Below are positions 1 through 64,000 of a DNA stretch of 64,000 bases, piece by piece. The stretch covers positions 78,846,016 to 78,910,015 of the forward strand of contig NC_057718.1 of assembly GCF_004010195.1 (NCBI RefSeq). The letters are read 5' to 3'. The notes below the pieces were generated by a model, which saw nothing but the letters and a program-made list of their open reading frames with translations, made no database searches and was not told where the DNA came from. The position numbers were made by a program, and so were the translations under genes. Source of the DNA: Chiloscyllium plagiosum (taxonomy: Eukaryota). The number at the start of each line of letters is the position of its first letter. Within the stretch, counting starts at the first letter, position 1.

Positions 1-195
1 CCCAATATACCGGCCACTACTGCGGACAGCTGAAACTGACAACCGGAAGTGGCAGGGACAGGCCACTATAAATGCCGGAGGAAACACCACAGAAGCGCTT
101 CACAGGAGGCTCCCAAGCACTGAGGATGTCACCTAGACAGGGGACGAAACGTTTGCAACAAAAACTTCCAGCTCGGCGCACAGAACCACAACAGC
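1..195 (+). mobile_element. Penelope-like element, family 1 (Poseidon/Penelope type), 3' end/pLTR fragment with hammerhead motif
   Basis: Close match to the arms at 9077-9292 and 9555-9744, which adjoin GIY-YIG C-terminal coding sequence. Truncated by the window edge. Confidence 0.8.
117..156 (+). ncRNA. Minimal type I hammerhead ribozyme motif (PLE family 1)
   Basis: GCA-CTGAGGA-T-GTCACCT(AGAC)AGGGGAC-GAAAC-GTT-TGC. It has the core CUGANGA/GAAA, a 7-bp stem II with one mismatch, a 3-bp stem I (GCA/TGC) and a palindromic ACGT stem III. Confidence 0.7.
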
Positions 196-197
196 AG

Positions 198-2190
198 TGT
201 CCTTAAATAAGTAGCTGGTGAGATAGCAGATCTATTTGCTAAGAAACATCCTATCAGATTACAAAATAACAAAGAAAGGAGGGAGACAGAAAGCAAGAAA
301 TCACAGGCCAATTAGTTTAGCATCTGTCATATTTTGAAATTCCTGCAATCTATAATTAAGGTGGCTATTACTTAGAAAAGATCAATGCAATCTTTCAGAA
401 TCAACTTGGTTTCATTAGAGGGAAATCATATTTAACAAATTTATTAAAGTTCTTTGTGGAAGTAACAAGCAATGTGGATAATGGGGAATCTGTGATTTCC
501 AGAAGACATTTGATAAAGTGTCATATCAAAGGTTATGACATAAAGTAAGAGTTCAGTTTAACTTTGGTTGTGGAAGTTCTAGAAACAATCCCTGAGACAA
601 AATGAATAGGTGCACAGACAATGTGGATTTACTAAAGAAAGCTAGCATGGAATTCCTAATGAAAAATCATATTTAAATAATTTACTGAAGGTATTGAAAA
701 GGTAACAGGGAAAATTGATGGAGTAATGCTGTTGATGTGATGTACATAGACCTCCAAAAGGCATTTAATACAAGGCCACACAACAGACTTGTGAACAAAG
801 TTACAGCTCATGGAGTGAAGGATCAGTAGCTACATGGATTCTGAATTAGCTGAGTAACAGGAAGCACATAATTATGGTTAATGGATGTCTTTTGGCCTGG
901 AGGAAAGTTTGTAATGTAGTTTCCCAGGGGTTAATGGCGGATCCATGCTTTTCCTGATCTGTAATATTGACCCAGAGCTTGGTCACAGGGCACAATTTCA
1001 AAATTTGCAGATGATAGAAAACTTGGAAGCAATTGTGAACTATGATGAGGATAGCATAAAACTTCAAAACAGCATAGGCACATTACTGGAATGATTGGAC
1101 AGTTAACAGATGACTTTCATGTGAAATGTGAAGTAATCCTATCTGTTAGGATAAACATGGAGTGACAATGGAAAGTAAAGGGCATAATTCAAAATTCAAA
1201 AGAAAATTCAGGTTTAGCTTCATGGGCGTATATCTGCATAGGTTGAGAGAGCAGTTTGTAACACATATTGGCTTTAGAAATAGGGGATATACAAGGGCAA
1301 GGAAGTTAATGTTGAGCTTACAGGAGACAAAATTCACCCTTAGCTGGAGTATTGCATATAGTTCTGGGCTTCACATTTTAGGTCAGATACAAAGACATTG
1401 GAGAGGTGAATTAAAGATTTATGAGAATTGTTCAAAGAATGAGTAACTTCCTTTATGAAAATAGACTGGAGATGTCAGATCTATACTCCTTGAGAAGAGA
1501 AGGCCTCTTGACTGAGGCATTCAAAATCATGAAGGGGCTAAAACGTAGGAAGAAACTAAGGTGGGTGCAGAAGAAATTCACCAAGATGTTGCTTGGGTTG
1601 GAACAATTTAGCTTTGAAGATCGACTAGATAGACTCAGGTTGTTTTCCTTACAGCAGAGAAGGTTGATGGGGAACCTAATTGAGGTGTGAAAAGTTCTGA
1701 GGGGCGAGGATTGGTAGATAGGGAGGAGTCAATAACTACAGGGTCTAGATTTAAGCAAACGTGCAGCAGATTTAAAGGGATTTTAAGGAGGAATATTTTC
1801 ACCCAGAGGGTGATGGTTTTCTGGAACCCACTGCCTGAGAGGAAGGTGGAGGAAGGAACCATCACAACATTTCAGAAATTAGCTGAGTGCTTAAAACACT
1901 ATAGCATTCAATGCAACAGCCCATGTGTTGGGAAATGGGACTAGAATAGATAGATGGCTGATAATTGGCATGAATATGATGGGCTGAAAGGTCTCTTTCC
2001 TTGCTGTAAAGCACAATGGCTCTATAAGTTGGGTCTGTATCCATTTAAAGTTTAAAAGAATGAGAGGCAATCTTATTGAAACATATGTGATTCTGAATGC
2101 ATTTGTCAGGGTGAGACAAACTTGGTTTATGTTACAATTTTGAAATAATGAGTCTCCCATTTGAGTTGGAGATGAGGAGAATTGTTTCCT
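198..2190 (+). mobile_element. Cluster of old, degraded CR1 LINE ORF2 (RT and 3') fragments
   Basis: Remnants of the QHGF..GKSCLTNL, DFQKAFDKV, KFADD and QRRFT/LRGDLIE motifs, with many stops and frameshifts. Confidence 0.8.
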
Positions 2191-2199
2191 CCCCTAGCC

Positions 2200-2395
2200 C
2201 CATTTCCCTAGTCCCAACATATCCCCATGACCTAAAACTTATGGTTTAGTCATTGCTGTTTGTGGGAACCTGTTGAGCTCAAGTCGATTGATGTCTTTCC
2301 TGGATTATAATCATGACTAGATTTCAAAAATTCTGAATTGCCTGTAACATGTCACAACACGCTGATATCCTGGAGCGTGATATACAAGTCTTTCC
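2200..2395 (+). mobile_element. Old DeuSINE-like (SacSINE1-type) SINE remnant
   Basis: cattgctgtttgtggg...ttgcctgtaa...atacaagtctttc resembles the Deu-domain/tail consensus as recalled. Similar remnants occur at 27860-28840. Confidence 0.45.
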
Positions 2396-2632
2396 TATGT
2401 ACAGTAACTGACAGGAAATTTATTCTGTGTTTTTCTTCCATAAATACTTTAGTTTCAATGTTCACTCAAGCTTAACTGTTTGTGAATTCTACATTTCTTG
2501 CCATCTGTTAGGGGGCTAACTATTTTTACTGGGATGTCAGAAAATATACAGCATAGTTGTTCCTTTGTCAGGCCCTTTGAATGAGTTATCCACTTCCTAT
2601 TTGAAAGTGATTGTTGAAGTGATCACTGACAT

Positions 2633-3320
2633 CATAAAGCCATAAGACATAGGAGCAGAAATTAGGCCATTCAGCCCATCGAGTCTGCTCTGCCATTCAA
2701 TCAGGGCTGATAAGTTTCTCAACCCCGTTCTCCCGCTTTCTTCCCATAACCCTTGATCCCCTTGATACTCAAGAACCTATCTATCTCAGTCTTAAATATA
2801 CCCAATGACCTGGCCTCCATAAATTCACCACTCCCTGGCTGAAGATTTTTTCCCCAGCTCCATTTTAAAAGGTCTTCTGTTTATCCTTCTGTCCTAGTCT
2901 CTCCTGCCAATGGAAACATCTTCCCAACTTCTACTCTGTGCAGGCCATTCAGTATTCTGTAAGTTTCATTTAGATCTCCCCTCATCCTTCTAAACTCCAG
3001 CAAGTATAAATCCAGGGTCCTCAAACATTCCTTGTATGTTAAACTTTTCATTCCTGGGACCACTCTCGTGAACCTCCACTGAACCAGAGCCAGTACATCC
3101 CTCCTGAGATATGGGGCCCAAAACTGTACACAATACTCCAAATGTGTCTGACCAGAGCTTTATAGAGCCTCAGAAGTACACCCCTGCTTTTATATTCAAG
3201 TCCTCTCAAGATAAATGTCATCATTGCATTTGCCTTCCTAACTACTGACTCAACCTGCAAGGTTACCTTGAGAGAATCTTGGACTAGAATTTCCAAGTCT
3301 TTTTGTACTTCATCCTTTTT
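2633..3320 (-). mobile_element. CR1 LINE 3' fragment
   Basis: ORFs EYCVQFWAPYLRRD..QWRFTR..RRMRGDL and LLRLYKALVR, plus the 3' tail (cataagacataggagcaga on +). Confidence 0.9.
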
Positions 3321-3435
3321 CATACAGCATTCTAGATTATAGCAACAACTGCATAAAAACATTTCTCCTTACCATTTTTCTGGCTCTTTTGCCAATCGTT
3401 TTGAATCTTTGTCCTGTGACAACTGATTCTCCAGT

Positions 3436-4260
3436 CACAGAGTCACAGAGTCATAGAATAATACAGCATAGAAACAGGCCTTCAGCCCAGAGTGGTCTAT
3501 GCTGACCATGGTGCCCATTCAGCTAGTTCCAATTGCCTGCATTTGGTCCATATCCCTCCAACCTTTCCCATCCATGTACCTACCCAAATGTTTTTTATAT
3601 GTTGCCATTTTCTCTGGCAGTCCATTCAGTATAGAATCCATCTACCAGGCCCACTGTCAAGGAAAGGCCGCCAGCATTCTCAAAGTTCCTTTTCACCCTG
3701 GCAATGTTTTTCTACGACCTCTACCATCAGGGAGAAGGTACAGAAGCCTGAACATACGCACCAGCCGGTTTCAAAACAGTTTCTACCCTACTGTTGTTAG
3801 AATACTGAATGGACTAACTAACTTTTAACCTTCGCCTGTACCTGTGTTTTTGGTTTTGCCACTGTTTACCTATTATTTACTTATGTATGCTATTTAATTC
3901 TGTGATTAGACAAATTCACAGACAAAGCTTTTCACTGTGCCTCGGTACACATGACAATATACTCAATTCAATTCAATTATACGCACTACTCTCTCTATGA
4001 AGAAGTTGCACCTCAGGTCTTTCTTAAATCTTTCCCCTCTCACCTTAAATCTATGTCCTCTAGTTTTTAAATCCCCATACCTGAGAATATGCATTCATCC
4101 TTTTTATGCCCCTCAAGATTTAATACGCCTCAATAAAGTCACCTTTCATTCTCCTATGTTCCAAGGAATAAAGTCCTATCCTGGCCGACCTTTTCCTATA
4201 ACACAGGCCTGCTAATCCTGGCAACATTCTCGTAAATCTTCTTTGCATGCTTTCCAATTT
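3436..4260 (-). mobile_element. CR1 LINE 3' fragment interrupted by a Rex1-like insertion
   Basis: QRRFTRMLPGL..GLYSLEHRRMKGDFIE, with an (agtcacag)n tail at 3436-3455. Confidence 0.85.
3628..3978 (+). mobile_element. Rex1/Babar-like LINE 3' end
   Basis: HPGNVFLRPLPSGRRYRSLNIRTSRFQNSFYPTVVRILN, a C-terminus typical of Rex1. It has a (caatt)n tail and splits the surrounding CR1. Confidence 0.8.
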
Positions 4261-4616
4261 AGAGTGGAATAATTTTTGCCCTATATTTTTAAACAGTGCT
4301 ATTAAATTTTCTGATAATCTTCTTTGCTGTAAGGGGAACAATCTTAGCCCCTCCTGTTTCTCCAAGCATTTTTTTAAAATATAATCAACTGGCTGTGGTT
4401 TGATTTAATACCTTTTTTTTAACATTTTATACATTGTGAGAAAATAGATTAAGTATAACAAATGGTGGACAATCTGTATGTCCATAAAGTAAACAAATTA
4501 GAGAAAAGAACATTGAAGTATATTTGCCATTGACTTCATTTGTTATATTTTACAATGTTGTTTGTCCTTTACCCTGTGATAAGTTGAACATTTTAATGAA
4601 GAAGATTAAAACTAAC

Positions 4617-4731
4617 TTTGGTCTGTGTGGTATGTTGCTGTCCCATCTTTGACAGGTTCTTCCAGAAGCGGTTTTTGTTATGGTTCCTCTGTAGTCGACA
4701 CCATTGCCTGACTTGCATTCCAAAATAAAAG
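4617..4731 (-). CDS. PLG: Internal exon encoding the first half of kringle 1 of plasminogen or a plasminogen-like protein: (A)FILECKSGNGVDYRGTITKTASGRTCQRWDSNIPHRP(K/N)
   Basis: Strong minus-strand acceptor tttattttcttcctccttAG and donor AA|GTTAGT. The exon is 115 nt with phase 1 to 2 and no stops. The translation has the kringle pattern C-x2-GNG-x2-YRG-T-x2-KT-x-SG-x-TCQ-x-W-x4-PH. By recall it resembles plasminogen K1 ([39 protein letters not shown]) more than HGF/MST1 K1, and the size and phases match the PLG K1a exon. Orthology to PLG versus a paralog is not established. Confidence 0.9.
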
Positions 4732-5714
4732 CTAAGGAGGAAGAAAATAAAGGTTCTAGTAAATTTTGCAGCTTTTAAATAATTTTATACAGGGGATTTA
4801 AAGCAGCAACATCAATCTAAAACAATCCAGACCTTCCTTTCATTCCAACACCCTTTCTTTCCCCTTTCTTCACTGTCACTGCCCTTCATTCATAGAGTTG
4901 CATAGTTCATGCCCAATATCAGACTAAAGGGACCTTTATACAAGTATCAATGTGGCATTGATGTGGGGAGGATATTAAACAATGGAAAACATAAATGAGC
5001 CCAGTACTGTTTTCTGGCAGCAGTGAGATTGGGAATCCTTGCTAGAATCCTGGGGCCAGGTATGTTAAGTGTTGGCTAATCACTGCCTTCGCTGCATAGG
5101 AAGCTAATCATTTAACACACCAATCAGCTTGTCAAGGGCTGACCAACAAAACTACTTGGCCTTTTTCAGATTTCAACATTAGTATCCCACTCCATCAGAA
5201 GCTGCTAGACAATTAGAGAACTGCAGCTTTTAGTTCCTACAGATCATGGATCAAGGCTAATTCTACAGGTGATCCAACAGCGAGAAACTAGATTTCTTGC
5301 TTTTCACAAGATGGAGGTCACATGGCTGGCATTCAGAGGCTATCAAAAGCTACCCCTTTTTCCCAATGTCCATGCCTGTAATTACCCCAGACTGGGACAA
5401 TTGGTGGTCCCTCCCCAACATGGCAGGTGGATCGCACTAGTCAGGAAAGCAATGACTTTTCTCTCTTGCCAAGCAGGCAGGTAATCACGGAGGTGAAATG
5501 TTGAGGCCCTTAAGTAACCTTTATTGACTACTGAAGGGCTTCAATTGCCTGAATGAGTCAATAAAGTCTCCAATGGACCTTCTTGCCCACAAATAACTTA
5601 GTGAGGTGGCTAAAAGGGGGTGAGTATCTTTCAGGATGCTAATGCCTGATTACTTCCTTTTCTTACTACCTCCAGGGAGAGGAAAATTGTATCCATAGAT
5701 TTTTTTCTTCAGCT

Positions 5715-6030
5715 CTCACGGGAGGTACGTTTCACTGACATATTTGTTGCCCATCAACAATGTCCTTGAACCGAATGGTCAGCTCAATAGTTTTGTAGGT
5801 CTCAAGTCATATGTTGGTCAGAACAGGTGATACCAGTCAATTTCCATTGCTAAAGAGCATTAGTGAACCAGTTGGGTTGTTACAGCCATTAAGGATGGTT
5901 TCGTGGTCACCATTAGTGGGGTTTGTTTCAAATCCAGACTTTATTAATTAAAGTTCCAATCGAGTGGCCAAGATAAGGTTTGGGCCTAAGCATCTTAATT
6001 GAACCTGGGCCTTAGGATTATCATTCTAGC
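5715..6030 (-). mobile_element. Old tRNA-derived SINE remnant (same family as 48200-48790)
   Basis: Reverse-complement similarity to 48200-48450 (gtgaaccag.tgggtt..., cattagtgaac). Confidence 0.45.
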
Positions 6031-7322
6031 ATCATCATCAAGATTTCCAGTTCACTAGAAATAAATGTTTGTGGTATCATCACTATGAGTTTATCAGGGA
6101 AAAAATAATTTACAATTACATGCAAGCAAAGTTCTATGAACTTTATAATGTCATGGAATATCCTAAGGGAGAGCAAAACTGCAAGGTGATTGAGGAAAAC
6201 AGTCTGAAAATGTCCTCTCTAATCCCTTAGGTGATTAAAACTAGACTAAGAGACCAGTCTACTCAATGGTTATATTATAGTATTGCCCAACTCTGATTGA
6301 AGGAGATCACTACTCCAACCTGAAACAGGTCCAGTGCAGAAATTCTAATTGGCAATTTTCTTGGTGCTTTCACTATATGAAACCTGCAATTATCACACTG
6401 AGTCAAACTGTCTTGGATCCCATTGGTTAAACTGTTGGAACTAATAAATAAAAGTGTTTGTATGTTTAAAAATATTATACATTTTTTCAGTGCTCCTGTG
6501 AGTTTTTTTTGTGTATTGCAAGTTCTGGAGAATCTAAGACAATTGTAGATGTTTAGCATCACTAACCTTTGCTTGAGGGAATTCAGTGAAACAATATTCA
6601 TCACAAAAAAGATGCATTATTGTCCAGGAAAAGCAAAACTTTTTCTCATGCAACCTATACCCTTCATAAGAGTGATCCCAGGTCCCTAAACTGTAGGGTA
6701 AAATAATAACTCCACATAAACAAAACCAAGTGCGTAGATAATTGTCATTCATTTTCATGGAAGGATTGATAATAATGGAATTGAATAGCTGGTGTTTAAC
6801 AGGCCAACAAATCCAACACCCATTTTGTGCTACTTCCCAATATGAATTTCTAGCCTATTACTGCAACTTGTTTTAACTTCACCCTCTCCAGCCTGTTGCT
6901 GCTGTTCTGACTCAGTCCCAAGCCTCTGGCGTTCACATTCTCCATTTCACCATCGAATCACTAATAACAACATGGGATGAACGCTGCCTCTAGTTTCTTT
7001 CTTTGAGGATTGCTTTTGTGGGCAATTTCAAATGAATTGAGCATTTCACCATGCCCCCAGTTGCATCCCATCATTGATATAGTGCTGTAAAGCCAACCCT
7101 TGGCCTAGAATCATACACCATACCTAATAAAACAGTTATCTTTATTGTGTAAGGAAAACTCCAGTGGGAATTAAACCATAATCAATCATTTTAACTTAAG
7201 TAGGAATCAATCCAAAATAAATGATCTCAGTCAGGTGCCCTGATAACTGGTGCCCTTTATGGTGGGGTTAATATTGAGATCATGGGATTCAAGGACAAAA
7301 TGGCAGTTGGTGCATTTTAAAG

Positions 7323-7470
7323 TTAAAAATGACACAAACACCAGGTTACCTGATGTAGGGCAGCACTCTGAAAACTAGTGCTTCCAAATAAACCTATTGG
7401 ACTATAACCTGATGTTGTGTCATTTGTAACTTTGTCCACCCTAGTCCAACACCGGAACTTCTACATCACA
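7323..7470 (+). mobile_element. Miniature Penelope-like insertion, family 3, with short inverted arm and decayed hammerhead
   Basis: Direct repeat GTGCATTTTAAAG at 7310-7322 and 7471-7483. The segment 7320-7348 is the reverse complement of about 7405-7432. Degenerate core CTGATGT-AGGGCAGCACTCT-GAAAACTA-GTG at 7350-7380. Confidence 0.7.
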
Positions 7471-9076
7471 GTGCATTTTAAAGCATTTTTTTAAAAAAGA
7501 GCAGCTTCCTGGTCATTGGGTATCAACCTGGCCAGTGGGAAAGAGTCATTCATAAAATTTAAGGGATTACCATTAAGAGTTTAATGGTTGACAAGGCCCA
7601 CAACCTCTTTCAATTAAGTCTACTGTATTCACTGCTCACAATGCACCAATGTCTTTCCAACTCTGTTTCTTAAAGTTTTATTATCTCTTTACTTAAGAAG
7701 CAAAACTAAAGAGAGACAGACTTTCAGATTTGGGCAAAAGGCTTGGGGAATTTGAGTGCAATTATTAACCAGTGACGACCTGATCATGATTAAACATGAT
7801 AAAGTAGACTCCTGGTGGGCACTAAAAAGTAGCAGCATATTTCACAGAAATTAATTCAGACGAAAATCTTTCAGGGAATGGTTAGAAATGGACATTTAGA
7901 TTAATCTTGAATACTGTATTGAGAATTCTGGCAGAATCACAATTACCTTTACAGAATAAACAGGAGAGAGATCTCGGTGTTCTTTTCCATCAAAATAAAG
8001 GCCTCAATTTTTGCCACATTAGAGAATATTTCAGTTACTGGAAGAAGTTGAGAACCTAAGTCCTGCCCTCAAACACAGCATGTCTAATGGGATGAATTGT
8101 ATTTCAAGCATGTCTGGTTCCCAGAGCGCGATGGACAATTAAATGACAAACTGCCTACACAAAAATCAGATTCTGGCATTCCTTGTGACTGCAACCTGGG
8201 GTGTGAAGACTAGGCCAAGTAAAAGGTCTGTTCTTTGTGTGGTTTCGTTTGACTAGCTAGTGTCCCCCTTTAGAAAGCTGAGATACCCCTGTAGATAGGG
8301 TCTCAGACCAATTTTGGAAAGGGAAACAGGTAAATATTTATAGGGAGTCAGGTGCTGTTTGGGACTGTTACCTATGGAGAAGATTGTGTGTAAATGATGC
8401 ATAAACCCCTTGGAACCAGATAATTTGTTAACACTTCACAAGCATCAACAAGTGTCATAAAGTTTCAAGAAGTGCAAGAATGTGTCTTTAGGAATGACAG
8501 TGCTTACCTCAATAGAGTGTAGGCCCTATGTTTTTCTCCTATGTTCATGAGTAATTGTGAATACCCAATGGGTTGTCATGGTAAGTGAAAGGGGAAGACG
8601 TGTGGATAGTGGTATGTGTTAAGTTAACGTAGAGACATGAGGAACCATGGGAGATAGGTAGACAGCATTCAGTTTTATGGGCTGTCATAGATGGCCATAG
8701 AGAGTGTAAGGAGGTGACGGTGAGTAAAGGGCGATCAATGGCTGGGAGATTGCTTGATATTTCTTCCTTTTTATTGTATGTATTGTTTCTTGGAGCAATA
8801 TGTTTTGGAACCAACCAGGGAGCAGGTTGCGTAATGAGGAGAGATTAATTGATGACATCATAGCTAAGTATCCTCTCGGGAGTAGTGACCATAGTATGAT
8901 AGAATTCAAAATTCAGTTTGGGGTGAGGAATTGGAGTCCTTCAGTAGTGTTCTGGAATTAAATAAAGGAAATTATAAAGGCATGAGGACAGATTTGGCCT
9001 GAGTAGATTGGGCAGGAAGGCTAAATGGTAAGACAGCAGATGAGCAATAGTAGATGTTTAAGGACCTATTCAATTC

Positions 9077-9744
9077 AAGGTTTGTGAGAAAATTTGTAGC
9101 TCGGGTGCTCGTTGTTGTGGTTCTGTTCGCCAAGCTGGGAATTTGTGTTGCAGACATTTCGTCCCCTGTCTAGGTGACATCCTCAGTGCTTAGGAGCCTC
9201 CTGTGAAGCACTTCTGTGATCTTTCCTCCGGCATTTGTAGTGGTTTGAATCTGCCGCTTCCGGTTGTCAGTTCCAGCTGTCCGTTGCAGTGGNNNNNNNN
9301 NNNNNNNNNNNNNNNNNNNNNNNNNNNNNNNNNNNNNNNNNNNNNNNNNNNNNNNNNNNNNNNNNNNNNNNNNNNNNNNNNNNNNNNNNNNNNNNNNNNN
9401 NNNNNNNNNNNNGGTCCTTCGTTCTGGTGAGTTGTTGTCTGAGAGTGGCTGAGAGCATCCATTATCGGACAAGCCAAACAGAGAACAGCCAGGGAATTCC
9501 TAGAGGCATGGCATTCATCCACAGATTCAGTCAATAAGCACATCAACCTGGACCCAAAATACCGACCACTGCAATGGACAGCTGGAACTGACAACCGGAA
9601 GCGGCAGATTCAAACCACTACAAATGCTGGAGGAAAGATCACAGAAGCGCTTCACAGGAGGCTCCCAAGCACTGAGGATGTCACCTAGACAAGGGATGAA
9701 ACATCTGCAACACAAATTCCCAGCTCGGTGAACAGAACCACAAC
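9077..9744. mobile_element. Fold-back Penelope-like element, family 1 (inverted arms, GIY-YIG C-terminal remnant), contains an N-gap
   Basis: 9110-9292 is the reverse complement of about 9565-9744. The + arm encodes IIGQAKQRTAREFLEAWHSSTDSVNKHINLDPKY and the - arm encodes ATLRQQLTRTKD. TSD GACCTATTCAATTC (9063-9076) / GACCTACTTAATTC (9745-9758). Hammerhead motifs at 9150-9189 (-) and 9669-9708 (+). Confidence 0.85.
9293..9412. other. Assembly gap (120 N)
   Basis: Run of n inside a fold-back PLE. Confidence 1.
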
Positions 9745-10549
9745 GACCTACTTAATTCCTCACAACTGGACGATTTGGAAACTTTCAAACATAAATAAAA
9801 GGATACTGAAAAATTAATAAAAAGAGAAGGTTCAAAACGTGACTTAATCTTGGGAAATAAGGCAGGGCAGGTGACTGAGGTGTCAGTGGGGGAGCACTTT
9901 GGGGCCAGCGACCATAATTCCATTAGATTTAAAATAGTGATGGAAAAGGATAGACCAGATTGAAAAGTTGAAGTTCTAATTTGGAGAAAGGTCAATTTTG
10001 ATGGTATTAGGCAAGAACTATCAAAAGCTGATTGGGTGCAGATGATCACAGGTAAAGGGACGGCTGGAAAATGGGAAGCCTTCAGAAATAGGATAACAAG
10101 AATCCAGAGGAAGTATATTCCTGTTAGGGTGAAAAGAAAAGATGGTAGATATAGGGAAACCTGGATGACTAAAGAAATTGAGGGTTTGGTTAAGAAAAAG
10201 AAGGAAGCATATGTAAGGTATAGACATGATAGATCGAGTGAATCCTTAGACGAGTATAAAGGCAGTATGAGCATACTTAAGAGGGAAATCAGGAGGGCAA
10301 AAAGGGGACATGAGATAGTTTTGGCAAATAGAATCCAAAGGGTTTTTACAAATACATTACGAACAAAAGGTTAACTAGGGAGAGAATAGGCCCCCACAAA
10401 GATCAGCAAGACGGAGATACTAAACAAGTATTTTGCATCAGTATTTACTGTGGAAAAGGATATGGAAGATATAGAATGTAGGGAAATAGATCGTGACACC
10501 TTGCAAAATGTCCAAATTACAGAGGACGAAGGACTGGATGTCTTCAAAC

Positions 10550-10880
10550 GGGCAGCACGGTAGCACAGTGGTTAGCACTGCTGCCTCACAATGTCAGAGA
10601 CCCGGGTTCAATTCCCACCTCAGGCAACTGTCTGTGTGGAGTTTGCACATTCTCCCCGTGCCTGCGTGGGTTTTCTCCGGGTACTCTAGTTTCCTCCCAC
10701 AGTCCAAAAATGTGCAGGTTAGGTGAATTGGCCATGCTAAATTGCTTGTAGTGTTAGGTGAAGGGGTAAATGTAGGGGAATGGGTCTGGGTGAGTTGCTC
10801 TTCGGAGGGTCGGTGTGGACTAGTTGGGCCAAAGGGCCTGTTTCCACACTGTAAGTAATGTAAATAAGTAATCTAAATCT
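10550..10880 (+). mobile_element. HE1-type V-SINE
   Basis: tRNA-like head (A box tagcacagtgg, B box ggttcaattcc), V-domain (tgtgtggagtttgcacattctcccc) and a CR1-derived tail with (taatc)n. Inserted into CR1. Confidence 0.9.
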
Positions 10881-11686
10881 AAGCATAAAGGTGGATAAAT
10901 CCCCAGGACCTAATCAGGTGAACTCTAGAACTCTGTGGGAGGCTAGAGAAGTGATTGCTGGGTCTCTTGCTGAGATATTTGTATCATCGATAGTCACAGG
11001 TGAGAAGCCGGAAGACTTGGCTAAAGCGGTAGCACTGTTTACGAGGGGTGGTAAGGACAAGCCAGGGAACTATAGACCAGTGAGCCTGACCTCGGTGGTG
11101 GGCAAGTTGTCGGAGTGAATCCTGAGGGACAGGATGTACATGTATATGGAAAGGCATGGACTAATTTGGGATAGTCAACATGGTTATGTGCATGGGAAAT
11201 CATGTCTCATGAACTTGATAGAGTTTTTTGAAGAAGTAACAAAGAGAATATATGAGGGCAGAGTGGTAGATGTGATCTATATGGACTTCAGTAAGGCGTT
11301 CGACAAGGTTCCCCATGGGAGATTGGGTAACAGGGTTAGATCTCACGGAATACAGGGAGAACTTGCCATTACAGAACTGGCTCAAAGGTAGAACAGAGGG
11401 TGGTGGTGGAGGTACGGTTGGTAAGTTTGCAGATTACACCAAAATTGGAGGTGTAATGGACAGCAAAGAAGGTTACCTCAGATTACAACAGGATCTTGAC
11501 CAGATGGGCTGAGAAGTATTTACTGTGGAAAAGGATATGGAAGATATAGATTGTAGGGAAATAGATGGTGACATCTTGCAAAATGTCCAGATTACAGAGG
11601 AGGAAGTGCTGGATGTCTTGAAACAGTTTAAAATGGATAAATCCCCAGGACCTGATCATGTGTACCCGACAACTCTGTGGGAAGCT

Positions 11687-11794
11687 NNNNNNNNNNNNNN
11701 NNNNNNNNNNNNNNNNNNNNNNNNNNNNNNNNNNNNNNNNNNNNNNNNNNNNNNNNNNNNNNNNNNNNNNNNNNNNNNNNNNNNNNNNNNNNNN
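11687..11794. other. Assembly gap (108 N)
   Basis: Run of n between CR1 and PLE sequence. Confidence 1.
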
Positions 11795-11893
11795 TCAATT
11801 TTACTGCTCCTCGGATGCTGCCTGAACTGCAGTGCTCTTCCAGCACCACTAATCCAGAATCTGGTTTCCAGCATCTGCAGTCATTGTTTTTAC
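11795..11893 (+). mobile_element. Penelope-like family 2 terminal fragment adjoining the N-gap
   Basis: ctgctcctcggatgctgcctga...ttccagcaccact...cagcatctgcagtc, shared with other family 2 copies. Confidence 0.75.
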
Positions 11894-14769
11894 CAGCCTG
11901 TGACCAGTGGAGTGCCCCAAGGATTGATGCTGGGTCCATTACTTTTCGTCATTTATGTAATTGATTTGGACATGAGCATAAGAGATATAGTTAGTAAGTT
12001 TGCAGATGACACCAAAATTGGTGGTGTAGTGGACAGCGAAGAAGGTGACCTCAGAATACAATGGGATCTAAATCAGATGGACCAATGGGCTGAGGAGTGG
12101 CAGATGGAGTTTAACTTAGATAAATGCGAGATACTGCATTCAGTAAAAGCAAATCTGAGCAGGACTTATACATTTAATGGTAAGGTCCTAGGGAGTGTTG
12201 CTGAAAAATAGTCCTTGGAGTGCAGGTTCATAGTTCCTTGAAAGTAGTGTCACAGGTAGATAGGACATTGAAGATGGCGTTTGGTATGCTTTCCTTTATT
12301 GGTCAGAGTATTGAGTCCAGGAGTTGGGAGGTCATGTTGTGGCTGTATACAAGACATTGTTTAGGCCACTTTTGGAGTATTGCATGCAATTCTGGTCTCC
12401 TTCCTATCGGAAAGATGTTGCGAAACCTGAAAGGGTTCAGAAAAGATTTACAAGGGTGTTGCCAGGGTTGGAGGATTTGAGCTATAGGGAGAAGCTGAAC
12501 AGGCTGTGGCTGTTTTCCCTGGAGCTTCGGAGGTTGACGGGTGACCTTATAGAGGTTAACAAAATTATGAGGGGCATGGATAGGGTAAATAGGCAATGTC
12601 TTATCCCTGGGGTCAGGGAGTCCAGAACTAGAGGGCATAGGTTTAAGGTGAGATGGGAAAGATATAAAAGAGACCTACTGGGCAACTTTTTGACACAGAG
12701 GGTGGTACGTGTATGGAATGAGCTGCCAGAGGAAGTGGTGAAGGCTGGTACAATTGCAACATTTAAAAAGCATCTGGATGGGTATATGAATAGGAAGGGT
12801 TTGGAGGGATATGGGCCGGGTGCTGGCAGGTGGAACTAGATTGGGTTGGGATATCTGGTCGGCATGGACAGGTTGGACTGAAGGGTCTGTTTTCATGCTG
12901 TACATCTTTATGACTCTATGACATTACGACAGAAAACAAGTACAAAATATCAAAAAGGATAGCAAAAACTTCAATAGGCATATGAAAGGGAAGAGAGTCG
13001 TTAAAGTGTATGTTGGTCCCTTGGAAGCTGAAATCACAGGGTTAGTAGTGAGGAACAATGAGATGGCAGAGATGCTGAATCATGCTTTGCCTCAGTTTTC
13101 ACAGTGGAGGGTAATAGTATCATTCCTATTGGAACAGACAAGTTCTTGAGGCTATAAAAAAGGTAGATCTTAGAACAATCAACATAGACAGGGAAAAGGT
13201 ACTCAGCAAACTATTAGGACTGAGAGTAGACAAGTCCCCTCGGGCCTGATGGCCTACATCCTTGGGTATTAAAGGAAGTGGTGGCAGAGACAGTGGATTC
13301 CTTAGCTGCGATATTTCAAACTTCCTTGGACATGGGAAAGGTTCCAGTGGATTGGGAAATGGCTAATGTAATGCCCTTATTTAAAAAGTGACAGGGAGGC
13401 AAAATGTGGGAAATTACAGACAGGTTAGTTTAACATCAGTTGTTGGGAAATTGTTAGAATCAATTATCAGGAAAGCAATATCAGGACATTTGGAAAGTCA
13501 AAATGCTATCCATCAGTGTCAATGTGGTTTTATGAAGGGCAAATCATGTTTGACTAATTTGCTAGAGTTCTTCCAAGACATAACAAGCAAAGACGGTAAT
13601 GGGGATCTTGTAGATGTAATACATCTGGTCTTCTGGAAGGCGTTTGATAAGGTGCTGCACAAAAGATTGGATCTTATGGGTTTAGAGGTAATTAATTAGC
13701 TTGGATAGATAACTGGCTGATGGACAGAAAACAGAGAGTTAGGATAAGCTTTTTTTTCTGGATGACAAGATGTAATTAGTGGGGTGGCCACAGGGTTCAG
13801 TCCTTGGACCCCAGCTATTTACAATCTGTATTAATGACTTGGATACAGGGATAGCAGGCTCTATAGCAAAATTTGCGGATGACACAGAAATAGACAGGAT
13901 GGTAAATTGGAATGAGGAAATAAGAACTTTACAAATGGATATAGGTTAGAAGAGTGGGCCAAAATGTGGCAGATGGATTTTAACATGGATTAGTGCTTGG
14001 ATTTAAAAATTGGAAAGGCAACCTATTATCTCAATGAGGAGGGACTTTGGGGCAGAGGGATCTAGGTTTACTCATTCATGAGTCACAGAAAACTAGCATG
14101 CAGGCACAGCAGATAATAAATAAAGCGAATGAAATAGAATATAAAAGTAAGAAAGTATTGTTGCAAGTATACAAGGTATTAGTGAGACTGCACCTGGAGT
14201 ATTATGAACTGTTTCGGTCCCTTTGTTTTTGAGGAAAGATGTAGTGGCATTGGAGGCAGTTCAGAGGAGGTTCACTAGATTGATCCCAGAGATGAGGGGT
14301 TTGTCTTATGAAGAAAGATTGAACAGTTTAGGCCTATCCTGTCTGGAATTTACAAGAATGAGGGGAGATCAAATTGAGGTATTCCAGATGATGAAAGAAG
14401 TGGATAAAATAGACGCGGAGCGGATGCTTCCTCTGCAGGCCATCCTAGGACAAGAGATCATAGTCTTAGGATAAAGGGTACCAAATTCAAAATAGAGTTG
14501 AGGAGAAACTACTTCTCCCAAAGGGCTGTGAATCTGTGGAATTCGCTACCCCAAAAGTGTGGTGGATGCTGGGACAGTGAGTAAATTTAAGGAGAATTTA
14601 GACAGATTTTTTTATTGGTAATGGGTTGAAGCTTTAAGGATAGAAAGTAGGAAAATGGGAGCAAGGAACATATCAGCCATAATAGAATGGTGGAGCAGAC
14701 TTGATGGGCCGAATTGCCTAATTCTGCTCCTATATTTTATGAACTTTAGAGAGGCAAGGTATCCACAGT

Positions 14770-15120
14770 ATGGTGGCACAGTAGTTAGCACCCCTGCCTC
14801 ACAGTGCCAGGGACCTAGATTCGATTTCATCCTCAGGCAATTACGTGTGGAGTTCGAACATTCTCCCCAAGTCTATGTGGGTTTCCGTTGAATGTTCTGG
14901 TTTTCTCCCATAGCCCAAAGATTTGCAGGTTAAGTGAATTGGCCATGCTAAATTGCCATAACATCCATGGATGTGTAGGCTAGGTGGATTAGCCATGGTA
15001 AATGAGGGGTTACAGGGATTGGGGGGTGTACAAGGGTTTGGGTCGGATGCTCTTCAGAGGATCAGTGCACACTCAATGGACTGGATGGCCTCTATCAGCA
15101 CCATGGGAATTCTATTCTAT
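14770..15120 (+). mobile_element. HE1-type V-SINE (older)
   Basis: Same head, V-domain and tail as 10550-10880, more diverged. Confidence 0.85.
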
Positions 15121-15663
15121 TTGGATTTGGTCCTTGGACACTTTAGGTAGAGGTAATGTACTTTATGAAAGGTAAGGCTCACTTTGGGAGAGGCAAGGTA
15201 TCTTTCAGTTGAGGTAAGTCACCCTTTTGTGGAGTTAAAGCACACTCTAAGAGAGGTAAGAAACCCTTTGAAATTTTGAAAAGGCATATTTGTAAGTTTT
15301 TAAAAAATGTATAAATGCTTTGTAACTAGCAAAGTTGTCAAGAAAATATCCAAAAGTGAAATGGAATTGAATAATTGCTATTTTCAGAAATATGATGAGA
15401 CTTCTGCTGCACAACTGATTTCCCAAACCAGTATTTGCATAATTTATTGACAAAATGCATCTTGAGCAGAAATGTTTATTGACATCAGGGATTAAGCATT
15501 TAAAAGTGAAATGCTGTCATAGTACCTCCTGAGGTATATCTGTGCTGGATAGTAGAGCGTTGCCATGGTGAGTGAAGAGTAAAGGACGGTAAAGGTTCCT
15601 TTTCTATGCTTTAACTAATGCCACAAAAAAAGGCAACTAATTGTTCAAACATGATGTGAGAGA

Positions 15664-18600
15664 GTGAGACATCCCGTTCACTCTGAGAGCTGGCTCTGAG
15701 GGAGTTGGATCAGTGTCAAAGACTCTCCATGTATAAATAAAGGGTGACTTGATAATAAAACACTAGCTTCTATGGAGCTATTTCAGTAGCGATGAGAGAA
15801 AAGCAAGGTCCTGAAGAAATTTGCTTGCAATAGTCATCTTTGAATTGAGTTAAACATTTCTGACGTCATGCCGTTATTTGGGAAGCTTGACTCGTTTGAT
15901 CCTGCCATCAAAGACTAGGCCAAATGTGTGGAAAGAATGCAATGTATTTTCAGCAAATAGCATTGGGGCAGATGAAAGGAAACAAGTATTTGATAGCTTG
16001 TAGAATCCCAGCTGTTTGGTTATTAGGAGCAGTATTTTCCCTGAGGTGCCAGATGCTAACTCTTTCAAGAGTCGACAGATTTCGATGAAGAATATTACGA
16101 CTTCAAGCCTCCTCCATTCTGAGAGGTTATTGGTTTTATTCAGCAATTCAAGAACCAGGGTTATCCGTATTAAGATCTTTGACGGGGTTACAACAACCGC
16201 AGAATTTATGACTTTGGTTTAACCCTTAATGAGATCATGAGAGACCATTAAGTATGTGGAATTAATGATGTAACCATGCAAATGCACTCATTAGCTGAAG
16301 CCCAACTGGACTTCAAACTCCAACTGGCTTTGTCATCAGAAAATACAACAAGTGAAGCTTATGAGTTACAGGGTATTCTGATGGAAGTGGACATTCTCAA
16401 CAGGTTGACTGAGCTTGGATAACACCATTTGAGTGAAGGCAATTGAAGCCTCATTTAGGAGACATCCTGAACAGAGGGACTCTAGGTCAGCCCACAGCAA
16501 AACCCTAAAACAAAACCAAGCCTCAGCCAAATGGTTATAATTTTCTTCAGGTTCCGGGCCAATAAGCCATTGTAGTTGCTGCTGGCGTGCAGAATTGAAA
16601 CAGCAAAAGAGGCCCACTAGACCGAAGGTGAATAAGAAAACTCATAGGTTGGTATCCAGGAGAGTGGACACCCTGGAAAGTCCACCTAAACCTGGTTTGT
16701 AACATTAAATTGTTTAGCAATATCCAAATCAGAACCAATTAAAATAAATATCTGGTTAAATAGTAACCCGGTTCTCATAGAGATCAATACCTGATTTGGC
16801 CGTTTCTGTGATTGCAGACCCACTCAAACCTTAAGTATGTGCAAGATTGAGAACCTATTCCAGGAACCGTTACAGATTAAGGATACAATTTCAGTTCCAG
16901 TCTCTTATGAGAAACAGCTAGTTCAGTTACCAGTGATTGGAATAAAAAGGTCAGGCCCAAGCTTGATGGAGCGAAATTAGTTGAGAAAGGTTCACCTTGA
17001 CTGGTTCTTCTTTTTCAATGAGAAAATGGCTGTCTGAATGAAATCTTAATTAAATACACAGAAATTTTTCAAGAAGGTGTAGAGACTATCAAAAGAGCAA
17101 AGACCACCTTGCATGTTGACCAAGATGCAATTTGATGACTGTGCAAGTCATGTCCAGTGCCATTTGTCTTATGGGCAAAAGTAGAGGCAGAAATCAGAAG
17201 CTAGAAAGGGAAGGAATCATCAAACCAGTGGGCAGCTTCAGTCATACTGATTAAGAGGCCTGATGGGTTGTTTGCCTTTGTGGGGATTTTTAAAGACCAG
17301 TAAACCACTTTTCACTGGATAATTACCCTTACATAGAGGATTTATGTGCAAAGCATGCAGGAGGGCTGTCATTTATAAAGCTGAACATGAGCTACGCATA
17401 TATGGAATTGCAGTTAGATGAGGATTCCCAGATATATGCTACAATTAATACCCAGAAAGGTTTGTATCAATATATGAGACTGCCATTTGGGGTATCATCA
17501 GCCTGTGCCATTTTTCAATGGATGATGGACAGCATTTTACAAGATCTACCCCAGGCTGCCATTTATTGAGATGAAGCGCGATGAGCAGAGCAAATCAATA
17601 AGGAGCACTTAGAAAACTTGGACATAGTCTTTAGACATTTCTCCCAGCGGAGTGTATGCTGCAGAAGGGAAAAGTATGTGATGTAGGCACCCTAAGTGAC
17701 CTATTTGAGCGACTGAGTCGATAAAGTGGATTGCATCTGTTGGAAGATAATGTGAGAGCAATCAAAGGTGCCCCGGCTCCCATGTCTATACAGGCTCAGG
17801 TCTTTCCTTGGGTTGTAAATTATTATGGAAAGTTCATACGTAACGTGGCCTGGCACTTTTGCATCAATTCTTAAAAAAGAGTCAGCCTGGGAAACGGTCA
17901 CATAGTCAAGCCATAGCTTCCAGGAAAGTGAAGAAACAGCTATCATCCTCTAAAGTGTTGGCACACTATGATCCCAAGTAAGACCTGGTATTGACATGAG
18001 ATGCCTCCACGTATGGCATTGGAGTAGTATTAGCTCATAGGTGGCCCAATGGAGAAGAATGCCCAACAGCGTATACATCCAGGAGTTTGGCTAATGAAGA
18101 GTGTAAATACACCCAGATAGAGAAGGAAGGTTTGGTGGTCATATTTGGAGTCAGGAAGTTCCACCAATATCTTTACAGATGTAAAGTTGTAATAGCAACG
18201 AACCACAAACTCCTGCTAGGTCTCCTTAAGAGGACAAGGCAGTGCTGCCATAGCTGCAGGCCAAATTCACCACTGGATACTAATTCTAATTGCAAATAAT
18301 TACAAGTTAGAACACCACCTGGGAGCCCAATTAGCAAATATGAATGCATTGAGCCACCTCCAATTGACAGATACACCACCGGTGGTACCACCGTTGGAAG
18401 AGTTCGTAATGGTTTTAAATTTTCTGGACACCTTTCCAGTCATAATTGACAATGTCAGACTTTGGATGCAGAAAGATCCGGTCCTGGCAAAACCAAGATA
18501 GCTAGTGGTGATGGGGGAGACCAAAAGGACATCACAACCAGAATTGAAACCTTTTTGGACCTGGCAGGATCAGATCACAGTACAGGATGGCATATTATTA

Positions 18601-20030
18601 AGTGGCCCAAGAGTGATTGTTCCAAGCAAAGGTGCTGGCTGAACTCCACCAGGCTCATCCAGGGGTGTCCAACATGAAGAGGTTTGCAAGACGTTATGTC
18701 TAATGGCCAGGAATGGATGCAGACATTGGTAGAGCAGTGCCCAGAATGCCAACAAGGACAAAAGATATTGTCACCAGCTCCCTCACATTTGGGGAAATGG
18801 CTGGGTAAACTCTGGACTCAGTTATGTGTCGACTATGTAGGTCCTTTAATGGGGTCAATGTTCTTAGTCATTGTTGATGCCCACTCAAAATGACTGGATG
18901 TGCATAGATTTCATTTGTCAAACTTGGGAAGGACAAAAAAAAGTGCATATCTTTTGCAAAACACTGACTCCTAGAAGTGTTTGTCGCAAATAACTAGCTG
19001 TCATTTACCAGCAGGGAATTTGAATATTTTCTGAAGTCGAATGGTATCTGACATATCTGACAACTCCATACCACACATCATCCTATGGTCTGGCAGAAAC
19101 AGCAGTCCAAATGTTGAAGGCAGGCTTAAAAAAGCAACCTACAGCTTCACGAGATACCAAATTGTCCTGAATTGTTTATCGGACGATCTCTCATGCAACT
19201 ACAGGCATAGTTCCAGCAAGTTGCTAACAGGGAGAAGACTCCACACCAGGTTATATCTGATCTTCCTGGACTGGGGGAGGGGGTGGAGAGAGCAAAAAGA
19301 CATCAAGAATGCCAATGCTGGGATAACACTCTGCTAATCAAGAGAGACAACTTCTTCAGGGAATGAAACTTGGTGTAGGAGCAACAGGAATGGCCTAGTA
19401 AGAGGCAGGCCAACCTGAGGTTAGGACCAGAGTTCAGATAGGTATGATGGTCCCGAACAAGTATGTGGACTACCTGAAAGCTACAAACTCGCAAACAGTA
19501 CGGTGCTTGGCTCCTCAACAGCCATTCCAGAACCTGTGCAGTGTCCTTCTCTGTCGGTTGTTTAAGAAACCTCAAAATCCAAGGTGGACACGGTGGATGT
19601 CACTGCCTCGATGCCCTTGCTGCTTGAAGAGGAGAATGAATTTCTTCCGAGATACTCCACATGCAAGAGGTGAGCCACTGTGTGTTACATGCTGCCCGTA
19701 TCAGAGGCAATGTTGGAGGAATATGACCCAATGCTAAAACAGGAGAAGCTGCAGAAAAAAATCAGCCTATACCTTGAACTCAGACGGGGAGGAATGTAAT
19801 GATTGAAACGAGGTCAGCCAGTTGGACCTGATAGAATACGAGTTCCCTGATTGGACCAGATTAATAGGCCCAATTAGGGAGCCCTGGTTGACAGATATAA
19901 ACAGGATTGTCAGACATTCTGTTCACTCTGAGAGCTGGCTCTGAAGGAGGTGGATCAGTGTCAAAACTTCTCCACATGGAAATAAAAGGTGATTTGGTGA
20001 TGGGATACCAGCCTCTGCGAAATTATTTCA
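15664..20030 (+). mobile_element. Decayed near-full-length Gypsy/Ty3 (Mag-like) LTR retrotransposon
   Basis: Partial 5' LTR ending TTTCA at 15785, then PBS-like GTAGCGATGAG. Gag start MPLFGKLDSFDP at 15868. RT (LYQYMRLPFGVSSACAIFQ), RNase H (YTQIEKEGLVVIFGVRKFHQYL) and integrase (CPECQ..VDYVGPLMGSMFLVIVDAHSK). PPT GGGGAGGAA, then a full 3' LTR TG..CA at 19795-20030. Many stops. Confidence 0.9.
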
Positions 20031-20296
20031 GCTTCCTATTTTGAGATTTAACTATGTTTCTGGAAGCTGTATAAGCCATTCCCTTTATCTAGTGCAATAT
20101 TTAAGTTTTTTGTTAAGCATGTTGATTCAATTTTTCATTTTGATATTTGTACCTTAGTGTATATCTGTTGTAGGTCTCCCAGTATTTCTTTAAATATTGG
20201 CCACATGACATTGCACCACTTCCTGTGATGTACCCTGAAGCCTTTGTATTTACCACTTTACACCACATCTGAACCCAAGTCTCTGTACTCACCGTG

Positions 20297-20625
20297 TGGG
20301 CAGCATGGTGGCACAGTGGTTAGCACTGCTGCCTCACAGTGCCTGAGACCTGGGTTCAATTCCCGCCTCAGGCGACTGACTGTGTGGAGTTTGCACGTTC
20401 TCCTCGTGTCTGTGTGGGTTTCCTCCGGGTGCTCCGGTTTCCTCCCACAGTCCAAAAATGTTCATGTCAGGTGAATTGGCCATGCTAAATTGCCCGTAGT
20501 GTTAGGTAAGAGGTAAATGTAGGGGTATGGGTGGGTTGCACTTCAGCGGGTCAGTGTGGGGCTTGTTGGGCCGAAGGGCCTGTTTCCACACTGTAATGTA
20601 ATGCAATCTAATCTAATCTAATCTA
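20297..20625 (+). mobile_element. HE1-type V-SINE (full length, relatively young)
   Basis: Intact A/B boxes, V-domain and (aatct)n tail. Confidence 0.92.
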
Positions 20626-20939
20626 CCTGTTAAGTTGCATTATTCCCAACTAAAGTCACTGCCTTCCATTTCTTTTATATAATGAACCACAATGGCAATT
20701 TTACTGGTCCAACCTAAGGTGTTCTCAGCTCCTTTGAAGGAAACAGGAATTCAAGTGCTCTTTGTGGTGTACAGTAGGAGAATCAACAGATGACACTAGT
20801 TCAGCAATCATGTCATTGTCTGGATCCCATATTGATTGCAACATTTCTGGTCTGTCTGACTCTGCTGATGAATGCTTCCATTGTGACGAAGTGTACATGC
20901 AGCACTGGCCAGACTACAGCTGAAAAACTGTGGACAGTT

Positions 20940-21445
20940 TTAATCTGCTTATCTAAGTAAAGATATTGGAGGCAGTCCAAAGAGGTCCATTAGATTGATC
21001 TGGGTATGGAGGGGTTGAGTAGGTTGTGCTTGTACTCATTAGCGTTTAGGAGAATGTGAAAATAGTTGATTGTTAGAGGTCTTGATAGGGTCAATGTCCA
21101 GAGGTTACTTTCTTTTGTAGGAGAGTCTAGGACCAGAGGGCATAATCTCAGAATAAGGAGGTGACCATTTAAGACAAAGATCAGAAGGATATTTTCTTTT
21201 AGAGGATGATGAGTCAGAGGAATTCTTTACCACAGAAGGCTGGTGATGCTGGGATCATTAAGTATTTTCAAGACTGAGATAGACAGATTTCTAATCAGTA
21301 GAGAATCAAGGATTATGGGGAAAAGGCAGAAAGATGGAGTCGAGTATTACCAGGTTAGTCGTGATCTCAATAAGTGGCAGAGTGGACTCTATGGGCTGAA
21401 TGGCCTATTTCTGCTCCTACAATTTGTGGTTTTAAAGTCTTATGG
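20940..21445 (+). mobile_element. CR1 3' fragment
   Basis: FKTEIDRFLIS motif and 3' UTR gggctgaatggcctatttctgctccta. Confidence 0.8.
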
Positions 21446-21939
21446 AAACTAGTGCCACAGTTCTATTGCACTGTGGCATTTTCAATTTAAATGAGGTAAG
21501 ACAGTGGATGTAGTATCTGTTCTACCATTTGTCCAAAATAAGTTTTGTATCAATTCCAGATTGCTTCTCTCAATTCAAGCTCTGCATGCTTCACTACATT
21601 TGTCACAGTTCCACATCTGACTAGTACAGTACTCATTCTTTTATTCCCTCACATTTATCAAATCACCATCTCATACATGTGGCTTTAGTAAACATGGGAT
21701 TCTAGAAAGTTGATTTCTCAGTCCTCCTGTGAGGACTTCACATGACTCAATGATTTTGGAGTGGAATTGAATGATAGCTCAAAATTGCAAGTTGAATGTT
21801 ATTGTTCTTTAGCAATGCTTTCCTCTTTCAGCTTCACAGTTTGAGGGTATCTTGGTGAGTTAGTAATAGAATAAATCCATATGATGTTGTGAGCTCTTTA
21901 AAGTATGTATTGGTAAACTATGGTCCAATGTCTGAGATT

Positions 21940-22065
21940 CCAAAAGAAGGACTTATGCCTGAAACGTCGATTCTCCTGCTCCTCAGATGCTGCCTGGCCT
22001 GCTGTGTTTTTCCAGCATCACATTTTTCAACTCTGGTCTCTAGTATCTGTAGTCCTCACTTTCTC
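21940..22065 (+). mobile_element. ~126-bp miniature Penelope family 2 insertion (decayed hammerhead + tail)
   Basis: Exact 15-bp TSD CCAATGTCTGAGATT at 21925-21939 and 22066-22080. Confidence 0.85.
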
Positions 22066-22094
22066 CCAATGTCTGAGATTACAAAGTAACTGTC

Positions 22095-23010
22095 ATGGAG
22101 TCATAGAGTCATGCAGCATGGAAGCAGACTCATCCAACTTATCCGTGCCGACCAAATATACTCAACTGAACTAGTCCCATTTGTCTGTGTTTGGCTCATA
22201 TCCCTCTAAACCTTTCCTATTCATGTACCTGTCAAAATGTTTTTTAAATGTTGTAACTGTAATTGTAACTGCCTCTACCCCACCTCCTCTGACAGCTCAT
22301 TCCATACACTTACCACCTGCTGTGTGAAAAAGTTGTCTTTTAGGTCGCTGTTAAATATTATCCCCTCTCCTTAAATCTCTAGTTTTGGTCTCCCTTACCC
22401 TTGAAAAGAAATGTTGTCTATTCACCCCCATGATTTTATAAACCTATATAAGGTCACCCCTCAGCCTCCGATGTTCCAGAGAATAAAATCGTAGCCTATC
22501 CAGCCTCTCCTAATAACTCAAACCCTCCAGTCCTGGAAACATCTTTGTAAATTTGAAATATTCTAAATATCTCTTTCAGTGATATAATCAATGTTTCAAA
22601 ATGTGATTCTGAAGTTGTTTGACTTCAATTTATCTTAAGTGGTCATAGAGTCAAACAGCATGGAAACAGACCACGGAAACAGTTCAACCAATCCATGCTG
22701 ACCATAATCCCAAACTAAACCACTCTCATCTGCCTGCATATGGTCCACATCCCTTCAAACATTTTTCATTCATGCACTTATCCAATGTCTTTTAAACATT
22801 GTAACTGTACCTGCATCCACCACTTCCTCTGGAAATTCATTCCACATACGAACCACTCTCTGTTTTAAAAAGTTGCCCTCGTGTCTTTTTAAAATTTTTC
22901 TCTTTTCTTCTTGAAAATATGCCCCCTGTCTTGAAATCACACACACTATGGAAAAGACACTTGCCATTCACCTTATCTATACCTCTCATTATTGTATAAT
23001 CCTCTATATC
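22095..23010 (-). mobile_element. Two tandem CR1 3' fragments (22095-22555 and 22643-23010)
   Basis: Each has a gtcatagagtca tail and QRVVRMWNEFPEEVV-type sequence on the minus strand. Confidence 0.85.
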
Positions 23011-23724
23011 AAAAAGATTTTGCCTCAGTGTTTATGGATGTTGATCCCAAGTTGTTCCTGTAGTTTTGATGGAAAAAAAGGACATCAATGATTGTCTTGT
23101 CTCCTGATGATGAATTGTACAGTTTACAGTTTAGTCAAACTGGTTATCTCTGAAATAGCCCTGCAAGTGCAATCTTAGGAATCTTGTCTCGGGGAAGAAA
23201 CAAAACTTGCTGGACGCAAACAATTATTGGGGAGTCCATGATGGAGAGGTTAATGAGGTAATTCCAATACTAGATCTTTGTGGGTGAAGAACTAGCATGC
23301 CTTGTGAACGTGACAAAAGTTTATTGAGATTTGTGACAATGTCATTAACATAAGAGATGCTGAGAAATCTGTGAGACTTGTCCTGGCTGCATTTGCTATT
23401 TGAAGTGCTTTGTGCAGCATTTTATCTCAGGTTGTCTGTTATTCACTTTACTCATATTAACTCTGGACGCTATAGTATATTTTATATATTGTAAATTATT
23501 TCACAGTTCTAACTTTGTACAGTCAACTTTATTTCATTTGTTCAAAACCATTGAATAGTGTGACTTTACTCTACTATTTCTTCAATGGCAGAGAAAACGA
23601 TGCCACTAAATTTTCAAGCCTGCCAAGTGACCATTCTGAATGCGTCATGTTGCTGCACATCCACCTCCAAGACCAGCAGCATTCAATTGTCATGCTCAGA
23701 CAATGAATGCTAACCCAGTTGATA

Positions 23725-24005
23725 AACATAAACAGGAAGCAAAAGCAGACCATTCAGCAACTGCAGCCTACTCCGCCATTCAATAAGATCACGGTTGATC
23801 TAATTTTAACCTCAAATCCATATTTGCATTTATCCCCGATAAACTTTCACACCTTTATTTACCAAGAATCTGTCTACTTTTGTCTTAAAAATACGCAAGG
23901 ACTCTTTTTGTATCACCTTTTCAGGAAGACAGTTTCAAATGTTCAAGGCCTCTGAGAGAAAAATAATTACCTAATCTGTTTTAAATGTGCAATCTTTCAC
24001 TTTTG
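23725..24005 (-). mobile_element. Old CR1 3' fragment
   Basis: aacataaacaggaagcaaaagcagaccattcagc tail resembles the other minus-strand CR1 ends. Confidence 0.6.
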
Positions 24006-24009
24006 TAGC

Positions 24010-24720
24010 ATGACAAAGGTAAGTTCTACACAGATCTCTGCGAACTCATCTAGAATTCTCCTCCTAAGGATAAAGTTGTCATCCTCAGTGATTTGAACTC
24101 AAGAACTGACCATTGCAACCTGGCAGGAAGGGAATACTCAGAAACAATTCGTTTGAAAACTGCAATAAAAATGGATGGAAACTCTTAGAATTTTATGCAG
24201 AAAGACAATTGTCCATAACCAACTCCTTTTGGCAGCAAAGAAAAATTATTTCTACACCATATTGTTCAAAGCACCAGCATCTGCTGGTGTACTTGTGCGA
24301 CCTAAAGGATATCCTACATACTGCTGAGATAACTAATGCTGACCGTCATACAGACCAATGCTTACTCACTCAAAGATGAAGTTCCATCTCAAGCCTAAGT
24401 CCAAGAACAGATCTCAAGACAACCCATCAAAGAAATTTGAGTCAATAACCTGCAAACCTCATCTTGCAGAGACAGATGTCAAGCAATCGAACAGACCAGA
24501 TTAAAATGCCCTGATTTCACTGCTAATTCCACTTCTGGAGAACTCTGGGGACACAGCTCCAGTACTGAGTACTTTAGATTAGATCATTAGACACAGTACC
24601 AAGAGGAACAGGAACTGATTTGATGAAAATAACAAGGGAATTCAAGATGCGCTAGTAATAAAAAATATCAGCTCATCATCAGGTTCACGTTTTTCAGCCA
24701 GTTAGCCAAGAGAAAAAGTC
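24010..24720 (+). mobile_element. RTE-clade LINE fragment (AP endonuclease C-terminal half and linker)
   Basis: DKVVILSDLNSR, NKNGWKLLEFYAERQLSITNSF, TDQCLL (TDH motif) and N*FDEN (WFDEN) remnants. Confidence 0.7.
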
Positions 24721-27700
24721 ATATTAAAAACCAAATACCGCAGATGTTGGAAATCTCAAACATGGAAAATGCTGGAGGATGATCATGTAACATCGTGTCA
24801 TTTCCTGTGATGTATATTTTGTCTCCTAAGTATATATAACCATGCTAAAACTTATATTTCACTGTGCATGTGTATATAGGAGTGGGGGATTGAAGAGAGA
24901 AGAAAGCAATGGGCAATGAGTGGAGAGGTGGGGGGGAGGGAATATTGTATGGATTTGTTAATTTCTTTATTGGTTAGAATACCTGCACATAGCCCTCATG
25001 GAGAATGCCCTCAATAATGCCTCACAAAAAATGCTAAGGTGTGCAAAGTAAGTAAATCCTTATTCTTTTTCTGTGGCCATTTCTGAAATAAACTGTACAA
25101 GATATCCATAATGCAGTTGAATAGTGCCCCAACTTCTAAGAATTGCTGGGGTATATATTCTCTCCAGTTGCTATGAACTGTGGGGAAATTCCACATGCAC
25201 TGTCAATGGAGTTACATCATCAAAATTCTCATCTCTGTAGTGGAGCAATGAGAATATTGTTGACTCAGCTCTGCACCTTCCCTGTAAATCTAGCCAACAA
25301 CTGTTATATTTTCATTAACAATTCTTGCTTCTGAATCAGGAGGTTATCTGTTCAAAGCCCATACAAGTGATTTCAGCATATGGGCAAGGCTGATCTTCAG
25401 AGTCACTCTGACAGAATGCTGCACTGTCAGGAGTATTATCTTTCAGATGAAACATCCAACCAAGATCACATCAGCTGTGCCTCATAGCATAGCCTCTAAG
25501 TTATGGTCACCTTAAGAATTTACCCAGGCTATCCTTTATTTGCAGGTATCCTTGTTTTCAAAGTGGTCACTATAATACAAAAGATCCCAAACATCTTCAA
25601 GGCCCATTTCAAATCTCTCTCATTGGAGTAGAGTGCAACTTCTGTAATGAACTGTGTCTCTCAGTTCTACTTGCCAGCTTTCAGGCAGTCACAGAACAAA
25701 TAGAAAGGGAAATGTAATAATAGGTTGCACTAGTGCCTTCTAGGTTCTGAAAACAAATCTTAGGGGTGGCTTATTGTTTGGAAAGTATGGCAGAGATTGT
25801 ATTACAAGAGAAACAAACCTTTCTGCTGAAACAGCAAGGCTGTGTTGGACAATTGATTGATGGCTAGGATTCACAGTTCTACCAATCACTTTAGTGAGTA
25901 GCAGAGATGATAAGACCTGAGGCCACAATCCACCTCCACTGTGTAAAATGAAAGTTTCTCAAAGAAGCAGATTGACCATCAGATGCCAAGGGAAATAATT
26001 CAATGGCAGGAACATAGGGGAAAGAAGATGGCAGTAACTTCTGAAAACGTGCGTGGGTGCAGCACTGACACTGGAAAAGATACTCTTTTTCACTGTTACA
26101 AATCCTTTCCTCAATTTGAGAGATAAGTGGGTTTAGGATAATGACTAAGTCTATTATGCTAATAAAAAGTTACTACAGCTGTGAAGTCAGGGCCGGGTGG
26201 AACTAGGACTGAGTCTGAAGGTTTCTAGGAATGCTCTCTCCTCTGATTTATGTCTATATTGTGATTAATTTCAAAGACAGTTGCTCAACATTATGAGGAC
26301 AGAATCACTCTGTCTTTTGTATGATCTCAGCTAGTGGTAACAATAGAGGACCCTGCGCCCAGTAAAACTTTCCGCTAATCCCAATTAATGCAGGAACAGT
26401 CGAATCAGTCGGCTGCGCAAGAATCCTCAGAGGAGGCCCAAAGCAGTAAACCTCACATGTGATTAGCCAATGTCATACATGGAGATGAGCTCTGAAATCA
26501 ATCAGTGCGATGGTAATTACGCAGCATAATCAGGGAATGCTTAGAAAGCAAGCAGGCTCCCAGTCTGGGCTGCAGGGAGTCACAAACAGCCACACACAGA
26601 CCATAACATCAATTCAATGCAAGTGCAGCTCTCAAAAATGCAAAATGCCCTTTCTTTACCTGACTTACTGCTCAGCACATGATAGCCCAAATTGCACCAC
26701 TTGTTTAGTCACTACTGCATCACCTCTAGGCTTGTCCATAAACTGGAGAGGTCCCACTATGTCGTATCAGTAAAGTACTGAGCAAGATTATTTCAAACTG
26801 GAGAATTAACATAGCAACTGCTACCTATGCAGTAATCCTGGAACCCAGCGATGCATCCTTTAATAGCCATCAGCTGAGAATGCCTGCGGCCATTACTTCA
26901 TCTTTTTGTTTTTGTGCCAAATGGCCATCTTTCAGCTAACTCTCCCCATTCATACAGAGCAAGACATGGTAATCAGACAGTGCACTCTGATACAGTAGTG
27001 GCCACGGAATCCTTACAACTTTGGCTCGACCAGTTAAAGCTGCAAGGTACCTGTTTCTTCACAACTCCAAGACGTCTCTGTCCACAAAATAGATGACTCT
27101 AATGCCCAGGTTTGGACCATAGGCATCTTCACTAATGGCTCACCACTGCTTTCAAATTAGATATGGGTATAGCAGTCTCTGTCTTGTCCTATTTGACTCC
27201 TTGGCTCATTTGAAGTTTCTGAATATTCACTTCCTCAGACCAGGAATTATGACTTTAAAGGGACATGTTGACACCCTTTCCCATAGAAGCAGGGAAATAT
27301 TGAAAACCTTTATATTGTCCATCATCAGGAATTTCAGTTAAAAAGCCTGCATTAATCTTCACATTCTCTCCAAGATCAATAACCTAACAGCACACTCTGC
27401 ATCAATTTCACAAAGGGTTCCCTGTTTTGATTGCTGGCTGGGGCAAGTCCACTCAGTGTACCATAGTATAGTGGTCAGTTGGCTTCAATTGGGGCTACTG
27501 GGGCTAACTTTCAATGGGAGTTATTTGCCTAACATCCATTGTGGCACTAGAAGCCCACCTGCATTTAGGATAGATCCATGCAAGCATTTATTCTTGGAGA
27601 TAGAGTAGTTTCTCTGCACTGAGGAGTGGACATTGTGCTCGTCGAAAAGCTGATTTTCGTCACATGTTACGGCTGTCTCGTACTCACCTGCACGTCTCCT

Positions 27701-27859
27701 GTTTAAATTTGTAAAAGGATTGATGCAACACAGGATTTCCATAGCTTGCAATGTGTGAATGCCTTTTATTTCAGAATGCCTTTTGTATGTGTTATGTTAG
27801 TCCTTCAACACATTTTTTGTCTGTTTTTTGGACATATCCATTCATACAGATTTCATCAT

Positions 27860-28840
27860 ATTTTGAAGAGAAGGAGAGATCCCCCAGTGCCTAGGCAATA
27901 TTTACCCCTCCACCACCATCACTAGAACAAATGAGTCATGTTATTATTACATTACTTTTTGTGAGAGGTGTCCGTGTTGAAATTGGCTGCCATGTTTTCA
28001 ATAGCACAAACTAGTATATGAAAACAATGTCTGCAGAATGTTGGTTGTGAAGCACTTCTAGAGATTTTGTCAGAATGTGGAAAGACATGGCAGCCAATTT
28101 GCACATACCAGTACCATGAAATCTTTTACATCTTTTGTTCTGTGCACACATCTCTAAACAATGGAAGAAAAGTGACAACATTTTCAATCAACCTGTCTGA
28201 AGAAACATAGAGAAGTCACGAGATGAGAAAATGTTATTGAACAAAGATGTTGAGTAATGTTTAGCACTACCACCACCACTCCCCCTCTTCGATTCTGATG
28301 ACAGATTCAAGTGTCATGTGTTGAAGAACTTTTAATCTTCATGATCAGAAGTCATAAACTGTAAATGTGGGAAATGCACAATAGACTAGTCTGTATAGTC
28401 TCAGTACTGGCAAGAGATCTACAGTCTAAACACAACCCTGTCTTCTCTCTTAAAGAAAGATTTGTATGTGTGTTGTGTCTTTCATGACATCAGATACAAA
28501 GCTGCTGCAACATTACACAAGAGAATTCAATGAAGTATTTTTGAAACGTAGGCACAGTTGCACTGTTAGCTCCTGCAAACAGCAATAAATGGCCAGGGAA
28601 TCCATTTTGTTGATATTCACAATTTGCCAGGACACAAGAGACAAACTCATTCACTCTTCTTCAAAATTAATGGCATGGAATCACTTACCAACTTGAAAGA
28701 CAACATAGGTCATGTGTTTATACAAAAAACTAATTTTCTAGTATTGTCTAGGTATTGCACTGTACTATTAGCCTAGACTTGAATTCTCTGGAGCTAATCC
28801 ATAACAATTTGAGTCCCAGGGCACTGAACCACAGCTGATT
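27860..28840. mobile_element. Cluster of old DeuSINE-like remnants in both orientations
   Basis: aattggctgcc on + (27981) and ggcagccaattt on - (28089), caatatttacccctc, and a minus copy at about 28450-28840. Confidence 0.55.
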
Positions 28841-29134
28841 TTGCACATATGGAAGTATATGTCTTTCCAATATTTTTTAACTTTTTATTCAATATAGCAA
28901 AAACAAAGCTGCAAGAAATTGGGTTTCTATGTTAGATTTTGCTGCTCATTTTCAATACTGACTGCTGGGTATCTTGATTTGAATGCAGAGTAAATCCAGA
29001 TCCCTTCTGTGTTTTATATAATCATCCAATATATCAGTTTGCATTGCCCAAAACTATATACATTGCAGTAATATGATTCATTTATTACACTATGTATGCA
29101 CTAACCATCCAAACCAGTTATTAGTTTCACTTAC

Positions 29135-29201
29135 CAAAAGATGGCAAAATCAGAAAAAGAAGCCCCGTAAACACAAGCGTTTTAATCCTGATTTGAACCA
29201 T
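29135..29201 (-). CDS. PLG: Candidate first coding exon (signal peptide) of the same plasminogen-family gene: MVQIRIKTLVFTGLLFLILPSF + 1 nt
   Basis: ATG in strong Kozak context (aaaATGG). Basic N-region (RIK) followed by a hydrophobic core (LVFTGLLFLIL). Ends in phase 1 at a consensus donor G|GTAAGT, as plasminogen exon 1 does. It is on the same strand as and upstream of the kringle exon, in unique sequence, next to hepatic TF motifs. Linkage to the kringle exon is inferred. Confidence 0.7.
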
Positions 29202-29570
29202 TTTAGAAATCCCTGATATGGCAATGAGTCATATTTACTGATTGAGGACTTTGCATCATCAAGCAAACAAGTTTGGACAGAAAGAGCCACTTTGCATTTA
29301 GATACAGTAAATCATTCTCTAAACAAAGATGCCGCACACTTGCTAACATTACACAAGAGAATTCAAACATTTTTCAATGCTTCAGCTTTGTTCGTGAGAA
29401 AGAGTCAATATTTCAGTTTGATTATTTAATCAATTTCATTTGACTTTTGTTAATCCTAATTAATCCAGCAACATCTGCAGCCTTTTGAATCTTTCTGGAG
29501 CAAATACAAACAAATGTTCACAATTTGTAAAGTTAAACAGAGATTTGAGTGGATCCAAAGTTCCACTTCC
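29202..29570 (-). promoter_or_regulatory. Putative liver-type proximal promoter/5' UTR of the plasminogen-family gene
   Basis: Motif cluster upstream of the ATG: AP-1 TGAGTCA (29225-29231); FOXA-like TATTTAC (29232-29238), GCAAACA (29263-29269) and TAAACAAA (29320-29327); HNF4-like CAAAGTCC (minus, 29246-29253) and GGATCCAAAGTTCCA (29551-29565); HNF1-like GTAAATCATTCTC (29307-29319); C/EBP-type TTGTGTAAT (minus, 29348-29356). Motif matches only. Confidence 0.5.
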
Positions 29571-29814
29571 TTTCACAAAAGAAAGCAATAAAATTGGATT
29601 CCATACTGCCAGTGATACTGGTGCTACAAAAATACTAAAGACTTAAAATGGTGTAACCTGTGCATCCAGCTGCTCCAAACAAGGACAAGAGCGCACCCCA
29701 TCCTGTGTAGTGTGCTAATGATGGGAATGTAGCCCGAGCATCAGAAACATGAAAGAGCTCCTATTGCATGGCCATATAGCCAGGACAGCTGATTCAAAGC
29801 TTGTTTCATAAACT

Positions 29815-30150
29815 TAGAATTAAAGAATCCCTACAGTGTGAAATCAGGCCACTCTATCCATTGAGTCCATATTGCCCCTCTGAAGAGTATCCCACCCAAA
29901 CCCACAACCCACCCTATCTCTGTACCCTGCATTCTCAGGACTAATCCACATAGCCTGCACTTCCCTGCATACTATGGGCAATTTAGATCTTCAATCCACC
30001 TAACCTGCACATTTTTGGACTGTGGGAGGATACCAGAGCACCCAGAGGAAACCCACGCTGACGTGGGGCAAATGTGCAAACTCCACACAGACTGTTGTCC
30101 AAGGTGGGAATCTAACCAGGGTTCCTGTGCTAACCAATGAGCCACTGTGT
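29815..30150 (-). mobile_element. HE1-type V-SINE
   Basis: Reverse complement of the HE1 V-domain and tail (ccctacagtgtg..., ggactgtgggagga, aatgtgcaaactccacacagac). Confidence 0.88.
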
Positions 30151-30202
30151 CATCCCTTTGGTCTGCACAAGTTCACTGAATAACATGAATATCATTCCCA
30201 AC

Positions 30203-30809
30203 TGTGATGAGACTGTGGCGTTAAGGGGTGTATTTTGTCCTGATTTTTTTTTAAGCGAGGTTTTAAGGCAGAAGTGGAGACCAGTCTACTAGATGCACTA
30301 GAGTAAAGAGCTTGTGAGGCCTTGGGTTCTTTTTTAAGTTGGAACAATAGAAGCAGCCTGAAAGGATGTGATCAAGCTCCAACAGAACCAGGGTGTTTGG
30401 TTTTACTTTTCAGCAGTGGTTTTTGGAGTTTTGAAGAAGTGGAAACATTTTTTTCCCTCTCTCAAATATAGCCAAAAGCTAAGGATTCTCTTCCTGCTCC
30501 TGAGACAATCTTTTTTCTGTATTTGCCTTTGCCAAAGGTGTGTTTCTGGGATGTTACTATACTGGAACAGTTAATTGGTAATTGGTATTCTGTTTTGTTT
30601 CCAACAGAGTTAAGTTATTCCAATTCTTTCTTTCCTTTTTGTATTTTAATCAAAGTAGATGAATAAAGTGAGTTTTGCTTTAAATTAGTAGCTTGTTCAA
30701 TCGAATTGCATCTGGAATGCAACACCTATGTTTGCCTTTGAAAGAAGAAATAATGAAGGTCTAGACTATCTTATATATATTTTGAAGGGATTTGGTCTGG
30801 TTTACAATA
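30203..30809 (+). mobile_element. Solo LTR
   Basis: TGTGATGA...ACAATA (decayed CA) flanked by the 4-bp TSD CAAC (30199-30202, 30810-30813). AATAAA at about 30662. 3' half homologous to the solo LTR at 52720-53369. Confidence 0.75.
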
Positions 30810-31516
30810 CAACTAAAAATGCATACAGAGCTAGAGTTGATATCAGCAGTAGGGAAAATGTAAGAACTATTATACAAAGGATGTGATAACAGACCATTTA
30901 GAAAATAATGGCATAACATGGACTCATGAAAGGGAAATCATATTTGACAAATTTGTGGAATTTTTTAAAGGATGTTACTGACGGCATAAAATGAAGATAT
31001 GATAGAAGTGTTGTATTTGGGCAGGAGAATCGGCATTTCAAGCATAAGCAAAAATGGTATATGTTGTTTTAAAAAGAACAATTAGATTTTTGCATGCTGG
31101 AGCACAAATCTTTTTGTAGTTTGTAAGACTGTAAATGAAGAGCTTACGTTCAAAATGTCAGTTCTCCTCCTCCTTGGATGCTGCCTGACTGGCTGTCTAT
31201 GGTTTGGTGGTTGTTTAAAGGCGAGAAATGGAGGCAAAGGCAAGATCTTGGTGAGGTGGTCATCCTCATCAATAATGTGTTGCAGGCTGCAAAGAAGATA
31301 ATGTAGTTTCTCCAGGGAAGTACTGGACAACGAAGGGTGTCTGTCTCCTGAGGAGGTCATTACAGCTTCTCGCTGTGGCATGTTAGAACTGGAGATCACT
31401 GACTTGGGCATCGAATCCTTTTCTTATGAGGGCATCCTTCAGCATCTTCAGGTGTTCGTTGTGTTCCTCCTCATCTGAACAGATCCTGGATATATGTAGG
31501 GCTTGTCTGTAGGGGA

Positions 31517-32756
31517 CTCCCTCATCAGGTTCATGCCCCCCTGCACCAGCCCACTCCCCACTCCTGGCACCTTGCCTTGTCACCACAGGAAGTGCAAATC
31601 CTGCGCCTACACCACTCCCCTCACCTCCATCCAGAGCCCCAAGGGATCCTTCCACATCCATCAGAAATTCACCTATACCTCTACCGATGTCATCCACTGC
31701 ATCTGTTGCACCCGGTGTGGTCTCCTCTACATCTGGGAGACAGGACGTCTCCTTGTGGATCATTTCAGTGAACATCTCTAGGACACCCACATCCACCAAC
31801 CCCACCGCCCCGTGGCTGAACACTTCAACGCTCCCTCTCACTCCATCAAGGACATGCAGGTCCTGGGCCTCCTCCACCGACAAAGCCTTACCACTTGACG
31901 CCTGGAGGAAGAATGCCTCATATTCTGCCTTGGGACCCTGCAACCACACAGGATAAATGTGGATTTCAACAGGTTCCTCAGTTCTCCTCCTCCCATATTA
32001 TCCCAGTCCCAAGCCTCCAACTTGGCACCGCCCTCCGGACCTGTCCAATACCCTCCCTCTGACCTATCACCTTCTTCCTCACCTTCATCCACCTATCGCT
32101 TTCTCAGTTACCCACCCCACCCCATTTTAATTATTTCTCAGCCCCTGCCCACTAACCTCATTCCTGATGAAGGGCTTATGCCCAAAACATTGATTCTGCT
32201 GCTCCTTAGATGCTACCTGACCTGCTGTGCTTTCCCAGCAACACATCCTCAAGTCTGATCTTTAGATTAGATTCCCTACAGTGTGGAAATAGGCCCTTCA
32301 GCTGAACAAGTCCACACCTACCCTCCGAAGAGTAACCAACCCAGATCCATTTCCCTCTGACTAATGCACCTAACATTAGGAGCAATTTTAACATGGTCAA
32401 TTCACCTGACCTGCACATCTTTGGAATGTGGGAGGAAACTGGAACACCCGGAGGAAACCCACACAGACTAGATTACATTACAGTGTGGAAACAGGCCCTT
32501 CGGCCCAACAAGTCCACACCGACCCACCGAAGCACAACCCACCCATACCCCTACATTTACCCCTTACCTAGCAGTACGGGCAATTTAGCATGGCCAATTC
32601 ACCTGACCTGCACATCTTTGGACTGTGGGAGGAAACCAGAGCACCCGGAGGAAACCCACGCAGACATGGGGAGAATGTGCAAACTTCACACAGACAGTTG
32701 GCTGAGGCTGAAATCGAACCTGGGTCCCAAGCATCTGCAGTCCTCACTTTCTCCTC
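31517..32756 (+). mobile_element. Penelope-like family 2 (Neptune-type) 3' portion: Cys-rich linker, GIY-YIG endonuclease and pLTR with hammerhead
   Basis: PGTLPCHHRKCKSC..FTYTSTDVIHCICCTRCGLLYIWETGR..FSEHL. Exact 15-bp TSD CTTGTCTGTAGGGGA (31502-31516, 32757-32771). CTGATGA core at 32164. Confidence 0.88.
32263..32728 (-). mobile_element. Two head-to-tail HE1 SINE segments (32263-32467, 32468-32728) inside the PLE tail
   Basis: Two different HE1 3' tails, each followed by V-domain sequence. The PLE tail ..ctgatct | agcatctgcag resumes afterwards. Confidence 0.88.
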
Positions 32757-33749
32757 CTTGTCTGTAGGGGATGGTTGTTTTAATATGTTAGAGTGAAAGC
32801 TTAAGAAGTGCTAAACCGTAAGGTTATCTGTGGGCTTACTAATTTTACTAATTGAATATATGCACTAATTGATTTTAAATCCCACCAATTGGAATGTTGC
32901 AGTTTGAACCCTTGCTCCATCCTATTAGATATTAGTAAGGCCTCTAGGTTACCAGTAACATAACACCATACCATGGTCTATGGTCTCAATTGAATTACTC
33001 CTTGCAAAAAATGGTATATGTTGATTTAAAAAGAACAATTAGATTTTTGCATGCTGGAGCTCAAATCTTTTTGTAGTTTGTAAATTTTATTACCCATTTT
33101 CACTGACTGTGCAGTGATATGATTGTGCTAATACATGTCAACTATTGTGAAATATTAACCTTTGGAATAAGCTTGTAGATGGTTTACTCTAAGTCCTGAT
33201 CAAAGGAAACTAATTGTTAATTAATAAACTTTCTTTTGTCAATATGCATTACAAACATATCTGCAGAGACTGACCATGAACAAGTAGTTCATAATGTTTC
33301 AACATGTTTCTCAGTAGTTCTTTTTGATCATGTGGAGGATTCAAAAATCCAATAAGGTCAGTAATAAATTAATGATGTGCGACTACATAAATGTATCATA
33401 CATGTGGATATGTGGGATTAAAGAGTAAGTCATTGGGTCATTGGGACTACTCTGTCATTCAGGTAAGTCATAGCTGTTCCCCATTTCAATCATCTTCATG
33501 TCCTATCCTTACCCAATAAAATTTCAGTCTTGGCTCAAAATTCATGCACATTTGAGCAGAAAGAATTCCAGATTTTCATTACATTTTGTCTGAAAACGTG
33601 TTTCTCGACGTGCCTCCTAAATAACCTCACAATAATTTTAAGGTCAAACTGCATTTCTCTGAATCTCCACTTCATGAAATGGTATATCAAATCCATCGTA
33701 AATACGTCAATTCTTCCTTCTATGCTCTCTTCCCAAGATTTAGCAGGAC

Positions 33750-34550
33750 AACAAAGAAGGTTACCTCAGAGTACAAGAGGATCTTGATCAGATGGACCAC
33801 TGGGCCGAGGAGTGGTAGGTGGAGTTTAATTTAGATAAATATGAGATGCTGCATTTTGAAAAGGCAAATCAGGGCAGGACTTAATGTTAAGGTCCTGGGG
33901 AATGTTGCTGAACAAAGAGACCTTGGAGTATAGGTTCATTGTTCCTTGAAAGTGGGGTCACAGGTAGATAGGATAGTGAAGAAGGAGTTTGGTATGCTTG
34001 CCTTTATTGATCAGTGCATTGAGTATAGGAGTTGGGAGGCCATGTTGCAGCTGTACAGGACATTGATTATGGCCACTGTTGCAATTTTGGTCACCCTACA
34101 ATAGGAAAGATATTGTAAAACTTGAAAGGTACAGAAAAGATATACAAGGAGGGTTTGAGCTTTAGGGAGAGGCTGTATAGACTGGGGCTATTTTCCCTGG
34201 AGCATTGGAGGCTGAGGGGTTACCTTATAGAGGTTTATAAAATAATGAGAAGCATTGATACAGTCCCTGGGTAGGAGGAGTCTAAAACTAGAGGGCATAG
34301 GTTTAAGGTGAGAGGGGAAAGATTTAAAAGGAACTTAAGGTATGGAATGGTTGCCAGAGTAAGTGGTGGAGGCTGGTACAATTACAACATTTAAAAGGCA
34401 TCTGATTAGATAAATGAATAGGAAGGGTTTAGAGGGGTATGGGCCAAATGCTGGCAAATGGAACTAGATTTATTTAGGATATCTGGTCGACATGGACAAA
34501 TTGGACCAAAGGATCTGTTTCCGTGCTGTATATCTCGATGACTCTATGAT
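33750..34550 (+). mobile_element. CR1 (HER1-like) 3' fragment, followed by a family 2 mini-PLE (34551-34650)
   Basis: High similarity to 12040-12920. CR1 tail atgactctatga, immediately followed by ttgatgaaggacttatgccc...gctcctcggatgctgcctgacc. Confidence 0.88.
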
Positions 34551-34919
34551 TTCTTGATGAAGGACTTATGCCCAACATGTTGGTTCTCCTGCTCCTCGGA
34601 TGCTGCCTGACCTGCTGTGCTTCTCCAGCACCACATTCTCGACTCTGGTCGTTCATCAGTTAGTATTGTCTTTCCCAGTCAGTTGTGAAATGGGCTCCAG
34701 TCAGTCCTAAATGTCTATTTACTGAAAGCCAAGGCATTCCATGCTCCTCCCTGTTGGAATCCTCCATGTCAGACTGTATCAACAACTATGCTGAATTAAC
34801 ATTTCTATGTGATGCGAATGCTGACTGCTCATGTCACTTATATTCTTCACACAGTTCATTGGAACTGTGACTAATGGACCCAACCACAGCAGCTGTTTAC
34901 CACCTTGGGGTCTTGGACG

Positions 34920-35050
34920 TTTGTTTATTCATTCACGGGATGTGGGTGTTATTAGTCAGGCCAGCATTTATTGCCCATCCCTAATTGTTAAGAGTCAACC
35001 ACATTGCTTTGGATCTGGAGTCACATTTAGACCAGACCAGGTAAGGATGC
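34920..35050 (-). mobile_element. Old tRNA-SINE 3' fragment (family of 48200-48790)
   Basis: ccagcatttattgcccatccctaattg..agagtcaaccacattgc is the reverse complement of the shared tail. Confidence 0.7.
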
Positions 35051-35089
35051 CTTTCTTGCTGGCACATTTGTTCCTCCTCAATTTCTCTG

Positions 35090-35900
35090 TGCCTTTGTTG
35101 CACCAGGACCTGTAACCTCCAGTGGCTGCTGAACAGCTTGCACTTGAAGGAGTCACAGCTGAAGGTGCCTTCAGGATGTGGCAGGGATGCAGAAGGTCCA
35201 GAATCTACCATCCTCAATACCATTTCCTCCAGATGAATGAGGATCATTACTGCCATGGACTGCATATACCAAAAGATCACATTCAAAGCATCAGAACCTG
35301 ATCTTCAGGAGGTCTATCATTTGCTTGATGACAGCCTTAATTGAAGAATGGACAGCATTGTATCTGCACTTGGCCTCAGTCATGGGTTTGCAGACCACAG
35401 TCATACAGAGGGTAGGCCTTGTCTCCCTGTCCTTGTAAGGCATGTGGCCCTTGAAATAAACCTGGAGCATTAGAGTTCGCAAGCATCCAGCATACCCAGT
35501 GAAGATTTCTATAGTATGGTACCAATCAACTCAGATAAATTGTACATTGATAGAATGGAGCCTTTTTTTTTGATGAAGACAGCTGCATTATGATATGGTA
35601 TTCTCAATGCGACTTGTGTATGTTATATGGTGCCCTGCACACTGGGGGTGATAGCTATGCCAGCATAGCCTACTGTCTGAGCTGTAGCACTGGGCTCATC
35701 ATAGGGAAATGTGAAGAAGTCACATGATTTGGCAAAAACAACAGTATATATATATTTGTGGGTTGAGGATAGAGATCCCAAGTAGGTCTGCAGTGGGTCC
35801 TTGGAAACAGCTAGTAGTATAACAAAATTAGTGCAATTGACAGCCACTAGGATTCCAAGTCTCTAAATCTCTCTCCAGCAATTGACACAATTTTGTGATA
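35090..35900 (-). mobile_element. Highly decayed RTE-like LINE 3' region
   Basis: Weak remnants TYLGS, RP.L..VVCK and FSC...C...SSHWR (C-terminal Cys/His). Confidence 0.4.
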
Positions 35901-35969
35901 ACGTCCTGGGACATCCTCAGTCTGCAGCAGCAATGCACTTGCTCAACTGTTCTTTCTGGCAATGATAGT

Positions 35970-37200
35970 CAATTCACTTCCTTCATCTCTTTTATATATA
36001 TAGTAAGTAATTGTGGCTCCAACTCTAATCCATGTTGCACCCCGCTAATAATGGGTTGCCATCCCCAAAATTCCTCCTTTATCCATTTATAGCCCTCAAA
36101 ATGCCTGATTTGATTCACCAGGACATTGGCCCCAGCACAGTTTGACTGAATCCTGTTCAACCAAAATAGCTCCCTTCTATCCCAGTATTGGTGCCAGTCA
36201 TCCATGAACAAAACCTATTCCTCCCACACCAATCTATAAGCCTTACATTAAATACCTTTACTTGATTTACTCTCTTTGATTGTAATCCTCAGATTATAAC
36301 TTTGGAGATTCTGCATTTTAGTTTAGCTCCTAACTGTTCAAAGTCTTTCAGCTCAACTTCCTTTTCAGTCCTATCAATGTCATTCACACCGACATGGATG
36401 ACAATAATGGATCCCTTCCCTCCCTCTTCAATTTCCTCTCCAGTACTCAGCAGATCTCCTTAACTCTGGCACCAGGGCAGGTAACACAGCCTGACACTCG
36501 CGCTCATAGGTACAGAAAGTAGCATCTATCCCCTGAATTATACAGTCCCCTAACCCTATCATGTTCCTATTTCCTCCCTTCACTTGCATAACTTCTCTTA
36601 CCATGATGCCAAGGTCAGTTGCTCATCCTCTCTACAGTCTCCATGAACATCTGCATAGCTTGCAAGAACATTGCTCTGTTGCACATTTGCAGGGACTGAA
36701 ACCCTTGAGAGCTGTCCCTTGGGTCCCCTTACCTGCATCACCCACAATTGCACCATCTTATCCAAATCAGAATGGCCTAATTTAAAGACTGTGGTTACCA
36801 CTTGAAGCAAAATGTCCAGATAACCTTTCCCGTCCCTGAGGCAATGCAATGTCTGCAGCTCAGACTCCAGATCCTCAACATGGATCCAAAGTTGCTCAAG
36901 CTTCAAAGACTTGCTACAGATGTGATCACTGTGGATCACCTTAATGCTCAGCATGTCCCAGGCTTTGCAGCTAAACTCACTTTTCTGACCTACTATCTCT
37001 ATCTTATTTAATTAAATTAATTAAAATCACTCCACTATCTTTGCTCCTTACATTTTATTGTATTATTTTACTTTTTTAACATACTAATAATCTTATATCT
37101 AACAAGCTGTTTTTAAAGAGAACAAACAACAGGAGACTTGAACACAAACTGGAAACCTTACTTTCATTTTACAGATATATTAACCAACCAGCTGCTTTGT
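35970..37200 (-). mobile_element. CR1 5' region: ORF1 zinc-finger/coiled-coil and SGNH esterase remnant, plus a short RT piece
   Basis: HICSKSLKLEQLWIHVEDLESELQTL, VIHVGVNDI (GxND block, about 36375-36402) and W.PIISGVQHG..L.PQL. Confidence 0.75.
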
Positions 37201-38432
37201 TAAGGCAAAATTCAACCAAACATCTCTTGTCTTTCTCTACCGAACTGCCTGAGATATATAACTCCTGCACTCTGTTGTAAGTTGATCTCCTTGAGATGGT
37301 TAACTCAATGCGGTCCCTACTGTACGATGAGAGATATCTGGTTTCAGGATTAGTGGATATGTGAACATCCCTTCTGTATCACTGCTTCTTCATTGTATTA
37401 GATAACAGCAGTTACCTTGCAATATTGTTTGTCATAATGTTACTTCCAGTCTTCTAATGAGCCAAAGCTTCAGCTGACTCACTATTCTGCAAAGTTACAA
37501 CTAACCCCTTCATGCTTGCATCACTCATTTCTGTGCATTGTGTTGTGGTTTAGTTGTTAACATTTACAGCACAAGGTCATGTTCATGTGATTAGAGTTTT
37601 TTAGATCATTTGATTTTTCTGTTCAATACAGTCACATCCTTCAGCTCCTTCAATCACAGGGTGGTTCTCTCTTATGCTTACCTCTGATAGGTCAGTACTG
37701 ATAGATTTACTATAAATCTATGAGCAACAAACAAGGGAGACAAAAAAAATGGCGATTGGATGAGAGCAGCAGTCAGCAAGGTAAGTTAGTGCCAGATGTG
37801 AAAGAATTGCTGGGGAACAGGATGCAGAAGTCCACAAGTGGGAAGCATAGAGAGGATTCCTAGAGTCGACATCCAGGACCTGGGAGACGAGAATAGAAGG
37901 GCTAGGAATGGGGATAGGTCAGTAGCAGCTGACAGCTGAGAGCCAGAATTAGTGGGTCTAAGGCCAGAACCAGGAGGCAGCTGCAGTTTTGCTTCAGCTG
38001 GGAGAGTATTTTTTTGCCAATCCCAGGAATGGGGAGGGGGAAGAGAGGCAGGGGTGGCATCAGATCAGGATTGTGGGTGTCGGGTCTAGCGGAAGGAGAG
38101 ATGTCAGGTCATGTCATCGTGTGGTTGTCAGTCCAGAGATGGAGGGTTGGCAGTTGAGGTCAGGGGTGCCGAGTCTGGCACAAAGGAGTCAGGGGGTCTC
38201 AAGTCTGGCAGGAGAGGTTAGGAGCCAGGTCAGGTTGGAAGATTGCCAGGTTAGGGGATCGTGTTGGGTCCACTGAAATCAGGCTGACTGGATATTATGT
38301 TTGGGTCTAATTATAAGTTGTGAAAAGACCTCAAGGTAAGGCTGTAGAAATTTGAACCAGGAACAGTTTACTATGTGTCTTTATACCTACACAGTTAGGC
38401 CTGGACTGTTCCCCCAGGTAACCCCCTCTGGG

Positions 38433-40040
38433 TTAAAAACAGAAGTTGCTGGAAAAGCTTAGCAGGTCTCGCAGCATCCGTGAAGACAAATCAGAGTTAA
38501 TGTTTCATGTCTGGTGACCCTTCCTTGAACAGACCATAGCTAGGAAAATATCAGTTTACATGCAGAAGACAGAGAGGGGGGGAGGGAGTAAAGAGTAAAC
38601 GTTAGGTGGGGATAGAGTCCAAAGACTGAGAAGAACTTTAAAGTTTTTGTGAAGATCGTCAATCAGACCAGCAAAAAATGTGACAGAAGAACACTTGGAC
38701 AGACAAAGGAATAGATAATGATCTGGCTAGCAGAGTGAACAGCTGTTAATGGAGACTGTTTCGCAGCTAACAACAGGTAGTGCGTAATGGTAGACTATGT
38801 GATAACAATGCCTGGTTTGTGGAGTTGGGGACTAGGATACCGGAGAGTTCAGACTTATTGAACTCAATATTGAGTCCGGAGGGCTGCAGGGTCGCCAAGC
38901 AGAAAATGAGGTGTTGTCCTTCCAGCTTGTGCTGAGCTTCACTGGAGCACTGCAGCCAACCTGAGACAGAGATGTTGGCCAGGGAAGAGGATGGCGTGGT
39001 AAAGTGGCAAGCAACTGGAAGCTCAGGGTCACTTTTGTAGGCAGAACGTAGGTGTCCTGTGAAGCAGTCACCCAGTTTATGCTGGGGCCTTGGATATTGA
39101 GCAGGGAGGAAGTAAATAGGCAGGTGTTACACCTTCAGGCATTACAGAGGAAGATGCAGTTAAGGCTGTGTGGTTGTGTTGGGAATGAAGGAAAAGTGGA
39201 CCAAGGTGTCCTAGAGGGAATGGTCCCTATGAAAAGCGGATAAGGGAGGGAGGTGGCCTCTTGCTGAAGTTGGCAGAAAAGGCAGCTGATGATCTTCTGG
39301 ATGTGAATGCTGGTGTGATGATAGGTAAGGACAAGGGAAACTCTATCGTATTTGTGGGAGGGAAGAGAGGGAATGAGGGCGGATGTGTGGGAGATGGGTC
39401 AGACCCGAACGAGAGCCCCGTCGACAGCTCCACTGGGGGGTCCCCTTGGTTGAGGAAGAAGGTGCACATTTTGGAGGTTCCCTTGTCAAAGTTGACCTCA
39501 TCAGAACAAATGCAAAGGAGATGGAGAACTGGGAGAATGGAATGAAGTCTTTACGGGAAGCAGAGTGCAAGGATGTATAGTCCAAGTAGCTGTGGGAGTC
39601 TGTGGATATTAGTGATCAGGTTATCCCCAAAAATGGAAACAGAGATATCGAGGAAGGGAAGGGAAGGGAGGAGTCACTGGACTGATGAAAGTGAGTGCGG
39701 GGTGGAAATTGACATCAAAATTGTTGAACTTTTCCAATTCCAGATGACAGAGGAAAGCAGCACCGATATATAATCAATATATCAGAGAGACAGTAGTGGG
39801 TGGGAACTGGAATAGGACTGAAACAAGGAATGTTTCACGCACCCCATGAAGAGACAGGCATAACTGGGGCCCATGCATGTACCCATGGCCACCCCCCCTG
39901 ACCTGAAGACAATGAGAGGAGTTAAAAGAGAAGTTGTTGAGGGTGAGCACAGGCGCGGCCAAGTGGATGAAGTGGTAGTGGGTGGGTATGGTTCAGGCCT
40001 TTGCTCTATGAAGAAGCGGTGAGCCCTGAAACCATCCTGG
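38433..40040 (-). mobile_element. Penelope-like family 4 element with RT remnant and pLTR (decayed hammerhead at about 38495-38530)
   Basis: LNNFSFNSSH.LQV.G..MG, YID(D) remnant at about 39770-39785 and IPFSQF..C motifs. Minus-strand GGAAGGGTCACCAGACATGAAACATTAAC. Confidence 0.8.
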
Positions 40041-40377
40041 TGGGGTGTGGTGGAGTCAGTTTGAGTGTTTGGTAGGAAGAAAATTGGGTCCCAGGAGGTA
40101 TTGACTTGGGTGATGATGTCAGTTCCACGAGTGTGTCCTGTCCAAGGGAGTCCGCCAGGTTGATTGAGATGGTGTTTGCTTGGATTAGGATGGTAAGTTG
40201 GACCAAGTGTTAAGAGTGTCAGATCTGGGTAGGGGTGGGCTGGGGGTCTAGTCAGTGCTGTGGCAAATGGGGTAGTGGTGATGTCAGGTCCAGAATATTG
40301 AATTTAACGGGATGGGATGTGTTGGTTTGGGTTGGAGGAGTGGAGTTGGGTCCATGCCAGTTTAAATACTGAAGTAT

Positions 40378-41419
40378 TGTCATGATCATGAGTCAGAACC
40401 CCAAAGTAATGTAGACATTTTTAACTTTTAACTTCAAAATGTGCTTTTGTTTAAGGGGGGATCTGATATGGCCAAAAATGACTGTGGATTTGAATTAAGT
40501 GCTTTTCTGGAGAAAGAGAGATCCACAGAATGTCACAATAATAGAAGCTGGGGTAGTGGGGGGTGGCTTCAAACACCAGCCCTTCAAAGGGTAGAAGGAA
40601 GAGGGATGTCAAAACACATGGACCACGATCTTTTGTGACTACAAAGATAATGTGAGACTGATGACCATCTGCTCAAGAGCAAGCAACCCCCTGTGGATTA
40701 TGTCCTAAACTGCACTTTGTATTTTTCCCTTCGAAGAGTTCACAAGAATGAGGATGAAAAAGCCAGTTTAAACACACCTGGTGTATGTAAATGGGGTTGA
40801 ATCCTTCTGTTTGAGGGTTAGCATAGAGTGAAGGTAACAGTTAAACAACTATCCCCTGATCAGCACTGTGCTGCAGGTAAAAACTCAGTGGTGGAAAGCC
40901 AACAGCCAGACAAAATGACTCTTTCTCACCCTGAATGCTGGAATTTAATCACAGTTTAAAGGAATCAGGACTACATAATTTCAACCAATCTGCAAAACTA
41001 AAAATTGTGAAACCAACCATTTAACTACCAATGTCAACATTGCCAGTAACCTCCACTGCAATATTCAATTATCCGAACAATTTAGAGACTGACTTGTTTT
41101 TTTTAATAACTTATATCCTTTAGGTCTAACCTGTTATTTGTGTTGTGTTACTAATTCTTCTAATGTGTAGTAATTAACAACTTGCTCTTTTTGTTAATTC
41201 AACAAAACCTGGATAAATTGGCTTCTTTTCAAGGCATATGTTAAATTGATCTAGGAGAATGGTATTCACGAAGGAAAGAATCCTTTTCAAATTAAGCTTG
41301 TTGCAATCGTCAAGGGGTGGGTGAAAAAGAAAAGGAGCCAGTTTATGCCTCTTCATCCACAAGTTTAATAGCTGGAGCCATCAGAAATCGGGAACCTTGC
41401 CCATGGTCCAGTTATCACA
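40378..41419 (+). mobile_element. Probable old solo LTR (~1 kb)
   Basis: TGTCATGA...TATCACA ends with a near-TSD GTAT/GTGT. The U5-like part resembles 61660-61850. No coding remnants. Confidence 0.45.
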
Positions 41420-41659
41420 GTGTCTCAGAAATTAATGCTTTCCCTTTGTGTTTTGACTTCAAGTTTAATTGGTTCAAAGAGCATCAAAGACAATGATGAA
41501 TTCTTCTAGTTCTGCTTTAATATGAGTTCAAATACCAACATGAATACAAAAAGGTAATGCTACTATGTGACTGTATCACCTAATGAATGAGTTAGTGAGA
41601 ATGGAAAATGTCCTTTGAAATTCAAAAAGAAGACCCATAAATCAAAAACGTAGTCCTCA

Positions 41660-44520
41660 AAAAGAGCTAAAAGCTGATAACTCCTCTGCCCCTTACCCTA
41701 GGTTTTTAAAAGAAGTGGCTACATAGATAATGGATGCATTAGTAGTAATCTTCCAGAAGTCCATAAATTCTGGAAGATTTCTAGAGGATTGGAAAACTGC
41801 CAATGTAATACTCTTATTCCAAAAAGGGAGAGAATCACTATACAGTTAACGATAGGCCAGTTAGTTTAACATTTGTCATTGGGAAAATGTCAGAAACCAT
41901 TATAAAGGATGTAATAGCAGAGCATTTAGAAAAACATAATATGATCAAGCAAAGTCAACATGGCTTCATGAAGGGGAAATCATACATGAAAACTTCATTA
42001 GAATTCTTAGAGGAAGTAACAAGCAGGATAGATATAGGGGAACCAGTAGATGTAATATATTTGGATTTCCAAAAGCATTGAATAAGTTATTTATATGTTT
42101 GGATTTCCAAAAAACATTCAATAACCACAAGTAAAGCTACATTTTCTGTGGTTTTGCACACACAATGTTAGCATGGATAGAGGATTGAGTCAGAAAGTGT
42201 GGCGCTGGAAAAGCACAACAGGTCAGGCAGCATCTGAGGAGCAGTAGATTAATGTTTTGGGCTTCAGCCATTCATCAGGAATGTGGAGGGAGAAAGGGGC
42301 TGAGAGATAAATAGAAGGATGGGGTGGAGGTGGAGAAAAGGTAAGTGAGATGGTGAAAGGTGGATGCAGGTGGGAGGAAATCATGATAGGTTGGCTCGGA
42401 GGGTAGAGTGGATAGATGGGAAGGAAGATGGATAGGTAGGACAGGTAAAGAGGGGTGTTGAGTTGGAGAGTTGGATCTGGAATGAGGTGAGGTGGGGCGA
42501 GAGGAGATTTGGAAACTAGTGAAGTCCATATTGATGCCATGTGGTTGTAAGGTCCCAAAGCAGAAGATGAAACGTTCTTGCTCTAGTTGGTGGGTGGGTT
42601 TGCTTTGACAGTGAATGAGGGCCAGGCATTGCATGCCTTGGGATATGAGACGGCAAGTTGAAGTGGTTGGTCACAGGATGGTGGGGTTATTTGGTGCATG
42701 TGTCCCAGAGATGTTCCCTGAATTGCTCCGCAAGTTGGCGACCTGTCTCCCTGATGTAGAGGTGACCACATCGAGAGTAACGGATGCTGTAAATAGGATG
42801 GGTGGATTGCATGAAAATCTCTGCTGGTTATGAAATGATCCTTTGGAGCCTTGGACAGAAGTGTTGGTGCAGGTTTTACACCTGGTGCGGTGGCAGGACG
42901 CCAACTCGCCAAATCCAAGTCATCTGACGAGTGGAGAATGAACACCTCATCTTCCACCTTGAGACCTCACAAACATACGTCATCAACATCGACTTCACTA
43001 GTTTCCAAATGTCACCTCCCCCACCTCATCCCTGATCCAATCCTCCAACTCAGCACCGCCCTCTTCACCCGTCCTACCTGTCCATCTTCCTTCCCACCTA
43101 TCTGCTTCACCTTCCCCATCGACCTACCACAATCACCTCCCACCTGCATCCACCAATCACCATTCCATCTACCTTCCTCCAGCCCCATCCCCATCCACCC
43201 CATCTATCTCTCAGCACCCATCACCACACACACACACACACTTTTGATGGAGGGCTTATGCCCAAAACATTGACTGACCTGTTCCTCGGATGCTGCCTGA
43301 CCTGCTGTGCTTTTCCAGCATCACCCTTTTCGACACTGACTTTCCAACATCTGCAGTCCTCACTTTCTAGATAAAGGATTGGTTAATCAATAGAAAACAG
43401 AGAATTGCAATAAAGGGAGTATCTCAGGGAAGGCAACCTGTAACAAATAGAATTCCACGGGGATCAATACTGAAGCCACAATTATTTACAATATCTGTTA
43501 ATTAATTGGATGAAAGAAGTGAATGCATTATTGTAAAATTTGTAGACGACACAAAAATAGATGGGAAGGCAAGTAGTGAGGATAATGTAGGCAGGTTAGG
43601 TGATGGGAAAAATTGGCAGATAGAATATAATGTGGGAAAATGAGACGCAGTGTACATTGGAAGTAAGAATAGAGGACTGAATATTATTTACATGCAGAAA
43701 GACAGCAGAAAGCTGCAGAGGAATCTGGGTGTTCTCATGCATGAATCAGAAGCTAATGTATGAGTTAAAAGTGGGTAATAAGGAAAGTAAATGGACAATG
43801 CTTGTATTTCTAAAAGTATACAAGGCATTAATCAGATCACAGGAAATACATATTGGCATTGGAGATAGTCAAGACATAGTTCACGAGGTTGTTTTTAGGT
43901 ATGGAGGGATTTTATTACGCAGCAAGGTTGACTAGGTTAAGCTTGTACTCAGTGGAATTCAATTAATTAGAAGATAAATGGTATGTTGGCTTATCATAAG
44001 ACGTAAAGGTATATTGCTGCAATTATATAGAACCCTGGTAAGGCTGAACCTGGTCTCCCTATCTAAGGAAAAGGGAGGTTCACTAGACTAATCTGTGGCA
44101 TGATGGAATTATTTTGATTTTTAAATCTGGCCCTGTATTCTCTGGAGTTTCAAAGAATGAGAACTGTTGCCAAAAAATTTACAAAGTTCTTATTGGGTGG
44201 ATGTAAATAAGATATTTCCAGTGGCTGGTAACTCTAGAATGAGGGGTGCATAATCTCAGATTAAGGGGTAGGCTATTTAAGACTGAGATGAAGAAGATTT
44301 TCTGACTTAAATGGTAGTGAATATTTGGAATTCTCTACTCCTGAAAGCTATGGAAGTTCAATCATTGGACATGTGCAAGACAGAAATCGATGGATTTCTG
44401 AAAACTAAAAATCATTAAGGGAAAGGGGGATAATGAGAGAAAGTTTCATTGAGGTAAATGATCAACCATCATCTAATTAAATGTTAGAGTAGACTAGAAG
44501 GGTTGAATAGCCTACATGTG
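41660..44520 (+). mobile_element. CR1 ORF2 RT to 3' end, interrupted by a fold-back PLE
   Basis: SQHGFMKGKS..LEFLEEVT..DVIYLDFQK and KFVDD motifs. Continues across 42188-43369. Confidence 0.85.
42188..43369. mobile_element. Fold-back Penelope family 2 element (minus arm 42188-42905 with GIY-YIG, plus arm about 42915-43369)
   Basis: CHRTRCKTC..SFH..QRFSC on the minus strand. Both arms end in the hammerhead/tail unit. TSD GATAGAGGATTG (42176-42187) / GATAAAGGATTG (43370-43381). Confidence 0.85.
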
Positions 44521-45864
44521 TACCCATGACTCTCTTTTTAAAACCCAGATCAGGGTCAAGCATGACTATGTAAAGTTTTCATAACAGTTACAATCTACCT
44601 AACATTAGCTACAAACTTCATTGAAGATCAACTGCCCTCTTGTGTCAGTATTAAATACTGCCTACTTATATATTGAAAATTCTTAATCACCTCTTGACTA
44701 TAGTAACATTACCCACAATGCATCATATTTGCAAGCCACTCTTGATCACCTCAATTCTGAAGACAAGAAACGCAGCCTGCCCTTGAATGTTGCCATGACA
44801 AAACTCATATATTAAACCACACCTGATCAGTCAGATATTCCTTATCCTATACATGTTGATAGATCATGGAATATGCTGAACACTTTCCACACCTTGGTAG
44901 TCACTTTTACCAAAAGGCCACTATTGGATCAGTCATATCACCCCATCTTCATTCAAACCATGGCAGTGATTGTTCAGCAACAAATATCTCCACAAGTTAA
45001 TTTTCCAAGTGCCGAAGTGAACAGCATGAGACTTGGATTTTTATCAGTAACTCATACCAGCACTAAAGCAATACTCCAATCCGTCCTTCATATTCAATAG
45101 AAAGAGTGGCAAACAATCAAACAATAACCTTCTTTAAGCCAGCTTCATAAGTATTTAGGAAAAATACTTGGAAAATATACTCCAGTGGACTGGACCCTTC
45201 GAGATTACTGAAAAGCATCTCCCCCACTAGCTCCTGTTTTCTCAATTCACAAATGCCCAAAATTCCAACAGAGAGCAAAGCAAATATATCAATTGCACTC
45301 TGAGCCTCTCCTTGAAGATCTACAACATTAACAACGATTACAGCTTGCTATCACTTGGTCAACATAGCAACAACTAGTCCATCAAGCCACATCACGCTTT
45401 GTGTCATAATATTTAGAGCAGTCAAATAGAAGGAAAATAAAGGAAGTCAATCTGTATCTGCTCCTTGTGCCAAGTGTCTGTGGGTCAAGAACTGTCTTGT
45501 TCAGTGGCATGAAGATCCATGCTCGAAACATGCAACTCTGAGTTCATACAACCTCAAATCAAAAACAGTTAACCATGAAAATCTTACCTTTCCCGCTTGC
45601 TTTTGACATGCTGATAGAAGCTCTTTGGGGTCCCTTCTAATTCTCACATTTTCTTTTCACAATTCTTAACTTCTTCACCTCCTATTTCTCCTTATTTTAT
45701 ATGTCCTTATCCTTGTTCTTGAGTGAAGGAGTCACTCCGTGTGCATTAAACACCCAGTCATTTTGTTTTGTTTACCACAATCTTTATATCTCTCTTCCCC
45801 CCCAGAAGTACTGACTTTGGTTTCCCTATCTTTCACCCTTGTTGGACTATACCTAATCTGTACA

Positions 45865-46850
45865 GAGTCATAGAGTCATAGAGATGTACAGCACAGAAAC
45901 AATCCCTTTGGTCCAACTGACCAGACATCCTAAATGAATGTAGTCCCATTTGCCAACATTTGGCCGATATCCGTCTAAATCTTTCCTATTCATATACCCA
46001 TCCAGATACCTTTTAAATGTTGTGATTGTACTAGCCTCCACCACATCTTCTGGCAGCTCATTCCATACACGCATTTATTTGAAAAAATTGTCCCTTAACT
46101 CCCTTTTAAGTCTTTCCCCTCTCACCTTAAACCTATGCTCTCTCATTTTGGATTTCCCTATTCTGGAGAAAAGACCTTGGCTCTTCACCCTATCCATGCC
46201 TCTCATGATTTTATAAACTTCTGTAAGGTCACCCCTCAGCCTCCAACATTCCAGAGAAAATAGCCCCACCCTACTCAGGCTCTTCCTGTTGCTCAAATCC
46301 CCCAATCCTGGCAACATTCTTGTAAGTCTTTTCTGAACCCTTTCAAGTTTCACAACACTTTTCCTATAGCAGATAGACCAGAATTGAATGCAGTATTCCA
46401 AAAGTAGCCAAACCAATACCCTGTACAGTAGCAATATGACCTCCCAAATCTCATACTCAATGCACTGACCAATAAAGGCAAGCAGACCAAATGTTTTCTT
46501 CACCACCCTGTCTACCTGCAACTCCATTTTGAAGGAACTATGAACATGCACTCCAAGATCTCTTTGTTCGGCAACACTTCCCAGGACCTTTCCATTAACT
46601 ATAACCTGTCCTGGTTTGCCCTACCAAAATACAACAGCTTACATTTATCTAAATTAAACTCCATCTGTTACTACTTGATGCATTTGCCTTTCTGATCAAG
46701 GTTCCATTGTACTTTGAATAATTTTATTCACTGTCCACTACACCACCAATCTTGGTGTCATCTGCAAATTTATTAACTGTACCTCCTATAGTCACAACCA
46801 GATCATTTATACAAATGACGAAAAGCAGTGGACTCAGCACTGATCCTTAC
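45865..46850 (-). mobile_element. CR1 (HER1-like) 3' fragment, followed by a + strand CR1 3' piece (46855-47205)
   Basis: 158-aa ORF with LEYCIQFWS..LERVQKRLTRMLPGL..LRGDLTEVYKIM, and an (agtcatag)n tail. Confidence 0.9.
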
Positions 46851-48199
46851 AGCACAATGGAGTTTAGAAGAATAAGAACTGACTTGGCTGAAACACATAA
46901 GATCCTGAGGTGTCTTGACAGGGTTGATGTGGGGAAGGTGTTTTCTCTTATGGGAGAATCTAGAACTAGAGCTCACTGTTTAAAAATAGTTTGAGTCAGA
47001 TTTTTTTTCTGTCAGAGGGTCATGAGTCTTTGAAACTCTCCTCCTGAAAAGGTAGTGGGATGCATATTTTTGAGGTAAAGGTAGATAGGTTCTTGTTAAG
47101 CAAGGAGTTTAAATGTTACCAAATGTTAAGCAACCATGAATTTATTGATTGGCAGATCAGACTCAAGGGACTCAATGACCCGACTTCTGTTTGTAATTTG
47201 TATGTTTGTATGATAGTTGTGCGACAAAATCCCCCAATCTCACCATATACTGCATCTATGCTATTTCCCTGCAGATTTGTTCCATTATTCTCTCATACTA
47301 TTTGGATACCTTTGGAATGCCTCCAGTAGCTTGGATCTACCCTTTCTGCCACTTGACACTAGCCAAAAGGATTCTGTCAATGCATTCTCAAAGGCATCGC
47401 CAATTTGCACCACTATAACTTTGTTTAGTCTTCCCCAATAATATTGCCTCCCAACCTTCCTTTTTCCCTATCTTTTCTGATCATTTTGTTTTCTTGAATA
47501 TTAAACAGCCAGTCCTCACCAATTTTCAACCACACTTTATGCCACCATGTCATATTCTCACATGGCTATTTCTACTCGTACCTTGCCATCTTAATAAGAG
47601 ACTAATTCAGTTTTGTATCTTGCCACTAGATGTCAGCATGCATTTAGTAAAATTGAATGTTTTGGCTTATTTATAAATTTAGATATAACTTGCTTCGACT
47701 TATTTGTATCCAAGCTGACATCCTGAGCATTTGATATGAGAGTCTTCAGAAATCAATTGGCTTCTCTTAAAAAGACTATCTGTTTATTTCGATAAGTTGT
47801 AAATCACACACTAAAAAATTATGGAGCCAAGAAAAATATACTTTCTTCAAAATAAAGTATGAAGGAATAAAAACGTTATTCAATGATGCAACCAAAGTAA
47901 TATACAATAGCAATCATTCAAATTACTAGTGTTTCAAGTGATAGTAATTTTTGACTGCAAATCAACAATTGTTCTGGCAGCTTCAAAGAAAGGAGCTACT
48001 TAGGTAAACCCATTAATATGTTTTTTCTATTTTAGGAGGGAACATTTAGTCCCATTTCTAAATCTACCTCTACCACATAATCTTCCCTGTGCCATAACAG
48101 CTAGAATCCTAGTACTATTTATAATGTACAACTAATCTCCTCAGCTTTCTCTGAAGTCTGACTGCTAAAAGGTTCATCAAAAAGGAGGCAAAACCTAGT

Positions 48200-48790
48200 G
48201 GTATTGTTGCTAGTTAGTCATCCAGGCTTGGTGAAATTTGAATTCAATAAAAACATGGAATCAAAAGCCTAATGATGACCCTGAAACTACTGTTGATTGT
48301 CAGAAAATCCAATCTGGTTCATTACTGTCGTTTAGGAAAGTAAACTGCTGCCCTTACCAAGGCTGGCTATCATGTGACACCAGAACCACTGCAATGTGGT
48401 TAATTCTTAACTGCCCTCTGAAATGGCTTAGCAAGCCATCCAGTTGTAGAAATTGCTACAAAATCTAAAAAAAAACTGGATTCAAATGGATTGCAGTGGT
48501 TCAATAAAGCAGCACACCACCAACTTCTCAAGAGCAACTAGGTGACCCAGGCACTTGGTCCAACAAACTGCTTAAGCAAGTGTCTGGGCCTTACTTGACT
48601 GACTTGGAAATATATTACCATTCCTTCAATTTTGCTGAGACAAAATCATGGAACTCCCTTCCTCTGGGTTTTGTTCCTAATCTCAAAACTGTGGCAGTTC
48701 AAGAAGGCAGCTCACTAATACTATTCTCAGAGCAACTAAGGATGTGTAATAAATGCTGTCTTGACCAGTAATGTCCTAAATCCCATGTAA
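48200..48790 (+). mobile_element. Old tRNA-derived SINE plus duplicated LINE-type tail
   Basis: The tail tgcagtggttcaa..gcagc.caccaccaac ttctcaag.gcaa.tagg is shared with the 3' end of the LINE at 50630-51575 (SINE/LINE partner pattern). Confidence 0.65.
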
Positions 48791-49204
48791 CTAATAAAAA
48801 CAAAATTGAAACGTAACCATTCATAACTTATGGCATGCTTTACTCTGGATACGGTGCAGGAAGGAGTTAACAATCTCATGAGTTGTCAAAGTAAGTATAT
48901 TTATATTCAAATAGCCTAAACTACCAGTTATGTTGCTCACATCATCCACTGCTCTGTTCTATACACCAACATCATCCACTTAGCAACAAGTACTACCAAG
49001 AAGTCAATCTTGTCATTCACGTGCGATGTCTTTTTCACATTGTTGCAAGCCCTAGACCTGAAACTCATAGCTTATACAGAATGATTATTTTCAATGATGT
49101 CAACTATGTGACTCAAACATGTTGAAGGACATTCACTGATTCAGGGTTCCTTTTTCTTGTAGGAGAAAAGTTCTTTCACTGAGTGTAGGCTTTGTTGACA
49201 ATGC

Positions 49205-50625
49205 CATTAGACTTAGGTACAGAAAGAAGTCATTCAGCACATTGAGTCTGTTCTGCCATTCACTGATATGATCATCCTTAACTCCACTTTCCTGTTATAT
49301 GTCCATAAACATTAATCCTTATAAGATTAAAAATCTGAGTCAGCCTCGACATCCCTCTTTAGTAAAGAATTCCATACTTTGACCACCCTTTAAGACACAA
49401 AAACCTCCTCATCACTGTATTCATTGCTCTGAGATTATGTCCTCTGGTCCTAGACTCTCCCACAAGGGAATCAGTCTCTCTGCATCTATCCTGTGAAGCT
49501 TCCTATGAATCTTACATATTTCAATAAAGTCCCCTTTCATTCTTCTAAATTCCAATGAGTGCAATCCCAAACTACTCAATCTCTTCTTATCAGAGAATCC
49601 CTCCATTCCTGATTAATCTTCTCTGAGGTGCCTCCAATTATAGTGGATATTTCCTTAGATAAGGGAACCAAGTCTTTTCATGGTATTTTAGATGTGTTCA
49701 GTGGGTTGACTAGTTCAGTTGGTTGGATGGCTGGTTTGTGATGTAAAGTGAAACCAACAGAGCAGGTACCACCCTGTACTAGCTGAGGTTACCATGATGG
49801 TCCCACCTTCTCAACCTTGCACCTTGCCTGGGGCATAGTGACCCTCAGGTTAAACCACCACTTGTTGTCTCTTCAACAGGAAAGTGGGACGACAGCAACT
49901 TTACCTTGACCTTGATGTGGTCCGACTAGTGCCTTGTACAGTTTTAGCAAAAACCTCATTATTTTTATACTCCATTGTTTTTGAAATAAATTCCACTTGC
50001 CATGCCTATTACTTGCTAAACTTGGTTGCTGCCTTTTTGTGATTAATGCACAAGAATCCTCAAGTTCCTCTGCTATTCAGCTATCTGCAATCTCTCTCCA
50101 AATAAACAATATTCAGCTCTTCTATTCTTCCTGCCAAAATCCACTAACCTCACATGTTTCCATATTGTATTCCATTTAATAAGTTTTCATCCCCCCATAG
50201 ACTCTTTGCGTCATCCTCACTACTTACTTCACCCTCTGACTTTTGTGTCATTTACAAACCTAACAATAGTACATTTTTTCCCTCATCCAGGTCATTAATA
50301 TGTATTGCAAATAATTGTGACTATAACACTGGTCCTTGTTGCAAGTGGTCATCCCCAAAATGTCTGCCTTTTATTAGTTAACCAATCCTCTATCCATGCT
50401 AATTTATTCATCTCAACATTGGGTGCTATTAATAAGCAGCCTTGTGTGTGATGCCTTATTGAATGCCTGTTGGATAGGTAGGTTCTTGGTTGCTAAGGGG
50501 ATCAAGGGTTATGGAGAGAAGCTGGGAAAATGGGGTTGAGAAACATATGAACCATGATCAAATGGCAGAGCAGACTCAATGGGCCTAATGGCCTAATTCT
50601 ACTCCTATATCTTATGGTTTTATAG
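49205..50625 (-). mobile_element. Old CR1 fragment (minus) with a SINE inserted, and a + strand CR1 tail at 50475-50625
   Basis: LGLHSLEFRRMKGDFIE motif on the minus strand. Confidence 0.75.
49700..49910 (+). mobile_element. Distinct short tRNA-derived SINE inserted in CR1
   Basis: A-box-like tagttcagttgg, body gtgaccctcaggttaaaccacca and tail ctttaccttgaccttg. CR1 resumes at gatgtggtc (possible TSD gatgt). Confidence 0.6.
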
Positions 50626-50629
50626 TCTA

Positions 50630-51575
50630 TACAGAGAGCAGAGGAGTTCCTCAGGTCTAGGCCCAACCATCTTCAGCTCCTTCTCTCCATCGTAAGGTCA
50701 GAAGTGGGGATATTTGCTGATGCTTACACAATTTCTGCACCACCCACAATTTCTCAGATACAGAAACAGTCAATGTCCAAATGCAGCAAGACCTGGACAA
50801 CATCCTGGGTTGGGCTGACAAGTGACAGCAACATTCACATCACACAAGTGCCAGGCAATGACCATCTGAAACAAAAGAAAATCTAACAATTGCTCAGTGA
50901 CATTCAACTGCACCATCACTGGATCCCCAATTATCAACATCTTGGTGGTTACCATTCATCATAAACAGAATGGACAGCTATAAAATTACTATGGCTACAA
51001 CAGCAGGTCAGAAGCTAGGAATCTTGCAGTGAACAACTCATTTCTTGATTCCTCAAAGCTTGTCTACAAGACACAAGTGGGGAGAGTGATAGAATGCTCT
51101 CTATTTGTCTGGCTAAGTGTTGCTCCCCAAATATTCAAGAAGCTTGAAATCATCCAGAACAAAGCAGCCTGTTTGATTGGCACCACATTCACAAACATCT
51201 ATTCCCTTCACCACTGATACTCAGTAGCAGCTCTGTGTGCCATCTAAAAGATACCCTGCAAAAATTCATCAAGATCCCTTCGACCACACCTTCCAAACTC
51301 ATGGCCACTACCATCTAGAAAGATGCAGGCAACAGATACATGGGAACACCACCACTTGCAAATTCCCTTCCAAGCCACTCATTGTTCTGGTTTGGAATTA
51401 TATTGCTGTGCCTTTAGCATTGTGTGCTCAAAGTCCTGAAACTTCCATCCTAACAGTATAATGGATGTACCAACATAAAATAAACTGCAGTGGTTCACCA
51501 CCATTGTCTCAAGGGCAATTCAGGATGGGGAATTATTGTTGGTCCAGCCAGTGACCCCAAAGCCCGTAAGTTAAT
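50630..51575 (+). mobile_element. Second CR1/L2-superfamily LINE family, RT to 3' end
   Basis: GVPQ..LGPTIF, EVGIFAD, YKTQVGRVIECS..W and KKLEIIQNKAACLI. Confidence 0.8.
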
Positions 51576-51694
51576 GCTAAAAAAAAAGTCTGTGAAAAGA
51601 GACAATACAAAGAAATTAGGATTGTTTTTTAAAGCAATATAAAACAAAATAGCAAAATGTTTGCAGTCAAGGAAGACTATGATGGGAATTAATC

Positions 51695-51878
51695 TTCGAG
51701 GAGAAAGTGAGGACTGCAGATGCTGGAGATCAGTGCTGAAAATGTGTTGCTGGAAAAGCAGTGGTGCTGAGTTCGAGGGATTTGACTGAGACAAGGTGGG
51801 GGGAGGGGAAATGAGGAAACTGTTCCTTGGATGCTGCCTGACCTGCTGCGCTTTTCCAGCAACACATTTTCAGCTCTG
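51695..51878. mobile_element. Short fold-back Penelope family 2 remnant
   Basis: gctgaaaatgtgttgctggaaaagc (about 51736-51759) is the reverse complement of gcttttccagcaacacattttcagc (51850-51874). Confidence 0.75.
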
Positions 51879-51881
51879 TGC

Positions 51882-54062
51882 ATATCTGTCAGCCAGGGTT
51901 CCCTAATTGGACCAGATTAACAGCTCCAGTCAGGGAACACAGAACCTATGAAGAGCAAGAATAGAAATTGCTGGAAAAGCTCTGTAGATCTGGCAGCATC
52001 TGTGGAAAGAAGTCAGAGTTAACGTTCCTATAAGGTCCACCTGGCTGACCTTATTTCAATCATTACATCCCTACTCCTCTGAATCCAAACACTTAGGCAG
52101 CACAATGCTGGATGATGAATCGTATGGAGCTGTCCTTATACGTCGGGTACCATTCAACTTCAGGAAATACTCAAATTCCTTGCTGGTAAATGATAGCCAG
52201 TTTTCTGTGACCAACACTTCTAGGAGTCTGTGCATTGCAAAAAATGTGTGCAGTTTTTTCTATCATCGTCCACATTGACGAATGAACTCTTTTTTTTGTA
52301 GCTCATCCTGGGTCAAGTTCCTGCAACTGTGCCTCTGATACGGATGGTGAAGAACACACACTGGCTTGCCTCATGTCCCTGGAGCATCTCAGAGGAAATG
52401 AATTGTCTTCTTCAGGTGGCAAAAGCATTGAGGTGACGACATCCATCATCTCCCTCTCAGATTCCTAGGTATCTTCAATGCTTAGTGGAAAAGGGAGAAC
52501 CGAATGTGTTTCAGAACAGTTGGAAAGACTATTTTAATCTGCTTGGCACGTTGTGCTCCTGCGCCATTTGCAAATTTGTAGCTTTCATGTTGTTCACATG
52601 CTAGTTCAGGACCATCACTCCGACTCAAAGTTATACATCACTGGAATTAACCTCTCATCAACCATGCCTCTTCCCCATGCAGGACCATTGCCATGATTTC
52701 TACACCAAACTTTGTTCCTTGCAATGATGCTGCTCCTTTAACAAGGTTATGTTGTTCTTGTTTTTTTTCAAAAGGGGTTGTAAAAGGGGTTTTGATTTAT
52801 CTGGGATAAGGCCACTTTGATTATGGCTAACAGATAATACCAAGGCAATAAGCAGGGAAAAAGAACTTTTGGTTTTATTTTATAACAGTCATACAATGAA
52901 AGGGAATGGCTAGTTCTCCTAGTTCAGGAATTTTTCTAGCTTGGTTTAGTTTTAGCTGGGGACTCTGAGAAGCTGCTGGAGTGAGTAGAGGTTCCATGCT
53001 TCAGAAATGATCCCCAACTGATCCTCTCTGAGATCTCTCTCTCCTGTAAGAACCTGGGTTTGAATTTACCTCTTTTTGCCAAGGGGTGTGTTTATGGGAA
53101 TGGTGCAGGCAATTGAACCAGCATCATTAAGTTATGATAGAGTCGGTTGTGTTTTCAGATAGATTAAGTTATTCTATATTCTGTTCTCTTTTGTTGGTGT
53201 TTCATTTGTTAGTTTGTAAATAAACTCTGTTTTGTTCAAAACTGAATGGTTTGACCAGCTACATCACTCCTGGAATATCCACCTTACATCTTCCTAAAAC
53301 AACTAGCAAAGTTAGGGTCTGGGCTACCTTCTTGAAATGTTTTGAGGGGATCTGGCCTGGCCCATAACACCCTGAAATAAACTGTCTCTTTCATTTAGCG
53401 GAGTCTTGTGTCTGACATTGGCATTCCTAATGCCGTTTCTTCCCCTCCTTACAGGTCCAAGAAGATCAGATTTAACCTGGTGTGGAATCTTCTCCCCATT
53501 ACCAACTCTGCTGGAGCTATCCCTAAAGTTGCATGAATGGTGGTCCTCTAATCAAATAGAAACTGGGACAGTTTGGTATCTGGTAAAACTGTAGGCTGTT
53601 TCTTTGAGTCTGCTTTCAAAGTTAGGACTCCTGCCAGACCATTGGATGATGAATCGTATGGAGCTGTCCTTATACATCGGGTACCATTCAACTTCAGGAA
53701 ATACTCAAATTCCTTGCCGGTAAATGATAGCCTGTTTTCTGTGACCAACACTTCTAGGAGTCTGTGCATTGCAAAAGATGCGTGCAGTTTTTCTATCATC
53801 GTCCACATTGACGAATGAACTCTATGCACATCCAACTGCTTTGAATGTGCATCCACAATGACTAAGAACATTGACCATGTGAAAGGATTGACATAATTGA
53901 AGTGTAACTGAACTCAGGGTTTACCCAACCAATTCCCACAAATGTGGGGGAGCTGCTGGTGGTAATTTTTGTCCTTATTGGCACTCTGGGCCCTGCATCA
54001 CCAACCCAGCTACTTCTGCATCCAATCCTGGCCACCAGACATAACCTCTCACTAACATCTTC
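51882..54062 (-). mobile_element. Second, truncated copy of the Gypsy family at 15664-20030 (integrase, 3' UTR, PPT, partial 3' LTR)
   Basis: MFLVIVDAHSKQLDV..LVTENRLSFTGKEF..TAPYDSSSNGLA. 51882-52067 is the reverse complement of the LTR 5' half, interrupted by a PLE family 4 piece at about 51950-52028. Confidence 0.88.
52720..53369 (+). mobile_element. Solo LTR nested in the Gypsy copy
   Basis: TGCAATGA...CATAACA with TSD TCCT/CCCT. The flanks rejoin to match the uninterrupted element at about 19345-19380. AATAAA at about 53219. Confidence 0.85.
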
Positions 54063-54253
54063 ATTTTTTGTTTTTATTAGAAAGTACAGTGAAATAGAAA
54101 TTAGGAGAGGGAAGAGGGCATTGAGTTAAAAAATACTTGTGGTTAATATTAAGAAAGTCCAAACGCATTTATAAGTATCATGGTCACAAGAGATTAACCA
54201 GTAAAGTAGTAGGATCCATTAGTGACAATCTTTGTGTGCAGGCTGTCACAGGA

Positions 54254-54374
54254 TAGGTAAAAAAAAGGACTGCAGATGCTGGAAACTAGAGTCTAGATTA
54301 GAGTGGTGCTGGTAAAGCACAGCAGGTCAGGCAGCATCCGAGGAGCAGGAAAATCGACGTTTCGGGCAAAAGCC
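54254..54374 (-). mobile_element. ~121-bp miniature Penelope family 2 insertion starting at hammerhead stem II
   Basis: Exact 15-bp TSD CAGGCTGTCACAGGA at 54239-54253 and 54375-54389. The minus strand begins GGGCTTTTGCCC-GAAACGTC. Confidence 0.88.
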
Positions 54375-54684
54375 CAGGCTGTCACAGGAGTCCATACTGC
54401 AGAAGTGGCAATGATTTTATGGAGCATATGATTACTGTCTGCTGTCAGTTTAGGAGCAATTTTCTTAAGATTGGGGCTGTTAACTATAAGTATAGACTGC
54501 TGCTGTTCATGTCAAGGCAGAACGCTTTATAGTAAGAGAACATCTCTAAATTAAGATACAAAGCTCGCAAAAACACATGCACACTGTCAATGTCAGCCTG
54601 CAACATATGGATCGTCGCTATCCTAGATCGATCAAGTGAATACTCTGTCCGCGTCTGTCTGATGAGAAAGAATTCTATGTAATC

Positions 54685-55810
54685 CCCTTTAACCTTAAAC
54701 TCATGCCCTCTAGTGCGTGATTCCCCAACCCTGGGAAAAAGACTAAGTGCATTCACCCTATCCATGCCTCTCATGATCTTATATACTTCTATAAGATCCC
54801 CCCTCAGTCTCCGACATTCTAAAGAAAAAAGTTCTAGCTTGTCCAACCTCTCTCTATAACTCAGACCATTGATTCCAGACAACATCCTTGTTAATTGTTT
54901 TTGCACTCTTTCCAGTTTAATAACATCCTACCTTTAGCAAGGTGACCAAACCCAACACAATACTCCAAGTTCAGCCTTACCAACGTAAAATAACTGCAAC
55001 ATAACCTCTCAGCTTCTATACTCAATGCCCTGACTGCTGAGGGACGGTGTGCCAAAAGCCTTCTTCACTGCCCTGTCTACCTGTGACATCTCAGCCCGCT
55101 TGGCACACCAGCCTCATTCCTGAAGAAGGGCTGATGCCCGAAACGTCAATTCTCCTGCTCCTCGGATGCTGCCTGGCCTGCTGCGCCTTTCCAGCACCAC
55201 ACTTTTCAACTCCACTTTCAGAGAACCGTGCACCTGAACTCCAAAGTCCCTCTGATCCACTACACTCCTTAAGGCCTTACCATTCACCATGAATCTCCTA
55301 CCTTGATCCCACTTTCCAAAATGCTAGACCTCACGCTTATCTGTATTAAACTCCATTTGCCATTTCTTGGCCCACTTCCCCAGCTGATCAAGGTCCTATT
55401 GCAATTTTTGGTAACCTTCCTCACAGCCCACAATACCACCTACTTTAGACTCATCTGTCAATTTACTAATCATGCCTCTCATCCAAATCATTGATTTTGA
55501 CAACAAACAGCAATGGGCCCAGCACTGACCCCTGAAATGCACCACTGGTCACAGGCCTCCAGTCCGACAAGGATCCTTCCACTATTATTAACCTCTGCTT
55601 CCTACCATCACACCAATTGTGGATCCCATGCGATCTAACCTTTCAGAACAGCCTACCATGTGGAACCTTAGAAAAGACCTTACTGAAATCCATGTAGAGT
55701 ATGTCTATGGCTCTGCCCTCATCAACCTTCCGGTCACTTCATCAAAGAACTCTGACTGATTTGTGAGGCATGATCTCCCACGCACAAGGCCATGCTGACT
55801 ACTTCTAGTC
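54685..55810 (-). mobile_element. CR1 RT/3' fragment with a mini-PLE inserted (55088-55210)
   Basis: QHGLVRGRSCLTN..EFFDEVT and LFSLECRRLRGDLIEVYKIM. Confidence 0.88.
55117..55150 (+). ncRNA. Minimal hammerhead ribozyme motif with intact core (PLE family 2)
   Basis: CTGAAGA-A-GGGC(TGAT)GCCC-GAAAC-GTC. Stem I pairing is weak in this copy. Confidence 0.6.
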
Positions 55811-56085
55811 AGATATTGTTCTCTGCAGTCAGAAAAATAAATCCTGAATGCGGTGTTGCCTGACCAGTGCCAGGGATCAGGACATTTTCTTAGGTTTAGA
55901 GAGGAACTTTGAGATAGGTAGAACAAAGAAATAGATCCTAGAAATAATAATCTCTGGGTTATTACTTAATCCACAAACAAATTGTCATATAGTAAACTAC
56001 ACTTTCTCTTATTTTTCCTGCTGCTGCAAAGGTCTGTGCATGGCAGAAACTTCTGGAACCAGAAGTCAATGTGTTCACATGCTGA

Positions 56086-56317
56086 GGCAAAAGTGAGGAC
56101 TGCAGATGCTGGAAACCAGAGTCTAGATTAGAGTGGTGCTGGAAAAGCACAGCAGGTCAGGCAGCATCCGTGGAGCAGGAAAATCGATGTTTCAGGCAAA
56201 AGCCCTTCATAGGCCTCCATTCCTGATGAAGGGCTTTTGCCCAAAACGTCAATATTCCTGCTCCTCGGATGCTGTCTGACCTGCTGTGCTTTTCCAGCAC
56301 CACTCTAATCTAGACTC
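56086..56317. mobile_element. Palindromic miniature Penelope family 2 element (two inverted hammerhead+tail units)
   Basis: Arms 56118-56213 and 56222-56318 are reverse complements with an 8-nt spacer. Exact 14-bp TSD TGTTCACATGCTGA (56072-56085, 56318-56331). Confidence 0.9.
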
Positions 56318-57228
56318 TGTTCACATGCTGACCCATGTGTATGGACACTTGGAGCTGCTGCTGCTGATAAATTAGATCAATGAGTTGAATGCATGACTCA
56401 AAAACTGGTATGGAAGAAATGAATTTAAATTGATGGAGCACTGACACCTAGCACACACAATTTTTAAGCTACTGTATTGGGATATAGAAGTACTCAGTGC
56501 CCTGTGTTCTGCTAATGTAATATTGAAGTTAAGACTTTATATGGTGTGTTTCCCAATTTATATGTATTATTCATGGACAAATGAATGGTAAATAAGTTCC
56601 TGCCACCAGGAAGCATTTTGGCTCCTCCAACGCCAATTAAACTTATCTTTACATCAGAAAACAGATTTCAGTTCTTGACAAATTGAGTACCCCCGCCCAT
56701 TATGCATTCTGCTCTTAAAGACCCCATTAAATGCCACCTATGCACAACTTGAAATCAGGAAGTACCTTTTTCCTCCTGAATGGGAGCGGAAATCTGGATT
56801 TTTCTCTCTCAAAATGTGATTGGTCAATCAACGTTTTCAGGGCTGAGACTGGTAGATTTCTTTGCTGTGAGGATGTCAGGCAACATAGGACAAAGGTCAG
56901 GGGTTGGGTTGAGGCATAGATCAGCAACCGTGATTGAACTGAGAGGTAGAGAAGGCTCGAGGGGCTGAATGATCTACACCTGCTCTGTTGTTCCTGGAAC
57001 ATAATTCTGCAATTATAAAAATTGACCATTACCCAGGAACTATCAACATTGGACTCAGACAACATTGAACAGCTGCTATCATTAATCCAGTTAGACCCAG
57101 TCCACATTTGAATGGAAACAAGGTGATCATCTCAGAGGTATTGTCGCGCTCAAGTAATCCTTTGAAGTATAGCTGGCAGAACTTCAAATCAATTTAGTTG
57201 CTGAAGAAGATTCAGATCACTATATGAT

Positions 57229-58130
57229 TGTAAAATGCACTTATATATGATGATCAGACCAAGAGGCCCAAATATTAAACAGCAGGAGCTTTATTAAGGA
57301 GATGTTCATTCTACAGGCATCAAGGCCACTAAAATGTTTCCAGCCCAAACTAACCAATGACATCATCATTACATCGCATTATTGGACTCTTAAAAGTGAC
57401 AGTTCACCATACTTGCACAAGTATGCAACATTTTCTCCTCCCCCTCTCTTTATATGAGAGGTTCCTGCAATGAAAACATGCACAATATTTACAATCATAC
57501 ATACCACAGTCAGTAGGTAAGACATTCTGGAGGACAGCAATTCCAATGGAGCTGTCAATACACCTCAAGTGTCTGTTCTTTTTCTCTTTGGCTTTAACTC
57601 TGGTGTTGAGGTGTACTAGGAATATCTTTCATCGTTGTCTTTTCCTGAGATGACTAAATGTTCAGAGGTCTGCATAATGTCATGGCATTCTCTAGTAAGG
57701 TACTGTCTTCCTCAGATGCTTCAGTTACTGTTCTGTCCTCAGGTATATTCAGGTCTCTATTTGGCACAGTGATTTGTAGATCTTCAATTAATGTTGTCTC
57801 TGGCACATTTGTTCTGGTTGCCAAGAATTGATCTGTATATTTTCTCCATTGTTAATATTGTTTCTACCCAAAGAGACTGATAATGTCACCACTACATCAT
57901 GTGTTTGGACTCGTAAGGTGCCAGTAAACTATATTTATAAAGATACACAACAATTATGATGAGGATTGAGAAGTCCGAGTTGGACTGAGTTTAAGCAACT
58001 AATCAGTTCAGTTGCTTTCATGTCAATTTGTATTATAATATGAACCAGTTGTGATCTTGTCTAATAATATTGCCAGGCCCTGTGGTTCTATTAAACAAAA
58101 CAGTCGAACTAATACTGTTTTCCTAATATG
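57229..58130 (-). mobile_element. 3' remnant of a different Gypsy element (LTR 57229-57430, PPT, integrase C-terminus)
   Basis: The minus strand reads PPT AGGGGGAGGAGAAAA then TGTTGCA...TTTTACA, with AATAAA. QWRKYTDQF resembles the WKRHxDQL motif. Confidence 0.65.
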
Positions 58131-58554
58131 CCAAAAACTCTCAATTCCTCAAAATTTGACCTTGACACTTTTGCCCTGCCCTTTACTTGGTCTCTTAATG
58201 GGCAGCTGTGTTGCAGGCACTTAAGACCTAAGATCTGGAATTCACTACATAAACCTTTTTGTCTCGCCTTTTTAAAAATATTGCTTAATCTCTTAAATCA
58301 AGCATTTGGTCACTTGTTTAAGGTGTCCTTCTTTAGCTGTGTTGATGTTTTTTCTGATTACACACCTGTTTAGTTTCCAGGGTCATTTTGACACATCAAA
58401 GGTAACTTCAAGCTGCAACCTGTTTTTTTATATCTGACTACATGACAACAGATTGTCAACAACTCTTTTTTACCTTTCTATGTAGCCTAATTGAGTGCCT
58501 ATCCCCAGAGATTTGGCAAATTAAACAAAATGGTGATGATCTTTACATCCTCAC

Positions 58555-59995
58555 TCTCCACGGGAGTAGTACCGGCTGGTTAGAGAGAGGTGACTGTTGT
58601 TCCTCTGTTCAAGGAAGGGAATATGGAAGTCCCTCGGAATTACAGACCAGTCACTCTTGCACCTGTGGTAAGCAAGGTACTGCAAAGGATTCTGGGAAGA
58701 TTTATGACTATTTGGAAAAACATAGTTTGATTTAAAATAGTCAGCATGGCTTTGTGAGGGGCAGGTCGTGCCTTCTTTGAGTTCTTTGAGGATGTGACGA
58801 GACAAGTTGACAAAGACCGAGCAGTGGAAGTGGGGTATCTGGATTTCAGTAAGGCATTTGATAAAGTTCCCCACAATAGGAGTTGGGAGGTATGGGAAAC
58901 AGGGAAATTTGGCTACCTGGATACAGAATTGGTGGCCAATAAAAGACAATGAGTGGTGGTGGATGTAAAGTATTCTGCCTGGAGGTCGGTGACCAGTGGT
59001 GTCCAGCAGGGATCTGTTCTTGGATCTCTGCTCTTGTAGTTTTATAAATGACTTGGATGAAGAAGTGGAAGGGTGGGTTAGTAAGTTTGCCGATGACACA
59101 AAGGTCGGTGGTGTTGTAGATAGTGTAGATAGTGTCGAGGGCTGTTGCAGGCTACAAGAAGACATTGTCAGGATACAGAGCTGGGCTGAGAAGTGGCAGA
59201 TGGAGTTCAATCTGGATAAATGTGAAGTGATTTATTTTGAAAGGCTGAATTTGAAATCTGAATACAAAGTTAAAGTCAGGAGTCTTGGCAGTGTGGAGGA
59301 ACAGTGGGATCTTGGGGTCCACATACATAGATCCCTCAAAGTTGCCATCCAAGTTGATAGGGTTGTTAAAAAGGTGTATAGTGTTTTGGCTTTCATTAAC
59401 GGGGGATTGAGTTTAAGAGCCGTGAGGTTTTGTTGCAGCTGTATAAAACCCTGGTTAGACCACATTTGGAATATTGTGTTCAGGTCTGGTCGCCTCATTA
59501 TAGGAAGGACACAGATGTTTAGAGAGGGTGCAGAGGAGATTTACCAGGATGCTATCTCTATTGGTGGGCTTGTCTTATGAAGAGAGGCTGAGTGGGCTAG
59601 GCCTTTTCACACTGGAGAGAAGAAGGAAGAGGGGTGACATGATAGAAGTGTACAAGATAATGAGAGGCACAGATACAGTAGATCGCCAGGGACTTTTCCC
59701 CAGGGCAGAAGTGGCTGTCACAAGGGGTCATAAATTTAAGGCGATTGAAGAAAGGTATAGGGGAGATGTCAGAGGTAGATTCTTTATATAGAAGGTGGTG
59801 GGTGCATGGAATGCATTGCCAGCAGTGGTAGTAGAATCAGAGACATTAGGAATATTTAAGCGACTGCTGGACAAGCACATGGACGACAGTAAATTGAGGG
59901 GTGTGTAGGTTAGGTTGATCTTAGATTAAAATAAATGCATGGCACAACATTGTGGGCTGAAGGGTCTGTACTGTGCTGCACTGTTCTATGTTCTA
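58555..59995 (+). mobile_element. CR1 LINE RT to 3' end
   Basis: FINDLDEEVEGWVSKFADDTKVGG..WAEKWQMEFNLDKC and QRRFTRML, with a (tgttcta)n tail. Confidence 0.92.
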
Positions 59996-60864
59996 AAACA
60001 GTGGAGTGCATGGCTCACTTCAACACTTCAGTTTCTTCAAATTGTTATATCTGTACAAAGAGCAGTAGAGGAAAATTGCCAACTGTAAATTGGTACCACA
60101 AATGATTTAGTGCTGGCTGGTGAGTTGTAGCATGAAAACCATTCCTCTTAAGTACTGTTTAAAAGAAGTTAATGAATGCTTCATTAAAAGCATAAATTGT
60201 CTCTCTGATTCCCAAATGGTTATTTTAATCAACCTGTTCAAAAATAACATGACATACGTCTGGAGCATGGGACTTGAACCAGGAGTTTCTGGCCCTAATT
60301 GCAAAATAATGTGTTGTTTATTGGTCACTTTTGCTTTTTCAAATATTACTGATTACTGTTCATAACTTATATTTTATTTCACTAAAATACATTAGGTCTT
60401 AGAGGGGATGTTTATATTTTCCAAAATGCATATTGCACAATTGTTTGAATTCTGAATATTTAGAGTGCTCTAAGGAATTATTAAAGTTAATGTGACTTTG
60501 AATAGATAATTTTAGAGAATATTATTTAAAACCTTTATGTTAGTTTATTATATGTGTTGTCCGCAAGTCCTATGGTTCTCACAGAGTACTGGTTTTGTCC
60601 AAATATGTCATGCTCTACACCTTTCATACCCTCTGTTTCACCTTTCAGGCCTCTTAACTTCAACATTCTCCTAGCAAATCTCTTTCAATCTTCATCTGAC
60701 TCTAATCTGTCAAGATGATCCATAAAATCTAGTACTGCAACCAAACACTCCAGTATCTCTTTCTTTGACTCAGTGCCAATTTTTCTCTGTTACAAAGTGC
60801 ATTTGGATGTTATGCTATATTCAGGGCACTATTTAAATGCAAATTGTTGCAGTTATATATTGAT

Positions 60865-61850
60865 TGTTATATCTACTGAACTTTTATCTGCTTAGGAATG
60901 GGAAACTGTTAAAACAATGCTTTATAATTAATATTGCTTGAAGGGCACAGGCTTTGAAGGATTCTTGAAAATTGATTAATTTCATGTTTTGTGGAAACAA
61001 CTGGAGTTGTTTCTTTAAGACAAGGTAATTCAAGGTTCATTGTGGACAGTGGTTCTGTTTTTAAATTAGGTTTCCTAAACATCAAATAACTGGTGGTAAT
61101 TTCTTGCTTTGCTATAAACTTCTGCTGGAGCTGTTCTTAACAGGAACTGGTTGGGAGAAGTTACTTGTTTTTATTTAGTTCATTTGGAGAAAAGCATATT
61201 AAGAACCAGCTAAGTTGGGGGAAAGTCTGCTAAAGTTGCTGAATTGAAGGAAAGCTTGCTAAGAACAAATGGCCTGGCTAATCTGTCCCATTTCTGAAAA
61301 AAAAACTCTCTTCTTGAATTCAGGATGTTCTTTTGAAAAAGTGTTTGAAGAAGCTTCTTAAAATTATAGTTCCTGAGCAACTAGCATCAGCAAATCTTCC
61401 AAGACAATTATGCGTGATTAGTGACTTGCTCACACATGACAAATCATCGGAACAACAGACTCCTGAACATCCAACACTTTATCCCTTTGTCTCTAAGAAT
61501 AACTCATTTGGCAAAAGTATTTTTCAAAAAAACAGGCTCTTGTGCGGAAGCATTTTTTTTCCACTTTTCCTGAAGAATGTATGCGTTTGCAAGATAGTTA
61601 TAAAGTTTAATCATTTCTATATTACTTAATTATTTGTTGCATCTTTATTGACTACGTTTTGTTTTGTTAATAAATCAATGTGTGTTTATTAAGAAACCTG
61701 GTGGACAGATCCAGTTGTTTAAAACCTGATGTAGATAAGGTATTTGACTGAAGTCATGATAACTGAATAAGTATTTTTATTTCATGTTGTGGGCCATGGA
61801 GGAGTTGGACTAAAATGATAATGTTCTCCTCAGCCTTAATATCCGAAACA
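60865..61850 (+). mobile_element. Possible old solo LTR
   Basis: TGTTAT...AAACA ends, AATAAA at about 61669 and similarity to 41170-41370. No matching TSD found. Confidence 0.3.
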
Positions 61851-63079
61851 TAAAGCAATAACAGGTCATACAATCAGAATTTGCTTACAAATTAGTCACA
61901 TGCTGTATAACATTATTCATGCCAAGATTAGGTGGCAATTTCAACACGAATCACTGTAAGCAACAGCTGATATCCTTATATAGATCTTTATTATAGTTTA
62001 AAATCTCTCCCAATTCCTCACTCACTCCCTGCTCAAAACAGTCCTCTCCCAACCTATTCAGTCTTTTCCATTAATTGTTGACCTGTTTTCTGATTCTTTC
62101 AATGTATCCCACATCATGCCCTTTTTGCCATTTATCTCTTTGACCCTCCTCATTTCTCTCTTCTCAGCACATCTCTCTCCCAGCCTTCCTCACTATTTCT
62201 CTCACATTGTCTCCTGTTTGCTACTTCCATTTCCCTCTTGCTCCCCTCTACCTAGACCTCAACATTCCTTCCCAATTGCCACTTTCATTCCCAGCCCCCT
62301 CATTCCATCCCACTCCTACATCCCTGCTCACTGCCTTGCTCATCACAAGGACTCAGGAAAGAGACAACAAGATGGGTGTGCTAAGGGTTGTGGGAAAGAG
62401 GGCCTGAATGGGAAGAAGTGAGGATGGTGAATGATAAGGAGTGAGGGATAATGATTGAAATGATGAGAGTAACTTGGAAGGGATCAAAAGAGTTAAGATT
62501 GTGAGGGGTCTGGGGAGAGAAGGGGAAAATGAGAGGAAGTGAGAAATGCAATGAGTGCATGGTGGAAAGTAGCAAGGGAGAAAGAATTGTACGTTTATAA
62601 GAGCAGTGAAGTTAAAGAGAATTTTTGGACCAATTAGATTCACGATAATCAGATAGGTTTTTAGTACAAAAATTAGAAGGTCAGGAACATATTATATGGC
62701 TTCTTCCTGGAAACTGATTTGTGTTAAGTGTGGTGTTTCTAGGAACACATTAGAAGTATCAGACAATAGTTGCTGCATTTGTTTGGATGACAACTGAGTC
62801 AAAAATGTTCTGCTTCACTACCGATTCACAAATCTTGATTATTGCATACTTAATCACTAAAGAGTACAAATGTTATCCATCCATGTTTATGTTTTTCATC
62901 CATTTTAATTTAGTTCAACATTTTTTAACTCATACTGTAATATTCATATACTCCATCAGTCCTTTCATATTCTAATTCAGCTTCCATGATTAATACAGGC
63001 AGCAGTTGATGGTAGGCCATGCAACTTTGAAATTCATCACTAGTAAGCTCAACCATTTACTTACTACATACACACCCAG

Positions 63080-63545
63080 ATAATTGTAAACCTTGAAAGT
63101 GCTCAGAAAAGATTTGCAAGAATGTTGCCAGGGTTGGAGGGTTTGAGCCATAGGGAGTGGCTGAGTAGGCTGTGGCTGTTTTCCCTGGAGCATTGGAGGC
63201 TGAGGGGTGACCTTATAGAGGTTTATAAAATCATAAGGGACAGGGTAAATAGACAAGATCTTTTCTGTCGGGTGGAGGAGTCTAGAACTAGAGGAATAGG
63301 TTTAGGGTGAGAGAATAAACGTTTAAAAGGGAACTAAGGGATAACTTTTTCACGCAGAGGGTGGTGCATCTATGGAATGAGCTGCCAGAGGAAGTGATGG
63401 AAGCTGGTAAAATTACATTTAAAACATATGAATAGGAAGGATTTAGAGGGATATGGGTCTAGAATAGTTTAGTATATCTGGTCGGCATGGACGAGTAGGA
63501 CTGAAGGATCTATATCCGTGCTGTACGTTTCAATGACTCTATAGA
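63080..63545 (+). mobile_element. CR1 (HER1-like) 3' fragment
   Basis: MLPGLEGLS..LFSLEHWRLRGDLIEVYKI, with tail atgactctata. Confidence 0.9.
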
Positions 63546-64000
63546 TTGTTGACGAGTGATCTGAATCCTGGCTAATTCCTTTCCCTTTATGATTGTCCCC
63601 ATTTAGTCCTCCCACCCACACAATCCCATCATTTATCCATTCTCCAGGTGCATAAACATCCCATCCTGATTGGAAGATGACCACATTCTATTGCTTTGGT
63701 CCTCAGTTCCAGTCTCTTTATCACTAATAATGTTATGCTACTTCATTTAATTCCCCAAAATTTTTCACCAGCATTACTTATAAAATATTGATAAAGGTTT
63801 TGGAAATTAACAGAATGAAGGGTTTGGAAATTGTGCAAGAAGGCAGAAATGAGATAGAAGGTCACACATAATCTTACTGAATGGCAAAACAAGCTCAAAA
63901 GGGCTGATTTGCCTCTTCTTAGTCCTGTTTCTAATGTTCCTATCTTATGTTCCCTCCATCAAGAACATCAAGGATAATTGTAATACTCTATGTTCTCGGT

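What the first reader, a model, noticed from the sequence alone, without database searches (positions are those of the whole stretch)
4617..29201. Plasminogen-family gene that appears to lack the PAN/activation-peptide exons
Seen: the signal-peptide exon ends in phase 1 with G and the kringle-1a exon begins with CT. Direct splicing gives GCT and the open frame MVQIRIKTLVFTGLLFLILPSFA-FILECKSGNGVDYRG, with a good (-3,-1) signal peptidase site (P-S-F-A). Reading the non-repeat parts of the 24.4 kb between them, I found no PAN-like exon (no DDY..T.GA, C-x3-C..F.CR or L(F/Y)EKK with splice sites). Established: PLG, HGF and MST1 have two PAN exons between the signal exon and K1. The PAN domain holds Glu-plasminogen closed, and its removal gives the readily activated Lys-plasminogen starting about K-V-Y-L-S-E-C. 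Apo(a) is a PAN-less plasminogen derivative. Inference: this may be a shark paralog whose mature N-terminus (FILEC) matches Lys-plasminogen/angiostatin, an independent PAN loss.
Basis: partly seen in the sequence, partly recalled or inferred. Interest (0 to 1): 0.8.

Follow-up and report, generated by a model that had tools for sequence, protein, structure and literature searches.

The report
Shark plasminogen copy without PAN domain
This bamboo-shark gene is a second copy of the clot-dissolving protein plasminogen that has lost its N-terminal PAN domain, its activation site and two catalytic residues while keeping five intact kringles, so it looks like a non-enzymatic, apolipoprotein(a)-like binding protein and not a more easily activated plasminogen.

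Summary
On the minus strand, a signal-peptide exon (29201-29135, donor G|GTAAGT) and a kringle-1a exon (4731-4617, acceptor ...CCTTAG|CT) join in frame, and no intact PAN exon lies in the 24,403-bp intron between them.

The window's gene (gene A) is the upstream member of a tandem pair. Gene B, about 170 kb downstream, is a canonical plasminogen with two PAN exons of 136 and 107 nt, the activation Arg, and His, Asp and Ser.

Both splice sites are lost, there are three 1-base indels, and there is a stop at a Cys codon. PAN-b is absent from the intron and from the rest of the 3.56-Gb assembly. Both N gaps lie inside repeats.

Gene A otherwise has an intact 17-exon, 729-codon frame. It keeps five kringles and all 44 non-PAN cysteines. 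Its activation site reads Ser-Ile instead of Arg-Ile, and His57 is Gln, Asp189 is Gly and Ser195 is Thr.

A gene model from a second Chiloscyllium species has the same junction.

The "independent PAN loss in a paralog" reading is supported. The "readily activated Lys-plasminogen" reading is not.

I obtained no transcript evidence.

The parts
29135..29201 (-). Exon 1 of gene A: start codon and signal peptide (22 codons plus 1 base), donor G|GTAAGT
   Evidence: It is 52/67 identical to gene B's first exon with no indels. The same hydrophobic core appears in the model from the second Chiloscyllium species, P0033.
29202..29300 (-). Conserved upstream stretch (5'UTR or proximal promoter)
   Evidence: It is 79/94 (84%) identical to the stretch upstream of gene B, against 67-73% in the neighbouring introns.
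28909..29043 (-). Dead PAN-a pseudo-exon, homologous to gene B's 136-nt PAN-a exon
   Evidence: 102/134 identical with 3 single-base indels. The acceptor AG is now AT and the donor GT is now CT. A TAA follows after 9 codons in the incoming frame. One Cys codon is now TGA and another is TCT. tblastn finds it in two frames with stops. A genome-wide search finds it at E 0.02 with 1 stop.
25123..28371 (-). Interval where PAN-b should lie, bracketed by collinear anchors to gene B; no PAN-b homology
   Evidence: The anchors are B 78693978-78693771 = win 28608-28372 and B 78692253-78692215 = win 25122-25084. Nothing inside matches. The interval holds no N and is mostly single-copy in the genome.
4732..29134 (-). 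Intron 1 of gene A (24,403 nt)
   Evidence: About 17 kb of it (7967-24948) corresponds to only about 260 bp of gene B's intron.
4617..4731 (-). Exon 2 of gene A: first half of kringle 1, starting at phase 1
   Evidence: Kringle E 2.7e-9. It is 81% identical to gene B's K1a exon, and the acceptor is conserved.
9293..9412 (.). N gap 1 (120 N), inside an inverted-repeat element
   Evidence: the two flanks are reverse complements of each other (about 94% identical). The same element borders at least three other N runs in the 314-kb region and the N run that ends just before the window.
11687..11794 (.). N gap 2 (108 N), inside multi-copy repeats
   Evidence: the flanks have 17 and 63 matches in the 314-kb region. 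One search shows the same repeat family in gene B's introns.
11119..18296 (+). Fragments of retroelements on the opposite strand that fill much of the intron
   Evidence: RVT_1 at 13385-13696 (E 5e-9) and 17294-17566 (E 3.5e-9), RT_RNaseH at 18000-18296 (E 5e-19), and weak RVT_1 at 11119-11388.

Best explanation
The window holds the 5' end of a tandem duplicate of shark plasminogen (gene A). It has turned from a zymogen into a secreted, non-enzymatic five-kringle protein.

Shown here:
- Gene A lost the PAN domain at the DNA level. PAN-b was deleted. PAN-a was left as a spliceless, frame-shifted relic 92 bp downstream of the signal exon. The phase-1 signal exon can therefore only join the phase-1 kringle-1a exon and still keep the frame.
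- The rest of the gene is an intact 17-exon, 729-codon frame with canonical splice sites and five complete kringles. It keeps every non-PAN cysteine of plasminogen.
- The activation Arg, His57, Asp189 and Ser195 are all replaced.
- A canonical plasminogen (gene B) sits about 170 kb downstream and presumably does the fibrinolytic work.

Inferred from established plasminogen biology (recalled):
- Without PAN the kringles are not folded back into the closed form, so their lysine-binding sites would be permanently exposed. The acidic pairs of these sites are kept in K1, K2, K4 and K5.
- With no cleavage site and no catalytic Ser or His, the protein most likely acts as a lysine-site ligand or decoy on fibrin, cell surfaces or other plasminogen receptors. 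This is the way apo(a) is thought to interfere with plasminogen.

My confidence is about 0.75 for the structural claim (a PAN-less, non-catalytic paralog under constraint) and about 0.35 for the decoy mechanism.
For: Tandem pair: 20 half-kringle hits on C9 fall into two sets of 10, and tblastn maps two full genes.

Gene B model: 19 exons and 797 aa with PAN..CFGR-IIGG.., TAKHC, NDIALL and GDSGGP.

Gene A model: 17 exons, 2190 nt, no stop, all introns GT-AG. It reads ..CFGS-IVGG.., TAKQC (CAG where gene B has CAC), GNDIALL..VGNCQGDTGGP...

PAN-a relic. PAN-b is absent from the intron and from the assembly: only gene B's copy scored, out of 2 candidates.

Both gaps lie in repeats, and they sit in a 17-kb block downstream of where PAN-b belongs.

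Constraint on gene A:
- dN/dS against gene B is 0.349 over 714 codons.
- 44 of 44 non-PAN Cys columns are kept.
- Unique amino-acid changes run only 1.0-2.2 times those of gene B, depending on the outgroup.
- The kringle region differs from the second species' ortholog at 20/478 sites, against 29/450 for the gene B pair.
- The neutral relic carries 3 indels in 135 nt, while the 2190-nt CDS carries no frameshift.

Independent model: P0033 (hypothetical protein chiPu_0005082, Chiloscyllium punctatum, 96% identical in K1b) joins the signal peptide directly to kringle 1 and also has Ser at the activation site.

P0121 (named 'plasminogen-like isoform X3 [Chiloscyllium plagiosum]' by its source) is identical to my model from kringle 3b to the stop.
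Against: There is no transcript evidence. Use of exon 1, and the 29135-to-4731 junction, rest on sequence logic and on a predicted model from a sister species.

A second in-frame AG acceptor 24 bases upstream of the K1a acceptor would add 8 residues. I prefer the acceptor at 4731 because it is the one conserved in gene B and used in P0033.

The database holds no full-length protein for this gene from this species. The only one found, P0121, has a frame-shifted N-terminus.

Thr at position 195 is chemically close to Ser, so the loss of catalysis is a sequence inference.

The lysine-binding or decoy role is untested.

dN/dS of 0.35 is a pairwise average that includes the constrained gene B lineage.
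Confidence: 0.75

Rival explanations
1. Gene A is an unprocessed pseudogene in early decay. Loss of PAN, the activation site and the catalytic residues would be the first lesions of a dying duplicate with no function.
For: Four functional features of plasminogen are gone. The lineage is somewhat faster than gene B, with a stem branch of 0.20 against 0.09-0.10. No transcript evidence was obtained. The only same-species database model is aberrant at its N-terminus.
Against: The 2190-nt frame is intact over 17 exons, and every splice site is canonical. All 44 non-PAN cysteines are kept. dN/dS is 0.349. Between the two Chiloscyllium species the kringle region is at least as conserved as that of true plasminogen: 20/478 against 29/450 differences. 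The truly neutral PAN-a relic in the same gene collected 3 indels, stops and two lost splice sites in 135 nt. The upstream region is 84% conserved.
Confidence: 0.1
2. Gene A is an ordinary PAN-bearing plasminogen-like gene, and its PAN exons are hidden in the assembly gaps (9293-9412, 11687-11794) or in an unplaced contig.
For: Two N runs lie in the intron. The assembly has 101,977 contigs. PLG-like paralogs of Cetorhinus and Mustelus keep PAN.
Against: PAN-a is present and dead at its expected place just after exon 1. An intact PAN domain therefore cannot be encoded, and PAN-b alone (107 nt) would break the frame. By collinear anchors PAN-b belongs at 25.1-28.4 kb, where there is no N. Both gaps lie inside repeats in a retroelement-rich block. 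Genome-wide searches with gene B's PAN-a and PAN-b peptides find only gene B and the relic. The PAN hit on unplaced contig C82986 is a copy of an apple-domain gene on C1.
Confidence: 0.03
3. Exon 1 at 29135-29201 is itself a relic, and the gene is transcribed from another, unrecognised 5' exon. The mature N-terminus would then differ from the predicted one.
For: There are no RNA data. The start codon differs from that of other sharks: the usual Met is Thr here, and an ATG 7 codons upstream is used.
Against: Exon 1 keeps an ATG, an open frame, a hydrophobic core and a donor site identical to gene B's over about 17 bases, while the adjacent PAN-a decayed. The upstream ATG-containing N-terminus is also seen in the Mustelus PLG-like protein P0048. 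P0033 uses the same exon. tblastn found no other PLG-like 5' exon in the 314-kb region at E<=1e-3.
Confidence: 0.07

Closest known systems
Canonical plasminogen (the tandem neighbour, gene B; orthologs in other sharks)
   Same: Same exon-phase plan, five kringles, a trypsin-like C-terminal domain, and 73% amino-acid identity over 714 aligned codons. Gene A sits inside the shark PLG clade.
   Different: Gene A has no PAN domain. The activation Arg is Ser, His57 is Gln, Asp189 is Gly and Ser195 is Thr, and 2 residues are deleted in the ..SWGLGC.. loop.
Apolipoprotein(a) of primates, with a convergent form in hedgehog
   Same: It is a plasminogen-derived tandem duplicate that lacks PAN. Its protease-like domain cannot be activated by tPA or uPA (passage in PMC7016456). 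From recall, the human activation Arg is also replaced by Ser.
   Different: Apo(a) dropped kringles 1-3, amplified kringle IV, keeps the Ser-His-Asp triad (PMC7016456) and has an unpaired Cys for apoB. Gene A keeps single copies of K1-K5, lost two triad residues and has no extra Cys: 44 Cys, all at plasminogen positions.
Coelacanth PAN-less plasminogen (Chana-Munoz et al. 2019, PMC6337849, section 6 read)
   Same: It is reported to have lost the PAN domain and two of the three catalytic residues, which is the same combination seen here.
   Different: The paper describes it as the PLG orthologue itself, with a second copy that has one kringle. Here a canonical PLG is retained next door. I did not see the coelacanth sequences; Additional file 1, Fig. 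S3 was not read.
HGF and MSP/MST1 (plasminogen-related growth factors)
   Same: They are kringle proteins with a dead serine-protease domain. From recall, HGF also has Gln in place of the catalytic His.
   Different: They have PAN plus four kringles and keep an activation cleavage site. Two separate 4-kringle loci that fit them exist on C18 and C23. Gene A is not in that lineage.
'Plasminogen-like' paralogs of Cetorhinus, Carcharodon and Mustelus (P0050, P0123, P0048)
   Same: In Cetorhinus the paralog shares a contig with PLG. All three have lost Asp189 and Ser195, and they share some residues with gene A in the last two exons.
   Different: They keep PAN, the activation Arg and His57. Common origin is unresolved. 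A single clade of all PLG-like genes is rejected on full length (p-AU 0.001) but not on the protease domain alone (p-AU 0.32).

Membership tests
Plasminogen (functional zymogen) | N-terminal PAN/apple domain encoded by two exons between the signal exon and kringle 1 | tested here: not met
   PAN-a is a dead relic. PAN-b is absent.
Plasminogen (functional zymogen) | Five kringles, each with six cysteines | tested here: met
   Ten half-kringle exons. 44 of 44 non-PAN Cys columns are kept.
Plasminogen (functional zymogen) | Arg-Val/Ile activation bond ahead of ..VGG.. | tested here: not met
   Ser-Ile in gene A and in P0033. Arg in gene B and in the 10 other aligned PLG and PLG-like rows that cover this site, counting P0123, P0124 and P0126 read.
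Plasminogen (functional zymogen) | Catalytic triad His57-Asp102-Ser195 and Asp189 in the S1 pocket | tested here: not met
   Gene A has Gln, Asp, Thr and Gly at these positions. Residue numbering is recalled chymotrypsin numbering.
Plasminogen (functional zymogen) | Placement within the vertebrate PLG clade | tested here: met
   Gene A lies inside the galeomorph shark PLG group (99/99), sister to P0033 (100/100).
Apolipoprotein(a)-type derivative | Plasminogen duplicate lacking PAN, with a protease domain that cannot be activated | tested here: met
   at sequence level only. Resistance to tPA and uPA cannot be tested here.
Apolipoprotein(a)-type derivative | Loss of K1-K3 and expansion of kringle IV-type repeats | tested here: not met
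   There is one copy each of K1-K5, and each is most similar to the matching kringle of PLG.
Apolipoprotein(a)-type derivative | Unpaired cysteine for a disulfide link to apoB | tested here: not met
   No Cys beyond those aligned to plasminogen's.
HGF/MSP growth factors | PAN plus four kringles, retained activation site, separate HGF/MST1 lineage | tested here: not met
   Gene A has five kringles, no PAN and no Arg. It lies in the PLG clade. Four-kringle loci lie elsewhere, on C18 and C23.
Secreted protein | Cleavable N-terminal signal peptide | tested here: inconclusive
   The N-terminus has basic residues, then an 11-residue window with mean Kyte-Doolittle hydropathy 2.9, then small residues at -3 and -1 (Ser, Ala) before Phe. 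No signal-peptide predictor was available.

The most novel reading that the evidence does not exclude
Bamboo sharks evolved their own apo(a)-like molecule: a liver-secreted, permanently 'open' five-kringle plasminogen mimic. It can be neither activated nor cut substrates, and it competes with true plasminogen for lysine sites on fibrin and cells. This would give elasmobranchs a built-in brake on fibrinolysis or an angiostatin-like regulator. It would have arisen independently of the primate, hedgehog and coelacanth cases, with (from recall of the human apo(a) sequence) the same Arg-to-Ser change at the activation site as human apo(a).
Probability: 0.3. Interest if true: 0.7.

Novelty: new member of a known kind. 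Interest (0 to 1): 0.5.

Why it matters
Plasminogen has repeatedly given rise to non-proteolytic kringle proteins: HGF, MSP, apo(a) twice, and a PAN-less form in coelacanths. Here both stages sit side by side in one genome, the canonical gene and its derivative. A fossil PAN exon shows how the domain was lost, by exon deletion plus exon death while the 1-1 phase was kept.

If the protein is made, it is a natural PAN-less, uncleavable plasminogen. That could test ideas about how PAN keeps plasminogen closed, and about what apo(a)-like decoys do in an animal without Lp(a).

For annotation, the available database models of this gene are truncated or frame-shifted at one end.

In the papers I searched I found no description of a shark plasminogen duplication. 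Those searches cover only the held open-access library.

Tried and rejected
1. RNA evidence. The look-up of sequencing runs listed no holder on record as RNA ('no RNA holder listed'). Run X1 is only guessed to be RNA and held 0.51 of the sampled words. I do not use this as evidence.
No reads were laid, so neither the splice junction nor the gaps could be checked this way.
3. A search for short database proteins (40-130 aa) carrying kringle 1a, meant to catch transcript fragments that show what precedes it, found 1 candidate and no hit.
4. My first protein search failed because the query was too short, at 37 aa. I used the kringle-1b exon instead.
5. Pfam PAN_1 over the whole genome gave nothing on C9, not even gene B's PAN exons. 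That tool is therefore too weak for split PAN exons, and I relied on tblastn with shark PAN sequences.
6. I considered that the PAN hit on unplaced contig C82986 was the missing exon. It is a copy of an apple-domain gene on C1.
7. I tried to date the duplication. The full-length tree puts gene A weakly with the Mustelus PLG-like protein (82/94). A clade of all PLG-like genes is rejected (p-AU 0.001). A duplication limited to the orectolobiform lineage is not rejected (p-AU 0.154). The protease-only tree is a polytomy. The timing stays open, and gene conversion between tandem copies may blur it.
8. An alternative acceptor 24 bases upstream of the K1a acceptor, picked by my scoring script, was set aside. 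It is not the site conserved in gene B or used in P0033.
9. The search of earlier findings returned nothing for this place.


Full report
**Where the window lies.** The window is G000:C9:78846016-78910015 in a 3.56-Gb assembly of 101,977 contigs. A database protein that is 100% identical to the gene's last exon is named by its source 'plasminogen-like isoform X3 [Chiloscyllium plagiosum]'. It lies on a contig of 105,880,166 bases, which is the length of C9.

**The observation.**
- On the minus strand the first exon runs from ATG at 29201 to 29135 and ends ...CTTTTG|GTAAGT, leaving one base over.
- The kringle-1a exon runs from 4731 to 4617. It is preceded by a pyrimidine tract and TAG, and followed by GTTAGT.
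- Joined, the two give a GCT codon and an open frame. The Pfam Kringle model matches the 4553-4774 ORF (E 2.7e-9).

**Two tandem genes.**
- A Kringle-model scan of the genome gives 66 matches from 93 scored candidates. Twenty are on C9, on the minus strand, in two sets of ten half-kringle exons.
- tblastn with shark plasminogen proteins maps two complete genes.
- Gene A begins in the window and ends at C9:78756023. Gene B runs from C9:78694580 to 78613228.
- I fetched 250 kb downstream of the window and built both models in scripts.

**Gene B is a canonical plasminogen.**
- It has 19 coding exons and 797 residues.
- After the signal exon come PAN-a (136 nt, phase 1 to 2) and PAN-b (107 nt, phase 2 to 1).
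- It then has five kringles, the activation site ..CFGR-IIGG.., and TAKHC, NDIALL and GDSGGP.
- Because 136 + 107 = 243, removing both PAN exons keeps the frame. Removing only one does not.

**Gene A keeps an intact frame but has lost four functional features.**
- It has 17 coding exons, 2190 nt and 729 residues, no internal stop, and GT-AG at every intron.
- Aligned with eleven other vertebrate plasminogens and shark PLG-like proteins, it keeps K1-K5. It keeps the acidic pairs ..NPD-x-D/E.. in K1, K2, K4 and K5.
- All 44 cysteine columns outside PAN are kept. The only mouse-plasminogen Cys columns lacking Cys in gene A are the four in PAN.
- The activation site reads Ser-Ile. The His57 codon is CAG where gene B has CAC. 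..VDSCQGDSGGP.. has become ..VGNCQGDTGGP... Two residues are missing from ..SWGLGC...
- By sequence it cannot be cleaved at the usual bond and lacks two triad residues and the S1 Asp. Residue numbering and roles are recalled textbook knowledge.

**What happened to PAN-a.**
- blastn of gene B's 5' region against gene A's shows a 754-nt collinear match (73%). It covers the upstream region, exon 1, the short intron and PAN-a.
- In the alignment, the stretch homologous to PAN-a is window 29043-28909. It is 102/134 identical with three single-base indels.
- The acceptor AG is now AT and the donor GT is now CT. A TAA comes nine codons in. One Cys codon is now TGA and another TCT.
- tblastn sees it as two frame-shifted pieces with stops.
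- For comparison, the upstream 94 nt are 84% identical and exon 1 is 52/67 identical with no indel. The flanking introns are 67-73% identical.

**What happened to PAN-b.**
- Collinear anchors place it between window 28372 and 25122. That interval has no N, is mostly single-copy in the genome, and shows no similarity to PAN-b by blastn or tblastn.
- The output was cut: I saw all rows for 4 of 10 queries and part of a fifth.
- A genome-wide search with gene B's PAN-b peptide scored only gene B's exon, plus one chance-level match (E 3.1), from 2 candidates.
- The PAN-a peptide scored gene B, the relic (E 0.02, one stop) and one chance-level match, from 7 candidates.
- A decayed 107-nt exon at the relic's level of identity should have been detectable. 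I therefore read PAN-b as deleted. This is an inference.

**The gaps.**
- The intron segment 7967-24948 corresponds to about 260 bp in gene B and holds reverse-transcriptase and RNase H fragments.
- Both N runs lie in this block, downstream of where PAN-b belongs.
- The flanks of gap 1 are inverted copies of each other, and the same element borders other N runs nearby. The flanks of gap 2 have 17 and 63 copies in the 314-kb region.
- Even if a PAN-b exon were hidden there, the dead PAN-a means no PAN domain could be encoded.

**Is gene A alive?**
- Pairwise dN/dS against gene B is 0.349 (dN 0.159, dS 0.457, 714 codons).
- Using four outgroups, gene A's unique replacements in the kringles are 36-46, against 20-35 for gene B. 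In the protease domain they are 33-41 against 19-27.
- Against the sister species' models, gene A's kringle region differs at 20/478 sites and gene B's at 29/450. Part of the gene B figure may be model error.
- The relic shows what neutrality looks like in this gene: 3 indels in 135 nt. At that rate about 49 indels would be expected in 2190 nt, and the CDS has no frameshift.
- This argues for purifying selection. It does not prove expression.

**Independent models.**
- P0033 (hypothetical protein chiPu_0005082 of Chiloscyllium punctatum) is 96% identical in K1b. It runs from the signal peptide straight into kringle 1 and has Ser at the activation site.
- Its neighbour on the same contig, P0034, is the PAN-bearing ortholog of gene B.
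- These are predicted models, and I do not know what evidence they used.
- P0121 matches my gene A model exactly from K3b to the stop, but it has a frame-shifted N-terminus.

**Relatives and timing.**
- In a 20-sequence maximum-likelihood tree, gene A and P0033 pair at 100/100 on a long stem (0.20). They lie inside the galeomorph shark PLG group (99/99) and sit weakly beside the Mustelus PLG-like protein (82/94).
- Gene B groups with P0034 and whale-shark PLG at 100/100.
- PLG-like proteins of Cetorhinus, Carcharodon and Mustelus have also lost Ser195 and Asp189, but they keep PAN, Arg and His57.
- Whether all of these descend from one old duplication is unresolved. One clade of all PLG-like genes is rejected on full length (p-AU 0.001). 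A duplication restricted to the orectolobiform lineage is not rejected (p-AU 0.154). The protease domain alone decides nothing.
- In either case, PAN loss, Arg-to-Ser and His-to-Gln are seen only in the two Chiloscyllium sequences among those examined.

**Literature.**
- Three searches found no paper describing a shark plasminogen duplicate.
- Chana-Munoz et al. [quoted passage not shown] That section names no duplication in sharks.
- A review (PMC7016456; passages only) states that apo(a) has a protease-like domain that tPA and uPA cannot activate despite an intact triad, and an unpaired Cys for apoB.
- The Arg-to-Ser change in human apo(a), the role of PAN in holding plasminogen closed, and HGF's Gln-for-His are recalled and were not checked here.

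**Verdict.**
- The structural observation is right, and it is strengthened by the fossil PAN-a exon.
- The gene is best described as a PAN-less, non-activatable, non-catalytic plasminogen paralog under constraint. Its closest likeness is to the coelacanth form and, in working principle, to apo(a).
- It is not a Lys-plasminogen-like, readily activated zymogen.
- Transcript evidence is the missing piece.

Noticed in passing
window 9146-9747, window 1-193, and C9:78756747-78759824 and 78820048-78820373: One inverted-repeat element family borders at least four N runs in the 314-kb region, as well as the N run that ends just before the window. It looks like a systematic cause of assembly breaks.
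   Followed up: partly
window 29181-29201 and L024 (C9:78694580-78694601): The two tandem genes use different start codons. Gene A keeps an upstream ATG and has Thr where other sharks have the initiator Met. Gene B has GTG at the upstream site and starts at the downstream ATG. The Mustelus PLG-like protein has both Met residues.
   Followed up: partly
proteins P0048, P0050, P0123 (not in the window): 'Plasminogen-like' paralogs of Mustelus, Cetorhinus and Carcharodon have lost the catalytic Ser (now Asn or Gly) and the Asp189 region, but they keep PAN, the activation Arg and His57. Dead-protease plasminogen copies thus seem widespread in galeomorph sharks.
   Followed up: partly
G000:C1:77283213-77315894 and C82986:4253-4387 (L001-L008): There is a run of at least seven PAN/apple-domain exons on C1, probably a kallikrein or factor XI-like gene or array. 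An unplaced contig carries a stretch whose translation is identical over the part compared.
   Followed up: partly
G000:C18:62712783-62747837 and C23:28893004-28915867: Two loci each carry four kringles, and the C18 locus is preceded by a PAN hit. They fit HGF and MST1. They were not modelled.
   Followed up: no
protein P0121: The database model 'plasminogen-like isoform X3' reads the K2b and K3a exons in the wrong frame at its N-terminus and lacks K1 and K2. P0033 and P0034 skip protease exons. All available models of these two genes are imperfect.
   Followed up: yes
window 53548-53913 (-) and 58993-59580 (+): Weak integrase-core and reverse-transcriptase matches lie upstream of the gene. 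No other gene was recognised among the 24 ORFs of 110 aa or more in 29.3-64 kb.
   Followed up: partly
G000:C16:61779290-61779526 and 61829012-61829248: Two single-exon full kringles 50 kb apart score identically (99.6 bits). This is either a recent duplication or an assembly duplicate.
   Followed up: no
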